Source of the DNA: an uncultured delta proteobacterium
Lineage (GTDB): Bacteria > Desulfobacterota > Desulfomonilia > UBA1062
Assembly (NCBI GenBank): GCA_963752595.1
Contig: CAVVYZ010000017.1
Coordinates: 192,001 to 256,000, forward strand
Length of the DNA: 64,000 nt
Direction: 5' to 3'
The notes beneath the pieces are model-generated. The model was given only the letters and a program-made list of their open reading frames with translations, ran no database searches and had not been told where the DNA came from. The position numbers were made by a program, and so were the translations under genes. Shown here in pieces: positions 1 to 64,000 of this stretch (position 1 is the first letter of the stretch; each line of letters begins with the position of its first letter).

Positions 1-2
1 GT

Positions 3-101
3 GACCTTGCAGAGATCTCTGAAAGAAAAGGAGTTGCAATAGCAACCGTCCGGGCGGAAGTGGACAAGGTCTTGGCAGAAAGGAAACGGCAAGATCCGTA
101 A
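3..101 (+). CDS. larC: 3' end of probable nickel insertase LarC (partial, runs off window start)
   Basis: Frame from position 3 reads DLAEISERKGVAIATVRAEVDKVLAERKRQDP*, similar to the LarC C-terminus (..EYEDxxxIAxxxGxPLxxV..). Lies directly upstream of larB-larE. Confidence 0.5.
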   Translation, partial: DLAEISERKGVAIATVRAEVDKVLAERKRQDP

Positions 102-128
102 AAAGAAGCAGGTGAGTAGGCGGATAGC

Positions 129-920
129 ATGGTGGAGGGACGAATGATCAAGAACCTGATAGAAAAGGCCAAGAACGGCGAGCTCAGTATAGAAGAAGCA
201 GAGGAGATGATAGTCCGCACGCTCTATGACCATGGGGAGGATTTTCTCCTGGACCTTCACCGCCATAACCGGACCGGCTTCCCCGAAGTGGTCTATGCCA
301 GGGGCAAGAGCGCCCGGCAGGTGGAGGAGATTGTCGGGAAATTTCTGGAAAAGACCAAACAGGTGTTCATATCCCTGGCAGATGAGCAGACACTGGAAGA
401 CCTTAAGAAAGCCTTCCCCACGGCACGGACAGCGCAGGCCGGAAGCCTGGTGGTATTGAAATCCGCCGACATGGAGCTGCACCGGGAAACCGGAATTGTG
501 GGAATCATCACGGCAGGGACTGCCGACACCCCCTTTGCAAAGGAATGCGCCCTGCTCCTGGAGGAGATCGGCACTGAAGTCATCAAGGCTTTCGATTTCG
601 GCGTATCCGGCCTGCACCGGCCGTTCCTCGGAATCCAGAAGACAAAAGATGCGGACGTGCTGGTGGTTTTTGCCGGAATGGACGGTATACTCCCCACCAT
701 GATTGCATCGCTGACCGACAAACCGGTGATAGCCGTGCCCACCCCTATCGGATACGGTCTGGGGGGAGAAGGCGATACAGCCCTTCGGACCATGCTGCAG
801 AGCTGCGTGCCGGGCCTTCTCGTACTGAACATCGGTAACAGCGTGGGCGCAGCGGCAGCAGCAGTAAGGATCCTCAGGGCAGTAAGGAGGCGAAGCAATG
901 GTAAGGCTGGAAGCGATTAA
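129..920 (+). CDS. larB: nickel-pincer cofactor biosynthesis protein LarB (PurE-like carboxylase/hydrolase)
   Basis: DLHRHNRTGFPEVVYARGKS, TAGTAD, FDFGVSGLHR, AGMDGILP, PVIAVPTPIGYG and LQSCVPGLLVLNIGN are LarB signature segments. Confidence 0.92.
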   Translation: MVEGRMIKNLIEKAKNGELSIEEAEEMIVRTLYDHGEDFLLDLHRHNRTGFPEVVYARGKSARQVEEIVGKFLEKTKQVFISLADEQTLEDLKKAFPTARTAQAGSLVVLKSADMELHRETGIVGIITAGTADTPFAKECALLLEEIGTEVIKAFDFGVSGLHRPFLGIQKTKDADVLVVFAGMDGILPTMIASLTDKPVIAVPTPIGYGLGGEGDTALRTMLQSCVPGLLVLNIGNSVGAAAAAVRILRAVRRRSNGKAGSD

Positions 921-1741
921 AGAGTCCATGATGAGCAGGGGCAAGCTCGCGGTCCTGCTCTCCGGAGGGCTTGACAGCACCTTTCTGGCTTGGCTTGCCC
1001 ATGAAGCCTTGGGCACTGAAGCAAAGGCGCTCACCTTCCATTCCCCCCATCATCCACGAGAAAGATGCTGCAGACGCAAGGATGCTCGCCGAGCTTATCG
1101 GCATCGCCTGCGAGGAGATCTCTATCAATGAGCTGGAGGCGGACTCATCCTTCTCCCGGAACCCTGCCGAGCGATGCTACCTGTGCAGGAAGATAAGGGA
1201 CCACGAAGCGAGGCAGTGGGCGGACGAAAAAGGGATAGAGACAATAGCGGACGGTCTGAATGCCACAGATTTCACCGACTACCGGCCCGGCATGAAGGCC
1301 GGCCGGGAGGACGGGATATGGCAGCCCTTTGTCGAGTTCAGTATTACCAAGGACGAAATACGACATTATTCAAGGGAGGTCGGACTGCCAACCTGGGACA
1401 AGCCCAACACGGTGTGCCTGTGCTCCCGGATTCCCTTCGGCATTGAGATTACCGGGGAGCGTCTCAGGAGGGTGGGGGAAGCAGAGACATTTCTGAAACG
1501 GCTCGGGTTCATCGCGTGCAGGGTGAGGTATTTCCCCTTTGAAACCGCTGTCGTGGAGATTGATGACATGGAAAGGGCATTTGCCCATAAGAGGGAAATC
1601 GTCCAGGTCCTTCGGGATATGGGCTTCCAGTTCGTCACCCTTGATCTCGAGGGATTTGCAAGCGGCAAGCTGAAAAGGATTTTGCAGGCAAGGGCTCCGC
1701 AGGAGGAAAAGCTCTCTGGTGAAAAATTTCCTAAAACTTGA
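898..1741 (+). CDS. larE: sulfur transferase LarE (split by one frameshift at the C6 run ~1043-1048)
   Basis: PP-loop SGGLDS in ORF 898..1131. RCYLCR, DGLNATDFTDYRPG, WDKP..CLCSRIPFG and VTLDLEGFASG in ORF 971..1741. The frames join at ttccccccat. Confidence 0.9.
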
Positions 1742-2044
1742 TCACCGGCATGATATTTTCCTTGGAGCCGTGAAACTTGGCTGGATGGACAGAAAAAAAT
1801 ATCCTGTTATACCCTTGACATATACATCTTGCTGATTATTGTTTTTAAACTCCGTACGAATGTCCTTTTCCCTATTCATGTGTAGCGGACTCACCCTGGG
1901 ATTCGATACTGATTTGACTCATTACCTGATCAAAACAGTGAGAACAGGCTTTATGCATCAGCAAAGTTTCCGCAGCGAGACAAAGGAAATCCTCCTTTGG
2001 CGTGGAACTGCGGAATACGGCTGTGAAAGCCGGAAGGGAGGCCC

Positions 2045-2458
2045 ATGGATAGCCAAACCGGCCGATTTGACCTTCATATCGATCAGGAACTGGGCATGGG
2101 ATATATCCGGCATCATGGAAAAGTCAGCCTGAAGGATCTCAATGCAGCGATAATCGAAATGAGGAGCGACCCGAAGTTCGAATCCGTTAGAAGTGGGATT
2201 TCGGATTTCACGAAAGCACGAGGCTTGTTATCCTCTGATGACATCAGGAGTCATGTAACCTTTGTTGCAAGCCATATCCCCAGGAACAGAAGGTTCAAAT
2301 GGGCCATCATCGCCCAGACAAACCTTGCTTACGGCCTTGCCCGGATGTTCGATATCCTCAGCGATACACAAGAGCTCGGTATCGAGCTGCAGGTTTTCAA
2401 AGACCCTCACCAAGCAAAGGTATGGCTCGGGATCAAGGAAAACAGGCACGTTTCCTGA
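2045..2458 (+). CDS. hypothetical protein, STAS/SpoIIAA-like
   Basis: RBS GGGAGG. The pattern DF..A...KWAIIA....YGLARMF......QVF.D...A..WL is typical of SpoIIAA-like small proteins. Confidence 0.6.
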   Translation: MDSQTGRFDLHIDQELGMGYIRHHGKVSLKDLNAAIIEMRSDPKFESVRSGISDFTKARGLLSSDDIRSHVTFVASHIPRNRRFKWAIIAQTNLAYGLARMFDILSDTQELGIELQVFKDPHQAKVWLGIKENRHVS

Positions 2459-2658
2459 CTGCAGGAAGGCCCGGATCCATACTCCATGATATAATCAAGC
2501 CTTGCAGTGATTGTGTTTTAAGATATCGAGTAAGTCGATCCCGTCTTTCCTTCGGTTAAGCGGTTTCATCCTTCTTAACCATGTCTTTTTTGATATGCTG
2601 TCTTGTCATGAGATCATTCAATCATGTAAATAAAGAGAATATTCTGTTGACAGTGTAA

Positions 2659-2886
2659 GAGTGGGGAAAAGACGCACCCGTCAGGAGTTATTCGGATGCA
2701 GTCAATCTCGATAAGGGGTACGCAGAGGCCTACAATAATATGGGCAATGCCTTGGCAACGCTCGGAAAGAATGGTGAGGCTATTGTCTGCTATAAAAAGG
2801 CCATAGAAATCAAACCGGGCTTTGTCGATGCCGTAAAAAACTGCCATATCGTTGAGTCGCGTAAAGGACCTTCGGCAAAGAAATAG
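2659..2886 (+). pseudogene. tetratricopeptide-repeat gene fragment
   Basis: Frame reads ...YAEAYNNMGNALATLGKNGEAIVCYKKAIEIKPGFVDA...*, a canonical TPR unit. It is preceded by in-frame TAA (2656-2658) with no start codon before the repeat. Confidence 0.6.
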
Positions 2887-2994
2887 GGAGCTTATCCAAA
2901 AGGATGCCACCCATTGACGGCGGTTTCTCCCTGCGCACTATATGTATAATATGTAGGATAAGGAAAAGACTGACCGGACAGAAGGTACCGTTAA

Positions 2995-3435
2995 ATGGAA
3001 GATCTGTATTATAGACACACGCAGAGAGGATACCTGCTTTCAGGAACCCTGATGGGCGCTGCGGTTATCGTGTTTGTCTTGTCTCTGAGTATCGGCTGGA
3101 ACATAGCAAATATCCTTGTGGGAATTGTCTTTGTTGCAATGGCGTTCCTCTTTTACTCCATGACTGTGGAAATCAGGGGTGATAATCTCTTTATCCGCTT
3201 CGGGCCCGGGCTCATCAGGAAGCAGATCCCTTTGTCCGGTGTCAGGGACGTGAGGATCGTCAGGAACCCCTGGTATTATGGCTGGGGAATCAATGTTACG
3301 CCGCAAGGGTGGCTCTACAACGTATCAGGTCTGGCTGCTTTGGAGATCGAACTTGAATCGGGCAGGTGCCTCAGGATCGGTACGGATGATCCCAAAGGTC
3401 TCTCGGAGGCAATCAGTGAATGGAGCAGGAAGTGA
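2995..3435 (+). CDS. hypothetical membrane protein (2 TM helices plus PH-like domain)
   Basis: Two hydrophobic segments followed by RFGPG...GWGI...LYNVSG...IGTDDP, a conserved uncharacterised family pattern. Confidence 0.7.
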   Translation: MEDLYYRHTQRGYLLSGTLMGAAVIVFVLSLSIGWNIANILVGIVFVAMAFLFYSMTVEIRGDNLFIRFGPGLIRKQIPLSGVRDVRIVRNPWYYGWGINVTPQGWLYNVSGLAALEIELESGRCLRIGTDDPKGLSEAISEWSRK

Positions 3436-3513
3436 CCGGCCGTTTTTTCAGGCCATCCGGATGTCGCAAGGAAGGGCTTTTTAAGAAATTCATGAGAAGA
3501 AGAGGCATTTGAT

Positions 3514-3930
3514 ATGAAGTCATATAGGAAGGAGCTCTGGTTCAATACGCAAAAACGCCTAGATTTCATCAACATCACTCCCGAGGTGGAAGGGTGTCTC
3601 CGGGAAAGCGGAGTCAGGGAAGGCCTCGTGCTCGTGAATGCGATGCACATAACGGCCAGCGTATTTATCAATGACGATGAATCCGGGCTCCATTATGATT
3701 TTACACGATGGCTTGAGGAACTCGCGCCCCATGAGCCTGTGTCGAGCTACCGGCACAATGTGGGCGAGGATAATGCCGACGGCCATCTCAAGCGGCAGAT
3801 CATGGGCAGGGAGGTGGTGGTTGCAGTTACGGACGGCAAGCTCGATTTCGGCCCCTGGGAGCAGATCTTTTATGGCGAGTTCGACGGCAGGAGGCGCAAG
3901 CGAGTACTGGTCAAGATCATCGGGGAGTAA
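3514..3930 (+). CDS. yjbQ: YjbQ/UPF0047 family protein
   Basis: [42 protein letters not shown]. Confidence 0.92.
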
Positions 3931-3984
3931 GTCTCTCCAGGATCCCACACACACGCACCAGGTAAAAACCCATAAGGAAAGCTC

Positions 3985-6738
3985 TCATCGTTTGTTCGAA
4001 TTCGGCACTGCCTGACGAGGCTCGGCCCTGCTGCCGGTTCTTTCTTGCTGAACGGGTTGGGCAAGATGTGTTTTCAGCTTGTCCATGGCACGGCCGAAAG
4101 CGGTCCAGTTTCCCTGTTGGAGGGCTTTCTCAGCTTCCTGCATCAGATCGAGCACGTCTCTTCCCGGCTGGGGCTGGGCGCCCTGCTGAGGGGCAGCCGG
4201 TGCCGGCCCTGATATTTGGGGCTGCTGCATGCCGAAAATGGCGTTGATTGCATCCTGGACAGACATCTCCATGACCACCTTTCCTCCGTAAACCATGATG
4301 ACCCGTTTCAGCTGGGGGATGTTGGCTCCTTCTGCAAGGATATACACCGGCTCGACATAGAGGAATGAAGTGTTGATGGGAATCACGAGCAGGTTGCCTC
4401 TGATCACCCGGGAACCCCGCTGATCCCACAGGGAAAGCTGCTGCGAGATCAGCGTATCCTGATTGATCATGGCTTCGATCTGTACGGGGCCATAGATGAT
4501 CCGCTCCTTGGGAAGCTTGTATACGATGACCTCTCCATACCAGGGGAAATCCGATCTGCTTGCCATCCATGCGATCATGTTGTTGCGGTTCTGGGGGGTG
4601 AGCGGCACCATCATGATGTACTGGAGATCCTTTTCTTCCGGCAGGCGGACGAGCACATAATACGGCGCCATCGGGCCTTGATTTCCCTGATAGTTCTGCT
4701 GGGGGAAAGCCCAGAGATCCTCCCTGTTATAAAAGACCTGCGGGACGGTCATATGATAGGTGCGATACATGTCGACCTGGATGGTGAAGAGATCTTCCGG
4801 ATAGCGTACATGCCCTTTCAGATGCGAAGGGAACTCGTTTCTGTTTTTGAAGACGCCTGGGAATGCCTTGTTGTACACTTTGATGATCGGATCTTCGGGG
4901 TCGAATATGTAGAAACCGAGGGAACCGTCATAGGCATCCATGACCACCTTGACCGAATTCCGGATGTAATTCAACCTCCCCCCTCGAATCTCGGAATAGG
5001 GGTAGTTTCTGGAGACCGTGTATGCATCCTGTATCCAATACAGCTTTCCCTGGCTCAAGACCAGGTAGGGATCTTTATCGAGCGCGAGGAACGGTGCAAT
5101 ACGACTCACCCGCTGGGAGATATTCCTCCATATCTGGATGCGGCTCTCCGGCTTCAGGTAGCGGGATATCAAGATGTTGATATCTCTCAAATCCCAGGCA
5201 AACAGGATCTTCTTCCAGACACTGTCGAGCAGGATACCTCCGTAGCCCCGGTACCGGGTATAGACGTTGCTGTCCCCCTTCGGGTAGTCGAGTTCCATGA
5301 TGCCTGTGTTTACGATGCGGTAACCCGGTGTTTTCTCCGCAAAGTAGAGAGCGGCCCGAACTACCTTCAGGGATTGAGACAAAGGCGGGATGTCCTCGAT
5401 CACATACCTGGGCAGCCCTTCACCCAATGATTCCGACACGGTGTTCATGACGAGCCCGTAGCCGTGCGTGAACTGGAGATTGCTGTTCACCCAGGTCCTG
5501 GCTTTTTCCGGAAGTTCTTCGGCAAGCTCTCGCGCGGACAACATCACCTGGCGGTATCCCTCACCCGGAATGTGATACCTGTCTACATCAACTTCGTAGA
5601 ACTGGTAGTAGAGGCGTATCGCCTGGGTCTGGTTATAGGTCTGCAGGATTGGACGCCAGTCCCAGAGACGGATATTTTTGATCGTATCGTTATTGTCCGC
5701 AAGATCGGTCTGGGTGAGGTTGTCGGCCGCGGAATAGGACCGCTCGTGAATCCGGTCGAGGCCATATGCCTTCCGGGTCATCGAAATATTGTGTTCGAGG
5801 AACGGTTTCTCGAGGTCCAGCTCGTTCGGCCGCACGATGAACTTCTGCATGAAAGCAGGCAGGATCCCGAGAGAGAAAAGGGCAAGCAGGATGAATGTTC
5901 CGAATGCGAAGACGAGATAGCCGATACGCTTGAGGTAGGCGGTAAGTGCGATGGCCGCAGCAAGGGCAAGGCTTGCAAAGAACATGACCAGCAGGCTTGT
6001 GCGGACTAGGTGGTAATCCACATACCCCATGCCGGAGACAACTCCTCGCGTGGAAAAGAGGAGATCGTATCTATCCAGCAGGTACCCGGCTCCCAGGGTC
6101 ACAACGAACAGGATGCTCAAAACTGCGATATGAGTAAGTACCGGCCTGTCGATCGAGATGAGCATAGCGCTTTCCAGAGGGATTTTTTCCAGCGAGAAAT
6201 AAATCAGGAGCACGGTTACCAGGGCAATAAGGAACAGGCTGGCGAGGCTGTTCTGCACAAGGTTATAAAAAGGGAGTTTGAAGAGATAAAACATCAGGTC
6301 GAGGTGATAGATCGGGTCCGTCCGATGCACGGGCTCTCTCCAGAGATACTCAAGCAGGGTGTTCCATTGGTTCATGAGCACCAGGGCGAACAATACGGAG
6401 AAGATCAAGACGCCGCCTATGGCTATGAGCCGCGCCTTCTGCAGGCTGATCACGGTATTCTGATAGCCCACGATGAAGAGCTCTTCCTTGCGGAGGCTGA
6501 ATCTGACAGCGGCTTCGATATTGGTCCAGGAGAACAGAAAGATGAATGCGAACGCAACAGTGAAAACAGCTGCCTTGAGGAGGATCGTTCGGGAAAAGAT
6601 CGTAAAGAACCCGAGATTATCCATCCAGAGCCATTCTACCAGGGTGCCTGACAAGAATGAGAGAAAGACGGGGATTGCAATGAGGATGATTGCCCCAATG
6701 CCGGCAATGACGGATCTCTTTCTATACTTCATTTCCAC
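3985..6738 (-). CDS. UPF0182 family membrane protein
   Basis: 917 aa with N-terminal TM bundle. NIRLWD, YYQFYEVDVDRY, QVMLSARE, FTHGYG, NYIRNSVK, AYDGS, VIRGNLLVIP, LYVEPVY. Confidence 0.92.
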   Translation of the reverse strand: MEMKYRKRSVIAGIGAIILIAIPVFLSFLSGTLVEWLWMDNLGFFTIFSRTILLKAAVFTVAFAFIFLFSWTNIEAAVRFSLRKEELFIVGYQNTVISLQKARLIAIGGVLIFSVLFALVLMNQWNTLLEYLWREPVHRTDPIYHLDLMFYLFKLPFYNLVQNSLASLFLIALVTVLLIYFSLEKIPLESAMLISIDRPVLTHIAVLSILFVVTLGAGYLLDRYDLLFSTRGVVSGMGYVDYHLVRTSLLVMFFASLALAAAIALTAYLKRIGYLVFAFGTFILLALFSLGILPAFMQKFIVRPNELDLEKPFLEHNISMTRKAYGLDRIHERSYSAADNLTQTDLADNNDTIKNIRLWDWRPILQTYNQTQAIRLYYQFYEVDVDRYHIPGEGYRQVMLSARELAEELPEKARTWVNSNLQFTHGYGLVMNTVSESLGEGLPRYVIEDIPPLSQSLKVVRAALYFAEKTPGYRIVNTGIMELDYPKGDSNVYTRYRGYGGILLDSVWKKILFAWDLRDINILISRYLKPESRIQIWRNISQRVSRIAPFLALDKDPYLVLSQGKLYWIQDAYTVSRNYPYSEIRGGRLNYIRNSVKVVMDAYDGSLGFYIFDPEDPIIKVYNKAFPGVFKNRNEFPSHLKGHVRYPEDLFTIQVDMYRTYHMTVPQVFYNREDLWAFPQQNYQGNQGPMAPYYVLVRLPEEKDLQYIMMVPLTPQNRNNMIAWMASRSDFPWYGEVIVYKLPKERIIYGPVQIEAMINQDTLISQQLSLWDQRGSRVIRGNLLVIPINTSFLYVEPVYILAEGANIPQLKRVIMVYGGKVVMEMSVQDAINAIFGMQQPQISGPAPAAPQQGAQPQPGRDVLDLMQEAEKALQQGNWTAFGRAMDKLKTHLAQPVQQERTGSRAEPRQAVPNSNKR

Positions 6739-6807
6739 TCTACCTATACGGCTTATCAGAAGTAACTTCTCAGTCGGGGGATCTCTTGGAGTTTACAGCA
6801 AGAGCTC

Positions 6808-6823
6808 TTCAAAAAGAATGCCA
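6808..6823 (-). promoter_or_regulatory. sigma54-like -24/-12 promoter for the UPF0182 gene
   Basis: Minus strand TGGCATTCTTTTTGAA (GG-N10-GA), about 70 bp upstream of the start codon. Confidence 0.5.
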
Positions 6824-6923
6824 GGGCTTATCATGGAAAGCCTCGGCAGGGTTCTGATGAAGGTAAACAAACGATATACACCCTTTTTGAGCCCGAGAAG
6901 AGATCTGCAGGGAAAGTCTGCTT

Positions 6924-6963
6924 TGTCCATTTGCATGGGAAAGAAATCCCTTTTCTCCGGACA
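6924..6963. promoter_or_regulatory. tandem palindromic enhancer-like sites (TGTCC-N9-GGACA type) between divergent promoters
   Basis: TGTCC-ATTTGCATG-GGAAA (6924-6942) and AATCC-CTTTTCTCC-GGACA (6945-6963). Confidence 0.5.
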
Positions 6964-7043
6964 AGTTTCGAAAAAAAGCCTTTTCGCCCAGGCAATAACC
7001 TTTTTTTTAAGATTCGGCGTAAGCCCATTTTTTTACCGGCCCT

Positions 7044-7059
7044 TGGCATGCTCATTGTA
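7044..7059 (+). promoter_or_regulatory. sigma54-like promoter for the M50 protease gene
   Basis: TGGCATGCTCATTGTA versus consensus TGGCACG-N4-TTGCW. Confidence 0.55.
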
Positions 7060-7168
7060 TCTCCCTATATAAATACATACAAAAGAGCACATCCCTGCCG
7101 CCTCTCGAGAACTGCTTTCCGTATTGAAGTGACAGACCGGCGAATAAAGGTATCTGCTCGAAGGGAGT

Positions 7169-8329
7169 GTGTATATGTTCGGGAAGAGGATTAAGATATT
7201 CAAGCTCTTCGGCTTTTCCGTATATATCGATTTGAGCTGGCTCATTATAGCCGTACTTATCACCTGGACACTGGCCCAGGGCTACTTCCCTTATTTCAAC
7301 AAAGGCTTTTCCCCTAGGACATACTGGATCATGGGAGCTTTCGGAGCCCTTGGGCTCTTCCTGTCCATAATATTCCACGAGATGAGCCATTCCATGGTAT
7401 CAAGGATGTTCGGGTTGGAAATGAAAGGAATAACCCTGTTTGTCTTCGGGGGAGTCGCGGAGATGGGAGAAGAGCCTGCAAACCCGAAAGCCGAATTCTC
7501 CATGGCCATAGCCGGCCCCATTTCGAGCATTGCGCTCGGTTTTGTGTTTTACGGCATCTCCAGAATCGGGATGCAGCTTGCCTGGCCTCAGCCTGTCTGG
7601 GCGGTTCTCTCGTACCTGTCCGTCATCAACTTCGTTTTGGCCGCGTTCAACCTTATCCCTGCATATCCGCTGGATGGAGGCAGGGTTCTGCGTTCCGTGC
7701 TGTGGTCATGGAAGAAGGACCTGCGGTCTTCTACGCGCATCGCCTCCCGGATCGGTTCCGGATTCGGGATGGGCCTTATCATCCTCGGTGTGCTCAACGT
7801 ACTGACCGGGAACTTTATTGGGGGAATGTGGTGGTTTCTCATCGGCCTGTTCCTCCGCAATGCATCGAGCACGTCCTATACCCAGGTTCTCATAGAACGG
7901 GCGCTCAAGGGAGAGCCTGTCAGTCGGATCATGAAGACGCATCCGGTATCCGTTTCTCCATCGACATCCGTGGATGAGCTGGTCAACGATTATTTCTACC
8001 GCTATCACTACAAGATGTTCCCGGTGGAGAATGAATCCGGGAAACTCGAAGGGTGCATAACCATTGATAAGATAAAGGAAGTGCCTCATGACAAGTGGAA
8101 GGAGACGATAGTCGAGGACGTGGCATCCGGGTGCACCGAGAACAATACCGTTGATGCCTCTGCCGATGCCCTGAATGTCATGGCGAGGATGAACCGGCAG
8201 GGGGTGAGCAAGCTCCTGGTCACGGACAATGGTGAGCTGGAAGGCATCGTCACCCTCAAGGACCTGTTCGATTTTCTTTCCATCAAGATGGATCTCGAAG
8301 GTGAAAAGGTCATACCGAAGCGTCCATGA
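7169..8329 (+). CDS. site-2 (M50) zinc metalloprotease with tandem CBS domains
   Basis: HEMSH zinc motif, FNLIPAYPLDGGR, TM helices, C-terminal CBS pair. Confidence 0.93.
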   Translation: MYMFGKRIKIFKLFGFSVYIDLSWLIIAVLITWTLAQGYFPYFNKGFSPRTYWIMGAFGALGLFLSIIFHEMSHSMVSRMFGLEMKGITLFVFGGVAEMGEEPANPKAEFSMAIAGPISSIALGFVFYGISRIGMQLAWPQPVWAVLSYLSVINFVLAAFNLIPAYPLDGGRVLRSVLWSWKKDLRSSTRIASRIGSGFGMGLIILGVLNVLTGNFIGGMWWFLIGLFLRNASSTSYTQVLIERALKGEPVSRIMKTHPVSVSPSTSVDELVNDYFYRYHYKMFPVENESGKLEGCITIDKIKEVPHDKWKETIVEDVASGCTENNTVDASADALNVMARMNRQGVSKLLVTDNGELEGIVTLKDLFDFLSIKMDLEGEKVIPKRP

Positions 8330-8345
8330 AGAGTTTTTATCAAGG

Positions 8346-8384
8346 AATCCCATCTCGTAGGATTATGTCCTGCCCGGCAGGACA
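8346..8384. promoter_or_regulatory. tandem palindromic enhancer-like sites
   Basis: AATCC-N9-GGATT (8346-8364) and TGTCCTG-CCCGG-CAGGACA (8366-8384). Confidence 0.5.
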
Positions 8385-8457
8385 AGGAGGCATATGCCTG
8401 CACGGGCTGTTTATTGCAAGAGACTGAAATGATAGTTGATATATAGTTAGACCCCAG

Positions 8458-8473
8458 TGGCATGCTCTTTGTA
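8458..8473 (+). promoter_or_regulatory. sigma54-like promoter with no long ORF downstream
   Basis: TGGCATGCTCTTTGTA, 15 of 16 positions identical to the motif at 7044. Confidence 0.55.
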
Positions 8474-8777
8474 ATAACAAAGAATATTGGAATTTGGAAT
8501 TCTGTAGCAGGGTTGAGTCTTGGTAAGATTGGGGAACGCATATAAGGGGGCAAAGGAAGTTTTTCCTTAAACCTTTTTAATAAAATAAAAACCCCTTGTG
8601 AAATGATTCAGACAACACATTATATAAATTTATACGGCGGCCAGAACACAAAGGAAGATGGTTTGATGCTGATCTACAGAAGAATAGAGGATAGGGCAAA
8701 AGCAGTGAGCACCGCAATCATACTAAACGTTAGGTGTAAGGACAAAGCAGGAATGGACCACGTATGCTCCTCTTAGC

Positions 8778-8825
8778 GGGGGTTGGAGAACCTACCTCAG
8801 CCCCGTTCTCCAGCCCCCTTTTTTT
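8778..8825 (+). terminator. Rho-independent terminator
   Basis: GGGGGTTGGAGAAC / GTTCTCCAGCCCCC stem followed by T7. Confidence 0.75.
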
Positions 8826-9155
8826 CTCTCCTTCTAAGGAGAGAGACGAGCGAGGAGATATTCAATATGCGCACCATGCGAATTATGGGGAATTCGTATG
8901 GTGCTTCTTTCATTACCCGCCTTGATACAGAGACCCCGATAATCCTGCAGAGGACAGTATAACCAGGAACATCCTTTCCATAAGACCGGCACTGCGCCCT
9001 GTTTGAATTCACAATAAAACCAGGTAGTTTGGGATATTTCGAGGAGGCTGTATGAAAGACAACCATTTCATTGGGTATTTACCCCTTTCTTGGGATGGAG
9101 CGTTCTTGGGGAAAGCCCTGCCGAGGTGGTATATACTGTTATGATATAAAGGGGG

Positions 9156-9443
9156 GTGATGGAGGTAGTTTGTCCATTTTGCGGAAAGGCAAAGGATCTG
9201 CAAAGAGATTATCTCGGGCTTGTCAATGTACCGTGTGAATGTGGTGCTGTGGGTGTGATCAATAGGGCGGATGCCTTGCACATGATGAACATAGAGCTGG
9301 CTGGCATCTTTGCAGTCCCTGATATAGCGGCTTCGGAATTCGACCTGCATGAGCCCGTAAAGATAGATATGGGAGCCGAAGCAAGGAGCGTTGAAGTACT
9401 TATGATGATCAAGTGGGCCAGGAGGAAAGTTATCCCGGCTTGA
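9156..9443 (+). CDS. small hypothetical protein with CxxC...CxC (zinc-ribbon-like)
   Basis: CPFCGK ... CECGA, preceded by a G-rich RBS. Confidence 0.6.
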   Translation: MMEVVCPFCGKAKDLQRDYLGLVNVPCECGAVGVINRADALHMMNIELAGIFAVPDIAASEFDLHEPVKIDMGAEARSVEVLMMIKWARRKVIPA

Positions 9444-9470
9444 CGAGCTCGATCTCTTCTTGCGTTTAAT

Positions 9471-11195
9471 CTACCTTCGTCTGATCTTTTTTTTCAGCTT
9501 GTCTATGTGTAGGCAGTTGAGCACATCGCCCTTTCCCAGCCATCCCCGCCGGGCCTGGTTGACTCCGAGGTACATGTAGTTGAGGTCGTGGATGCTGTGG
9601 GCATCCGTAGAGATCACGACCGTAAGGCCCATATCCTTGGCTTGTTTGCAGTATATGTCATTCATGTCGAGCCTGTCGGGGTGTGAGTTGAGTTCGAGGA
9701 AGCAGCCCCTTTCACGTGAAGCTTCCATAACCTGCTCAAGATCTATTTCGTAGGGCTTCCGTTCGTTGATGAGCCGGCCTGTTGGGTGTGCGAAAATGGT
9801 GAAGTAGGGGTTGTCCATGGCTCTGATCACCCGTTCGGTCTGTTTCCATTCAGGAAGTTTCTGGTAGTAATGAACGGAACAGACCGTGAGATCGAGCCTT
9901 TTCAATACTTCGTCGGGATAGTCGAGAGACCCGTCTTCGAGAATATCGACTTCGGAAGAATTCAGGATCGTGATATCCGGATAGCGGTCGCTGAGCCTGT
10001 CAATCTCTTTCATCTGCTCCATGAGGGCATGCTTGTCAATCCCGTGGGCAATGGTCGTTTTAGGAGAATGATTGGTTATGGCGATGTATTCATACCCGTG
10101 CCCGACGGCAGCCCGAACCATTTCTTCGAGGGTGTTCCGGCCATCGGTTGCCTTTGTATGCGTATGGAGATCACCTTTGATATCATTGATCGTGATGAGT
10201 ACTGGCAGCGTCCCATTTTGTGCCGCTTCGATCTCTCCTCTGTCTTCCCGTAGCTCCGGCTCTATATAAGGCAGGCCTACCGCATTGAAGACCTCCTCCT
10301 CGGTATGCCCTGCAATCCGCTCTTCGCCGTGGAATACGCCGTATTCGTTGATCTTCAGATTTTTCTTCTGGCCCATCCTGCGTACGATGATGCCATGCTG
10401 CTTTGAACCTGTGAAATAGTGCAGGGCAGCCCCGTAACTGATCTCGGGAACCACCCTCAAGTCCACCTGGAGACCTGAGCGCAGTATGACTGTGGATCTG
10501 GTCGTGCCTTTGGATACAATGGTGATAATGTCTTCGTACCGGGTGAAGGAATCCATTACCTTTTCATGATCCGAACAGATCACGAGGATATCGAGGTCTC
10601 CGACCGTCTCCATCCTGCGGCGGTAGCTTCCTGCCACCACAACCTCTTCCACCTCGGGCAGCGTTTTGAGGATACGTACGATGGACCGTGCCGTCTCATC
10701 GGCAACGATATATTTCACCCGTTGTTTTCCCTGCTCTGACTTGTGAACGATATCTTCGAGGATCTTCTGCTCTATTTTGCTTCCGAACCCCCCGAGCTTG
10801 CTGATCTCCCCATGCAGGGCAGCCTCTTTAAGATCCTTTTCCGTGCTGATGCCGAGTTCGTTATAGATGGTGCGGATTCGCTTTGGCCCCAGGCCGTCGA
10901 TACCCATGAGCGAGCCGAGCTCTTCAGGAATCTGTTCTTCGATCTTATCGAGCTGGTGGAGCCTGCCTGTACGGGTTATTTCTCCGATCTTCGCAGCCAG
11001 ATTTTTTCCTATCCCGGGCATCTGTGTGAGATCCTCGCCTTCACGAATCATGTCTTCAACGTCCCTTGGCTGGGATTCGATGATTCTCGCAGCATTGCGG
11101 TAAGCCCGGATGCGGAACTGATTCGATCCCTGGATTTCCAGAAGGTCTGCCATCTTGTCAAGAACTTGTGAGATGTCATGATTGTGCATGGGCAT
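9471..11195 (-). CDS. polX: DNA polymerase X / PHP 3'-5' exonuclease
   Basis: AYRNAA, HhH motifs, GSYRR..GDLDIL, QVDLRV, YFTGSK. PHP motifs DLHTHT, AHPTGR, STDAH. Confidence 0.95.
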   Translation of the reverse strand: MPMHNHDISQVLDKMADLLEIQGSNQFRIRAYRNAARIIESQPRDVEDMIREGEDLTQMPGIGKNLAAKIGEITRTGRLHQLDKIEEQIPEELGSLMGIDGLGPKRIRTIYNELGISTEKDLKEAALHGEISKLGGFGSKIEQKILEDIVHKSEQGKQRVKYIVADETARSIVRILKTLPEVEEVVVAGSYRRRMETVGDLDILVICSDHEKVMDSFTRYEDIITIVSKGTTRSTVILRSGLQVDLRVVPEISYGAALHYFTGSKQHGIIVRRMGQKKNLKINEYGVFHGEERIAGHTEEEVFNAVGLPYIEPELREDRGEIEAAQNGTLPVLITINDIKGDLHTHTKATDGRNTLEEMVRAAVGHGYEYIAITNHSPKTTIAHGIDKHALMEQMKEIDRLSDRYPDITILNSSEVDILEDGSLDYPDEVLKRLDLTVCSVHYYQKLPEWKQTERVIRAMDNPYFTIFAHPTGRLINERKPYEIDLEQVMEASRERGCFLELNSHPDRLDMNDIYCKQAKDMGLTVVISTDAHSIHDLNYMYLGVNQARRGWLGKGDVLNCLHIDKLKKKIRRR

Positions 11196-11227
11196 GAGAA
11201 CGCTTCCTTTCGTGGATATGTATGAGT

Positions 11228-12457
11228 TCAGAGATTGCCTTTCAGGCGATAGATGGTTTCGAATGAAGAAAAGAGGTCGAGGTAACTCTCCAGGCTCCGC
11301 GTCATCAGAAAATTATCCCTGACTTGCTTTCGAGCCTCTTGTCCCAGCCGCCTGCGCAGGTTTTCATCCCTGATCAGGCGGACGATCCTGTCTGCCGTTT
11401 CCTCGATCGATGATACCAGGAACCCGTTGACGCCGTCTTTGATCTGGTAACGGATCCCTCCTGCATTTCCCCCGACTACCGCTGCCCCTTTCCACATTGC
11501 CTCGGTCACGGTAAGACCAAACCCTTCACGAAGGGATTTCTGTACGATCACGGCTGATTTACGCTGCAGTGCATTTACCAGGGCGGTGTCCTGCCTGCTG
11601 ATGATAATGATGTTCTCTTCCCGCTTGCTTAAAAGCAAGTCGTACACCTGCTCGCCTTCCGGGTCATCGGTGGCGATGTTTCCCAGCAATACCAGGGTGC
11701 AGGGGACTTCTTTCCTGGCGATCTTGAATGCCCTGATCACGCCTTCGGGATCCTTCCACCTGTCGAAACGTGAAATTTGAGCAACAATAGGCAGGTTGGT
11801 GGGGATATGGTAGTAATCGAGCCGTCCCTGAATGTCTTCATCGCTCATCTCCCTGTTCTTGATGGAGAACGGATCGATCGAGGGCTTGAAAAAGAGCTGG
11901 GGAATGGAGAGATCCTGCCGATACTCCTCAAGTGTGAAGATCACTGCATCATAGCTTTCAATGAAGGGTAGGAGATAGTTCCAGAGTTTCTGATTCGGAT
12001 TGGTGAGATCTACATGGCAACGCCAGATCCAGGGGCCGTTTTTCCTGTAGTGTTTGATCATAGGAAGAGGCTGGGGATCGTGGATAATGACGAAATCATG
12101 ATCGTCCAGGTGATTGCGGATCGAATTCTCGAAGATGATATCCTCGTATATCCGGCATTTCCGCACAGAGAGATTGATATCATCTCCCTGCAGCGCATTA
12201 TGCATCTTCTTTGTAATACTGAAGAAATCAGCAGCTCCTTCAATTATACGCCATCCTGTTTTGATCCCGATGCTGTTCATGAGAAGGGTGAGAGGAGAAA
12301 GCAGCTCGGCAACACCTCCGCCGTAGTAGGTGGAATTGATGTGGGCGATATGCAGATCGCCCAGCTTTTCTGCTTTTCCCCTGATCCGGGCGACGGCTTC
12401 CTGCCCGATATAGGGCTCATAGTCCTCAACAGTTACCAGCTTCAGGTTCTTATCCAT
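11228..12457 (-). CDS. treT: trehalose glycosyltransferring synthase TreT-like (GT4)
   Basis: INSTYYGGGVAELL, KKMHNALQG, IHDPQP, WRCHVD, SRFDRWKDP, QKSLREGFGLTVTEAMWKG. Confidence 0.88.
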   Translation of the reverse strand: MDKNLKLVTVEDYEPYIGQEAVARIRGKAEKLGDLHIAHINSTYYGGGVAELLSPLTLLMNSIGIKTGWRIIEGAADFFSITKKMHNALQGDDINLSVRKCRIYEDIIFENSIRNHLDDHDFVIIHDPQPLPMIKHYRKNGPWIWRCHVDLTNPNQKLWNYLLPFIESYDAVIFTLEEYRQDLSIPQLFFKPSIDPFSIKNREMSDEDIQGRLDYYHIPTNLPIVAQISRFDRWKDPEGVIRAFKIARKEVPCTLVLLGNIATDDPEGEQVYDLLLSKREENIIIISRQDTALVNALQRKSAVIVQKSLREGFGLTVTEAMWKGAAVVGGNAGGIRYQIKDGVNGFLVSSIEETADRIVRLIRDENLRRRLGQEARKQVRDNFLMTRSLESYLDLFSSFETIYRLKGNL

Positions 12458-12479
12458 GGGTTTTTCCTTTCTTTAAAGC

Positions 12480-13508
12480 TCATCCCTCACAACGCAAGAA
12501 AGATGCATCTTCTTCGGGAAGATGGGTATTGATGCTCATGCCGGAACCCATCTCGAATCCTGCTCTGGTCGTGATGCGGGGCTTGACCTGGAGAAACCAG
12601 TGCAGATGGGGCTCTTCCGAGCGGTATTTTATGCAGGAGTGTATCATGTAATTATAATCCGGATTCTCCAACCTCTCGAAGAGACTTTTCAGGAGTATAT
12701 GGTGGATCGATGACAGATCGGATTTCTCTTCATCCGAGATATTTCCGAAATCGGCCTTGTGGGCTTTGGGCATTATCCATACCTCGAAAGGCTGCTCGGC
12801 TGCATAGGGCACGAAGGACACGAAGGAGCGGTTCTTGTGGATAACGCGGCTCCCGTCTGCAAGCTCTTGTTGAATGATGTCGCAGTATATGCAGGTCCCC
12901 CAATCGTCAAAGTAGTTCTGGGCACGGCATTCCCGGGTACGGATATATTCCGGGGCTATGCCTGTCGAGATTATCTGGGAGTGTGGATGAGGTAACGATG
13001 CTCCCGAGCGTGGACCGAAATTCCTGAAGATAACGGCAGTCATGTTTCTGTCAATCTTCATCAGGGTCACATACCTCTGGTGGTAGGATTCGATAATAGT
13101 CTCAACCTCTTGCCTCGACATGACCGGGATCTGCCTGTTATGGATCGGACTCTCGATGATGACCTCATGATGTCCATACCCTGCCATTGAGACATGGTTT
13201 CCCTCTTTTATCCTGTATTGAGCTCCACCAGGTGTGAGTGCAGGATATTTGTTTGCAATGGAGCGTGTCTGCCAGTGTGGGCCCCGACCCTTGCATTCCA
13301 TGATGATCTCGGTGAGCTTGTCTTCATTGCCGGGGCAGAACGGGCAGTTCACATCATATGCCGGGAGGTTTTCATGCTTCCGCCCGGTGCTTAAATTATC
13401 CTCCGGCCTCTTTCTTCTTGACAGGGCATAGATTACCCATTGGCCTGTAACGGGATTCCGGCGCATTTCATTCCCGGGCAGCGGAGGTAGGTTCATGTCC
13501 TTTTTCAT
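12480..13508 (-). CDS. galT: GalT-like sugar-1-phosphate nucleotidylyltransferase (HIT superfamily)
   Basis: R.NPVTGQWVI...R..RP, CPFCPGNE, NKYPAL, GHHEVIIE, GASLPHPHSQ, AGFEMGSG. Start codon uncertain. Confidence 0.85.
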   Translation of the reverse strand: MKKDMNLPPLPGNEMRRNPVTGQWVIYALSRRKRPEDNLSTGRKHENLPAYDVNCPFCPGNEDKLTEIIMECKGRGPHWQTRSIANKYPALTPGGAQYRIKEGNHVSMAGYGHHEVIIESPIHNRQIPVMSRQEVETIIESYHQRYVTLMKIDRNMTAVIFRNFGPRSGASLPHPHSQIISTGIAPEYIRTRECRAQNYFDDWGTCIYCDIIQQELADGSRVIHKNRSFVSFVPYAAEQPFEVWIMPKAHKADFGNISDEEKSDLSSIHHILLKSLFERLENPDYNYMIHSCIKYRSEEPHLHWFLQVKPRITTRAGFEMGSGMSINTHLPEEDASFLRCEG

Positions 13509-13518
13509 TTGGGCTTTT

Positions 13519-14316
13519 TCATGACTCTGGCTGGCAGCGGGGGCAGAAGAATGCACTCCTGCCCGAAATCCTCCGGTGCTTAAGAGCCCTTGTGCACCTT
13601 GGGCAGACAGAACCGGACTTCCTCGTGCGTATTATGTAATCTCCCGGCATGAGATTTGGATCTGCCCCGCACTGGATGGCAGTAGAGAGCACGTCTTTGA
13701 GAGCGGTAAAGATGTCCCGGAATTTTTCCTCCGGCAGAGAGCTCAGAGTCGAAGCAGGGTTTACTCCCGACTGGAACAGGATCTCGTCCGTATACACATT
13801 CCCGAGTCCTGCGATTACGTGCTGGTCCATGAGTATCGATTTGATCATGCCCCGTTTGCACTTGAGTATCCTTTGAAAAAGGGCGAAGTCCATCCTGCTG
13901 TCAAGGGCATCGATCCCCAGGCCGTGTGTATGGATAAACTCGATAGGGGAAGAAATAAGATAGACACCTCCGAGATTCCTTCGGTTGATATACGCCAGGT
14001 GATGCCCGTTGGAGAATGAAAAGAGGATGTTCACATGCTGCGGTTTCGTATCAGGAGGCTCCTGGAAGTACTGGAGGCCTCCGGTCATCCCGAAGTGCAT
14101 CACGATCCACTGTTGTCCGTCCAGGTTCACAAAGAGATATTTTCCGTATCGTGCGGTATCCGTCATGTTCCTCCCCTTGAGGTATTGCTCGAATTCCTGG
14201 ACCGGCAATTCTTTCACCAGGGAGGGGTTGAATACCCGAAGGAAAGCAATATTCCTATGGAGAGATGTATCATGCAGATACTGCCGTAAACATTCAATAT
14301 CGGGGAGCTCAGGCAT
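13519..14316 (-). CDS. Fpg/Nei family DNA glycosylase/AP lyase
   Basis: N-terminal PELPD, GKYL, HFGMTG, H2TH motif MDQ..IAGLGNVYTDEIL, C-terminal CPRC..CPRCQ zinc finger. Confidence 0.92.
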   Translation of the reverse strand: MPELPDIECLRQYLHDTSLHRNIAFLRVFNPSLVKELPVQEFEQYLKGRNMTDTARYGKYLFVNLDGQQWIVMHFGMTGGLQYFQEPPDTKPQHVNILFSFSNGHHLAYINRRNLGGVYLISSPIEFIHTHGLGIDALDSRMDFALFQRILKCKRGMIKSILMDQHVIAGLGNVYTDEILFQSGVNPASTLSSLPEEKFRDIFTALKDVLSTAIQCGADPNLMPGDYIIRTRKSGSVCPRCTRALKHRRISGRSAFFCPRCQPES

Positions 14317-14404
14317 CTTGAATCCTCCTTGATCCTTGATTGCCTGCCGCCCCTTGGCGAATGAAGGGCGGCTTGCGGCAGGTCTTGGAAAAAAAGAGAC
14401 TGTC

Positions 14405-14821
14405 TCAGCGTAATATTTCGATAAGTCTTGCCGAAAACTCCAGATGATTGCCGGCTAGAGGATGGTTGGCATTGATGGTGATGGAAGATCCAGAGACCTT
14501 CTGGATGACGCCTTTCAACACCTCTCCATCAGGCCGAACAATTTCCAGCCACGCCCCCACATCCGCTTTTTCTCCTTCGGGAAGCTCGGTTCTTTCGATT
14601 TCCCTGATCAGTTCTTCCCGATAAACTCCGAATACCATCTGCGGCGGCACCCGGTTTCTGGCTTGCTCTCCCGGGGACAGGCCGATGACTGCATTTTCGA
14701 CTGCGGGAAATACGTCCCCGTTTCCTATGGTGAACGTAAGGGGTGCACTCAGGATCGTTCCGTTTTCCATCAATCCTGAGAAATCGATAATTACCGTATC
14801 TCCTTTTCGCGCTTTTTTCAT
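14405..14821 (-). CDS. FKBP-type peptidyl-prolyl isomerase (SlyD-like)
   Basis: GDTVIIDF.G, PLTFTIG, ANHPLAGNHLEF. Confidence 0.85.
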   Translation of the reverse strand: MKKARKGDTVIIDFSGLMENGTILSAPLTFTIGNGDVFPAVENAVIGLSPGEQARNRVPPQMVFGVYREELIREIERTELPEGEKADVGAWLEIVRPDGEVLKGVIQKVSGSSITINANHPLAGNHLEFSARLIEILR

Positions 14822-14845
14822 GGTTACTCCTTTCCCGAAATATGG

Positions 14846-15847
14846 TCACTGCACGAGATTCTCAGGTGTTCCGCGGATAAAAGCATGGATATTCTCCACC
14901 GTCGTATTCAGGATGTCGAGCAGTGCTTCCTGGGTATAGAATGCGCTGTGGGGCGTGATGTAGACATTACGCATGCGAAGCAGGACATGATCCGCCAGCA
15001 GGGTCTGCAGGTCATGGTCCCTTTGGAATATTGTCCTGACGAGCTCGGCCTCCTCGCGTATCACCGGCTCATCTGAAAGGACATCCAGCCCTGCTGCGGA
15101 TAGCTTGCCGGTCGACAGGGCTTCCACGAGTGCCTGCACATTTACGGTAGGTCCCCGAGAGGTATTGATGAGGACCGCTCCGTTCTTCATCAGGCGGAAT
15201 TGTTCGTGCGAAACGAGATTTTTGGTTTTTTCATTGGAGGGGACGTGCAGGGTAATGATGTCCGATTCTTTCAAGAGGTTGTCAAGAGCGAGGTAAGTAA
15301 AGCCCAGGGCACGTGCCAGGTCCTCAACCGGCCTGGCGTCGAAGGCTATTACCTCCATGTCGAATCCTTTTGCAATGCGGATCACGCACTGGCCGATATG
15401 GCCGGCGCCGATCACGCCCAGGGTTTTGCCGTGGAGGTCGAATCCTTTGAGCCCCCTGAGAGAAAAATCACCCTTGCGGGTCCGGTCTATGGCCTCGGTA
15501 AGGTGATGGGATATCGTGAGGATAAGGCCGAAAACATGCTCTGCAACGGTGCATGACCCATAGGCAGGCACATTGGAAACCAGTATTCCGTGTGCTTTGC
15601 AGTAGGACATGGCGATGTGATCGAACCCGGTGGAGCGGGTGGCTATGAGCTTCAGCGATGGAAGCTGCTTCAGCACATCTTCGCCCAGCTCCGAATATAT
15701 GAAAGTAGAAACAATCTCCGCATCGGCATACTGCCTTGCATTGGATTCGTTCAGGGCCTCTTCCCGGAAGAGGACATCGTTGGTATCCTTGAGCCTTTTG
15801 TAAAGATCCTGCTCCCAGTTTTCCGCTTCGAATATGGCTAGCTTCAT
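14846..15847 (-). CDS. D-isomer-specific 2-hydroxyacid (D-lactate-like) dehydrogenase
   Basis: TRSTGFDHI, NVPAYG..VAEH, GVIGAGHIG, INTSRG, GLDVL..EP, TPHSAFYT. Confidence 0.9.
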   Translation of the reverse strand: MKLAIFEAENWEQDLYKRLKDTNDVLFREEALNESNARQYADAEIVSTFIYSELGEDVLKQLPSLKLIATRSTGFDHIAMSYCKAHGILVSNVPAYGSCTVAEHVFGLILTISHHLTEAIDRTRKGDFSLRGLKGFDLHGKTLGVIGAGHIGQCVIRIAKGFDMEVIAFDARPVEDLARALGFTYLALDNLLKESDIITLHVPSNEKTKNLVSHEQFRLMKNGAVLINTSRGPTVNVQALVEALSTGKLSAAGLDVLSDEPVIREEAELVRTIFQRDHDLQTLLADHVLLRMRNVYITPHSAFYTQEALLDILNTTVENIHAFIRGTPENLVQ

Positions 15848-15902
15848 GATTCCCCCTTATGGAAGAGTTGAGGTTCAAAGAGGGTATTTCTCCCCCAGTC
15901 CT

Positions 15903-16832
15903 TTATGTGTGCATTCTCTCATAGAGCCTTTCGGTATCATCTTTCCGGCACAGTTCGGTGCCCGGAGCCATGACTGCTGCAGCACCGGCTGCTACACCGA
16001 ACCTCACTGCATCGACGACCGTGAAACCTCTCATCAGGCTGATTACCATCCCTGCCACCATACTGTCTCCTGCGCCGACCTTGCTCACGATCCGTACCGT
16101 AGGGGCATGGATGCGCATGCACGTTTCCCCGGTTACGAGCAGCGCCCCGGCCGCCCCGAGCGATACGACAATGATCTCGGCCTTGCCCTTTTCTATAAGC
16201 ACCCTTGCACAGTCCTCAATGTTTTGCTCTTCCATGATATCCTGTCCCATGAGCACACGAAGCTCGTTTATATTGGGCTTGATAAGATACACCTTTAAAT
16301 CCAGGGCACATTTCAGTGCCTTTCCGGAGGTGTCGATGATGCACTTCGCCCCCACATCCGCTGCCTTTTTTGCAAGGCGGGCATAAAAATCATCCGGTAC
16401 ACCCGGCGGCAAACTGCCGCTTCCGATGACGTATTCCGGCGCGAAATCCACCGAATCCAGCTCATAAATCAGGGACTGCCACTCTTTTTCACGTATGGAT
16501 GGGCCCGGCATTCCAAAACGGAACTGACGGCCGCTTGCCTCCTCCAGGATGATGAAATTTTCGCGGGTTTCATCTGATATCGCTGTGGCCCGGTAGCTCA
16601 CGCCGTCCTGCTCAAGCAGGCCTGTGAGCATATCTCCGAAATGCCTCCCGCTAGGAAAGAGGGCAAGTGATTCGCCCCCCAGCCGTCTGATTGCACGGGA
16701 TACGTTTATGCCCCCGCCTCCGGGTTCGTGGCTTGGGGCAGAGCACCGGAGTTTGTGTTCCGCCATGACATGAGATATCCTGCTGTTTGTATCGATACTG
16801 GGGTTTATCGTAACGGTAACAATTCCCCCCAT
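15903..16832 (-). CDS. pfkB: PfkB-family hexose kinase (6-phosphofructokinase II-like)
   Basis: TINPSID, EPGGGGINVSR, GSLPPG, IKPN..EL, VGAGDSMVAG. RBS GGAGG before ATG 16832. Confidence 0.88.
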   Translation of the reverse strand: MGGIVTVTINPSIDTNSRISHVMAEHKLRCSAPSHEPGGGGINVSRAIRRLGGESLALFPSGRHFGDMLTGLLEQDGVSYRATAISDETRENFIILEEASGRQFRFGMPGPSIREKEWQSLIYELDSVDFAPEYVIGSGSLPPGVPDDFYARLAKKAADVGAKCIIDTSGKALKCALDLKVYLIKPNINELRVLMGQDIMEEQNIEDCARVLIEKGKAEIIVVSLGAAGALLVTGETCMRIHAPTVRIVSKVGAGDSMVAGMVISLMRGFTVVDAVRFGVAAGAAAVMAPGTELCRKDDTERLYERMHT

Positions 16833-16854
16833 GACTTCCTCCCTGATCGTTTCG

Positions 16855-17748
16855 TTAAGTTTCCTGCTCCCCTTCCTCGAGGGCATTGAATCCCGAGATG
16901 ATATCAAGCAGTTCCTCGGTAATCGATACCTGCCTCTCCTGATTGTATTGATTTTTCAACTCGGTGAGCCTTTCCTTGATATTCCTTTCCGCTCCCTGCA
17001 TGGATGAGAGCCTTGCTGCGTTCTCGCTTGCCAGGGATTCGGCAAACGCCCTGAAAAGGGATGCGTTGAGATAGTGCCTGACCAGAGCGGAGAAGAGCGT
17101 GTCCGCATCCATGCGGAATACCGGCAGCTCCCTGGTGGGCCAGGGCTCTTCGGTAATGCCTTCCAGCCATTGTCTGTCAAGGGGCAGCAGCCGCATCAGG
17201 CGGGGTTCATACGAGGCCCCGGAGATATGGTGATTGTATTCGAGTAAGACCTGCTGAATCCCGTATTGGCCGTTCCAGTGGTCGATATCACTGATGATCT
17301 CCTGCACGGTCGGGGTAATTCCCTCCGGTGATACCGGCACCGGTAGAAGTTCCTGAATCGGGAGGCCTTCACTCAGAAGTCGGTCATGGATCCTTTGGCC
17401 TACGGACAGGATCAGACAACTCTGCCGGTTTATGCCAGGCCTTTTCATCGTGTCCAGGGTATGGTCTGCGATCCTGTCGTTGAATTGCCCGCACAAGCCC
17501 TGGTCCGACCCGAAAACAAGGAGGACCATGCGGCCGCGGCCCTGCCGCTGATCTTTACCGGGAGGGAGGTACCTGAGCAGGCCGCGGAAAGCAAGCATGA
17601 CCGCCTTGTTGTATTCGTTCAGCGATTCCTGTGCCCTTTCGTATTCGCGGATGTTTACCGCAGCCATAGCTTTCATGGTCTTGACCATGGAGAGGAGGTC
17701 CTGGGCAGTATCATGCTTTTTTTTCAATACCTGGAGATCCGGCATCAT
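16855..17748 (-). CDS. atpG: N-ATPase gamma subunit
   Basis: [47 protein letters not shown]. Confidence 0.93.
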
Positions 17749-19306
17749 CTTTCCTTTTTGCATATGGGTCTGCAGCATCTCTCGCAATCTTCACGAGAGA
17801 CTCCCAATCCTGGTCCGAGAGCTCCTTGTCAGAATCGATCTTGTCACAGATCTCGGGAAGGCGTTCTTTGACCGATGATCTGATGGCTTTTTCCACCTCG
17901 GGGATATCTTCCAGAGGTATTTCGTCGAATACTCCTTTGGTCACGGCAACGAGTACGGTGATCTGCTCACAGGAGTTCATGGTATCGTACTGAGACTGTT
18001 TCAGCGCCTCTCTGACACGGTGGCCTCTCTCAAGGACTTTGCGGGTCTGCTCATCGAGCCTGGTGCCGATCCGGGAAAAGGACTCCAGCTCTTCGAACTG
18101 CGTGTAGGAGAGCCTTAAATCCCCTGCTACCACACGGTAAGCCCTTCGCTGCGCTTTGCCGCCGACCCGGGACACAGATCTGCCTACATCCACCGAAGGG
18201 AGCTGGCCTTTATGGAAGAGCTCGGGTGAGAGGTAGACCTGACCGTCGGTAATAGAAATCAGATTGGTGGGAATGTATGCGGAAATATTCTGGGCCTGGG
18301 TCTCCACGATAGGAAGCGACGTGAGAGACCCTCCGCCGAGTTCTTTGCGCAGGTGGCCGGAGCGTTCGAGCAGGCGCGAGTGGATGTAGAAGATGTCGCC
18401 GGGAAATGCCTCCCTTCCCGGAGGCCGCCTCAGGAGGAGTGAGATCTCGCGGTAGATCCTTGCGTGCCGGGTGAGATCGTCGTAAACGATCAGCACATCC
18501 CGGCCTCGGTCGAGGAAATATTCTCCTACCGTGGTGGCGCTGTACGGAGCCGTGTATTGCAAGCCCGGCGGGTCTTCGCCAACAGCCATCATTACAATCG
18601 TATACTCCATTGCATCCCGTTTCGTGAGCTCGGAGACGACCTTGGCGATAAAACCGCTCTCTTTTCCGATGGCGCAGTAGATACAGATGACATCCCGGCC
18701 CTTTTGATTGATGATGGTGTCTATGGCGATGGCGGTCTTGCCCGTCTGCCGGTCGCCTACAATGAGCTCACGCTGCCCTTTGCCGATAGGGATGAGCGTA
18801 TCGATGACCTTGATACCTGTCTGCATGGGTTCGGTAACCGGGAGACGGTCCATGATGTCGGGGGCCTGCCGCTCGATATAACGGTACTCTGCGGCTGCCA
18901 CGGGGCCTTTGTTGTCACGCGGCCTGCAGACGGCATCCACGACCCTGCCGATCAACGCCTCACCCACCGGCACCTCAAGCACACGGCCGGTTCGGCGAAC
19001 CTCCATGCCCGAGGAAAGCTCACTTCCTTCATCCAGCAGGACTACCCCCACACTGTCGATATGAATGTCGAAAGCTATTCCCAGCCGGTTGCCCGGAAAT
19101 CGCACGAGTTCATCGGCGCGGATTCCGGGGAGCCCGTTTACCCTGGCAATGCCCTGCTCGACCTGTGTTATTATACCGGTCTCCAGGATGGTGAGTTCGG
19201 GACGATAGCTATCCAGTATTCCGCGAGAAAGAGGAGAGGTCATTTCCAAAGCTGTCCATATATCGGCTTCCGGATGAATGGCGCCTTCAACTTCAGTCAT
19301 GTGCAT
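17711..19306 (-). CDS. atpA: N-ATPase alpha subunit
   Basis: [52 protein letters not shown]. Confidence 0.96.
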
Positions 19307-20081
19307 TCTCCCGGCGCTGGCCGAAGGTATCGATAATGGATCGTGATACCTTCTCCTCGATATCTTCCAGGAACTGATCCGCGTTCCAGCTCACTTTGTA
19401 GCCATCGGCGTTCACTTCTATCCCCAGGATGAGATCGGATGACTGCTGATACCTGACGGAAATATTTTCTGAAAACTCTTTCTTTAACGCTTCTGTCAGC
19501 ATATGACGCAGATTGTCGGCAAGATCGAACGAGCTGGTGACCGTGAGGGCGGTCTCTCTTTTCCGTATAGCATCAGCCAGCTTTTCTTTTCGATCAGGCT
19601 CAACCCCTTTCAATCGCCGGATGAAAACGTCCACAAGTCCCTCTTCCATATCCTTTCCTGCAAGATCACCGATGATGCGATGAGCAATGCGAGTAGAGTC
19701 CTGAATGCTCATGAGCATCAGGCGCTCTGCGATCTCCTTCTTTTTCTGATCAAGGATTTCACGGAGCCGGTAATGTTCTCTCCGGGCATCTTCACGTGCC
19801 TGCACAAGATATTCTTCACGCTTCCGGCTCCCCTCCAGTGCTGCTTCTCTGAGTATCTGCTGCTTCTGCTCGCTCAGCTTGAGATTTTCTTCCCGGTATG
19901 CATCCAGTTCCTGCGCTGCCCGGTCCTGCTTTTCCTTTGCATCGTCGATCTGTGAAGCGATCTGCGCTTTGCGCTCGCGCATGGCGGTCCTGATCCGGCC
20001 GAAGAGGAAAAACTTCAGGAGAGCGACCAGAATCAGAAAATTGACGATTTGAGCGATTATCGTAAACCAGTCGATAATCAA
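19293..20081 (-). CDS. atpF: N-ATPase b subunit with delta-like C-terminal extension
   Basis: [21 protein letters not shown], coiled coil, C-terminal LILGIE...GYKVSWN. Confidence 0.92.
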
Positions 20082-20092
20082 GGCACTTCTCC

Positions 20093-20368
20093 TTAACGGG
20101 ATAGAAAGTGGTTCCAGAACGGGTTGGCAAAGATGAGGATCATGGATACGACGAGGCAGTAAATGGACGTGGACTCTATCATGGCAAGGCCCACGAACAA
20201 TACCCTGCTCAGGGTTCCTGACTCGTCAGGCTGCTGTGCAATGGCAGTCATGGCCTGTGCAACCGCCCTGCCTTCTCCGAGGGCGGTGCCGATCGCCCCC
20301 ATGCCTATGGTAATACCTGATGTAAAAATCGATACGATTCCGATAACGGTAATTGCATCCATAAACAT
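20093..20368 (-). CDS. atpE: N-ATPase c subunit, Na+-binding type
   Basis: ALGEG in helix 1, AQQPD loop, MIESTSIY in helix 2, ANPFW tail. Confidence 0.95.
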   Translation of the reverse strand: MFMDAITVIGIVSIFTSGITIGMGAIGTALGEGRAVAQAMTAIAQQPDESGTLSRVLFVGLAMIESTSIYCLVVSMILIFANPFWNHFLSR

Positions 20369-20410
20369 AGTCTCCTTTTTCCAAGGGATGATAAGGCAGC
20401 TTTTGATTTC

Positions 20411-21121
20411 TCATCTTTGTTGCCTCTGCTCCGTTTCATATTCTGCGTGACTGGCCGAGGTAATGTAGACCATGGACAGCACGGCGAAAATATATGCCTG
20501 GATGAATCCGGTAAGCAGCCCGAGCACGTGCAGGAACACCGGCATGACGAGTGGGATTACGGTCAGCAGGATTGCGGCAATCTTTGTCTCTGACATGATG
20601 TTGCCGAAAAGTCTTACGGCAAGGGCCAGGATTCGCGTAATTTCACTGATGATATTGAAAGGCAGCATGAAGACCGAGGGCGTGGAGAAGGTTTTCAGGT
20701 AGGCAAGGAGGCCGCCGCTTCCGATCCCGTACAACGGAACAGCGACAAAGACGCAGGCGGCCAATGCCGTAGTGGTTGCAAGGGATCCCGTCGGGGGAAC
20801 GTATCCCGGAACGGTCATAAGCAGGTTCGACAGCGCGATGAAGAGAAAGAGCGCCCCGATGAATGAAAGGTATTTCTCGGCCTTTTCATGTGATATTTCC
20901 TCGATCTGGGACGAAAGGATATCCACTATGGATTCTACAAAATTCTGCCAGGAGCCGATCTCTTTTCCCACCGAAAGGCGTCGGGTGGCGAGCAGCGAAA
21001 TGATCACCAGTATCCCCATGGTGATCCAGGTGTAGAGGATCGTAGCATTGAACTTCAGCCATCCCATCTGCCAGAAGATGACGGCATCCGGTGTTATCTC
21101 GCTGATAGTCATGATATCCAT
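20411..21121 (-). CDS. atpB: N-ATPase a subunit
   Basis: PPTGSLATT, LPFNIISE.TR.LALAVRLFGNI, IQAYIFAVL. Start at 21121 or 21112. Confidence 0.93.
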   Translation of the reverse strand: MDIMTISEITPDAVIFWQMGWLKFNATILYTWITMGILVIISLLATRRLSVGKEIGSWQNFVESIVDILSSQIEEISHEKAEKYLSFIGALFLFIALSNLLMTVPGYVPPTGSLATTTALAACVFVAVPLYGIGSGGLLAYLKTFSTPSVFMLPFNIISEITRILALAVRLFGNIMSETKIAAILLTVIPLVMPVFLHVLGLLTGFIQAYIFAVLSMVYITSASHAEYETEQRQQR

Positions 21122-21423
21122 CGCGCCCCCCCGATATCTCCTTTCCTGCTTATCTTTGAAGGGGTTATGAAAAACAGAAGCAGTTGCCTTGCAATGAAAA
21201 AGCCTGTGATGCACGCGATGTATCCGGTCAGCCGGCCTTGGGAGACCAGGAAAAAAAGGACCAGAACGATACCGGCACGCACAACGAAACTGCCTATGAG
21301 GAAAAGGCCGGGTCTCTGCTTCGAACGTATACGCCTGACGGTGAGCATAAGACCCATAAAATAGCCGAATCCGGCTCCGACTCCTGTCAGGAATACGAGA
21401 AAGAGCGGTAAAGAATCATGCAT
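21109..21423 (-). CDS. atpR: N-ATPase AtpR subunit
   Basis: Hydrophobic 104 aa with YF.GL..TVRR and SFVVR, in the diagnostic position between atpQ and atpB. Confidence 0.85.
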   Translation of the reverse strand: MHDSLPLFLVFLTGVGAGFGYFMGLMLTVRRIRSKQRPGLFLIGSFVVRAGIVLVLFFLVSQGRLTGYIACITGFFIARQLLLFFITPSKISRKGDIGGARWIS

Positions 21424-21441
21424 AATCTATAGCGTTCCTTT

Positions 21442-21760
21442 CTATGCATCTCTTTTTGCTTTCCTGATCTTAAGCATTGCTTTCACCCAGAACCACGCGT
21501 TCAGGCAGCCGAGAGTAAGCCCGATAAAGAGCATCGTCAGGGTCCATGAATGCGTACCGGGCACCTTGGCATCCATCCATGTTCCGAGCGCGATCCCCAG
21601 GAGGGTTGGGATGGCGATTGACCATCCCACAAGCCCGATCATCCCCAAACCGTATATCAGGGTGATCTTACCGGCGCGTTCGGCTTTTTCCCGCCGTATC
21701 TTTTTGGTGTTAATCTGTCTGATGAACCCCTTTTCTCTCTTCTCCTTTTTTTCCTGGAAA

Positions 21761-21768
<8 letters not shown>
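21442..21768 (-). CDS. atpQ: N-ATPase AtpQ (AtpZ/AtpI family)
   Basis: GLGMIGLVGWSIAIPTLLG..LG.W.D, SWTLT, GCLNAWFWV. Confidence 0.88.
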
Positions 21769-23588
<1,820 letters not shown>

Positions 23589-24081
23589 TCATGAAAGAAT
23601 CCCAATGCACAAGGATTCGCATCATGATCAGGCCGTCCTATTACATCATCTTTAAGGCCGGCTCGCCTACTAGGCGTTTTCCGGAAAATGTATTCATCCC
23701 TTCATTGGATCAACATCAAGGGATCTCCCTGTACAAGAGGGTTTCCCCTAAAAGGCAGTAAGCGAGAAGGTCATTGATGACACGAAAGGTCTTCATAAAG
23801 AGAACCCGTTCTTAGATTCATGAATAGGGCTATACACAAGATTCTCAATTCTTTCCTGCCAGGCCGGGTTTTACTCTTCAGTGGCAGGTGATATTACTGC
23901 AGGTGCAGTTCTTTGACCCGAAACCTTCGGACCGGTAATCTTCCCGTACGGACATAGAGGATGTTTATTGCTTTCTTATGAAGGCCTGTTTCAAACGGAA
24001 TATCTGTTGCAATTCATTATACTCGAGAGTATATTATCAATGAGTTACAGTCACTTACATGATTATAAATTACTATAAGCA

Positions 24082-24095
24082 TTGATTGTTATCAA
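24082..24095. promoter_or_regulatory. FNR/Crp-family binding-site match
   Basis: TTGAT-TGTT-ATCAA in the AT-rich region upstream of atpD. An IHF consensus match TATCAA-TGAG-TTA lies at 24035-24047. Confidence 0.45.
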
Positions 24096-24396
24096 TCATT
24101 ATTGACACTCATATTATATATGTTCTACCTATCCATATAGGTAGCTTGCTTTACAGTTATATAGATTAATTTATTGCCACTTAAATATCTAACAAGCAAC
24201 ATAGCTATAAACTTTAACACTGTTTTCTTTCCTGTATCCTGAAATACAAAAGGTACGGTTTTTTCTTGATGCATGAAAAGGATTTTCGGAGCCTTACCGG
24301 TGTGTGCTCCGGTCTTCAAAGGAGCTCGTTCATATATCCCTGGGGTGTATATGCCGAGCCTCTCGAAAACAAAGAATTCATATATTCAGAAGAACG

Positions 24397-24421
24397 GGAT
24401 TCCCGCTTACACCGGAATGAC
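24397..24421. repeat. REP-like imperfect palindrome (GTCATTCCSG...GGGAATCC class)
   Basis: GGATTCCCGCTTACACCGGAATGAC; single copy in this window. Confidence 0.35.
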
Positions 24422-24559
24422 AGGGAGATTCCTGGATCATCTAGGCCGACATGACATATACACTTTTCCTGGAGGCGGAGAAAACCCGGTGATTTCCACC
24501 GGGTCGAACTCCCCCCACAAAGAGATGCTGAAATGGCCGGGTCGAGATTCTGATGTTCC

Positions 24560-25327
24560 TTACTGCCCGGCCAGTCGGCAGGTTTTATCGCCGTTTCCTC
24601 CAGATCTCAAGTCGTCTGAGCTCATGATGGCAATATCCTGGTCCTGCAGGAATTGCTTCATCTTCTGGAGCGATCTTACCTGGAGCTGTCTTACCCGCTC
24701 CTGGCTCAAACCAAGCTGCGAACCGATTTCCATGAGGGTAACAGGCGGGTCCGAATAGAACCGTTTCAGAATGATGAACAACTCCCTCCGTGTCAGCATC
24801 GTAAAGCCCTGCTGAAAGAGAAAAGATACCTGACGGGATATTTCTCTGCCGGAGTAGAGCGATTCCAGATCGAAATCATCAGTCAGATAATCCACCCAGC
24901 GATCAGTTTCGCTGGGATCGCCTGCTATGGTCTCATCAAGAGAAAGGAGATCTTTTGTATGTCGTAAGGTCCCCGTCCGGATCTTACTGCTTTTGCGGAT
25001 AAAATCCTTTATGGATGCCTCGATCCACCAAACGGCATAATAAATGAAGTGTACTCCGCGATCGGGATCGAACCGGGTAAGGGCTTTCATGAGGCCCAAG
25101 TTGCCTTCCTGGACGATCTCAAGGTAATTATGGCCGCTATTGAAATACTTCTGGCTTACCTTTACAACGAACCTCAAGTTTGCATGGATTATCTTTTGGC
25201 CAGCATGCACGTCACCCTGCTGGTACTGTTTCGCAAGTTTATACTCCTCTTCTGGCGTTAAGAGAGGGTATCTTCTTATTTTTCTTAAATACAGCTGTAA
25301 TTCTGAATAATCATGTCTGTTTGCCAT
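24560..25327 (-). CDS. atypical sigma70-family sigma factor (RpoH/sigma32-like, shortened region 3)
   Basis: Region 1.2 LQLYLRKIRRYPLLTPEEE; region 2 NLRFVVKV...QEGNLGLMKA..RFDPDRG..F..YAVWWI; region 4 TL.EIG..LGLSQERVRQL. Confidence 0.9.
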   Translation of the reverse strand: MANRHDYSELQLYLRKIRRYPLLTPEEEYKLAKQYQQGDVHAGQKIIHANLRFVVKVSQKYFNSGHNYLEIVQEGNLGLMKALTRFDPDRGVHFIYYAVWWIEASIKDFIRKSSKIRTGTLRHTKDLLSLDETIAGDPSETDRWVDYLTDDFDLESLYSGREISRQVSFLFQQGFTMLTRRELFIILKRFYSDPPVTLMEIGSQLGLSQERVRQLQVRSLQKMKQFLQDQDIAIMSSDDLRSGGNGDKTCRLAGQ

Positions 25328-27175
25328 ATATATTTACCTTTCCTGAAAGTAGCTTCACGGATTCTATGAGTTCTTCTGGTTGATGACTTTTACCATTTGC
25401 CTTATATCGCCTAATTGTTCGCCGGCCGGGGATAACCGTCTCGATGAGATGGGCTGTCTCCGGGTATGTCTCTTTTAATGCTTTCTCTATATGCTCAGCG
25501 GTGACCAGACGGGATTCTGAATAATCCTGTCCCTGCTCGATTACGTGTAACAGCTTCATGAGGTGCTTCTCGAAGTCACCCTTCAAGAACTGTGGATGAC
25601 TGCAGAGAGAAAGGATCGCGTGCCGTGCGGATATGTGGAAAAACTTCTTGCTGTTGAGCGTTCGTATTTTATCAAAGGACGGCTCTTTCGGTATCCTGCC
25701 GACTGCAAGTTCCTCCTTGTTGCATGGGCGTCCGACGAGATAGGGAAAGTCCGGGTCTACAAAAGAGAGAATGGAATATTCGCACGCACTGCCGGTTATT
25801 ATGATGGTTGTATTGAGGGGGGTTGCCCCGGATCCGGGCTTCCGGAAGCGAATGTGCCTCCATGCGGAACAGCATGGGTGAAGTTGAGTTCTTTTTGGGA
25901 GATACTACTTTTCAATAACTCCCAGAGATGGAACTGTCGCAGTATCCAGGATGCCTCCAGTATCAGGATCCCCCCATTGGCTTCATGCAGGGCACCGGCT
26001 TTTGCCATGGTAAAGTCTACCCGAGAAAGGGGAAGGGCCTTGGGAGACGAAGTACTGCAGCGTCCGAATAAGTCCTCGAACCCTGCATCCCTGGCAAAGA
26101 CCAGTGGACGGTGCCTCTTGTTTGCCCTGCTCACCAGGACATTTACCGTATAGGGTGAATACAGGCCTTCGCGGGAGGTACCCGCCTTGACTTCCAAGGG
26201 GGCGGGAAGAGAAGTTCCCTCTGCCGGCAAAGTGAAGATCTGGAGATTCCTAAGGATATCTTCCTCCACGTCCTCAAGATAAACGAGTATCCTCGGCATC
26301 TTGCGGTACTTTTTCCTGAGTCTGGCCATGAGAGGGGAAACCCCTTCCCTTGCCTTATCCTTGGTGAATGCATCGAGCTCTTCAGTGCACTTCTTCTTGA
26401 GCGACCTGATCCGGTCGCGGATGAGGCGGTAATCTACGGGTTGAGGCTGGTCGAAAATTGCAACAGCGCTGTTGGCTGCCGGTGTCCTTCCTATTCCGGA
26501 AAACGCTACAACCGGCTCGGTATAACTCTCCGCAATGGGGGCTTTCGATACCTCCCTTGTAATCCTATTATAGTTATAGAGAGATCCTCTGCTGAGGCTC
26601 TGGTAGAGAGGCCGGACAGCGGCCTGTTCCTGCTGGTCATAGCTCAGCATCAACATGTGAACCTTTTTCTGGAAATGATCCGAAAGCAGGATGTTTCGGA
26701 GTCGTTGCCGTGCTTCATCGATGAAGTGCTCCATCTCAGAAAGGAACCGGGGGCCTTCCCCTGCAGGAAGGGCAATGACCCTTGGCCGCGACTCTACCTG
26801 GAAGTTATGGACACAGCACCAATCGCAGGGTTCCGGAAGTGTCCTTCCAAGGAACTTTAAACCGTCGATGAACTCCCTGATGTAGGGAAGATGCTCTTTT
26901 TGAGAGAGGAGAAACAGGAAATCCGCTTCCTTTTCAAAGAGCTTAGTCCATTTCTGAGTAAAAAATTGAAGCGGGTATTGCGCTAATTTTCCGAAAATAT
27001 TGTATATTATTCCTGACAATTTATTCTTTCCCCTTATATATACTTGACTTGCGCCGAGCTGCTTTGCCTTTGCTTCCGGGCGCGGAGGATGATGGCTTGG
27101 ACCATGATAAACCTCCTTCTGCCGCGGAATCATTTTCCGCGTCCCAACGGATTTCGAGAAGGCTTCATGGAGCAT
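25311..27175 (-). CDS. degenerate LonB-like AAA protein (AAA_32-type) without protease domain; one frameshift at G6 ~25817-25822
   Basis: DWCCVHNF..RPRVIALPAGEG, Y.VNVLV, DLFGR, DFTM.KAGALHEANGGILIL. After a frameshift the reading continues PLNTTIIITG..YSIL..VDPDF into ORF 25311..25586 (VTAEHIEKAL). Start uncertain. Confidence 0.75.
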
Positions 27176-27194
27176 GACCGTCTCAATGGTCAAA

Positions 27195-27461
27195 TCAGTC
27201 GAATAATTCAGGGAAACTTTCCCTGACGTCACGAGGGTGCTTGAATTTGATCCGACCATGTAAAAACATGCTGGAGATCTTTTTGGCGATAAGCCTGTCC
27301 TGCGCCGGAATGGATTTCTCTTGGACAGATCGGGAAAAGCGAAAGCCTGAAGTATTGTCGATGCTCTCGCTGATAGCCTCCATGAGGTCATAGAGGGTGG
27401 TGGTGATTTCTACTGTTTTGCTCCTCGATCCTAATGAACTATAACCACTATGTATGCTCAT
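27195..27461 (-). CDS. small hypothetical protein (TTLYDLMEAI motif)
   Basis: Strong RBS AGGAGG before ATG 27461; 88 aa; first gene of the operon with the AAA protein and sigma factor. Confidence 0.7.
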   Translation of the reverse strand: MSIHSGYSSLGSRSKTVEITTTLYDLMEAISESIDNTSGFRFSRSVQEKSIPAQDRLIAKKISSMFLHGRIKFKHPRDVRESFPELFD

Positions 27462-27545
27462 AGTAAATCCTCCTATGGTCTCTGTTGATGTTCCGGGCAT
27501 TCATCTTTTTGTTCATGATGAAACCCATGCGTCACATCCTCTTTA

Positions 27546-27562
27546 TTCAAATGCTGTGCCGA
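27546..27562 (-). promoter_or_regulatory. sigma54-like promoter of the small protein / AAA / sigma operon
   Basis: Minus strand TCGGCACAGCATTTGAA (GG-N10-GA). Palindrome TGTCC-TGTGAAGCG-GGATA upstream at 27647-27665. Confidence 0.5.
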
Positions 27563-27958
27563 CATTGTGGAATAGAAATAAATCATACAAATCCAAAGAG
27601 ATAAAAAAGGAAGCTCTGAAATACAGATCTCCCACACACTGATTGCTGTCCTGTGAAGCGGGATAAGTCCTCTCTGATGAGAATCTCACTCGTGGTGATG
27701 CAAATTTGGCCCAATTCCCGACATGTTAGGCATATTGATCATGCATGTCTTTTTCTCATGTCTTTGTAATTATTAGATGCATCCGTTCTACCATCCGGCA
27801 TTTTGAAAACCGGTTCCTGTCTGAAGATTTTTAGAAATTATCAGTGTCGGTAGTAAAATAATGAGTGTGCGAACAATTACCGGTCAGTCCCAGGATACCC
27901 TCTCTTCAATGATTTTTTAAACCGGTTTTATTATTCCTGTGGTTCAGGGCAGCGCGGG

Positions 27959-28201
27959 TTACATGTGCCTTGAGAGATCATGTTTATGGAGCAGAGCATA
28001 CAATCTGGACCGGGACAGACCGGATATCCTGCATGCATTCGATACATCACCAGAGGTACATTTCATGAGTTCCATGAGATAAAAACGCTCCACCTCTGTA
28101 ATATACCGGCTACGGATCGGACGCAGCCGGGGAAGGTCGGGTGATGGCGACCGATTTACCTTTGTGAGGATCTGATTGAATGACGGCTTACGAATGTCCA
28201 T
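27959..28201 (-). CDS. stand-alone Fis-type HTH protein, paralog of the adjacent regulator's C-terminus
   Basis: ACRISGLSRSRLYALL is identical to the HTH of 28468..29871; no AAA or receiver domain. Confidence 0.7.
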   Translation of the reverse strand: MDIRKPSFNQILTKVNRSPSPDLPRLRPIRSRYITEVERFYLMELMKCTSGDVSNACRISGLSRSRLYALLHKHDLSRHM

Positions 28202-28214
28202 ACATCACAGCTAT

Positions 28215-28230
28215 AACAAGGTATATGCCA
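28215..28230 (-). promoter_or_regulatory. sigma54-like promoter upstream of the HTH gene
   Basis: Minus strand TGGCATATACCTTGTT (GG-N10-GT). IHF-like TATCAAATGGATA at ~28273-28285. Confidence 0.45.
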
Positions 28231-28467
28231 ACAGCATCATACCGAACGAAAAAAGATCAATTAATATAATTATATCAAATGGATAGAAGCATTAAAACTC
28301 TTCCGGAAGCATACAAAAATATGTGATGCCCGCTGTGCACTTTTCCTGTTTGCGAATACGAAAAGCAAAGGAGTTTCTTGATCAAGCAATGTTCTGCGGG
28401 CAAAACATCCCTGTTTCGGAAATCCTGTTTTTTAATAATAGGGTAATCTGGTCAGGAAACGGGAGGA

Positions 28468-29871
28468 TCAGGAGATCTCGTACCTTTTCAGCAGAGCATA
28501 AAGCCGCGAGCGGGAGAGTCCGGAAATCCTGCAAGCTGTCTTGATGTCGGACTTTGTCTGGCGCAGGAGCTCCTTGAGGTACTGCTCCTCGATCTCGCTC
28601 ACTGCCTCTTCCCGTACATCCTTGAGGTTGGGCAAACTGTTGTCTCCTGAAACTTTCAGGGTTTCGGGGTTAAGCTGCTTTTTGGCAGCGGCATTCCGCT
28701 TTACCTGGACATGGATGTGGTAGGGAAGGTGTTTCGGTACGAGGATCGGGCTGTCATGGGCTACGGCCAATGCGCTCTCAAGGGCATGGATGATCTCCCG
28801 GACGTTGCCGGGCCATGAGTACTGCAGAAGGATGTCGCGGAAGGCCGCACTGACTCGTTTCGGCTTTATCCCGTATTTTTTGCTGTGCCGCTTGAGATAA
28901 TGGTTGGTCAGCTCCTGGATGTCCTCGGGACGCTCTCTTAAAGGAGGCAGGTCGATACTGATGGACCTGAGCCTGAAGAGGAGATCCTTCCTGAACCTCT
29001 TGCTCTGCACCAGATCATTCAGATCACGATTCGTGGCGCAAATAACCCGGAAATCGCTTTCCACCTCGCTCGATTTACCGATGGGCCGGAAGCGTCCTTC
29101 CTGCAGGACGCGCAGGAATTTTTTCTGGATGGAAAGGGGAAGCTCTCCCACTTCATCCAGGAACAGGGTTCCCTTATGGGCCTGGCTTACCAAGCCGGGT
29201 TGGGCTTTATCGGCACCTGTATACGAGCCTTTCTCGTACCCGAAAAGAATGCTTTCCACGAGGTTGGGAGGGAGCGCGGCGCAGTCGACAACCACAAAAT
29301 CGTTCCCTGCCCGGAGCGAGTGATTGTGGATTGCCCGGGCAAAAAGCTCTTTGCCGGTGCCTGTCTCGCCGGTAATCAGGACACTCGCATCATTGGAAAG
29401 CGTCTTGCTCAAGAGCGTAAGGCATTTCTTCATCCCGGAGCTGTGCCCGAGAATCCCTTCCTTCTCGAAATCCAGTACCGTTTGGGGCAGGGTGTTGCTT
29501 TCGTGGTAGAGGATCGCATCTTTGAGAAGCTGCGTCAGATCATTCTTGGAAAAAGGCTTTTCTATATAATCCCATGCACCCCGGGAAAGTGCAAGTTCCA
29601 CAGACTCAGGATCGCCGTAGGCGGTTATGACGATTACCTCGGGGGATCCGCTGTTCCGGCAGACTTGAGGAAGAATATCGATGCCGTTTCCGTCCGGCAT
29701 GCGGACGTCAAGGAAGACGACATCATAGGCATCTGCCCGAACCGCATCGAGGCCCTCCTCGAGGGTAAAGGCCTGATTGCTGTTATATCCCAGGATGCGG
29801 GATACATTTGCAATAGAGCTGCAAACAAGCCTGTCATCATCGATTACGAGGATTTTTTTACGTTCTTCCAT
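28468..29871 (-). CDS. sigma54-dependent response regulator (NtrC family: REC-AAA-HTH)
   Basis: REC (VIDDD, LDVRMPDGNG); Walker A GETGTGKE; ESILFG.EKGSYTGA (GAFTGA variant); LFLDEVGE; FRKDLLFRL; WPGNVRE. Confidence 0.95.
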   Translation of the reverse strand: MEERKKILVIDDDRLVCSSIANVSRILGYNSNQAFTLEEGLDAVRADAYDVVFLDVRMPDGNGIDILPQVCRNSGSPEVIVITAYGDPESVELALSRGAWDYIEKPFSKNDLTQLLKDAILYHESNTLPQTVLDFEKEGILGHSSGMKKCLTLLSKTLSNDASVLITGETGTGKELFARAIHNHSLRAGNDFVVVDCAALPPNLVESILFGYEKGSYTGADKAQPGLVSQAHKGTLFLDEVGELPLSIQKKFLRVLQEGRFRPIGKSSEVESDFRVICATNRDLNDLVQSKRFRKDLLFRLRSISIDLPPLRERPEDIQELTNHYLKRHSKKYGIKPKRVSAAFRDILLQYSWPGNVREIIHALESALAVAHDSPILVPKHLPYHIHVQVKRNAAAKKQLNPETLKVSGDNSLPNLKDVREEAVSEIEEQYLKELLRQTKSDIKTACRISGLSRSRLYALLKRYEIS

Positions 29872-29893
29872 GCGTAATTCTCATAAGACTGTT

Positions 29894-32341
29894 TTATTGA
29901 AATGTAAAGCTTTCTCGGTTGAGCGCCCGGGCAATGGTTTCAGCCAGAAGGGATGTGGAAAAGGGCTTGGAAAGATAGGCAAAAAAACGGGCAGGACGAG
30001 ACTCAAGCTCCTGTAATGCCTCTTCCGATCCGGAACAGATAATGACGGGAAGGTCCTTACGGACCTCGATCATTTTCGAGGCCATTTCGTCGCCTTTTAT
30101 GACCGGCATGATCTGGTCTGTGATGAGCAGATCGAATGCCTCAGGTGTCTTCTGGAAAAGATCGAGGGCCTTGAGCGAGTCGTTCGTCGATGCGACGCGG
30201 TAACCCATCCGCACGAGCATATGGTGGATGCTGCGCAGCTCCATGGCATTGTCATCGACCAGGAGAACCCTTCCCTTGCGGTCTCCTCCGGGGTGGAGTA
30301 TTTCCGATGTGCGTTCACCCGAAGACTCTTCCCTCTCCCCGAGATGCTTCGGAAGGTATACCTCGAAGGATGATCCCTTCCGGGGCTTGCTGTGGACGAT
30401 GATGGAGCCTCCTGCATTCTTGACTACCGCGTGAACGACACCGAGGCCTAAGCCCGATCCCTTGCCGGACTTCTTGGTGGTGAAGAGCGGATCAAAGATC
30501 TGCTCCATGACTTCTGTGGTCATGCCGGAACCGGTATCTTTGATGGTGAGCTTCAGGTACTCCCCGGGACCCAGGATGGAAACTGATGCAGGGGTGGCGG
30601 TATGGATTTCGGTTTCCTCGAGCCTTACTGTAAGAGTGCCCTGTCCCTCTTCCATGGCCTGTACCGCATTCATGCAGAGATTGGTGAGGAGCTGGTAAAA
30701 CTGGGGCGGGTCGGTCCTCACAAGACCCTTGGTTGAGGCGATCTTCTGCCTAAGCGTGATGCGGGGAGGGAGGGATTGGCCGATGATCCTCAAGGCGTCC
30801 CGTACGACAGGTTCTATGGCAACGGGCTTGAAGAGCAACTTTTTTTTGACCCCGAACATTTTGATCTGGTTCGTGATATCCTTCCCGATCCGTGCCGCCT
30901 CGATTATCTGGTTGAGGTACTCCCGTTCAGGGGCATTCTGGGGAAGCGTATCAGCCACAAGCTCTGCATTGATGAGGATGGGTTGGAGGATATTGATGAA
31001 ATCATGGGCGATGCCTCCTGCAAGCATGCCGAGTGCCTCCATCCTTCTTTTGCGCTCAAGGGCATTCTGCAGGGCCCTTTCATCCGTAACATCGTGTTCG
31101 ATGATCGTATAATTCGTAATCTGTCCTCCATCATCGCCTATGGGAGAGATGATGATGTCCAGTTCACGCTTTGAGCCGTCATGACTCGTCCTCTTGATAA
31201 AGCCCCTCCATGGTTTGTCCCCGATCTCTTTTAAGGAGACTACGCCTTCGGGTGCATCATCAGGGGAGGCATGCTTTTCATATGGTTTGCCCGAAAGTTC
31301 TTTGCGGGCGATTCCAAGTGATCGTTCCGCCGCCGTGTTAAGGTACTGGATCATCCCTTTTGAATCGAGGATGAAAATACTCTCGGTGGAGTTTTCAATG
31401 GCTGATATGAGGAGCTTTTTTTCCTGTTCGGTTTTCCGGTAATCGGTAATGTCTACGGATATGCCTCCGATGAGCTTCGGGAAGGTATTCCCGAGGATGG
31501 GAAACTTCTGGGTGAAAAAAGAGAGGCGTCGACCTCTGGCGGAAAATTCTTCAACCCTCTGCAGGTCTTTCCCTGTGGTCAGAACTTCCCTGTCGTCTTC
31601 GTGAATAACCTGTGCAATCTCACCGGACCAGAGGTCGCCGGCGGTTTTGCCGATGCACTCACTGACTGTTACCCCATAAATGTCTTCTATGTAATGATTA
31701 AGGTACAGAAACCGGCCCTGCTCATCCTTGAGATAGACCATTCCCGGAAAATGATCCATGAAGAGGGAAAACTGTTCCTCGCTTTGCCTCAAATCTTCTT
31801 CCAGGCGTTTGCGCTCATCAATCTCAAGCTTCAGGCGCCGGTTGGTCCTCAGGAGCTGGGCGGTACGGCGCCGGACTTCCCGTTCCAGTGTCAGGTGGGC
31901 ATCCTGAAGCACGGCTTCGGCTTCATGTTTCAAAATCAAGTCTTTATGCCGCTGAATAGCATTGCCCAGCACCACGGGGAGCAAATCCGGATATGCATCG
32001 GAATCTTTTACGAGGTAATCGCAGATCCCTTCCTTGAGGGCTTTCACAATCTTTTTTGTCGAAGCCTGGGCGGTAATCAGAACAAGGGGGGGCAGGACGT
32101 TTCTTTTCTTCACCTTCCAGAAGAGTTCCAGCCCGGACAAATCAGGCAACCCAATGTCCGCAACTACAAGATCGAATGATTCATCGGGGTTCTTGAGGAT
32201 GGATAGTGCCTCATCTGCACGGGTAGACTCGATTATCTCGCAGGACAGGCTGCTTTTTTTCATGGCGAGCTGGAATACCAGGCGGTCATGATCGATGTTT
32301 TCAATGAGAAGGATGCGAAGCATGTTTTTCGGTGTAGTCAT
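29894..32341 (-). CDS. cytoplasmic hybrid histidine kinase (REC-PAS-PAS-HisKA-HATPase-REC)
   Basis: H-box LAGGIAHDFINIL, NLCMNAVQAM, DTGSGM, IFDPLFTTK, GSGLGL; two PAS/PAC domains; N- and C-terminal receivers; no TM helix. Confidence 0.93.
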   Translation of the reverse strand: MTTPKNMLRILLIENIDHDRLVFQLAMKKSSLSCEIIESTRADEALSILKNPDESFDLVVADIGLPDLSGLELFWKVKKRNVLPPLVLITAQASTKKIVKALKEGICDYLVKDSDAYPDLLPVVLGNAIQRHKDLILKHEAEAVLQDAHLTLEREVRRRTAQLLRTNRRLKLEIDERKRLEEDLRQSEEQFSLFMDHFPGMVYLKDEQGRFLYLNHYIEDIYGVTVSECIGKTAGDLWSGEIAQVIHEDDREVLTTGKDLQRVEEFSARGRRLSFFTQKFPILGNTFPKLIGGISVDITDYRKTEQEKKLLISAIENSTESIFILDSKGMIQYLNTAAERSLGIARKELSGKPYEKHASPDDAPEGVVSLKEIGDKPWRGFIKRTSHDGSKRELDIIISPIGDDGGQITNYTIIEHDVTDERALQNALERKRRMEALGMLAGGIAHDFINILQPILINAELVADTLPQNAPEREYLNQIIEAARIGKDITNQIKMFGVKKKLLFKPVAIEPVVRDALRIIGQSLPPRITLRQKIASTKGLVRTDPPQFYQLLTNLCMNAVQAMEEGQGTLTVRLEETEIHTATPASVSILGPGEYLKLTIKDTGSGMTTEVMEQIFDPLFTTKKSGKGSGLGLGVVHAVVKNAGGSIIVHSKPRKGSSFEVYLPKHLGEREESSGERTSEILHPGGDRKGRVLLVDDNAMELRSIHHMLVRMGYRVASTNDSLKALDLFQKTPEAFDLLITDQIMPVIKGDEMASKMIEVRKDLPVIICSGSEEALQELESRPARFFAYLSKPFSTSLLAETIARALNRESFTFQ

Positions 32342-32655
32342 CTGCTCTCACGTGCGCCCCTTTTTCTTAGTGCGTGTTTCGTCCTTTCCCTCATGGCCCG
32401 GCCGCTCACCTCTGATCTTTAAGAAAAACTTCTCCGGTATGAAGCATGATCCCCCTAAAGCTTTTATGGCCGGATGCCTGTCTGTACATACCATTCAATG
32501 TGTATATCAACCCTGAATGTTGCTGACCTGCGCTGGGTGCCGCTTCTGAAGTACGAAAGTTACCGCAAGATACGAATTTTCTGTCTCTATCACGGATCTT
32601 TCTTCATGGCAAAGGGAAAAATTGGACAATACAGATGGCTTTATCACCAAAGGAT

Positions 32656-33678
32656 TCATGAATCCACGAACACTCCCGGAATCTCCCGACCGCAAGTAGA
32701 ACAGCGGCCATGCTCCATGTGCATCTCCATTATTCCGGTACCATACTGTCTTTTCAAGACGGTCTTCCGGCAGTTCGGGCAGGTGATGTCCATGGATTCA
32801 CCCGGAATGTTGCCGGTATAGACAAAGAGAAGCCCTTGGGCTTTGCCGATTTCATAGGCTTCGAGCATCTTCTCAAGCGGGGTGGACCCGGTGCCGGTTG
32901 CCTTGTATGAGGGGAAGAACCTGCTTATATGCCAGGGAATAGCAGGGTCGATACGTGCGATGAATGAGGCGATATCCGTAAGCTCCTCCCGGCTGTCATT
33001 GGAGCCAGGGACGATGAGTGTGGTAATCTCGATCCAGATATCGCTTTCCCCCACCATCCGGATCATATCGAGAACAGGCTGCAGCCGGGCTTTGCATGTG
33101 CTCCGGTAGAATTTATCACGAAAAGATTTGAGGTCGATATTGCAGGCATCGAGATGTGGATGGATAACCTCCAGGGCTTCCTGTGTCATATATCCGTTGG
33201 ATACGAAGATATTATATAAGCCGTTTTCATGTGCCATTCGTGCGGTATCGAAGGCATACTCGAAGAAGATCGTCGGCTCGGTATAGGTATAGGAAATGCT
33301 TTTGCACTCCAAGGCCTTGGTATTCTCGATAATCTCTTCAGGGCTGAGCCTGAAAACAGGCACCTGATCTCCTTTTTCCTTTGAGACTTGGGAAATTCTC
33401 CAGTTCTGGCAGAAGTCGCAACGGAAATTGCAGCCGAAAGCTGCTATGGAAAAGGTGTTCGTACCCGGGAGAAAGTGGTAGAGGGGTTTCTTCTCCACCG
33501 GGTCGACGTTTGCGGCAACCGCTTCGCCGTAGACATAGGTATACAGAATCCCTGCCTGATTTTGGCGAACCCCGCAAACGCCATACCTCTGGTCTGCGAT
33601 CCTGCACCGATGGCTGCACAGGCAGCAGTCGACCTTTTCCCCCTCATCCCGGGTATACAGCATTGCCTCGTGGAGCAT
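32656..33678 (-). CDS. amrS: AmmeMemoRadiSam system radical SAM enzyme
   Basis: C.LC.H.C, DPVEKKPLYHFLPG, GCNFRCDFCQNW.ISQ, YTYTEPTIFFE, PWHISRFFP. Confidence 0.92.
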   Translation of the reverse strand: MLHEAMLYTRDEGEKVDCCLCSHRCRIADQRYGVCGVRQNQAGILYTYVYGEAVAANVDPVEKKPLYHFLPGTNTFSIAAFGCNFRCDFCQNWRISQVSKEKGDQVPVFRLSPEEIIENTKALECKSISYTYTEPTIFFEYAFDTARMAHENGLYNIFVSNGYMTQEALEVIHPHLDACNIDLKSFRDKFYRSTCKARLQPVLDMIRMVGESDIWIEITTLIVPGSNDSREELTDIASFIARIDPAIPWHISRFFPSYKATGTGSTPLEKMLEAYEIGKAQGLLFVYTGNIPGESMDITCPNCRKTVLKRQYGTGIMEMHMEHGRCSTCGREIPGVFVDS

Positions 33679-33829
33679 TGCCTGTCTCCTTTACTTCCCC
33701 AAGGGAGTACATGAGCCCTTTGATTAATAATAAGGGGACAGATCCACTTTCCCATTTCCCAATATTTTCAGATAGTAGAGGGGTATACCGATTCGCGGCT
33801 ATTCGGCCCGGGGGCTGCAGAAAGAACTT

Positions 33830-34423
33830 TTAGAGTGCCACGAGGATGGCGGAGGACGGGATAACGCCTTCCCTGACGATGACTGGCGGCCAGGTGGTAA
33901 GGTCAATAAGTGTCGAGGGTTTCCCTCCCGGTGTCTGCCCGCCATCGAGGATTGCATCGATATCGAGGTTTCCGGCAGCGATTTCTTCCGGCGTGGTTGC
34001 AGGAGCTGTCCCTGAAGGGTTGGCAGAGGTTGAGGTAATGGGGCCGGCTGCCCTCGTGAGTGCAAGGGCCAGGGGATGGGGAGAAATGCGTAAGCCGACC
34101 TTTCCTCCCGGGGCAATGAGCGGATCGATTGTCTCTCTTGCCGGGAGCAGTGCGCTCAAGGGGCCGGGCCAGAAACGCCCCAGGAACTCTTTCTGCCGTT
34201 CATCAATCCCGGCTATGGCACATGCAGATTCCACATCGGGAACGAGCACGATCATGCCCTTGGAAGCATCCCTTCTCTTGGCGTTCACGATCCGCAGCAC
34301 CCCGTCGTGATCATCGATGCGTGATCCCAGGCCGTAGAAGGTTTCCGTTGGGTAGGCGACAACCGAACCGTGCCTGTGAATAAGGATGGATGCTATTTCG
34401 GATGCATCAGGGGTGATATGCAT
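33830..34423 (-). CDS. tsaC: L-threonylcarbamoyladenylate synthase (Sua5/YrdC)
   Basis: YPTETFYGLG, FWPGPL, TSTSANPSG, PSTLID. Confidence 0.9.
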   Translation of the reverse strand: MHITPDASEIASILIHRHGSVVAYPTETFYGLGSRIDDHDGVLRIVNAKRRDASKGMIVLVPDVESACAIAGIDERQKEFLGRFWPGPLSALLPARETIDPLIAPGGKVGLRISPHPLALALTRAAGPITSTSANPSGTAPATTPEEIAAGNLDIDAILDGGQTPGGKPSTLIDLTTWPPVIVREGVIPSSAILVAL

Positions 34424-34425
34424 CT

Positions 34426-34914
34426 TTAGAGCTTCTTGATACTCTCGTCCGCTTCCAGTACGGTCTTCTTCATGTCCTTCCGGTACATGATGAGCTTCTC
34501 CTGAAGGCCGGGCTGGGCAAGCGAGAGAATTTCCACTGCCAAGAGGCCTGCATTTTTTGCACCGGCCTTGCCGATCCCCATGGTTGCAACAGGGATTCCT
34601 GGAGGCATCTGGACCATCGAGAGCAGGGCATCCATGCCGTTTAAAGATGAAGAATCGATGGGAACGGCAATGACCGGCAGTGTGGTATGCGCAGCGATCA
34701 CACCTGCCAGGTGGGCCGACATGCCTGCGCCTGCTATGAGGAGGGAGAAGCCGTCATCGTGCGCGGTTCTGCTGAAATCCGCAACCTCGTCCGGCGTCCG
34801 ATGGGCCGAGAGGATCCGCATTTCAAATGGTATGCCGAACTGGCGCAAAATAGCGGAGCACTCTTCCATGACCGGGAGGTCCGATTTGCTTCCCATGAGA
34901 ATGGCTACTTTCAT
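34426..34914 (-). CDS. purE: N5-CAIR mutase
   Basis: ILMGSKSD, SAHRTP, AGAGMSAHLAG, VQMPPGIPVAT. Confidence 0.96.
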   Translation of the reverse strand: MKVAILMGSKSDLPVMEECSAILRQFGIPFEMRILSAHRTPDEVADFSRTAHDDGFSLLIAGAGMSAHLAGVIAAHTTLPVIAVPIDSSSLNGMDALLSMVQMPPGIPVATMGIGKAGAKNAGLLAVEILSLAQPGLQEKLIMYRKDMKKTVLEADESIKKL

Positions 34915-34923
34915 GCCAACCTC

Positions 34924-36197
<1,274 letters not shown>

Positions 36198-36209
36198 GGG
36201 AGCTCTCCC

Positions 36210-37785
36210 CTAGTGCCTGAAGTGGCGCATACCGGTAAAGATCATGGCCATATCTGTGCTCGTTCGCTGCATCGATGACTTCCTGGTCCCTCACCGAGCC
36301 TCCCGGCTGGACAACCGCAGTAGCTCCTGCCTTGGCAGCCTCGTCGATGCCGTCCCTGAACGGGAAGAACGCATCGGAGGCAACCACGGAGCCTTTCGTG
36401 GAAAGGCCTGCATTGGCGGCCTTTATCGATGGCGAGCGCGAGGAGTCCACCCTGCTCATCTGTCCGGCACCGACGCCGATGAGCTGATCTTTGGTGGCAT
36501 AGATGACGGCATTCGATTTGACGTATTTCACGATCTTCCAGGCGAATTTCAGGGCCTCCATCTCTTCAGCGGTGGGTGCGCGCTTGGTGACCACCTGTGC
36601 CTTTTCCAGATCGATGTCTCCCAGGTCGCGGTCCTGCAGCAGAAGGCCACCGGTAACCCTGCGGATGAATCAGTCTGTTTTTTGCTGACCCCCTTGCGTA
36701 ATGTCGGGAACCTTCAGAAGCCGGATATTTTTCTTCTGGCGTCGAGGATGGCCAGAGCTTCCTTTGTATAGTCGGGTGCAATGACCACCTCGGTGAACAC
36801 ATCGCCGATAGCCCTGGCAGTATCGGCATCCACGGTCCTGTTCAGGCCCACGATACCGCCGAAGGCGGAGACTGTATCCACGGAAATGCATTTTTGTATG
36901 CATCTGCGAGCGATTTCTCCGACTGGGCGGCGCCGCAGGGATTGCGAATGCTTCAGGATCACGCATGCCGGATTATCGAATTCCATGATGAGATCGAGTG
37001 CGGCGTCGGCGTCCATGATGTTGTTGTACGAGAGCTCCTTTCCCCAGAGCTGTTCCGCATTGGAAATGGAAGGCTGGTCACGGACGTTCGCTGTAGAAGG
37101 CTGCCTTCTGGTGCGGGTTCTCTCCATAGCGCATGATCTGCCTGCGCTTGTACTGCACCGTATAGGTCAGCGGGAAACTGCCCTTCCTCCACATCGATGC
37201 CCTGAAGGTAATTGGATATGGCCGCATCATAGCGGGCGGTCAGCGAGAAGGCGTTCCGTGGCAAGCTCGAAATTGGTCTTCTCGCTGACGGAGCCGCCGG
37301 TGCTCTTCATCTCTTCGATGATGCTTCGCATAGTCGGCCAGGATCGGTGACCACGGACACATATTTATAATTTTTCGATGCTGCCCGTCACCATGGCAGG
37401 CCCGCCGATATCGATATTCTCGATGGCGTGTTCCAGCGATGCGCCTTTGGCAACCGTCTCCTCGAAGCGGTACAGGTTGACCACGAGCATGTCGATGGGC
37501 TTGATGCCCTGCTTTTTCATGGACTCAACATGCTCGGCATTATCTCTGATGGCGAGCATGCCGCCATGGACCTTGGGATGCAGGGTCTTCAGCCTGCCGT
37601 CCATCATTTCCGGGAACCCGGTAAAGTCGGAGATGTCGACGACCTTGATGCCGTTTTCCTGCAAGACCTTGGCTGTTCCGCCGGTGGAGATGATTTCAAC
37701 GCCGAATGATGCAAGTTCCTTAACAAAATCGGCGAGTCCCCCCTTATCGGTAACACTGATCAATGCCCTGTCCAATTTTCGGCAT
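36210..37785 (-). CDS. purH: AICAR transformylase/IMP cyclohydrolase (multiple frameshifts)
   Basis: [79 protein letters not shown]. Confidence 0.92.
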
Positions 37786-37967
37786 AATTGCTCCTTTCGC
37801 AGATGTATTCAAAAAGAGAATAACAGGCGGTTAATGAAGAATTAATTGTTACTCGCCCCGTTAAACCCCACTCTTTGCATATAATACCAGGTAAGGAACG
37901 GGACTATCCTCTCAAAAAGCCCCGATATCAAGATAGCCGATGTGTCTCAACGTGGTTCTTCACCTCT

Positions 37968-38429
37968 TCACCGGAAATATCGCCCGAGATCATCCCGTCC
38001 CTCAGGCGGGTGATCCTGTAAAAGAGCCTGTCTCTCATGGATGCGTCTTCGACACAGTGCGGATACGTACCGGCTCATTTCAGCAAAAAGGCTCTCCATA
38101 TCCATGAGGCCCGGCGTGCTGGTGCTCTCGGACTCCAGTTCATCGATCAGGGAAGAAAGGAACGATCTGGCATCCTCCAGACCCAGCCTGTACGTCTCTT
38201 CAACGACGATCTCCCCAAATCTTCCAGGAACGAGGTAGTAAAATTCGATGGCATGGAATTCCTGAACATAGGGATGTTCATCGCCCAGGATCTTGGCAAG
38301 GATGGAATCGGCCCTTTCCTTCCAATCAAGGCTTGGCTCCTTTTCGAGAGGGTCCATCAGCAGACCGTTCACTTCTTCGAACAGGTCCTTGATAAGGACT
38401 ATATATTTGCTGATGCTGCGATTCATTTT
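37968..38429 (-). CDS. hypothetical protein (3' end likely frameshifted)
   Basis: ORF with a protein-like acidic helical sequence; the C-terminus degenerates within the error-rich region. Start approximate. Confidence 0.5.
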   Translation of the reverse strand, partial: KMNRSISKYIVLIKDLFEEVNGLLMDPLEKEPSLDWKERADSILAKILGDEHPYVQEFHAIEFYYLVPGRFGEIVVEETYRLGLEDARSFLSSLIDELESESTSTPGLMDMESLFAEMSRYVSALCRRRIHERQALLQDHPPEGRDDLGRYFR

Positions 38430-38507
38430 CATGATGCTATCATACACACCGAGACGGGATACGGTCAAGCCTGTTCATTGGGTTCGATTCATGATACTAT
38501 AACTTTT

Positions 38508-39218
38508 ATGTGCCATGAAAATATCGAGTATTTACTCAGAGACAAAGACGTGCTGAAGGAACATATCAGGAGTATTTTGAGCTCGCGCCGGAGGAAGGTG
38601 ATTCCCAGGGGAGACTTGAGGGAGTCGGCAGTCCTCCTTCCCCTTTCCTGGGAAGGAGACGAGCCGTCGATTCTCGTTACCAAGCGATCCATGACCGTCG
38701 AGCATCATAAGGGGGAAATATCCTTTCCTGGAGGAAGGGCGGAGGAAATCGACAAGGACCTCATTTTCACCGCACTGCGGGAGGCGGAAGAGGAGATCGG
38801 GCTTCAACCGGATGACGTAGAGATCCTGGGCCTTCTGGATGACCATATCTCCATTGTCGGGTTCCATATCACCCCCGTGGTCGGCGCCGTCCCCAACCCC
38901 TATACTTACACGATCAACTCGGAATCCGAGGTTCTGCTGTGCATTCCCCTCTCGGCAGCCTTGAGCGATACGGCATGGATGGCCGAGAAGACAACCTTCA
39001 TGGGCAGAGAGATTCATATTTATTATCTGGAAATCGATGGGGGTGTCGTCTGGGGAGCGACCGGCAGGATGATCAAGCACTTTGCAGACCTCATAGCAGG
39101 AAAGACCATGCCCTTCTCGGCCGTATCGCAGAAGGCAAAATCCTGGGTGCGGGATCTCCTGGTGCAGCAGGCAGGATACAGCAAGGAGTCAGAGTTCAGG
39201 AATCAGGGCTCAGAGTAA
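38508..39218 (+). CDS. Nudix CoA pyrophosphatase (NudL/PCD1 family)
   Basis: ESAVLLP, TKRS..HKGEISFPGG, Nudix box TALREAEEEIG, VWGATG. The real start is downstream of the ORF-track start. Confidence 0.88.
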   Translation: MCHENIEYLLRDKDVLKEHIRSILSSRRRKVIPRGDLRESAVLLPLSWEGDEPSILVTKRSMTVEHHKGEISFPGGRAEEIDKDLIFTALREAEEEIGLQPDDVEILGLLDDHISIVGFHITPVVGAVPNPYTYTINSESEVLLCIPLSAALSDTAWMAEKTTFMGREIHIYYLEIDGGVVWGATGRMIKHFADLIAGKTMPFSAVSQKAKSWVRDLLVQQAGYSKESEFRNQGSE

Positions 39219-39518
39219 GTAGGGCGGCGTGACATCGGAATGCTGGGGCGGCCCATGCTGCAATGGGTATTTTTTGTTTCCGGGAGAAGACACGCTTTTC
39301 TTGACGAAGAGATGCCGCTCAAGAGCTTATATTTAGTGATATCAAACAATTCCTTAAGTGATACTCTATTATTCCGATGAAGATGTGTATGGAGAGGCGC
39401 TGGGATACGCGATAGGCCGGATTCCTTGGAGGGCTAACCGCTTTGAAGAGCGTCATCTATAAAGAGAAGAGAGCCGCGCAAGGCTGGTTCTCCGGTATCT
39501 CCGGCATCTCCATGATTT

Positions 39519-40412
39519 TCACCTCGCTATGGATCTTCCGGTCAGAATCTCATAAGCCGCCAGATATTTCTGAGATGTCTTCTGAATGACCTCTTCGGGC
39601 AGTTTCGGGCCCGGGAGCTGTCTTGTTCCAGGCAAGGGTTTCCAGATAGTCTCTCACGAACTGTTTGTCGAAGCTGGGCTGAGGTCCGCCCGGCTTATAG
39701 ACGTCCTTGGGCCAGAAACTTGAAGAGTCAGGAGTCAGGGCTTCATCTATGAATATCAGCTCGCCATCCATGATCCCGAATTCGAACTTCGTATCTGCAA
39801 TGATGATACCCTTCTTCAGTGCGTGTTCGGATGCCATCTTATAGATGGCGAGCGAGATGTCCCGGACCTCTTCATGAGGCTTTCCCCCACGAGATCTTTT
39901 GCCTGTCTCGAAGCTGATGTTTTCATCATGCTGCCCCTGCTCGGCCTTGGTGGACGGTGTAAAGATAGGCTCCGGAAGCTTGTCCGATTCCTTCATGCCC
40001 TTAGGAAGCCTATCCCGGAGATGGAGCCGCTGCTTTGATATTCCTTCCATCCCGAGCCCGAGATATAGCCTCGCACGATACATTCGACCGGCAGCGGCTT
40101 TGACTTTTTACCAGCATGGACCTTCCCTTGAGCCGCGCATCTCCTTTGAAGGGATCAGGATATTTATTCACGTCCGAGCGTCAGACATGATTCTCGATGA
40201 GGTGGAGGCCTATCCTGAACCAGAAGAGAGAGATCTGATTCAATACATGACCCTTTGCCGGGATAGGATCGGGCAGGACGACATCGAAGGCCGAGATGCT
40301 GATCTGTGGTCACAATCAGGAGATGGTCCTTGTCTGCCTCGAATATTTCCCGTACTTTTCCGCTGCCGATTTATTTTACTGCCGGGGATCGTATAATCGA
40401 CAAGGTTTCCAT
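39519..40412 (-). CDS. purC: SAICAR synthase (multiple frameshifts)
   Basis: [59 protein letters not shown] before ATG 40412. Confidence 0.9.
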
Positions 40413-40639
40413 AACTCCTCCTCTGTGGAAAAGTAAGGCGGATAAGATGCCAAAAAAGTATTGAAAAAGTCAATAGCCTAGTATAAATTGTGCTGCCCTT
40501 ATAGGGGAGAAAGCTCGAAGAGCATCTTTAATGCCTGACAGTAGGAAGGCTTGCGGGATGAAAGCCGATGCATAATGTCCTTGAGTTTTCTGTTACGGAT
40601 GAATAATACAGTGGTGAATTCACAAGCAACGAGGCAGCA

Positions 40640-42038
40640 ATGTCAGAGATTTCTGAAGGGAATATGCCCGAAGTTCGGAGCGGGCTGGTTTTGCGTGCAT
40701 CAGGTGCGGGCGGCGCTACGATATCTATGATTTCATCTATACCTGTCCTGCTTGCAGATCCCTTCTGAAGATAGAGAATACCTTAAGCTTTGAGAGTACA
40801 AGGATGTTTCCCCTGAAACCTGGAAAGAGACCTTTGATGCCAGGAAGAAACTCGAGCGTTCTGGAACTTTCAGGGCATTTTCCGCTTCCACGAATTGATA
40901 CTGCCCTTTATTCCCGTCTACGGATATCATCTATCTGGGAGAAGGGCAGACTCCGATCGTCAGGGCGAATCCCGAGCTGAGCGAGTGGGTGGGGGCCCCC
41001 TTCCTATGTCAAGAATGACGGCCTCAACCCGTCGGCGAGCTTCAAGGACAGGGGCATGGCGTCTGCCATCAGTTATCCTGAACCATGTCATCCGGGTGAA
41101 AAACCTGGACAATGTTCTCGGCATCTGTGCCTCCACCGGTGATACCTCGGCGGCGGCAGCACTGTACCTGAGCTATCTGCCCAAATCCAAGGTCTCGGCA
41201 GTGGTATTGCTTCCCAAGGGCAAGGTGACCAACCAGCAGCTTTCCCAGCCGCTCGGCTCCGGCGCCCGGGTGATCGAGATGCCGGGCGTCTTCGATGACT
41301 GTATGAGCGTGGTGGAGGAGTTGGCGCAGGATTATCATGTGTTCCTTCTGAATTCCAAGAATCCGGTTCGTATACTTGGGACAGAAATCATATGCCTATG
41401 AGATAGCCCAGCAGATGAGCTGGTCCACCGAAGACCTGGCCGTGATTGTGCCCATCGGGAATGCCGGCAACATCACCGCCGTCATGGAGGGGTTCATGGA
41501 CCTGTACGAGCTGGGCATCATAAAAAAGCTCCCGACTATACTCGGGCGTGCAGAGCCACCATGCCGACCCGGTTTCCCGCTGGCGGAAATCAGGAGAGTT
41601 TGCACCCATGAAGGTGAGCCCGTCCGTCGCGCAGGCTGCCATGATCGGGGATCCCGTCTCATTTCCCAAGGTCAGACAGCTGGTGGAAAGATACTATGAC
41701 GACCGGTTCTTCGTCATATCGGTAACGGAGAACGAGATCATGGAAGGGATGCTCAATGCCAACAGGCACGGCCATGTGGTATGCACCCAGGGAGGGGAAT
41801 CCATAGCGGGGCTGAAACGGGCTTTGAAGGAAGGATGATACCGGATACCGGGCAGTTCGTGGTGGACTCCACCTCGCATCAGCTGAAGTTCGCATCCTTC
41901 CAGCAGATGTATTTCGATGACGGATTTACCCCTGAATACGGCATCATGACGAGAAAGGAGCTTAAGAACAGCCCGATCACGCTTGAAGGCGGGGCATCGA
42001 CCATAGCCGGATTCCTTGGCCTGAAAAGAAAGAATTAA
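40640..42038 (+). CDS. thrC: threonine synthase (multiple frameshifts)
   Basis: YLGEG.TP, NPSASFKDRGM split across frames, CASTGDTSAA, QLSQPLGSG, LLNSKNPVRI, GQKSYAYE, VPIGNAGN. Confidence 0.85.
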
Positions 42039-42142
42039 CGCTGCAGAATATGAAAGAAGCGGTCCCGGGATAAACACAATGTCCGGATGTAATTGGATTT
42101 TATAAATGGTGAATAATTCAAGAACAATAGGAGGGTCAACGC

Positions 42143-43313
42143 ATGAGTGAACAGAAATTTTTTATTTTCTTCCGAGTCAGTAACGGAAGGGCATCCCGAC
42201 AAGGTAGCAGACAACATTTCCGATGCAATACTCGATGATATCATTGCCAATGACAAAAATGCTCATGTGGCATGCGAGACCATGGTTACAACAGGTCTTG
42301 ATAATCGTTTCCGGCGAGATAACCACCACCCATCATATCGATGTGCAGCGCATTGCCCGGCAGACGGTAAAAGAGATCGGTTATACCGAAGCGGTCATGG
42401 GATTCAGCTGGAATACCTGCGGGGTCATGGTGGCCCTCGACCGGCAGTCTCCCGATATCAATCAGGGCGTGCAGGAAGGCGAGGGGCTTTTCAAGGAGCA
42501 GGGGGCCGGCGACCAGGGCATGATGTTCGGGTTTGCCTGTGACGAGACCGATGTGCTCATGCCTGCGCCTATCTACTATGCGCATCACCTCACCAAAGCC
42601 CTGGCCGATACAAGGAAAAGCGGGGTTCTGGAATTCCTGAGACCCGACGGCAAATCACAGGTCAGCGTACAGTATGAGGATGGGAAGCCCAAGCGGATCG
42701 ACAATATCGTCATCGCATCGCAGCACGATGAAGATGTGACATACGACGCCGTCAAAGAAGGCATCATGGAAGAGGTCATCAAGAAGCAGATTCCCGCCTC
42801 CCTGCTGGATAAAAAAACCAAGTACTACATCAATGCCACCGGCCGGTTTCGTGCTCGGCGGGCCCCATGCCGACTGCGGGCTCACCGGCCGTAAGATCAT
42901 CGTGGATACCTACGGCGGATTCGCCAGCCATGGCGGCGGTGCATTTTCCGGCAAAGACCCGTCCAAGGTCGACCGCTCGGCAGCATACATGGCCCGCTAC
43001 GTGGCCAAGAACATCGTTGCGGCAGGGCTGGCCAATAAGTGCGTCGTTCAGCTTGCCTATGCCATCGGCGTTGCAGATCCTGTATCCGTCATGGTGGACA
43101 CCTACGGGACCGGCAAGATCTCTGATGAAAAGCTGGCAGACCTGGTGCGAGAGGTGTTCCCGCTGAAGCCGAAGGGCATCATAGACCAGCTCGATCTTCT
43201 GAGGCCCATCTTCAAGAAGACAGCGGCATATGGCCATTTCGGAAGGACACGAGCCTGAATTTTCCTGGGAAAAGACCGATAAGGTGGATATACTGAAGGA
43301 CAAGGCGGTGTGA
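42143..43313 (+). CDS. metK: S-adenosylmethionine synthetase (frameshifts)
   Basis: [72 protein letters not shown]. Confidence 0.94.
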
Positions 43314-43315
43314 TA

Positions 43316-44773
<1,458 letters not shown>

Positions 44774-44792
44774 GCAGGCGATCAAAAGAAAT

Positions 44793-44830
44793 AAAAGGCT
44801 GTCCTGCCGGCAGAAATGCCGGCGGCCTTT
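44793..44830. terminator. hairpin between convergent ahcY and hydrolase genes
   Basis: CCGGCA-GAAA-TGCCGG core flanked by AAAGGC/GCCTTT. Confidence 0.5.
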
Positions 44831-44840
44831 CTCTACATGC

Positions 44841-45692
44841 TTATCGATCTATTCGCCGGGCGTCGAGCCAGGTGCGGAGGTCTGCGAGAACTTTGCCCGG
44901 TCAGCCGGGAGCTCGTTATAGACCTCATGCTTGAGGCCCTCGTAGACTTCAGTGTCTTGTCCGTGGCGCCGATGGTTTCAAGCAGATCCTTCTGTCCGGA
45001 AAAGGCGGTATCTTCAGAACCGTGCAGGATGAGCACCGGACTGGTTATGCGCCCTGCATTCGCAGCCGCCGCTCAACAGTAAATTTGTTCATCTCATTCT
45101 GCCAGTCGCGGGGTAATGACGTTATAGACGAGCGGATCGTTTACATATGCCTTCACCACCTCCGGATCCCGGGAGATGAATTCCGGCGGCAGCGGTGATT
45201 TCACATGGATCTTCGGGAGGATATTGGCAAGTACCTTGGTGAGGGCGATGATGAACCTTGCTGATACGCCCGGCTGCCCGGCTGAGAGCCGGTGCCGGAG
45301 AGCACGATGGCCTTGATTCCCTCCGGGAACTGCTCGCATAATTGAGGGTGATAAGGCTGCCCATGGAATGCCCCACGAGTAAGTAGGGGACATCGGGCAA
45401 TGCCGGTTTGATCACCTCGAGTGCGAACTGTTTTTCATCATCGATATAATCCTGGAAGCTCTTCACATGTCCGCGCCTGCCGTCGCTTTTGCCATGGCCC
45501 CGGTGATCCGTTCCGAAGACGGCATAACCGGCCGGAAGCAGCTCATCCACAACGAATTCGCGTAGCGGTTGCGTGTTCCGCATAGCCATGGATGAGGTGG
45601 ATGACTGACTTGGTTTTTCCATCGGGAATCCAGGCCTTCCAGTAGATGGATAACCCGTCTTTGGCATTCAATTTTCCTTCACGAATATTCAT
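44841..45692 (-). CDS. alpha/beta hydrolase, lysophospholipase/monoglyceride lipase family (frameshifts)
   Basis: IHGYAEH, DHRGHGKSDG.RG, GHSMG nucleophile elbow, SRDPEVV.AY.NDPL, LILHGSED. Confidence 0.85.
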
Positions 45693-45829
45693 GAGATTCC
45701 TCCTTACCCACGCTTTGAAATTACAATTCAATCTGCAATAATAATCTTATTTATGGCATAAAACACTCGCTGAGGACAACCCGGTATTTTCCCTCGGAAT
45801 GCAAAAATGGAAAAGAAATAGAAGATCTA

Positions 45830-45875
45830 TTGACAGTGTTAGTCACAAAGTATATAAGAATGAATGCTCATTCAT
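45830..45875 (+). promoter_or_regulatory. sigma70 promoter with operator palindrome at the predicted start site
   Basis: TTGACA (45830-35), 17 bp spacer, TATAAG (45853-58), then ATGAATG-CT-CATTCAT (45860-75). Confidence 0.65.
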
Positions 45876-45923
45876 AGGTCAGGGCAATGCTAGTATAACG
45901 ACAATCTTGTAAGGAGGATATAT

Positions 45924-47752
45924 ATGGCAAGTCAATGGGTAGACGTGCGGGATCTTCAGTTCTTACTGCACGAAGTCTTCAAGATCGGCGATGAGATCCT
46001 TGGTAAGGGCAAATTCGCAGGACCACGATGCCGACATGGTGAACATGGTTCTGGAGCAGGCAGCAAAATTCACAGAGAACGAAATCGCACCCACGTATCC
46101 TGATGAAGTCCAGAGAAAGCCTGTCGAGGCAGTCTTCAAGGACGGCAAGGTATATCGCACCCGAGTCATACCACAAGCTCTGGAAGCTGTATGCAGAAGG
46201 CGGCTGGTTCGGTGTTTCCGATAGTCCGGAAGTGGGCGGCCAGGGTTTCCCTGCCACCATCGCTGCTGCATGCGCGCAGATGTTCCTCGCCGGCAACCAG
46301 GCATTCCTCATGTACCCCGGTCTTACCCACGGCGCAGCCAGACTCATTGAAGACTTTTTCCAGCATCCCTCTGAGGGATATCATCCTTGAGAACATGTTC
46401 AATGGAACATGGGCAGGCACCATGTGTCTGACCGAGCCGGGCGCCGGTTCCGACGTGGGCGCTCTGAAGTCAACGGCAAAGAAGAACGCCGACGGCTCCT
46501 ATTCCATCACCGGTACCAAGTGCTTCATCTCTGCAGGCGACCATGACCTTGCCGAAAACATCATTCACCCGGTACTTGCCAGGATCGAAGGCGACCCGGC
46601 CGGAACAAAGGGCATCTCCATTTTCGTGGTCCCCAAGGTCATGATCAACCCGGACGGCACCATCTGCGGCGAGCCCAATGATATGAACTGCGGCGGCATC
46701 GAGAGCAAGATGGGTATCCACGGCAACGCAACCTGTACGCTCAATTTCGGCGAGAACGGCAAGTGCATCGGCTGGCTCATGGGCGAAGAGCGCCAAGGCA
46801 TGCAGATCATGTTCCACATGATGAACGAAGAGCGCCAGGGCGTGGGCATGATGGGTGTCGCCCTGTCCACCGCCGCTTATCTCCATGCACTGTCCTATGC
46901 AAAGGAAAGGCTCCAGGGCGCCAACATCATGCAGATGAAAAACCCCGATGCCAAGCAGTGCACCGATCATCCAGCATCCGGACGTCCGCAGGATGCTGCT
47001 CAAGATGAAGTCCATGACCGAAGGCATCAGGGCCTTGGCATTCTACTGCTACTTTGCCATGGACAAAAGGCGGCGGCAACCGACGAAGCCGAGAAGGACA
47101 AGTGGCAGGGCATGATCGAGATGTTCACCCCGATCGTGAAATCCTACTGCACCGACATGGGCGACGTGGTCACCAAGCTGGCCGTCCAGACCTACGGCGG
47201 CTACGGCTTCTGCCGAGAGTACCCGGTTGAGCAGATGGCCCGCGACAACAAGATCAACACGATCTATGAAGGCACCAACGGCATCCAGGCACTGGACCTC
47301 CTGGGCAGCAAGCTCGGCATGAAGAAGGGCATGTACTTCATGACACTGCTCGGCGAAACCCAGGCAGAGATCGCTAAGGCAAAGAACAGCGACAACTTCA
47401 AGGAAGAGGCCGTCATCGTGGAGAAGGCACTGAACAAGTGCGCAGAGGCTGCAATGACCTTCAGCGCACTCATCAGGACCAACCCCTTCATCCCGCTCAT
47501 CGCCGCATACGATTACCTCAACTGCCTGTCCGAGGCACTGGTCGGCTGGTTCCATATCTGGATGGCCAATGTTGCCACCGAGGCACTCAAGACCGCTACC
47601 CTCGATCAGGAAAAGGCATTTTACACCGGCAAGATCGAAGGCGCCAAATTCTATATCAACCGCACCACGGCCCTCGTTCCTGCAAAGTGCGAAGTTCTCG
47701 TGAAAGACGAGATCAGCGCATGAGGATTCCCGAAGAGGCATTCGCAGTCTAA
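45924..47752 (+). CDS. long-chain acyl-CoA dehydrogenase (frameshifts)
   Basis: GTMCLTEPGAGSDVG, GTKCFIS.GDHDL.ENIIH.VLAR, KMGIHGNATC, VQTYGGYG, IYEGTNGIQALDL. RBS AAGGAGG. Confidence 0.92.
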
Positions 47753-47776
47753 GGAAAGTTTTTTTAGAAAATAACG

Positions 47777-47808
47777 AAAGGGGAGGCTTTAATGGCCTCC
47801 CCTTTTTT
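47777..47808 (+). terminator. Rho-independent terminator
   Basis: AAAGGGGAGGC-TTTAATG-GCCTCCCCTTTTTT. Confidence 0.85.
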
Positions 47809-48069
47809 ATGGTAAGTATTCAGATTAATCGACCGGCCGCAGAGAGATCCTCTCATTGTTCGTTTCAATATAATCATTCCATAAAAAGCCGACGGACAAA
47901 GGGCTTGGGTTTTTATAAATGATCTTTTCACAGGGAAATCGCGACCTCTTGTATAAACAACACTTATCGTTGAAACTATAAAGATTCATCCATGAAAAAC
48001 CGAAAGATGTGTTCATTCAGCATGATGCATTAATAAGATTGTATTAATGCGAAATTAAAGGGGACACCG

Positions 48070-49707
48070 ATGAAAGAAAATACAAAGATTCTCTTTTTAA
48101 GGCCGCTATTGTTCCAGGAAATGATCCCTATTGTTGTCCTTGTGCCTATCCTGGTTTTCTTTTTCAGGTATATATCAGAGTCGGTGATCGAGAACTTTGT
48201 GCCTGTGGTCATAGGGGCATCGACTGCTGCAAACCTAGGACTTCTCCTGGGCTGCTTGACAAAATACTATTTTGTCCATCCAGCCATTGCGGTATTGGAG
48301 AAAGATTCCTGTACGCCAGAAGAAATGCAGCATGCAGTCCGTTCGGCTGCATACCTTCCCCTGGCTGAATCGATTGTCGTGTTTCTGAGATTCGCCCTTT
48401 TCGGGAATCTCATTGCAGCAACACCTATGTACCTCAAGGGGTTTATAAAATATCCGGAATTTTTGTTTGCATTGAACTCGGTTACCATGATAGGCCTGCT
48501 GGCTATCCCGATTTTTTATCTGGCCTCCGAGAACAGCCTCACCCATTTTTATATGAAAAGCAATTTCAAAGGGATTCTGGGTTCAAAAAAAGGTTTCTTC
48601 CGTATGAGCTTGAGCCAGAAGACCCTGTGGACAATACTCTTGATAGCAGTCCCACCGCTCGGCCTTCTTATCGGGCTTATTTACCTGTCTATGGCAACAG
48701 GGCTCAATCTGGCATCCCTCCAACTGGGCTTTTTCGTCATTCTCTTCGAGACGATACTGCTCGCTGTCATCTGCGGATTTCTTCTCATGAAAAGTTTTTC
48801 TCTTTCGGTCGGCAAGATGTCTTTCATGTTCAAGGATATGGCAAAGGGCCAGGGAGATCTCACCAAGAGGCTGCATGTAACCGCGCTGAATGAAGTCGGC
48901 GAGCTTGCTTTCTGGTTCAATGAGTTCATGGATGATATCGAGCAGATTGTCGGGCATGTGAGGGAGACATCGCTTCAGCTCCATCAGACTGTCGAGGATG
49001 TAAGCGCAGGCTCCCAGGGGCTTTCGCAGGCAACTCAGGAGCAGGCATCTTCGGTAGAAGAAATATCTGCTTCCATCGAGGAGATGAATGCCACGGTACA
49101 GCATAATGCCGAACTCATTACCGAGGGGCAGGAAACATCGAATGTGATTACCAAGCTGATCGACCATAGCAAGCAGATCTTTGCCGAACTCATGAAGGCC
49201 ATTGAAGATATTTCACTGGACTCAAGAAAGATCGGAGATATCGTATCCACGGTGAATGAGGTTGCCTTCCATACGAACCTGCTGGCATTGAACGCCTCCG
49301 TGGAGGCTGCCCGGGCAGGAGAGCACGGAAAGGGATTCGCTGTAGTGGCAGGAGAAGTCAGGTCTCTGGCTCAACGCTCTGCAGGTGCTGCCCGGGAAAT
49401 CAAAACTCTGATTGAAGGTACGGTCGGCCGGATAAAGAATGGCGATGAGATGATGAAGAAAACTTCCTCATCCCTTGAAGAGCTGATGTCCCGCATGGAG
49501 TTCTTCTTCAAGATGATGGAGACTATCAGCACCTCCAGCATGGAGCAGAAGCAGAACATAAGCGAGCTCAACAGGGCTATCGGCCAGATAGACGGATCGA
49601 CCCAGCATAACGCATCCACTGTGGAGGAACTGGCCAGCACCCTTGACAACCTTCGTATGGCGGCAACCGTGCTTGCAGAAGATGTTCAGAAATTCAAGAC
49701 ATCGTAG
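48070..49707 (+). CDS. methyl-accepting chemotaxis protein with polytopic membrane N-terminus
   Basis: About 6 TM segments, HAMP (GDLTKRL...EVGELA..FN.F), signalling tip TNLLALNASVEAARAGEHGKGFAVVA.EVR.LAQRS. Confidence 0.93.
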   Translation: MKENTKILFLRPLLFQEMIPIVVLVPILVFFFRYISESVIENFVPVVIGASTAANLGLLLGCLTKYYFVHPAIAVLEKDSCTPEEMQHAVRSAAYLPLAESIVVFLRFALFGNLIAATPMYLKGFIKYPEFLFALNSVTMIGLLAIPIFYLASENSLTHFYMKSNFKGILGSKKGFFRMSLSQKTLWTILLIAVPPLGLLIGLIYLSMATGLNLASLQLGFFVILFETILLAVICGFLLMKSFSLSVGKMSFMFKDMAKGQGDLTKRLHVTALNEVGELAFWFNEFMDDIEQIVGHVRETSLQLHQTVEDVSAGSQGLSQATQEQASSVEEISASIEEMNATVQHNAELITEGQETSNVITKLIDHSKQIFAELMKAIEDISLDSRKIGDIVSTVNEVAFHTNLLALNASVEAARAGEHGKGFAVVAGEVRSLAQRSAGAAREIKTLIEGTVGRIKNGDEMMKKTSSSLEELMSRMEFFFKMMETISTSSMEQKQNISELNRAIGQIDGSTQHNASTVEELASTLDNLRMAATVLAEDVQKFKTS

Positions 49708-49713
49708 GAGTTA

Positions 49714-50583
49714 CGGTGTGTGCAAACTTAATACTAAGCCACAGCATCAAAATAGGAATGAACAGAAGGCATGAACTCACAGAGAAGCAATGGGAAAAGC
49801 TCAAAGGATATCTCCCGGCCCGGAAACCAGAAACAGGACGGCCCGCGGAAGACCATCGTAAGATCATCAATGGGATCCTCTGGAAGGTGAAAACCGGGGC
49901 TCCCTGGCGGGACATCCCGGAGAGATACGGGTCATGGTCGACCATACACAGTCGTTTTCGCAGGTGGAGAGATGCCGGGGTATGGGACCGGATACTCTCT
50001 GAGCTGCAGATCGACTCGGATTCGGAAGGACATGTGGATTGGGAGGTCCATTTCATTGATACCACGGTTGTAAGAGCACACCAGAATGCAGCGGGTGCAA
50101 AAAAAGGGGGCAGAGAGAAGAGGCTCTTGGCCGTAGTCGAGGTGGGTTCTCGACCAAGGTCCACCTCCGGGCGGAAGGGGAAGGCAAACCGATAACGGTT
50201 GCCCTTACTCCCGGCGAAGCTCATGACACCACAGCTTTCCTTGACCTTATGGAACATGGGTCGATCAATCGGCTCCATGGAGGGAGACCAAGAAATCGCC
50301 CCGAACGCATCGTCGGAGACAAGGGATATAGCGCCCAGTGGATCAGAGAGTATCTTACGAAACATGGCATCCATGTAACGATCCCGAGGAAGAGCAATAA
50401 TAAACGGGGTGGTCCATTCGACCGTGCAGCCTATCGGATGAGAAACCGGATCGAACGGCTCATCAACAGGCTCAAACAATTCCGCTCCATAGCAACAAGA
50501 TATGATAAACGAGCAGACAGTTATCGCTCCATGTGGGTCATCGGTGCTATATTCCTCTGGTTATGAGCTTTGCAAACACACCC
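49714..50583 (+). mobile_element. IS5-family insertion sequence (IS427-like group)
   Basis: Imperfect terminal IRs CGGTGTGTGCAAA and (reverse complement) GGGTGTGTTTGCAAA, flanked by TA on both sides; transposase inside. Confidence 0.85.
49758..50566 (+). CDS. IS5-family transposase expressed via -1 frameshift
   Basis: orfA LTEKQW..L, INGILW...TGAPWRDIPERYG.W.T, IDTTVVRAHQ.AAG; A7G5 at 50099-50110; -1 frame LGRSRGGFSTKVH, GDKGY, RNRIERL..RLKQFRSIATRYDK. Confidence 0.9.
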
Positions 50584-50710
50584 TAGTCTGCGAAAAGAAG
50601 CGTATTCCAGTTCAAAATATATATGGCCCCTCGTCCTGGTGACAAGATGCCATATCTTTTATAATGCCAAAAATGAGCAGGAAAACCCGTCCGTTATAGC
50701 TTCGGCCATG

Positions 50711-52150
50711 TTAACCGCGATGCAGCTCGTTCCGGGCGGAATTGCGGGTTTCATGTTTGGCCGGAGCCGGCTCTTCACTGGTCGTCTCTTTCGTTGCCGG
50801 CAGCTGATTTGATTCGGCGGGGGGGGCAACCCTCAGTTCCCTGTTTACCGACTGCGATTGTTTCGTCTCCTTGGTACTTGACCTGGCCTTTGCCTCCTGG
50901 GATGGGGCATCGGATTTCTGCTTCAGGAGATTTTCCATTGCTGTGTAGGCATCGCCGTATTTGTTCCCCGGGCTCCACAACAGCCAACCGGTCCCTCCGG
51001 CATCCTTGGCTGCATCAATCTGTGTCCTGATATATTTTTCGTCAAAGCCCGTTGTAATCCGTAAGGGAAATGACTGGAGCCAGGGGCGGATGATCACATC
51101 ATCACCTACAAGGTCTTTCATTCTCTTCACCCCGTTGAAAATAAACCTGTAGGGGTCATCGGCAGGGTTCTTGACCCCGCCGAACCCGGCATTGAAATGT
51201 GATGGATAAAGCATAGGGGATATGATGTCCACATGCTGTTTGATCTTGGAAACATCCTGGCCGACTACGAGCACGTCAACATCTCTCTGCCAGATAACGA
51301 TCCCGAACATATCCACGGATAGCAGTACGCCTTTCGATGCGGTAACATCGTGTGCCTTTTTCAAGAAACCTGCGATGACATCCGTTCGCGAGAGACCTTC
51401 GATGCCCGATCCGGTCTTGCGGTCTGCGAAATAACGGACGTAATCAAGCTGGATTTCATCCAGGCCGCTATCGGTGAGCTCCCTGATCACGGTCAGCATA
51501 TATTCTTGTACTTCCGGATTTCCCGGATTCAGCCAATGCTTCTCTCTGTTGATGCACCACTCAGGCCTGGTCTTCGCCATGATCGGATCTCTGAACGCCA
51601 CCACACGAGCGACCACATGAATGCCCAAGCGGTGCAGGTAATCGACCAGCTTCGGAAGCTCTTCGATATTCGGCGTGTAATTCTCATTGGGTGAGTACTT
51701 ATCCGGGATGGAGCTCGGGAAGGTAATGGCGCCCATATCGTCTTTGGCATCGAAAACGATAGTGTTGCCCCCATACTTCTTGAGTTTTGTTGCCGAATCG
51801 AAGACGAATCGTGTACCGGAGTTGGCGGTGTTCATGTAGAGGCCCTTGGCCACGTAATCTTTCGTTTTTGAAATGGTCTTGGGCTTGAGCGGTTCCTTCC
51901 ACGCCACCGGTATGTTCAGGTTTTGGCCGGGCGAAAGGGATCCGGTGACACTGTTGATCGCTCGAATACTGTTGATGAGCTCCCTCTTTGTATACGCTGC
52001 CGTATAGGGCATGTACTTCGCGGCAATTCTCGCGAGCGTATCGCCTTTTTGAACCGTGTAGACCGTCCCTTCCTGGGTGGTTGTTGTCGCACCCATGAAG
52101 AAGAAAGAACACATGCACAGGATACATATTGCGACGAACTGTCTCTTCAT
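50711..52150 (-). CDS. exported LysM plus putative glycoside hydrolase (DUF4015/GH-like TIM barrel)
   Basis: Signal peptide; LysM YTVQKGDTLARIA; VARVVAFRDP, DEIQLDYVRY, ISPMLYPSHF, IRPWLQSF. Confidence 0.85.
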   Translation of the reverse strand: MKRQFVAICILCMCSFFFMGATTTTQEGTVYTVQKGDTLARIAAKYMPYTAAYTKRELINSIRAINSVTGSLSPGQNLNIPVAWKEPLKPKTISKTKDYVAKGLYMNTANSGTRFVFDSATKLKKYGGNTIVFDAKDDMGAITFPSSIPDKYSPNENYTPNIEELPKLVDYLHRLGIHVVARVVAFRDPIMAKTRPEWCINREKHWLNPGNPEVQEYMLTVIRELTDSGLDEIQLDYVRYFADRKTGSGIEGLSRTDVIAGFLKKAHDVTASKGVLLSVDMFGIVIWQRDVDVLVVGQDVSKIKQHVDIISPMLYPSHFNAGFGGVKNPADDPYRFIFNGVKRMKDLVGDDVIIRPWLQSFPLRITTGFDEKYIRTQIDAAKDAGGTGWLLWSPGNKYGDAYTAMENLLKQKSDAPSQEAKARSSTKETKQSQSVNRELRVAPPAESNQLPATKETTSEEPAPAKHETRNSARNELHRG

Positions 52151-52425
52151 GCTGCCCTCATAATAGTTTTAGATTCAATCAAGCCAATACATATCCTATT
52201 TGCCAGGGCCTAACAAGATAGTTAATAAAAAATTATCATGAGCTAAACCAAGTCTACACCTTGATTGCGATGAATTATTTTGAGAAAGTTAGAAAAAAGG
52301 ACTGATATTTTTTTCAAAGGATATCATCACATGAAATTGGTTCTTCGAGACATTGAATAGGAAGTGCCCACCTGAAATAATAATCAAACATGCTGGAATC
52401 CGGCATTGGAAGCCTTACCGCGCTG

Positions 52426-52728
52426 CTACTTGACGATTAAACCGTAGGTGCCTATGTCATCTTCGGTGCCTACATAAAATTTATCGGGGTATCCATCCTC
52501 GGGGCGTGTGACAGCTACTCCATCAATGATCTCTTTTGCCTTAATCCGGTTATCAAAAGGACCTGCATAGTGATTCTTCGCATATCGGATGAGGCCTCCT
52601 GGTGTAAGACTGTATGTGGTTCTTATTACGTACCACTTGTCCACCTGGGTCACCCTCCTTTCTGCTGATATCCTATCATATAGAAGCCGACAAGTATTGT
52701 TCAAGCCTGAAAGGCCGGTGAAATACAT
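52426..52728 (-). CDS. hypothetical protein
   Basis: 100 aa ORF in an otherwise empty gap; real start possibly at a downstream GTG. Confidence 0.45.
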   Translation of the reverse strand: MYFTGLSGLNNTCRLLYDRISAERRVTQVDKWYVIRTTYSLTPGGLIRYAKNHYAGPFDNRIKAKEIIDGVAVTRPEDGYPDKFYVGTEDDIGTYGLIVK

Positions 52729-52794
52729 ACAAGTCAGGTCAGAAGAGAGGTTTATTCAATAAGGGAGGCGGTATAAGCAAAAAATGAAGGTCTC

Positions 52795-53786
52795 CTATAC
52801 CTCGCGCAGCCCGAGTTTGCCCCTGCCCAGAAGGTCATGGAGATGGACCACGCCGATGAGCTCATCGTTTTCGTCCGGAAACGATGAGTGAAGTGATCTG
52901 ATGTTTCTCCATCATCTCGAGGGCGTCCAGCGCAAGCTTGTCACTGCGATATTCTTTTTGGGTTTTTCGACTCATGATATCATGCGCCGTGAGGCCCTTC
53001 AGATTGTCGCCCCATTTGAGGAGCACCCTCCGTATATCGCCATCCGTGACCATCCCTTCGATCTGGGAAACACTCCCCACAAGGGTGAATCCGAGCGATT
53101 TTTTCGTCATCTCAACAACAACCTCCGGCAGCGGTTTCGTAGGCTCTACCAGAGGGATGCGATTCCCTGTGATCATGATCTGGGATATCCTGGACATCAG
53201 CTGCTTGCCGAGTTCGCCTGCAGGGTGGATAATCTTGAAGGCATCCCGGTCAAACCCTTTGATATGGGAAAGTACCACTGCCAGGGCATCGCCCAGGGCG
53301 AGCTGCGCAGTGGTGGATGCCGTGGGGGCCAGATTCAGGTTGCACGCCTCGCGTTCAACCGAGCAGCGTAAGCACGATGTCCGACTGCCTGGCGAGCGGT
53401 GAATTCGGATTGCCGGTAATGGCGATGATGGGAATGCCGAGGTTCTTAAGCGGCGGGAGGAGGTTCAGAATCTCTCCGGTGTTTCCGCTGTTGGAAAGCA
53501 CGATGACTGCATCGGCAGGCATGATGGTCCCGAGGTCGCCATGGAGGCCGTCCACCGGGTGCATGAAAACCGCAGGGGTGCCGATGCTGACCATGGTAGA
53601 TGCGATCTTCCGGGCAATGATGCCCGACTTCCCGATGCCGGTGAGGATTACCTTCCCCTTGAGACCGGCAATGATCGTCACCGCTCCGGCAAAAGACTCG
53701 CCCATCTGCCCGATGACTCCCTCGAGGCCTTCGATCTCAGTCCGAACGGCTTCCCTTCCCAGCTCAATAATTTCATTCGTATTCAT
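52795..53786 (-). CDS. kdsD: arabinose-5-phosphate isomerase KpsF/GutQ (frameshifts)
   Basis: TGIGKSG..ARKIA.T..S.GTP, HGDLG, SNSGNT.E, NLAPTASTTA..ALGDALA, HPAG.LG, C-terminal CBS pair. Confidence 0.9.
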
Positions 53787-55073
53787 ACGATTCTCCCCAC
53801 CAGATCGTACTCCATTGTGTCGGTTATCTCAACCTGTGAAAATGTCCCGAACGGGGCTTGACCCTCATTGATGATGACCACGCCGTCGACTTCGGGTGCC
53901 TGGAACTCCGATCTGCCTTTGAGGAGGAGGTCGGTTTCGGGATGAAAGCCTTCCACGAGCACGCGCAGCTTTTTCCCTACCAGTGATTTAAGTCTTCTGC
54001 GGGAAACATCCTGCTGGAGCGCCATGATCCTTTCCCTTCGTACATCTTTTACCTCCTGGGGAAGCTCATCGGGCATCATGGCACTCTTAGTCCCCTCTTC
54101 CGATGAATAGGTAAATACCCCCAGATGGTCGATGTACCCCTGGCGGGTAAAGTCTTCGAGCTCGTGCAAAGGCTGATTGGTCTTCCCCGGGATGTCCCAC
54201 CATGATCGTAGACCTGATCCAGATGTCTGCAGCCTTTGATTTCAGCAGATCGAAGAGCCTTCCATACCGCATCCGATCCGCCTTTACGGCCCATGGCCTG
54301 CAGCACCTGCTGCGAGATATGCTGGATGGGCAGATCGATGTAGGGGACAACTTTCGGGTTCTCCGCTATGGTCCTGACAATTGCACCTGTCGTAGTGGCC
54401 GGGTGCATGTACATGAGCCTGATCCATTCGATGTCGTCGAGGCGCGAGATTTTTTCGACCAGATGGGGCAGGTGGAGAGAATCTTTCCTGTCCGACCCAT
54501 ACGAGCCCAGGTCCTGCGCCACGAGGATGATCTCCCTGACCCCGCGGTCTGCCAGGTCTTTGCATTCGTCAATGACCTCCTGATGAGGCTTGCTGACGAG
54601 CTCCCCCCTGATGTCGGGGATGAGGCAGTAGCTGCAATGGTTCGAACAGCCTTCGCTCACCTTGACATAGGCATGTGGTCCCGTGGAGGTGTACGATCTT
54701 CTGACGACCCCTGAGAAGCACCGCCGAGATATACTTCGCGCCGGATTTCAGTGCATGCGGCAGGCCGCCGTAGGTGCCCGGGGCTGCAAAGAGTTTTACC
54801 TCCGGCAGCTCTGCCAGGAGCTCTTCTCCATACCTGCTCACGATGCACCCCGTGCAGATGACGTTCTTTCCCTCATCGATGAATTCGAGCATGGTCTGAA
54901 TGGATTCCTCCACCGCAGACGTGAGAAAGGCACAGGTATTCACCACTACGATTTCAGCATGTTCAGGGTCGGATACAAGGGTATATCCGCACTCCCATGA
55001 GCTGTTCGCAGATATATTCCGAGTCAACGAGATTCTTCGGGCAACCGAGACTTATCATGGCGATGCGTTTCAT
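53783..55073 (-). CDS. rimO: ribosomal protein S12 methylthiotransferase (frameshifts)
   Basis: SLGCPKNLVDSE, VNTCAF, SEGCSNHCSYC.IP.IRG, WIRLMYMHP, YIDLPIQH, F.YS.EEGT, QAPEVDG. Confidence 0.92.
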
Positions 55074-55083
55074 GGAGGAGGTG

Positions 55084-56316
55084 TTACTCGAAAGCGGTGA
55101 ATTTTGGAACAACTACGATCCCTCCGGGAGAGATGTCGTATCGCTTCCGGTCTTCTTCGATATTATAGCCGATGGTCGTATTGGGGGGAATCTTCACGTA
55201 CTTGTCGATGATGGTGTCTTTGATCCTGCAGTTTCTCCCCATGGAAACCCCTTCCAGGAGAACCGAATCCTGCACCTCGGCATAGCTGTTTACCCTTACA
55301 TTGGGAGAGATGATGGTGCGGGATACCCTGCCTCCGGAAATGATGGCGCCGTTACAGATAATGGAGTCCAGTACGGTCCCGATGCGCTTGCCGTCCTCTC
55401 CGCCGGCAAAAACCATCTTTGCCGGTGGGAAGGGACTGTACACGGTGTGGATCGGCCATTTGGGATCGTAGAGGTTGCACTGAGGCGTGACCGATACGAG
55501 ATCCATGTGGGCCTCGTAGTAGGCATCCAGGGTCCCGATGTCTCGCCAGTAGGAGTTGCCCATCACGCCCAGTGAAATAATAGGCGAGCACTTTGCTGTG
55601 GTGCCCACCATCTTGGGATGATGTCCTTCCCGAAGTCATGGTTGCTGTCCTTGCGTTTTGCGTCATCAATGAGGTTGCGTATGAGAGGCTTCGGTTTTGA
55701 ATATATAGATGCCCATCGAAACCAGGACCTTCGTCGGGTCGTCCGGCATGGTGGACGGGTTTTCCTTGGGCTTTTCCTGGAACCCCACTACAGACATATT
55801 CTGGTCCGCAATGACGATTCCGAACTCGGACGCCGTCTCCACGGGCATGGGCACCACGCCGATAGTGATGTCGGCATCGTTATCGATATGGTATTTCAGC
55901 ATTTCTGCATAGTTCATCTGGTAAATATGGTCGCCCGAGAGGATAAGCGTATATTTCGGCCGGTCCTGCTGGAGGGTATAGATATTCTGGAAGACCGCAT
56001 CTGCGGTTCCTTCGTACCAGCTGCTCCCGATGCGCTGCTGGGCCGGGATATTATAGATGAACTCACCCAGAGGATACGAAAAGAACGAGAGCCAGCCCCG
56101 CTGGATATGCCTGTCCAGGGAATGGGATTTATACTGGGAAAGCACGTAGATATGGCTCAGGCCTGAATTGACGCAATTGGAAAGGGTAAAGTCGATGATG
56201 CGGTACATCCCTCCAAAAGGCACAGCAGGTTTTGCGCGGTCCTTTGTCAGGGGGTACAGTCGTTCGCCTTTCCCTCCGGCTAAGATAATAACATCAACAT
56301 CTTTCATTCTAGGCAT
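55084..56316 (-). CDS. glgC: glucose-1-phosphate adenylyltransferase (frameshifts ~55610-55690)
   Basis: LAGGKGERLYPLT..RAKPAVPFGG.YRIIDF.LSNC.NSG, WYEGTADAV.QN, GDHIY.M, F.EKP, YWRDIGT. Confidence 0.93.
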
Positions 56317-56678
56317 TATTCACCGATGAGTTCTTTAATCATTTCTTTGAGTTTAGTCAAGTCATGAGATTTTTCAATGTACGCATCAGCCGCCATTACC
56401 ATAACATCATCACGATAGCTGGCGTATGCTGTGTGGATGATAACCGGTGTGTTCTGCCTCGACTTGATGATATTCCCCATGGTTTCAAATCCATTCATCT
56501 TTGGCATGCGGAGATCAAGGATGATGAGGTCCGGCTTGTTACCGTTTTTCCCTTCCAGGTAAGAGAGGGCTTCTTTTCCGTTAGAAGCTATATCGATCTC
56601 ATATCCGTCTTCGTGGAGTTCTTCCTCAAGGAGTCTTTGGATATTTTTATCGTCTTCTACCAGAAGAATCCTTTTCAT
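56316..56678 (-). CDS. single-domain response regulator
   Basis: LLVEDD, LDLRMPKMNG, TAY; 120 aa, coupled to glgC. Confidence 0.9.
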   Translation of the reverse strand: MKRILLVEDDKNIQRLLEEELHEDGYEIDIASNGKEALSYLEGKNGNKPDLIILDLRMPKMNGFETMGNIIKSRQNTPVIIHTAYASYRDDVMVMAADAYIEKSHDLTKLKEMIKELIGE

Positions 56679-56882
56679 AGTGAGTTATAATAACGGCTTA
56701 TCCGAGATAAGTCAAATCTTTATCCCCAGATTTTATTGAAAAAAAAGGCAGGTGAATCAGTACATGTGAACGTATATTTTCAGGCTCTGTCTTTTGGAAA
56801 ATTTTCTTAAAAATGGAGAGCCGATTTCTTTCAGTGAGGGATAGCCGAATTTCCCTCATGGCCCATCAAAGCGTTCAGAGCT

Positions 56883-57266
56883 TCAACCCTTAAGCGGTTT
56901 CGTGGCAAGGGATATACGTTCGTGGCCTGACGAGCTCAGGATATCGAGCATGGAAATGACCCTGAAATAGGGGATGTCCTTGGAGGCAAGGATGATGATA
57001 TCCTTGTCCACGGCCAACGCCCTGAGAGCCTTTTCCGTTGAGTTCCGGCCGTTGATGAGAATACCTGCCGAAGAAATAGCGACCGTTATTGCCTCCTTGG
57101 CGAGTGCCTCGCCTATGTTCGATTCAGGGAGGCTTACTTCAGTGATTTTGAGCGGAGAGCCTAAGGTGAGCAGAAAGAAGATCTGGATGAGAAACATGAC
57201 GTCCACCAGCGGTGTGACATCAAATGCCGAGCTGTTTTTGTATTTTTTCTTCTTTCTGAACCTCAT
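56883..57266 (-). CDS. exbD: ExbD/TolR family protein
   Basis: DVTPLVDVMFLI.IFF, V.LP.S, ASKDIPY..VI..LD.L. Confidence 0.85.
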   Translation of the reverse strand: MRFRKKKKYKNSSAFDVTPLVDVMFLIQIFFLLTLGSPLKITEVSLPESNIGEALAKEAITVAISSAGILINGRNSTEKALRALAVDKDIIILASKDIPYFRVISMLDILSSSGHERISLATKPLKG

Positions 57267-57879
57267 GGTTTTCACCTTTCAGGTATTCGAGGACCCTGGC
57301 CGAGGTCTTTTCCATCTCAAGGACCAGGAAATCGCTGCGTGAAACGAGCAGCCGGTAGCATACATATACGGGTATGCCGATGGAAAGTCCTGCAACAGTG
57401 GTGATGAGGGCTTCGGAGATCCCGGCTGCGAGCAGTTGGCTGGAATTGGCACCCGTTGATGTGCTTACCGCTTGAAACGACGTGAGCATGCCCGTAACCG
57501 TGCCGAGGAATCCGAGCAAAGGGGCTATAGCTGCGATGATACCCAGAACATCGATATAGCGCTCGATGGCGTTTGCTTCCGTTGCCCCGGCTTCTTCCAT
57601 GTAGTCCTTGAGGATCTCTCTGCGCATCCCTGCGTTCTTGACTGCAATCATGACCACAGGCGATATGGGAGAAGAGCTCCTCCTGATGAGCCTTTCAATA
57701 TCGGAAAGTCTCCCCAGGCGGGCAAGGCGTTCTATCTCTTCGACAAGGGTTTTCGGGATGATTTTGTTCCTGCGCAGCGCCAGAGAGCGCTCAATAATGA
57801 TGGCCAGTGCAATGATCGAGCATGCAAGAAGGGGCCACATTACGGGGCCGCCTTTGATAAAAAACTCCCAAAGCGTCAT
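57220..57879 (-). CDS. exbB: MotA/TolQ/ExbB proton channel protein
   Basis: GGPVMWPL..CS, IAPLLGFLGTV.GM, GISEALITTVAGL. Confidence 0.9.
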   Translation of the reverse strand: MTLWEFFIKGGPVMWPLLACSIIALAIIIERSLALRRNKIIPKTLVEEIERLARLGRLSDIERLIRRSSSPISPVVMIAVKNAGMRREILKDYMEEAGATEANAIERYIDVLGIIAAIAPLLGFLGTVTGMLTSFQAVSTSTGANSSQLLAAGISEALITTVAGLSIGIPVYVCYRLLVSRSDFLVLEMEKTSARVLEYLKGENHEVQKEEKIQKQLGI

Positions 57880-58137
57880 AGTCCTCTGCTCCCCCTTTGG
57901 AATTTTCGTCACCCTTATCCCATAAAAAATGGCAAGAAGCAATGACCTGGACGCCTTACAGGTTCTATAAATATAGGTAATTGATTTTACATGGATAATT
58001 GAGTGAGGGTTTTTATCCGGCAGCATGGCATAATGCTGTATCCTGTTCGTTCAAAGGAGGAAAATGGAGCAAAATATAAGGGCAGGGCATGATTATCGAA
58101 AAGATATCCTTGATAAATATTGTGTAAGATTGCTAAC

Positions 58138-59145
58138 ATGATGTTGATGGAAAATATGGAAAATAACGTTGAAAAACCAAAAAAACTGGTATGCGTGAGA
58201 TTTCCCGCAATTCCAATGTCATACATATTCGATGCCCGGGATCTGGAGCTGACCACCGGGGATATGGTCCTGGTGAATACGGAATCCGGACTCACTGTCG
58301 CCAAGGTACTCGGCATTCCCCCTGAAGAGGACGCGGTAGGACTCGATGAGATCAAGCCTGTGGTAAGGAAGCTCACCGATAGCGATAAAGAGAAGCTCTC
58401 GGCCATCCGGGCCAAGGAGAAGGAATGCTTCGAGTTTTGTGCCGAGCGCATCCGAACCCGGGAACTGTCCATGAAGCTTACCCGAGTGGAGCAGATGTTC
58501 GACGGTACCAAGATCACCTTTTCCTTCGTTGCAGAAGGGCGGATTGATTTCAGGGATCTGCTCAAGGATCTGGTGGAAAAATTCCGGACGAGGATCGAGC
58601 TGCGCCAGATCGGGAGCCGGCAGGAGTCGGCCATGCTGGGCGGCATCGGGAGTTGCGGCAGGGAACTGTGCTGTGCGGTATATCTCACCGGATTCCAGCG
58701 GATATCGGTCAAGATGGCAAAGAACCAGAATATGACACTCAACCCCACCAAGATCTCGGGATTATGCGGCAAGCTCAAGTGTTGCCTTGCCTATGAGAAG
58801 GAGTCATACTCCAATCTTATCGATAACCTGCCGAAACCCGGGAAAAGGGTCTTCGTCGAACAGGGAGAGGCCTTTGTCGTAAGCATCAATATCATCAACC
58901 AGACGTTTGTCGCCAAGCTTACTGACCGCCGGTTCATTAAATGCAAGGTTTCCGATATACTGACCGAAGAAGAGTTCCGCCAGCTCGGCGATCAAAGACC
59001 CACAGACCTGAGCAGATTGAGAGACCCGCTCCTGGATATCCCCGTCAATGAGACGCCTCCAGCAGAGCGGGAGAAACAAAAAGGGAAGAGGAGAAGATCC
59101 TCCAGACAGAGAAATTCCAGGAAGAAAAGGAGCAAGCCCTCATGA
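58138..59145 (+). CDS. PSP1/YaaT (RicT) family protein
   Basis: F.AEGRIDFR.L.KDL...FRTRIELRQIG.R, GGIGSCGRELCC, KMAK.Q, KISGLCGKL.CCL.YE. Start uncertain. Confidence 0.9.
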   Translation: MMLMENMENNVEKPKKLVCVRFPAIPMSYIFDARDLELTTGDMVLVNTESGLTVAKVLGIPPEEDAVGLDEIKPVVRKLTDSDKEKLSAIRAKEKECFEFCAERIRTRELSMKLTRVEQMFDGTKITFSFVAEGRIDFRDLLKDLVEKFRTRIELRQIGSRQESAMLGGIGSCGRELCCAVYLTGFQRISVKMAKNQNMTLNPTKISGLCGKLKCCLAYEKESYSNLIDNLPKPGKRVFVEQGEAFVVSINIINQTFVAKLTDRRFIKCKVSDILTEEEFRQLGDQRPTDLSRLRDPLLDIPVNETPPAEREKQKGKRRRSSRQRNSRKKRSKPS

Positions 59146-61061
59146 GCGGGTATTTTTATATCACGACTCCCATTTATTACGTGAATGCAAAGCCGCACCT
59201 CGGCCATGTCTATACTACGGTGATCGCCGATGTCATGACCAGATATCATAAGCTGATGGGAGAACAGGTTTTCTTCCTTACCGGCACCGACGAGCACGGC
59301 GATAAGATCGTGGAAACCGCAAAAAATCTTGACACGACGGCTAAAAAGCTTGCCGACGAGAACAGCGCGCGGTTCAGAGACCTGTGGCCCGAGCTGCAGA
59401 TTAACTACAGCCGCTTTATCCGGACCACCGAGCCGGATCACATCCGGACCGTCCAGGCCATCCTCCAGGATGTCTATGACAAGGGCGACATCTATTTCGG
59501 CGAATATGGCGGGCATTACTGCATCGGGTGCGAGCGGTTCTTCACGGAAACCGAGATGGTGGACGGGAAATGCCCGATCCATGACAAGGAGCTCGTGTAC
59601 CGGCAGGAGCAGAACTATTTCTTCAAGATGGAGAAGTACCGGTCGTGGCTCATCGAGTATATCCACAACAATCCGGAATTCATCAGGCCGGAGAGGTATA
59701 AGAACGAGGTCCTGGGAATGCTCCGGGAGCCGCTGGACGATCTGTGCATCTCGAGGCCGAAGACGCGTCTTACCTGGGGGATCGAGCTGCCGTTCGACAA
59801 TAACTACGTGTGCTACGTCTGGTTCGATGCCCTGATCAACTATCTCACAGGGATCGGGTATCCGGATGGCGGGCAGTTCAAGGAGTTCTGGAGGGCTGCA
59901 CAGCATATCGTGGGCAAGGACATACTCAAGCCCCATGCCGTGTACTGGCCGACCATGCTCAAAGCGACAGGCATCGAGCCCTACCGGCATCTCAATGTCC
60001 ATGGGTTCTGGAATGTGGATGCTGCCAAGATGTCCAAGAGTCTCGGCAACGTCGTTGACCCGCTTGACCTCAAAGGGAAATACGGGGTCGATGCTTTCCG
60101 GTATTTCCTCATCCGGGAGATGGTCTTCGGGCTGGATTCGAATTTTTCCGAAGAGGCACTTATCGAGAGATATAACGCAGATCTGGCAAACGACCTCGGA
60201 AATCTGGTGAGCAGGAGTACGAGGATGGTCGCCAAGTATTTCGACGGCATCCTCCCGGACGGAAACGGCCCTCTCCAGGAAGATGACAGGGGATTGAGGG
60301 ATCTGGCTGTGAAGGTCGTGGCCGATTACAAGGCAAGGATGGAGAGTTTCGAGCTTCACAACGCCATGGCAGCCGTGTGGTCGCTCATCTCCTCCATGAA
60401 CAAGTACATCGACAAGACAGCCCCGTGGACGCTGGCAAAGACCGACACGGCACGTCTCGGGGTAGTCATGTACCATCTCATGGAAGGCTTGCGGTATGTG
60501 GCGGAGCTCGTATATCCGGTCATGCCCGATACCTCGAAAAAGATATTGGGCATCCTCGGGATCGAAGGGGAATTCACGGCCCAGAACCTCGATCAATTCG
60601 GAAAGCTCCGGGCAGGAGTGAAGATCGGGCTTCAGGATGCCCTCTTCCCCAGGGTGGAACGCATGAAAAAGGAAGGCGAGGAGGCGGCACCCGAGGCGAA
60701 AGGGGAAAAAGAAAAACCGAAAGAAACGGAGAGCGGGAATCTCATCGAGATCTCCGATTTCGCCAGATGTTCCATAAAGGTCGGCAGGATCCTGGAGGCG
60801 AGCAGGGTTGAGAAGTCGGAAAAGCTCGTTGTCCTGAAGGTCGACGTAGGAAGGCAGGTGCAGATCGCTGCAGGTATCGCCAAGGCATATTCACCCGAGG
60901 AACTCGTGGGGAAATATGTTGCCGTGGTGACCAATCTGAAGCCGGCAAAGCTCATGGGCATCGAGAGTCAGGGCATGCTCCTGGCTACGGATACCCCCGA
61001 TGGAAGGCTGTCCCTCGTCACCTTTGACCGGGAGCCTGCAACAGGGGCAAGGGTTCGATAA
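59142..61061 (+). CDS. metG: methionine-tRNA ligase
   Basis: YITTPIYYVN..PHLGH, TGTDEHG, YVWFDALINY, KMSKS, C-terminal tRNA-binding OB domain. Confidence 0.97.
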   Translation: MSGYFYITTPIYYVNAKPHLGHVYTTVIADVMTRYHKLMGEQVFFLTGTDEHGDKIVETAKNLDTTAKKLADENSARFRDLWPELQINYSRFIRTTEPDHIRTVQAILQDVYDKGDIYFGEYGGHYCIGCERFFTETEMVDGKCPIHDKELVYRQEQNYFFKMEKYRSWLIEYIHNNPEFIRPERYKNEVLGMLREPLDDLCISRPKTRLTWGIELPFDNNYVCYVWFDALINYLTGIGYPDGGQFKEFWRAAQHIVGKDILKPHAVYWPTMLKATGIEPYRHLNVHGFWNVDAAKMSKSLGNVVDPLDLKGKYGVDAFRYFLIREMVFGLDSNFSEEALIERYNADLANDLGNLVSRSTRMVAKYFDGILPDGNGPLQEDDRGLRDLAVKVVADYKARMESFELHNAMAAVWSLISSMNKYIDKTAPWTLAKTDTARLGVVMYHLMEGLRYVAELVYPVMPDTSKKILGILGIEGEFTAQNLDQFGKLRAGVKIGLQDALFPRVERMKKEGEEAAPEAKGEKEKPKETESGNLIEISDFARCSIKVGRILEASRVEKSEKLVVLKVDVGRQVQIAAGIAKAYSPEELVGKYVAVVTNLKPAKLMGIESQGMLLATDTPDGRLSLVTFDREPATGARVR

Positions 61062-61080
61062 AAGGAAGAGAGGAGTCACT

Positions 61081-61434
61081 ATGCAGAAGCTTCCGATTAC
61101 CCAGGTAACACCCGGCATGGTCCTCGCGAAACCTGTCATGAGCGACAAGGGAATGCCTTTGTGCGCGGAGGGTTCAGAGCTCACCGAGATGCTCATCGAA
61201 CGTTTGAAGCAGATGAATATCCCGGTTCTCACCGTCAAAGGGCATCCGGTGGATACCGGGGTGCCGGCTAAGACGATAGAAGAAAAGATCCAGGAGATGT
61301 CCGCCAGGTTTGCCCGGGTAGAGGGTGACCCCCTCATGGGCCGGATCAGGGATGCGATTGCTGATGCGATGAGTGCAGAGGCAAGCGAAATACAGGAACG
61401 GGAAGCAGAAGAGAATAAGGAGATCGGCGAATGA
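61081..61434 (+). CDS. hypothetical protein (PGMVLAKPV...G..L...G.ELT family)
   Basis: RBS GAGGAG; motif resembles the N-terminal module of HD-GYP proteins; coupled to the HDOD gene. Confidence 0.7.
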   Translation: MQKLPITQVTPGMVLAKPVMSDKGMPLCAEGSELTEMLIERLKQMNIPVLTVKGHPVDTGVPAKTIEEKIQEMSARFARVEGDPLMGRIRDAIADAMSAEASEIQEREAEENKEIGE

Positions 61435-62261
61435 GCAAGGCCGAAAAGATCAAGGCTATTACAAAGCGGATACAGAGCCTGCCGACCTTGCCCCCGGTGG
61501 TGAGGAAACTGACCACCATGGTGGAAAGCCCTGATGTTACGGCAAAGGAAGTGGGAAAGCTCATCTCGTCCGATCAGGTCCTGAGTGCAAAGGTCCTCAA
61601 GCTCGTGAACTCGCCTTTCTACGGCTTCCCGGGAAGGATATCGTCCATAAGCCATGCGGTGGTCCTCCTGGGCTTCAATGTAATCAAAGGCGTTGTGCTC
61701 TCCGCCTCGGTGTTCGAGATCATGGAGAAGTCCATGGTAGGACTCTGGGAGCACTCGCTGGGCTCTGCGATCATTTCCGGCGCTATCAGCAGGGAACTCG
61801 GGTTGCACGAGCCCGAAGAGATATCCACGGCCGCCCTTCTCCACGACATCGGCAAGGTCCTCGTCCGTGTCTCCCTGAGTGCGGATTACGACCGGATAAC
61901 CATGATCGTGGAAGAAAAAGGGTGCTCTTTCAGGGAGGCTGAAGTCGATGTGATCGGTGTCGACCATTCCGAGATCGGATTATGGCTTTCCCAGGAATGG
62001 GGATTGCCGGAGCGGCTTGTTATTCCAATTTCCTATCACCACGAGCCTGAGAGCGCTGTGAAGCTCAAAGAACGGGTTTCCGTGGTTCATATCGCCGACA
62101 GCCTGGTCCGAGCGTTCGGGGTGGGCTTTGGAGGAGACAAATGGGTGGGCAGGATATCCTCGACGGCATGGGAATATATAGGGATGCCCAGGCTCGATCT
62201 CCCGAAGCTCATGCGAAAGATCATCGTCGACCTGGAAGAGGTTGAAAATTTCCAGTTGTAA
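61431..62261 (+). CDS. HDOD domain protein
   Basis: LPTLP, DQVLSAKVLKLVNSPFYG, LWEHS, ALLHDIGK, W.LP, YHHEP. Confidence 0.92.
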   Translation: MSKAEKIKAITKRIQSLPTLPPVVRKLTTMVESPDVTAKEVGKLISSDQVLSAKVLKLVNSPFYGFPGRISSISHAVVLLGFNVIKGVVLSASVFEIMEKSMVGLWEHSLGSAIISGAISRELGLHEPEEISTAALLHDIGKVLVRVSLSADYDRITMIVEEKGCSFREAEVDVIGVDHSEIGLWLSQEWGLPERLVIPISYHHEPESAVKLKERVSVVHIADSLVRAFGVGFGGDKWVGRISSTAWEYIGMPRLDLPKLMRKIIVDLEEVENFQL

Positions 62262-62275
62262 AGGGAGGAACATAC

Positions 62276-63199
62276 GTGAAAATGGTCGTAATCGTAAAAG
62301 AGAGACTTGACGACTATCTCTCATCCATCATCTCTACGATCTTCGATTCGATACAGGTGATCCGGAGCGACGAAGACATTTCATCCCTCATCTACATGGA
62401 TCCGCCGGATCTCATCCTCATAGACCGGACATATCTCAAGGAGCACGACAGCAAGATTATCGAAGAGTTCAGGAGCAATACGATCTACGGGCATCTGCCA
62501 ATGGTGGCTGTCTATACCAGGGATGATCTCTCTGAAGTATCGGCAGTCGACATACCCATCGACGACTTCATCATCCTCGACAATTCCGAGATCGAGATCA
62601 GGCGCAGGCTCGAGTTCGATACCAAGAGGGCGGTACGGGAGATGGACACCAACCCGCTCACGAGATTACCCGGGAACGAATCCATTATCCGCTGCATCCA
62701 GCAGATGTTCGATCAGGAAAAAGAAATCGCCATGGCTTGGGTGGATCTCGACAATTTCAAGCCCTACAATGACCGGTACGGGTTCTCTGGCGGCGACGAA
62801 GTGCTCCTGGCAACGGCGCGCATCCTCGCCAATGCCGTTAAGGAAATCAAGCAGGACGATACCTTTGTCGGCCATGTGGGAGGGGATGATTTCGTGTTCA
62901 TATGTCCCGTCGGCAATGCGAGGCTTCTCTGCGAGGAGATCATCTCGCGCTTCGATATGGTGATCCGGAATTTTTACAATGACGAAGACCTGGAGCAGAA
63001 CGGGATCATTTCGACATCAAGAAACGGTGAGACCAGCAGATTTCCGATCATGACCGTGTCCATTGCGGTAGTCATGAACGATAAGAGCCACTACAAACAC
63101 TACGGTGAAGCCTCCCGGGATGCCACGGACATCAAGAAGTACGTCAAGGGACTCGACGGGAGCAACTACATGATCGACAGGAGGGGAAAACCGAGGTGA
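62276..63199 (+). CDS. diguanylate cyclase (degenerate receiver plus GGDEF)
   Basis: NPLTRLPGN, DLDNFKPYNDRYG..GDEVL, GHVGGDDF. Confidence 0.88.
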   Translation: MKMVVIVKERLDDYLSSIISTIFDSIQVIRSDEDISSLIYMDPPDLILIDRTYLKEHDSKIIEEFRSNTIYGHLPMVAVYTRDDLSEVSAVDIPIDDFIILDNSEIEIRRRLEFDTKRAVREMDTNPLTRLPGNESIIRCIQQMFDQEKEIAMAWVDLDNFKPYNDRYGFSGGDEVLLATARILANAVKEIKQDDTFVGHVGGDDFVFICPVGNARLLCEEIISRFDMVIRNFYNDEDLEQNGIISTSRNGETSRFPIMTVSIAVVMNDKSHYKHYGEASRDATDIKKYVKGLDGSNYMIDRRGKPR

Positions 63200-64000
63200 T
63201 CAAACGGTATACAAGACAGACCATGGAGCGCATCTGGTCCGATGAAAACCGGTACCGGAAGTGGCTCGATGTGGAGATGGCGGTGTGCGAGGCCTGGGCC
63301 TCGCTGGGGAAGATCCCAAAGGAAAGCCTCGATACCATCAGGAGCAAGTCGAGGTTCACTGTGGAAAGGATCGAAGAGATCGAAGAAATCACCAAGCATG
63401 ATGTGATCGCTTTTGTTTCTTGTGTGGCGGAATATGTCGGTGATGATGCCAGGTTCATCCATATGGGCATGACCTCTTCCGATGTCCTGGATACCGCATT
63501 GGCGTTGCAGCTCAAAGAAAGCGGACACATCCTCCTCGATGATATCAAGGCTCTCATGGCGGCACTCAAGAAGAGGGCCTTCGAGTTCAAATATACCCCG
63601 GTCATGGGGAGATCACACGGCATCCATGCAGAGCCGACCACTTTCGGCCTGAAATTCGCCTTGTGGTATGCCGAGATGGAGAGAAACCTCAAGCGCATGG
63701 AAGATGCCGTCGAGGTGATCTCGTACGGCAAGATATCCGGTGCGGTGGGGACCTTTGCCAATATCCCTCCCGTTGTTGAGGAATATGCATGCAAAAGGCT
63801 CGGGTTGAAGCCCGCCCCGGTCAGTACCCAGATTATCCAGAGGGACCGGCATGCCCAGTTTTTCACCACGATCGCCATCATCGGGTCGACCCTGGAAAAG
63901 ATCGCCACCGAGATACGCCATCTCCAGAGGACCGAGGTCCTAGAGGCCACGGAGCCCTTCGGTAAAGGACAGAAGGGATCATCCGCCATGCCCCACAAGA
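63196..64000 (+). CDS. purB: adenylosuccinate lyase (partial, runs off window end)
   Basis: GTG start, MIKRYTR..M..IWSDEN, TKHDVIAF, HMGMTSSD, GRSHGIHAEPTTFG, GQKGSSAMPHK. Confidence 0.95.
   Translation, partial: MIKRYTRQTMERIWSDENRYRKWLDVEMAVCEAWASLGKIPKESLDTIRSKSRFTVERIEEIEEITKHDVIAFVSCVAEYVGDDARFIHMGMTSSDVLDTALALQLKESGHILLDDIKALMAALKKRAFEFKYTPVMGRSHGIHAEPTTFGLKFALWYAEMERNLKRMEDAVEVISYGKISGAVGTFANIPPVVEEYACKRLGLKPAPVSTQIIQRDRHAQFFTTIAIIGSTLEKIATEIRHLQRTEVLEATEPFGKGQKGSSAMPHK

Follow-up and report, generated by a model that had tools for sequence, protein, structure and literature searches.

The window, a 64,000-nucleotide stretch of genomic DNA from an uncultured delta proteobacterium, carries five sigma54-type promoter motifs, tandem copies of a palindrome, and the genes of an NtrC-family activator and a histidine kinase. 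The features are listed below by position in the window.

3985..6738, minus strand: UPF0182 membrane protein, assigned to the 6808 promoter as its target
6808..6823, minus strand: sigma54-type promoter of UPF0182, TTGAA at −12; in 5/7 congener loci with UPF0182 beside M50
6924..6942, unstranded: enhancer pair 1, site a
6945..6963, unstranded: enhancer pair 1, site b, common to the divergent 6808 and 7044 promoters
7044..7059, plus strand: sigma54-type promoter of the M50/CBS gene, TTGTA; in 10/10 congener loci having the gene
7169..8329, plus strand: site-2 protease of family M50 carrying CBS domains, assigned to the 7044 promoter as its target
8346..8364, unstranded: enhancer pair 2, distal site
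8366..8384, unstranded: enhancer pair 2, proximal site; perfect TGTCC-N9-GGACA and best site genome-wide
8458..8473, plus strand: sigma54-type promoter, TTGTA; the gene gap lies downstream in 7/9 aligned relatives
8756..8826, plus strand: sRNA-like element with an unbroken run of 57 invariant nt in 11/11 genomes having it
24560..25327, minus strand: RpoH-like sigma70-family factor, 255 aa (regions 1.2, 2, and 4; Pfam/NCBIfam)
25799..27391, minus strand: LonC/LonB-like AAA fragment, apparently broken; weakly conserved (37–63%), absent in some congeners
27195..27500, minus strand: small conserved ORF, about 90–100 aa; first gene past the promoter here and in distant relatives
27546..27561, minus strand: sigma54-type promoter of a transcript spanning the small ORF, the LonC-like fragment, and the sigma factor, TTGAA
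27647..27665, unstranded: enhancer pair 3, proximal site, 104 bp 5′ of the 27561 promoter (101–105 in orthologous loci)
27666..27684, unstranded: enhancer pair 3, distal weak site
27933..27951, unstranded: single enhancer-like site just past the stop of the HTH-only gene, about +253 from the 28215 start
27959..28201, minus strand: stand-alone Fis-type HTH protein, 80 aa, candidate decoy repressor (helix match, selection, gene order)
28215..28230, minus strand: sigma54-type promoter of the HTH-only gene, TTGTT at −12 (conservation, start spacing)
28468..29871, minus strand: NtrC-family sigma54 activator (REC-AAA+-Fis HTH; domain search), 467 aa, predicted palindrome binder
29894..32341, minus strand: hybrid sensor histidine kinase (REC, two PAS, HATPase, REC; Pfam/NCBIfam), 815 aa

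All five GG-N10-G(A/T) motifs listed in an earlier note on this DNA are present: TGGCATTCTTTTTGAA at 6808–6823(−), TGGCATGCTCATTGTA at 7044–7059(+), TGGCATGCTCTTTGTA at 8458–8473(+), CGGCACAGCATTTGAA at 27546–27561(−), where the note had one base too many (27562), and TGGCATATACCTTGTT at 28215–28230(−). The −24 GG and −12 elements are conserved 5′ of genes at an exact 10-bp spacing, and the 28215 promoter is kept in 9/9 aligned sequences with divergent flanks. The genome encodes an intact RpoN (461 aa; TIGR02395, 452.8 bits), and its noncoding DNA contains 44 copies of TGGCAY-N5-TTG at spacer 5, versus 1 to 7 at other spacers.

The palindrome, refined to TGTCCTGY-N3-RCAGGACA, occurs in pairs with periods of 21 bp (6924/6945), 20 bp (8346/8366), and 19 bp (27647/27666). 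Relative to TGTCC-N9-GGACA, the 8366 site has no mismatch, 6924 and 27647 have one each, 6945 has two, and the weaker 8346 and 27666 sites have four each, counted by eye. The earlier note placed a palindrome 75 to 100 bp upstream of four promoters; the gaps to the nearest site are indeed 100 (6808), 80 (7044), 73 (8458), and 85 bp (27546), but because the 6808 and 7044 promoters share one pair, these amount to three independent enhancer regions rather than four. Its reading of the geometry as that of bEBP enhancers agrees with tandem dyads lying about 80 to 150 bp upstream at conserved distances. For the 28215 promoter it had reported no copy, which is correct upstream; downstream, the 27933–27951 site is conserved in the window and in 9/10 congeners at +252 to +257 (score, 9.8–15.9).

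Motif enrichment in the genome gave a divided result. The palindrome alone is at background (three perfect copies at N9, versus 3 to 13 across spacers N5–N14), and tandem pairs number three at a period of 19 to 21 bp, versus 1, 1, 0, and 2 in control period bins. Coupling to promoters is evident: sites accompany 0/30 intergenic promoter motifs with TTGC and 4/22 with TTG[A/T], those four all in the window. A site with at most two mismatches falls 85 to 130 bp upstream of 1.6% of 45,708 random noncoding positions. The signal therefore resides in coupling to promoters and in conservation. In a genome scan, the four paired window promoters rank 1 to 4 among 359 promoter-like sites, although such ranks and counts overstate independence, since the relatives share ancestry and matrix training used their sites orthologous to those of the window.

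The phosphoacceptor, Walker A/B, R-finger, and sensor II motifs of the activator are intact, and its recognition helix reads SRSRLYALL. The kinase gene lies 22 bp upstream of the activator start, is adjacent in congeners too, and likely encodes the cognate kinase. Site and promoter occur together at 18/19 loci whose bEBP is at least 60% identical to the activator, at 4/50 with 40 to 59% identity, and at 0/9 below 40%; the helix SRSRLY[AG]LL is found at all 19 loci of the first group. Spacer controls at these loci gave 0 (N7), 0 (N8), 1 (N10), and 3 (N11) matches versus 18 for N9. The gapped pattern is present in 10/11 congeners and in both other genomes with an activator ortholog, versus 5/27 genomes without one, and the reversed pattern gave 3 matches in 41 genomes. 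Because the site co-occurs with orthologs of the activator and with its recognition helix, this protein, which the note had put forward as binder, is the best candidate among the approximately 20 bEBPs encoded in the genome. These data suggest that the palindrome pairs are likely enhancers served by the adjacent kinase–activator pair.

As the note had stated, none of the five promoters has a −12 C. Its proposal that this noncanonical position defines the regulon was not borne out, since 18 of the 44 noncoding TGGCAY-N5-TTG motifs also lack the C and most of these have no palindrome; we accordingly rejected it as a regulon mark. Absence of the C does not exclude sigma54/bEBP membership either, since non-C variants occur among published D. 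vulgaris sigma54 promoters (9/87, counted by eye; PMC4641369). Paired promoters in orthologous loci all lack the C (23/23), as do 23/24 promoters near activator orthologs, 15/18 just 3′ of the 40 to 59% homologs, and 2/9 near other bEBPs; in this genome, a divergent pair of non-C promoters adjoins another bEBP. Loss of the −12 C is thus typical of the activator clade and not a defining mark of the regulon. The activator's loop 1, GSYTGA (a GAFTGA-type variant), was ruled out as the cause, since members of the wider clade with GAFTGA also have non-C downstream promoters (18/23).

The sigma factor emerges from the sequence comparisons as the core conserved target, a role missing from the regulon drawn in the earlier note. 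It is 85 to 98% identical in congeners, and the same enhancer and promoter precede it in other genera; more distant relatives have a single operon of small ORF, sigma factor, kinase, and activator behind the same enhancer and promoter. Since it scores 178 bits against TIGR02392 (cut-off, 323) and has no region 3 Pfam hit, we call it RpoH-like only and not RpoH (sigma32). At E ≤ 1e-55 it is found in 49/51 genomes of its own family and 0/70 of the other family. The region upstream of a paralog on contig C21 contains neither a sigma54 promoter nor a site.

Behind the 8458 promoter, gap is missing here and only the sRNA-like element lies downstream, two points absent from the note, which had correctly placed the motif. 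The element has a hairpin, a C-rich loop, and a U-tract (z −3.25), matched 0 Rfam covariance models, and may have its own sigma70 promoter in 3/11 genomes; no clear target emerged when 6,965 start regions were searched. We considered a CsrA-sponge RNA or a conserved small ORF at this position and rejected both, because neither the GGA-rich stretch nor any of the short ORFs shows conservation and relatives have gap there. A leucine-type attenuator was likewise rejected, as inspection by eye revealed no conserved upstream ribosome site and no matching downstream gene.

The 28215 promoter precedes an 80-aa ORF, which had escaped the earlier note although the motif itself stands. Its product is a paralog of the activator's DNA-binding domain with an identical recognition helix; in a search of the genome the adjacent activator was the sole match (57% identity over 44 aa, versus 20–28% to Fis structures). 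The HTH_8 profile gave 20.7 bits (cut-off, 22), and PDB sequences gave no match. The predicted structure has a Fis/NtrC4-DBD fold in which a long helix (residues 23–48) precedes the HTH and aligns with that of the activator; Foldseek placed Fis on top with probability 0.97 and weak E-values (0.28 and above). In a tree of 58 columns, with Fis left out, the HTH-only proteins form one clade (96/80) next to the cognate activator domain. The gene is under purifying selection (pN 0.04–0.16 versus pS 0.48–0.82; 10 congeners), and no part of the family varies less than the recognition helix. A conserved N-terminal KPxFxxI motif, not present in the activator, could reflect another function. The mRNA is predicted to be leaderless because the ATG lies at about +4 (+3 to +6 in 12/12 loci).

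Stand-alone HTH-only genes were found in 15/122 genomes of the class, in three genera. In 11 loci of the genus and in 4 examined loci of other genera, the promoter is followed by the HTH gene, then by the enhancer, and then by the next promoter. The gene is dispensable, since it is missing from G009, G022, and six other loci that keep the activator and enhancers; G020 has a remnant only. In G114 and P0023 the helix has drifted, and the G114 promoter is a canonical TTGCT. Most further short matches to the 80-aa protein look like bEBP C-terminal pieces and were not accepted as family members; 2 of the 30 inspected (P0023 and P0027) have the family N-terminal motif.

We propose that the activator governs a regulon comprising the sigma factor, M50/CBS, UPF0182, and gap/sRNA genes, together with a self-induced 80-aa decoy on the same enhancers, a model we consider reasonably probable. 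The phosphorylated activator would bind the two tandem dyads as dimers, oligomerize, and loop to the sigma54 holoenzyme, turning on the promoters of the RpoH-like sigma factor, the M50/CBS protease, UPF0182, gap/sRNA, and the 80-aa protein. The enhancer behind the HTH-only gene would serve two promoters, acting on 28215 from its downstream side and on 27561 from upstream, an arrangement known from rocG-rocA. The leaderless HTH protein may form dimers, as Fis and the NtrC DNA-binding domain do, and occupy the same enhancers; having no AAA+ domain, it would compete without activating and so limit the response. The predicted outcome is negative feedback, with the alternative sigma factor made in a pulse; an activator-induced decoy is, from the sequence comparisons, the most likely role of the HTH-only protein.

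The same regulon could operate with the HTH-only protein as a Fis-like helper that occupies the weak distal site or bends DNA, giving positive feedback. Fis is the top structural match and can act positively or negatively (PMC6428758); the conserved N-terminal motif that the activator lacks, and the finding that IHF-like sites between enhancer and promoter are weak matches only, also fit a helper. We nevertheless regard it as rather unlikely, since an unchanged recognition helix predicts binding at the activator's own sites, to the exclusion of the activator, and the enhancer geometry (101–105 and 120–124 bp) is identical in genomes with and without the HTH-only gene. Inhibition might occur mainly through mixed dimers with the C-terminal helices of the activator, a dominant-negative effect with little DNA binding. 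Fis and NtrC domains dimerize through the helix region preceding the HTH, and the long helix is retained here. However, protein-only inhibition would not need the DNA-reading helix to be the most invariant part of the family, and we judge this mode unlikely.

It is very improbable, in our estimation, that tandem duplication and promoter copying left the HTH-only gene and the −12 pattern as mere by-products without a role in an otherwise real regulon. Its patchy presence among activator genomes, the G020 remnant, and the abundance of non-C promoters in the genome are what such an origin would leave; near-saturated synonymous change with pN of at most 0.16, and a conserved promoter and start spacing of its own in three genera, argue for function. 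The palindrome might also be read by a different regulator, another bEBP or a repressor, with proximity to the activator reflecting co-inheritance of a gene island. The genome offers about 20 bEBPs, island and activator are inherited together, and the helices of DVU0653 and DVU3023 in D. vulgaris differ although their sites are similar (TGTCC-N8-GGACA; PMC4641369). The site, however, stays with the activator where loci are rearranged and targets differ, and is mostly absent from genomes without the activator, which makes this quite improbable.

The regulon itself resembles the Desulfovibrio DVU0653/DVU3023 type (18-bp TGTCC-N8-GGACA; PMC4641369). The DVU0653 regulator, compared through its 42-aa HTH, also belongs to the response-regulator bEBPs. 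Its helix is related (GISRGHLYELV), its dyads are tandem TGTCC...GGACA copies, its sigma54 promoter has no −12 C (TTGGT), and its target, directly 3′ of its gene, is a noncoding RNA (Kazakov et al. 2015, PMC4641369). Unlike its 18-bp N8 sites every 30 to 33 bp and single target, sites here are 19 bp with N9 every 19 to 21 bp, and there are several targets, the sigma factor among them; the 18-bp TGTCCG-N6-CGGACA form was not found (N8 at 0/19 orthologous loci, N9 at 18/19). The accessible account of DVU0653 describes no HTH-only paralog (PMC4641369). DVU3023 sites are also TGTCC-N8-GGACA-like, and the helices closest to that of the activator are those of DVUA0057 (SRTRLYELL), DVU0679 (SRSHLYEML), and DVU3220 (SRSHFYALL). 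These four regulators differ in having 16- to 18-bp sites, other half-sites, mostly TTGC promoters, and lactate, exopolysaccharide, or nitrogen genes as targets (PMC4641369).

Fis itself is thought to derive from an NtrC-type DNA-binding domain (PMC6428758, in a passage citing Morett and Bork 1998). Like Fis, the small protein is a bEBP C-terminal domain alone, with the same predicted fold; unlike that global nucleoid protein, it keeps its parent's helix and adjoins the parent gene. Its gene also lies under a predicted parent-dependent promoter, and its own clade suggests a separate duplication. The paralog appears to be a recent, traceable repeat of the presumed route to Fis. More tentatively, and leaning slightly against it, we entertain an early-stage 'Fis-from-NtrC' birth, the second of its kind and independent of the first. 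In this reading, a duplicated DNA-binding domain, translated from a leaderless mRNA under the activator's own enhancer, would act as a microprotein repressor that competes for this enhancer and converts the two-component signal into a sigma/sRNA pulse, and the activator clade would use a distinct subclass of non-C sigma54 promoters. The link between activator clade and non-C −12 elements offers a direct test of matching between activator and sigma54 core promoter. One enhancer between tandem sigma54 promoters serves both in B. subtilis rocG-rocA too, lying downstream of the first and upstream of the second; the first gene there encodes an enzyme (PMC4941409), whereas here it encodes the activator-derived HTH protein.

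Dedicated negative control of the activator would be shared with the bEBP anti-activators NifL and FleN. PspA and HrpV are further examples, and Caulobacter SciP, likewise small and of the HTH type, is induced by the regulator that it inhibits. [quoted passage not shown] A literature search, covering few subscription journals, yielded no activator-derived HTH-only competitor; if correct, the decoy would be a mode of sigma54 control not found in that search, in which an activator induces a copy of its own DNA-binding domain as repressor. A bEBP and sigma54 also drive a sigma70-family factor in Rrp2-RpoN-RpoS and HrpRS-sigma54-HrpL, whereas the sigma factor targeted here is RpoH-like, specific to its family, and lacks a region 3 match. 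Literature searches of the same coverage gave nothing relevant on a deltaproteobacterial sigma54–rpoH cascade or on SciP. The predicted cascade from sigma54 to an alternative sigma factor is here mapped, with site and targets, for a group of uncultured anaerobes.

Beyond the window, a promoter on contig C15 has a site at 113 to 115 bp in 3/3 genomes with the gene and is likely an extra target, not in the set given by the earlier note. The galT-treT promoter has a pair of 19-bp period 172 to 196 bp upstream, outside the training window, in 5/5 loci examined. A candidate at C1:348878 lies inside a long ORF and matches the gapped pattern in G000 only, and was treated as chance. In G002, G005, and G008, a pattern match falls in a divergent region beside another kinase–bEBP pair; the corresponding region of G000 lacks a site, and we left the match unassigned. 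Neighboring genes encode trehalose synthase, PolX, Fpg, PfkB, and N-ATPase and thereby suggest a general stress or survival response; in gene content, the neighborhood may resemble the DosR set of mycobacteria, with its M50/CBS protease, pfkB, and trehalose genes.

All five sigma54-like promoter motifs and all six copies of the palindrome TGTCC-N9-GGACA (the site) that an earlier note had described were recovered in place, the 27546 motif ending at 27561. Named by first coordinate, the promoters are 6808 (-), ahead of UPF0182; 7044 (+), ahead of an M50/CBS protease; 8458 (+), associated with gap and an sRNA-like element; 27546 (-), ahead of a small ORF and a sigma factor; and 28215 (-), ahead of an HTH-only gene. 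The divergent 6808 and 7044 promoters have one tandem pair of sites in common, and the window therefore has three enhancer regions. Of 45,708 non-coding positions drawn at random, 1.6% have a site (two mismatches or fewer) 85-130 bp upstream. In the 4.12-Mb genome as a whole, intergenic YGGCAY-N5-TTG motifs carry a site in 4 of the 22 cases where -12 is A or T and in 0 of the 30 where it is C; all four are in the window. The palindrome alone is not over-represented genome-wide. Three tandem pairs with a period of 19-21 occur genome-wide, the same three as noticed before (control bins, 1, 1, 0, and 2). Because the palindrome is not enriched by itself and control bins also hold pairs, support comes from promoter coupling and conservation.

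The genome contains rpoN and encodes about 20 bEBPs, 15 of them matched whole and the others as fragments, so proximity by itself cannot name the palindrome's binder. The adjacent activator (28468-29871, -) is a REC-AAA+-HTH protein whose catalytic motifs are intact; its loop 1 reads GSYTGA and its helix SRSRLYALL. A PAS hybrid kinase is encoded directly upstream. The activator's closest named homologues (87-94%) are from Syntrophaceae bacterium UBA6087 and UBA1062, Deltaproteobacteria bacterium Phox-21, and Desulfomonilia bacterium, which suggests that the host is an anaerobe of Desulfomonilia type. All 11 congeners have an orthologue (76-94%), as do 2 of the 29 other genomes (66-67%); at each of these 13 loci a site is retained 101-105 bp ahead of a TTG[A/T] promoter. 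Matrices were trained on 44 sites and 27 promoters from relatives, giving the site consensus TGTCCTGY-N3-RCAGGACA, in which positions 6-8 had played no part in site selection. In the own-genome scan the window's four paired promoters took ranks 1-4 among 359 promoter-like sites, ranks that are not independent since the training sites are orthologous to them. Counted with the earlier consensus only, site and promoter occur together at 18/19 loci whose bEBP is at least 60% identical to the activator (wrong spacers, 0-3/19), at 4/50 with 40-59% identity, and at 0/9 below 40%; this count covers 78 of 79 loci, one without a full bEBP match being left out, and the loci are kin and overlap the set of relatives' genomes. 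Over 41 genomes, a gapped pattern was found in 10/11 congeners, 2/2 other orthologue-bearing genomes, and 5/27 without an orthologue (reversed control, 3 matches).

Two out-of-sample cases agree with the predicted assignment of the site. A galT-treT promoter has a pair 172-196 bp upstream in 5/5 loci examined; no such promoter was seen in the window, in which fpg overlaps galT. The other, on contig C15, has a site at 113-115 bp in 3/3 genomes having the gene:

G000:C15:104900-105050 (own genome, locus L233), likely additional promoter of the regulon (TGGTAC-N5-TTGTT), sites at 113 bp and about 94 bp

It precedes a lipoprotein-like gene and is divergent from genes adjoining a glgX-like ORF. Judged from sequence, the window very probably encodes a local sigma54 regulon whose palindrome pairs belong to the adjacent activator. 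In PMC4641369, DVU0653 and DVU3023 have TGTCC-N8-GGACA-like 18-mers; the N8 spacing was looked for at the activator's loci and not found, and the activator's nearest HTHs in Desulfovibrio vulgaris are those of DVUA0057, DVU0679, and DVU3220.

At orthologous loci, none of the 23 paired promoters has C at -12. Non-coding TGGCAY-N5-TTG motifs are non-C in 23/24 cases near orthologues and 15/18 directly downstream of 40-59% homologues, versus 2/9 in 60 loci around other bEBPs; the bias is thus a property of the clade to which the activator belongs, as judged from small samples of related loci. The suggestion that a non-canonical -12 defines the regulon fails, as non-C also occurs in 18/44 such motifs of the own genome (spacer controls, 1-7) and in 9/87 D. 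vulgaris promoters (counted by eye, PMC4641369). The loop 1 tyrosine was ruled out as the cause, since non-C promoters also lie downstream of 18/23 GAFTGA members.

The predicted core target consists of the small ORF and, after it, an RpoH-like sigma factor (24560-25327, -). This factor, without a region 3 match, is 85-98% identical in congeners (93-98% in most; neighbouring enzymes, 55-80%), has a 48% paralogue on C21, and belongs to a family present in 49/51 family genomes versus 0/70 genomes of the other family. Among relatives further removed, this enhancer and promoter stand before a single unit, small ORF-sigma-kinase-activator, which implies positive autoregulation there; in the window's genus, kinase and activator lie upstream, outside the small ORF-sigma unit. 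A literature search of incomplete coverage found no sigma54-to-RpoH-like sigma cascade for this bacterial group. The M50/CBS protease and UPF0182 are further predicted targets. In some relatives the enhancer and promoter are present twice, the second copy preceding another sigma70-family gene (L048, promoter at 10599; L042, promoter at 11684). The neighbouring block, which may be transcribed by read-through or under the sigma factor, comprises N-ATPase, pfkB, fpg, galT, treT, and polX; a complete N-ATPase (alternate F1F0) operon lies behind the sigma factor (16855-23585, -), missing or partial in some congeners, with an AT-rich gap at 23586-24560.

The 8458 promoter stands ahead of gap in 7/9 aligned relatives; gap is absent here and in the other two. 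Downstream of it lie two features:

8596-8626, +, sigma70-like promoter TTGTGA-N17/18-TATAT, lying about 160 bp ahead of the sRNA-like element
8756-8826, +, sRNA-like element with 57 nt unchanged across 11 genomes

The invariant stretch ends in a terminator-like hairpin (10/11 congeners, 0/29 others). The element has anti-Shine-Dalgarno-like stretches and a C-rich loop and is kept where gap is missing; in 5/6 metagenome matches it follows the same promoter, pair, and gap at a distance of about 1.3 kb. No Rfam model matches it, and a target search gave no clear target. The sigma70-like promoter, found in 3/11 genomes only (G000, the window's own, G004, and G001), means that the element may not depend on the regulon alone. 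DVU0653 has a TTGGT promoter and an ncRNA target (PMC4641369), and sRNA targets are confirmed for regulators of this type (PMC3333781). A 95-aa ORF with CxxC motifs (9156-9443, +), also in G004, lies 3′ of the terminator; its weak Lar_restr_allev match is below cut-off.

The local sigma54 regulon, very probably real, is of a well-known type but set apart by a conserved extra part, the HTH-only gene (27959-28201, -). Its 80-aa ORF begins at about +4 of the 28215 promoter; the ATG is at +3 to +6 in 12/12 loci and, read by eye, at about +2 in a further three, which predicts a leaderless mRNA. Over its last 45 residues the protein aligns with the activator's HTH, ACRISGLSRSRLYALL being identical in both. 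Searching 122 class genomes (E<=1e-12) gave 22 matches, 15 of them stand-alone copies (the own genome, 10 congeners, G104, G114, G116, and G119) and the rest activator C-termini. The earlier note saw no clear site for this promoter; none lies upstream, but a conserved single site lies downstream at +252 to +257 in 10/11 genomes of the genus, with a pair at about +520/+540. In four other-genus loci a pair lies about 15-70 nt past the stop codon and is predicted to serve the next promoter, 102-124 bp further on. The predicted enhancer is thereby downstream, as described for rocG (PMC4941409).

Anatomy, conservation, co-occurrence, and selection were observed; the order of events is our proposal, along general sigma54/bEBP lines (PMC7057263). 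The kinase would phosphorylate the activator, which would bind the tandem dyads and loop to sigma54; the sigma factor, other targets, and HTH-only protein would then be made, the last competing at the enhancers. With moderate confidence we favour such a competitive decoy; the incomplete literature search found no activator-derived HTH-only competitor. In a 58-column tree (duplicates removed; L216 and L217 dropped at extraction), 11 HTH-only rows form one clade (96/80) beside a cognate activator domain (91/77). In less probable rival readings the protein inhibits via mixed dimers, or it is a Fis-like helper: the best structural matches of its model (pLDDT 83.9; long helix plus HTH), all with weak E-values, are to Fis and the DNA-binding domain of NtrC4, and a Fis-NtrC relation is stated in PMC6428758. 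Bearing on the further rival, a neutral relic, are pN of 0.04-0.16 and pS of 0.48-0.82 against 10 congeners; several genomes with activator and enhancers have no HTH-only gene, and the helix has drifted in G114 and in protein match P0023, absences and drift that argue against a central role for the gene.

The genes purH and purD (35422-37775) and a LonC-like gene (25311-27391) are broken up, and the same holds for several bEBPs elsewhere in the genome, probably through assembly indel errors. Divergent TTGAA/TTGT promoters occur at G000:C22:136514-136713 (L153, L154), between a Spy/ZraP-like periplasmic gene and another kinase-bEBP pair; this type of region, with no such site in G000, carries a 19-bp palindrome-like site in G002, G005, and G008.
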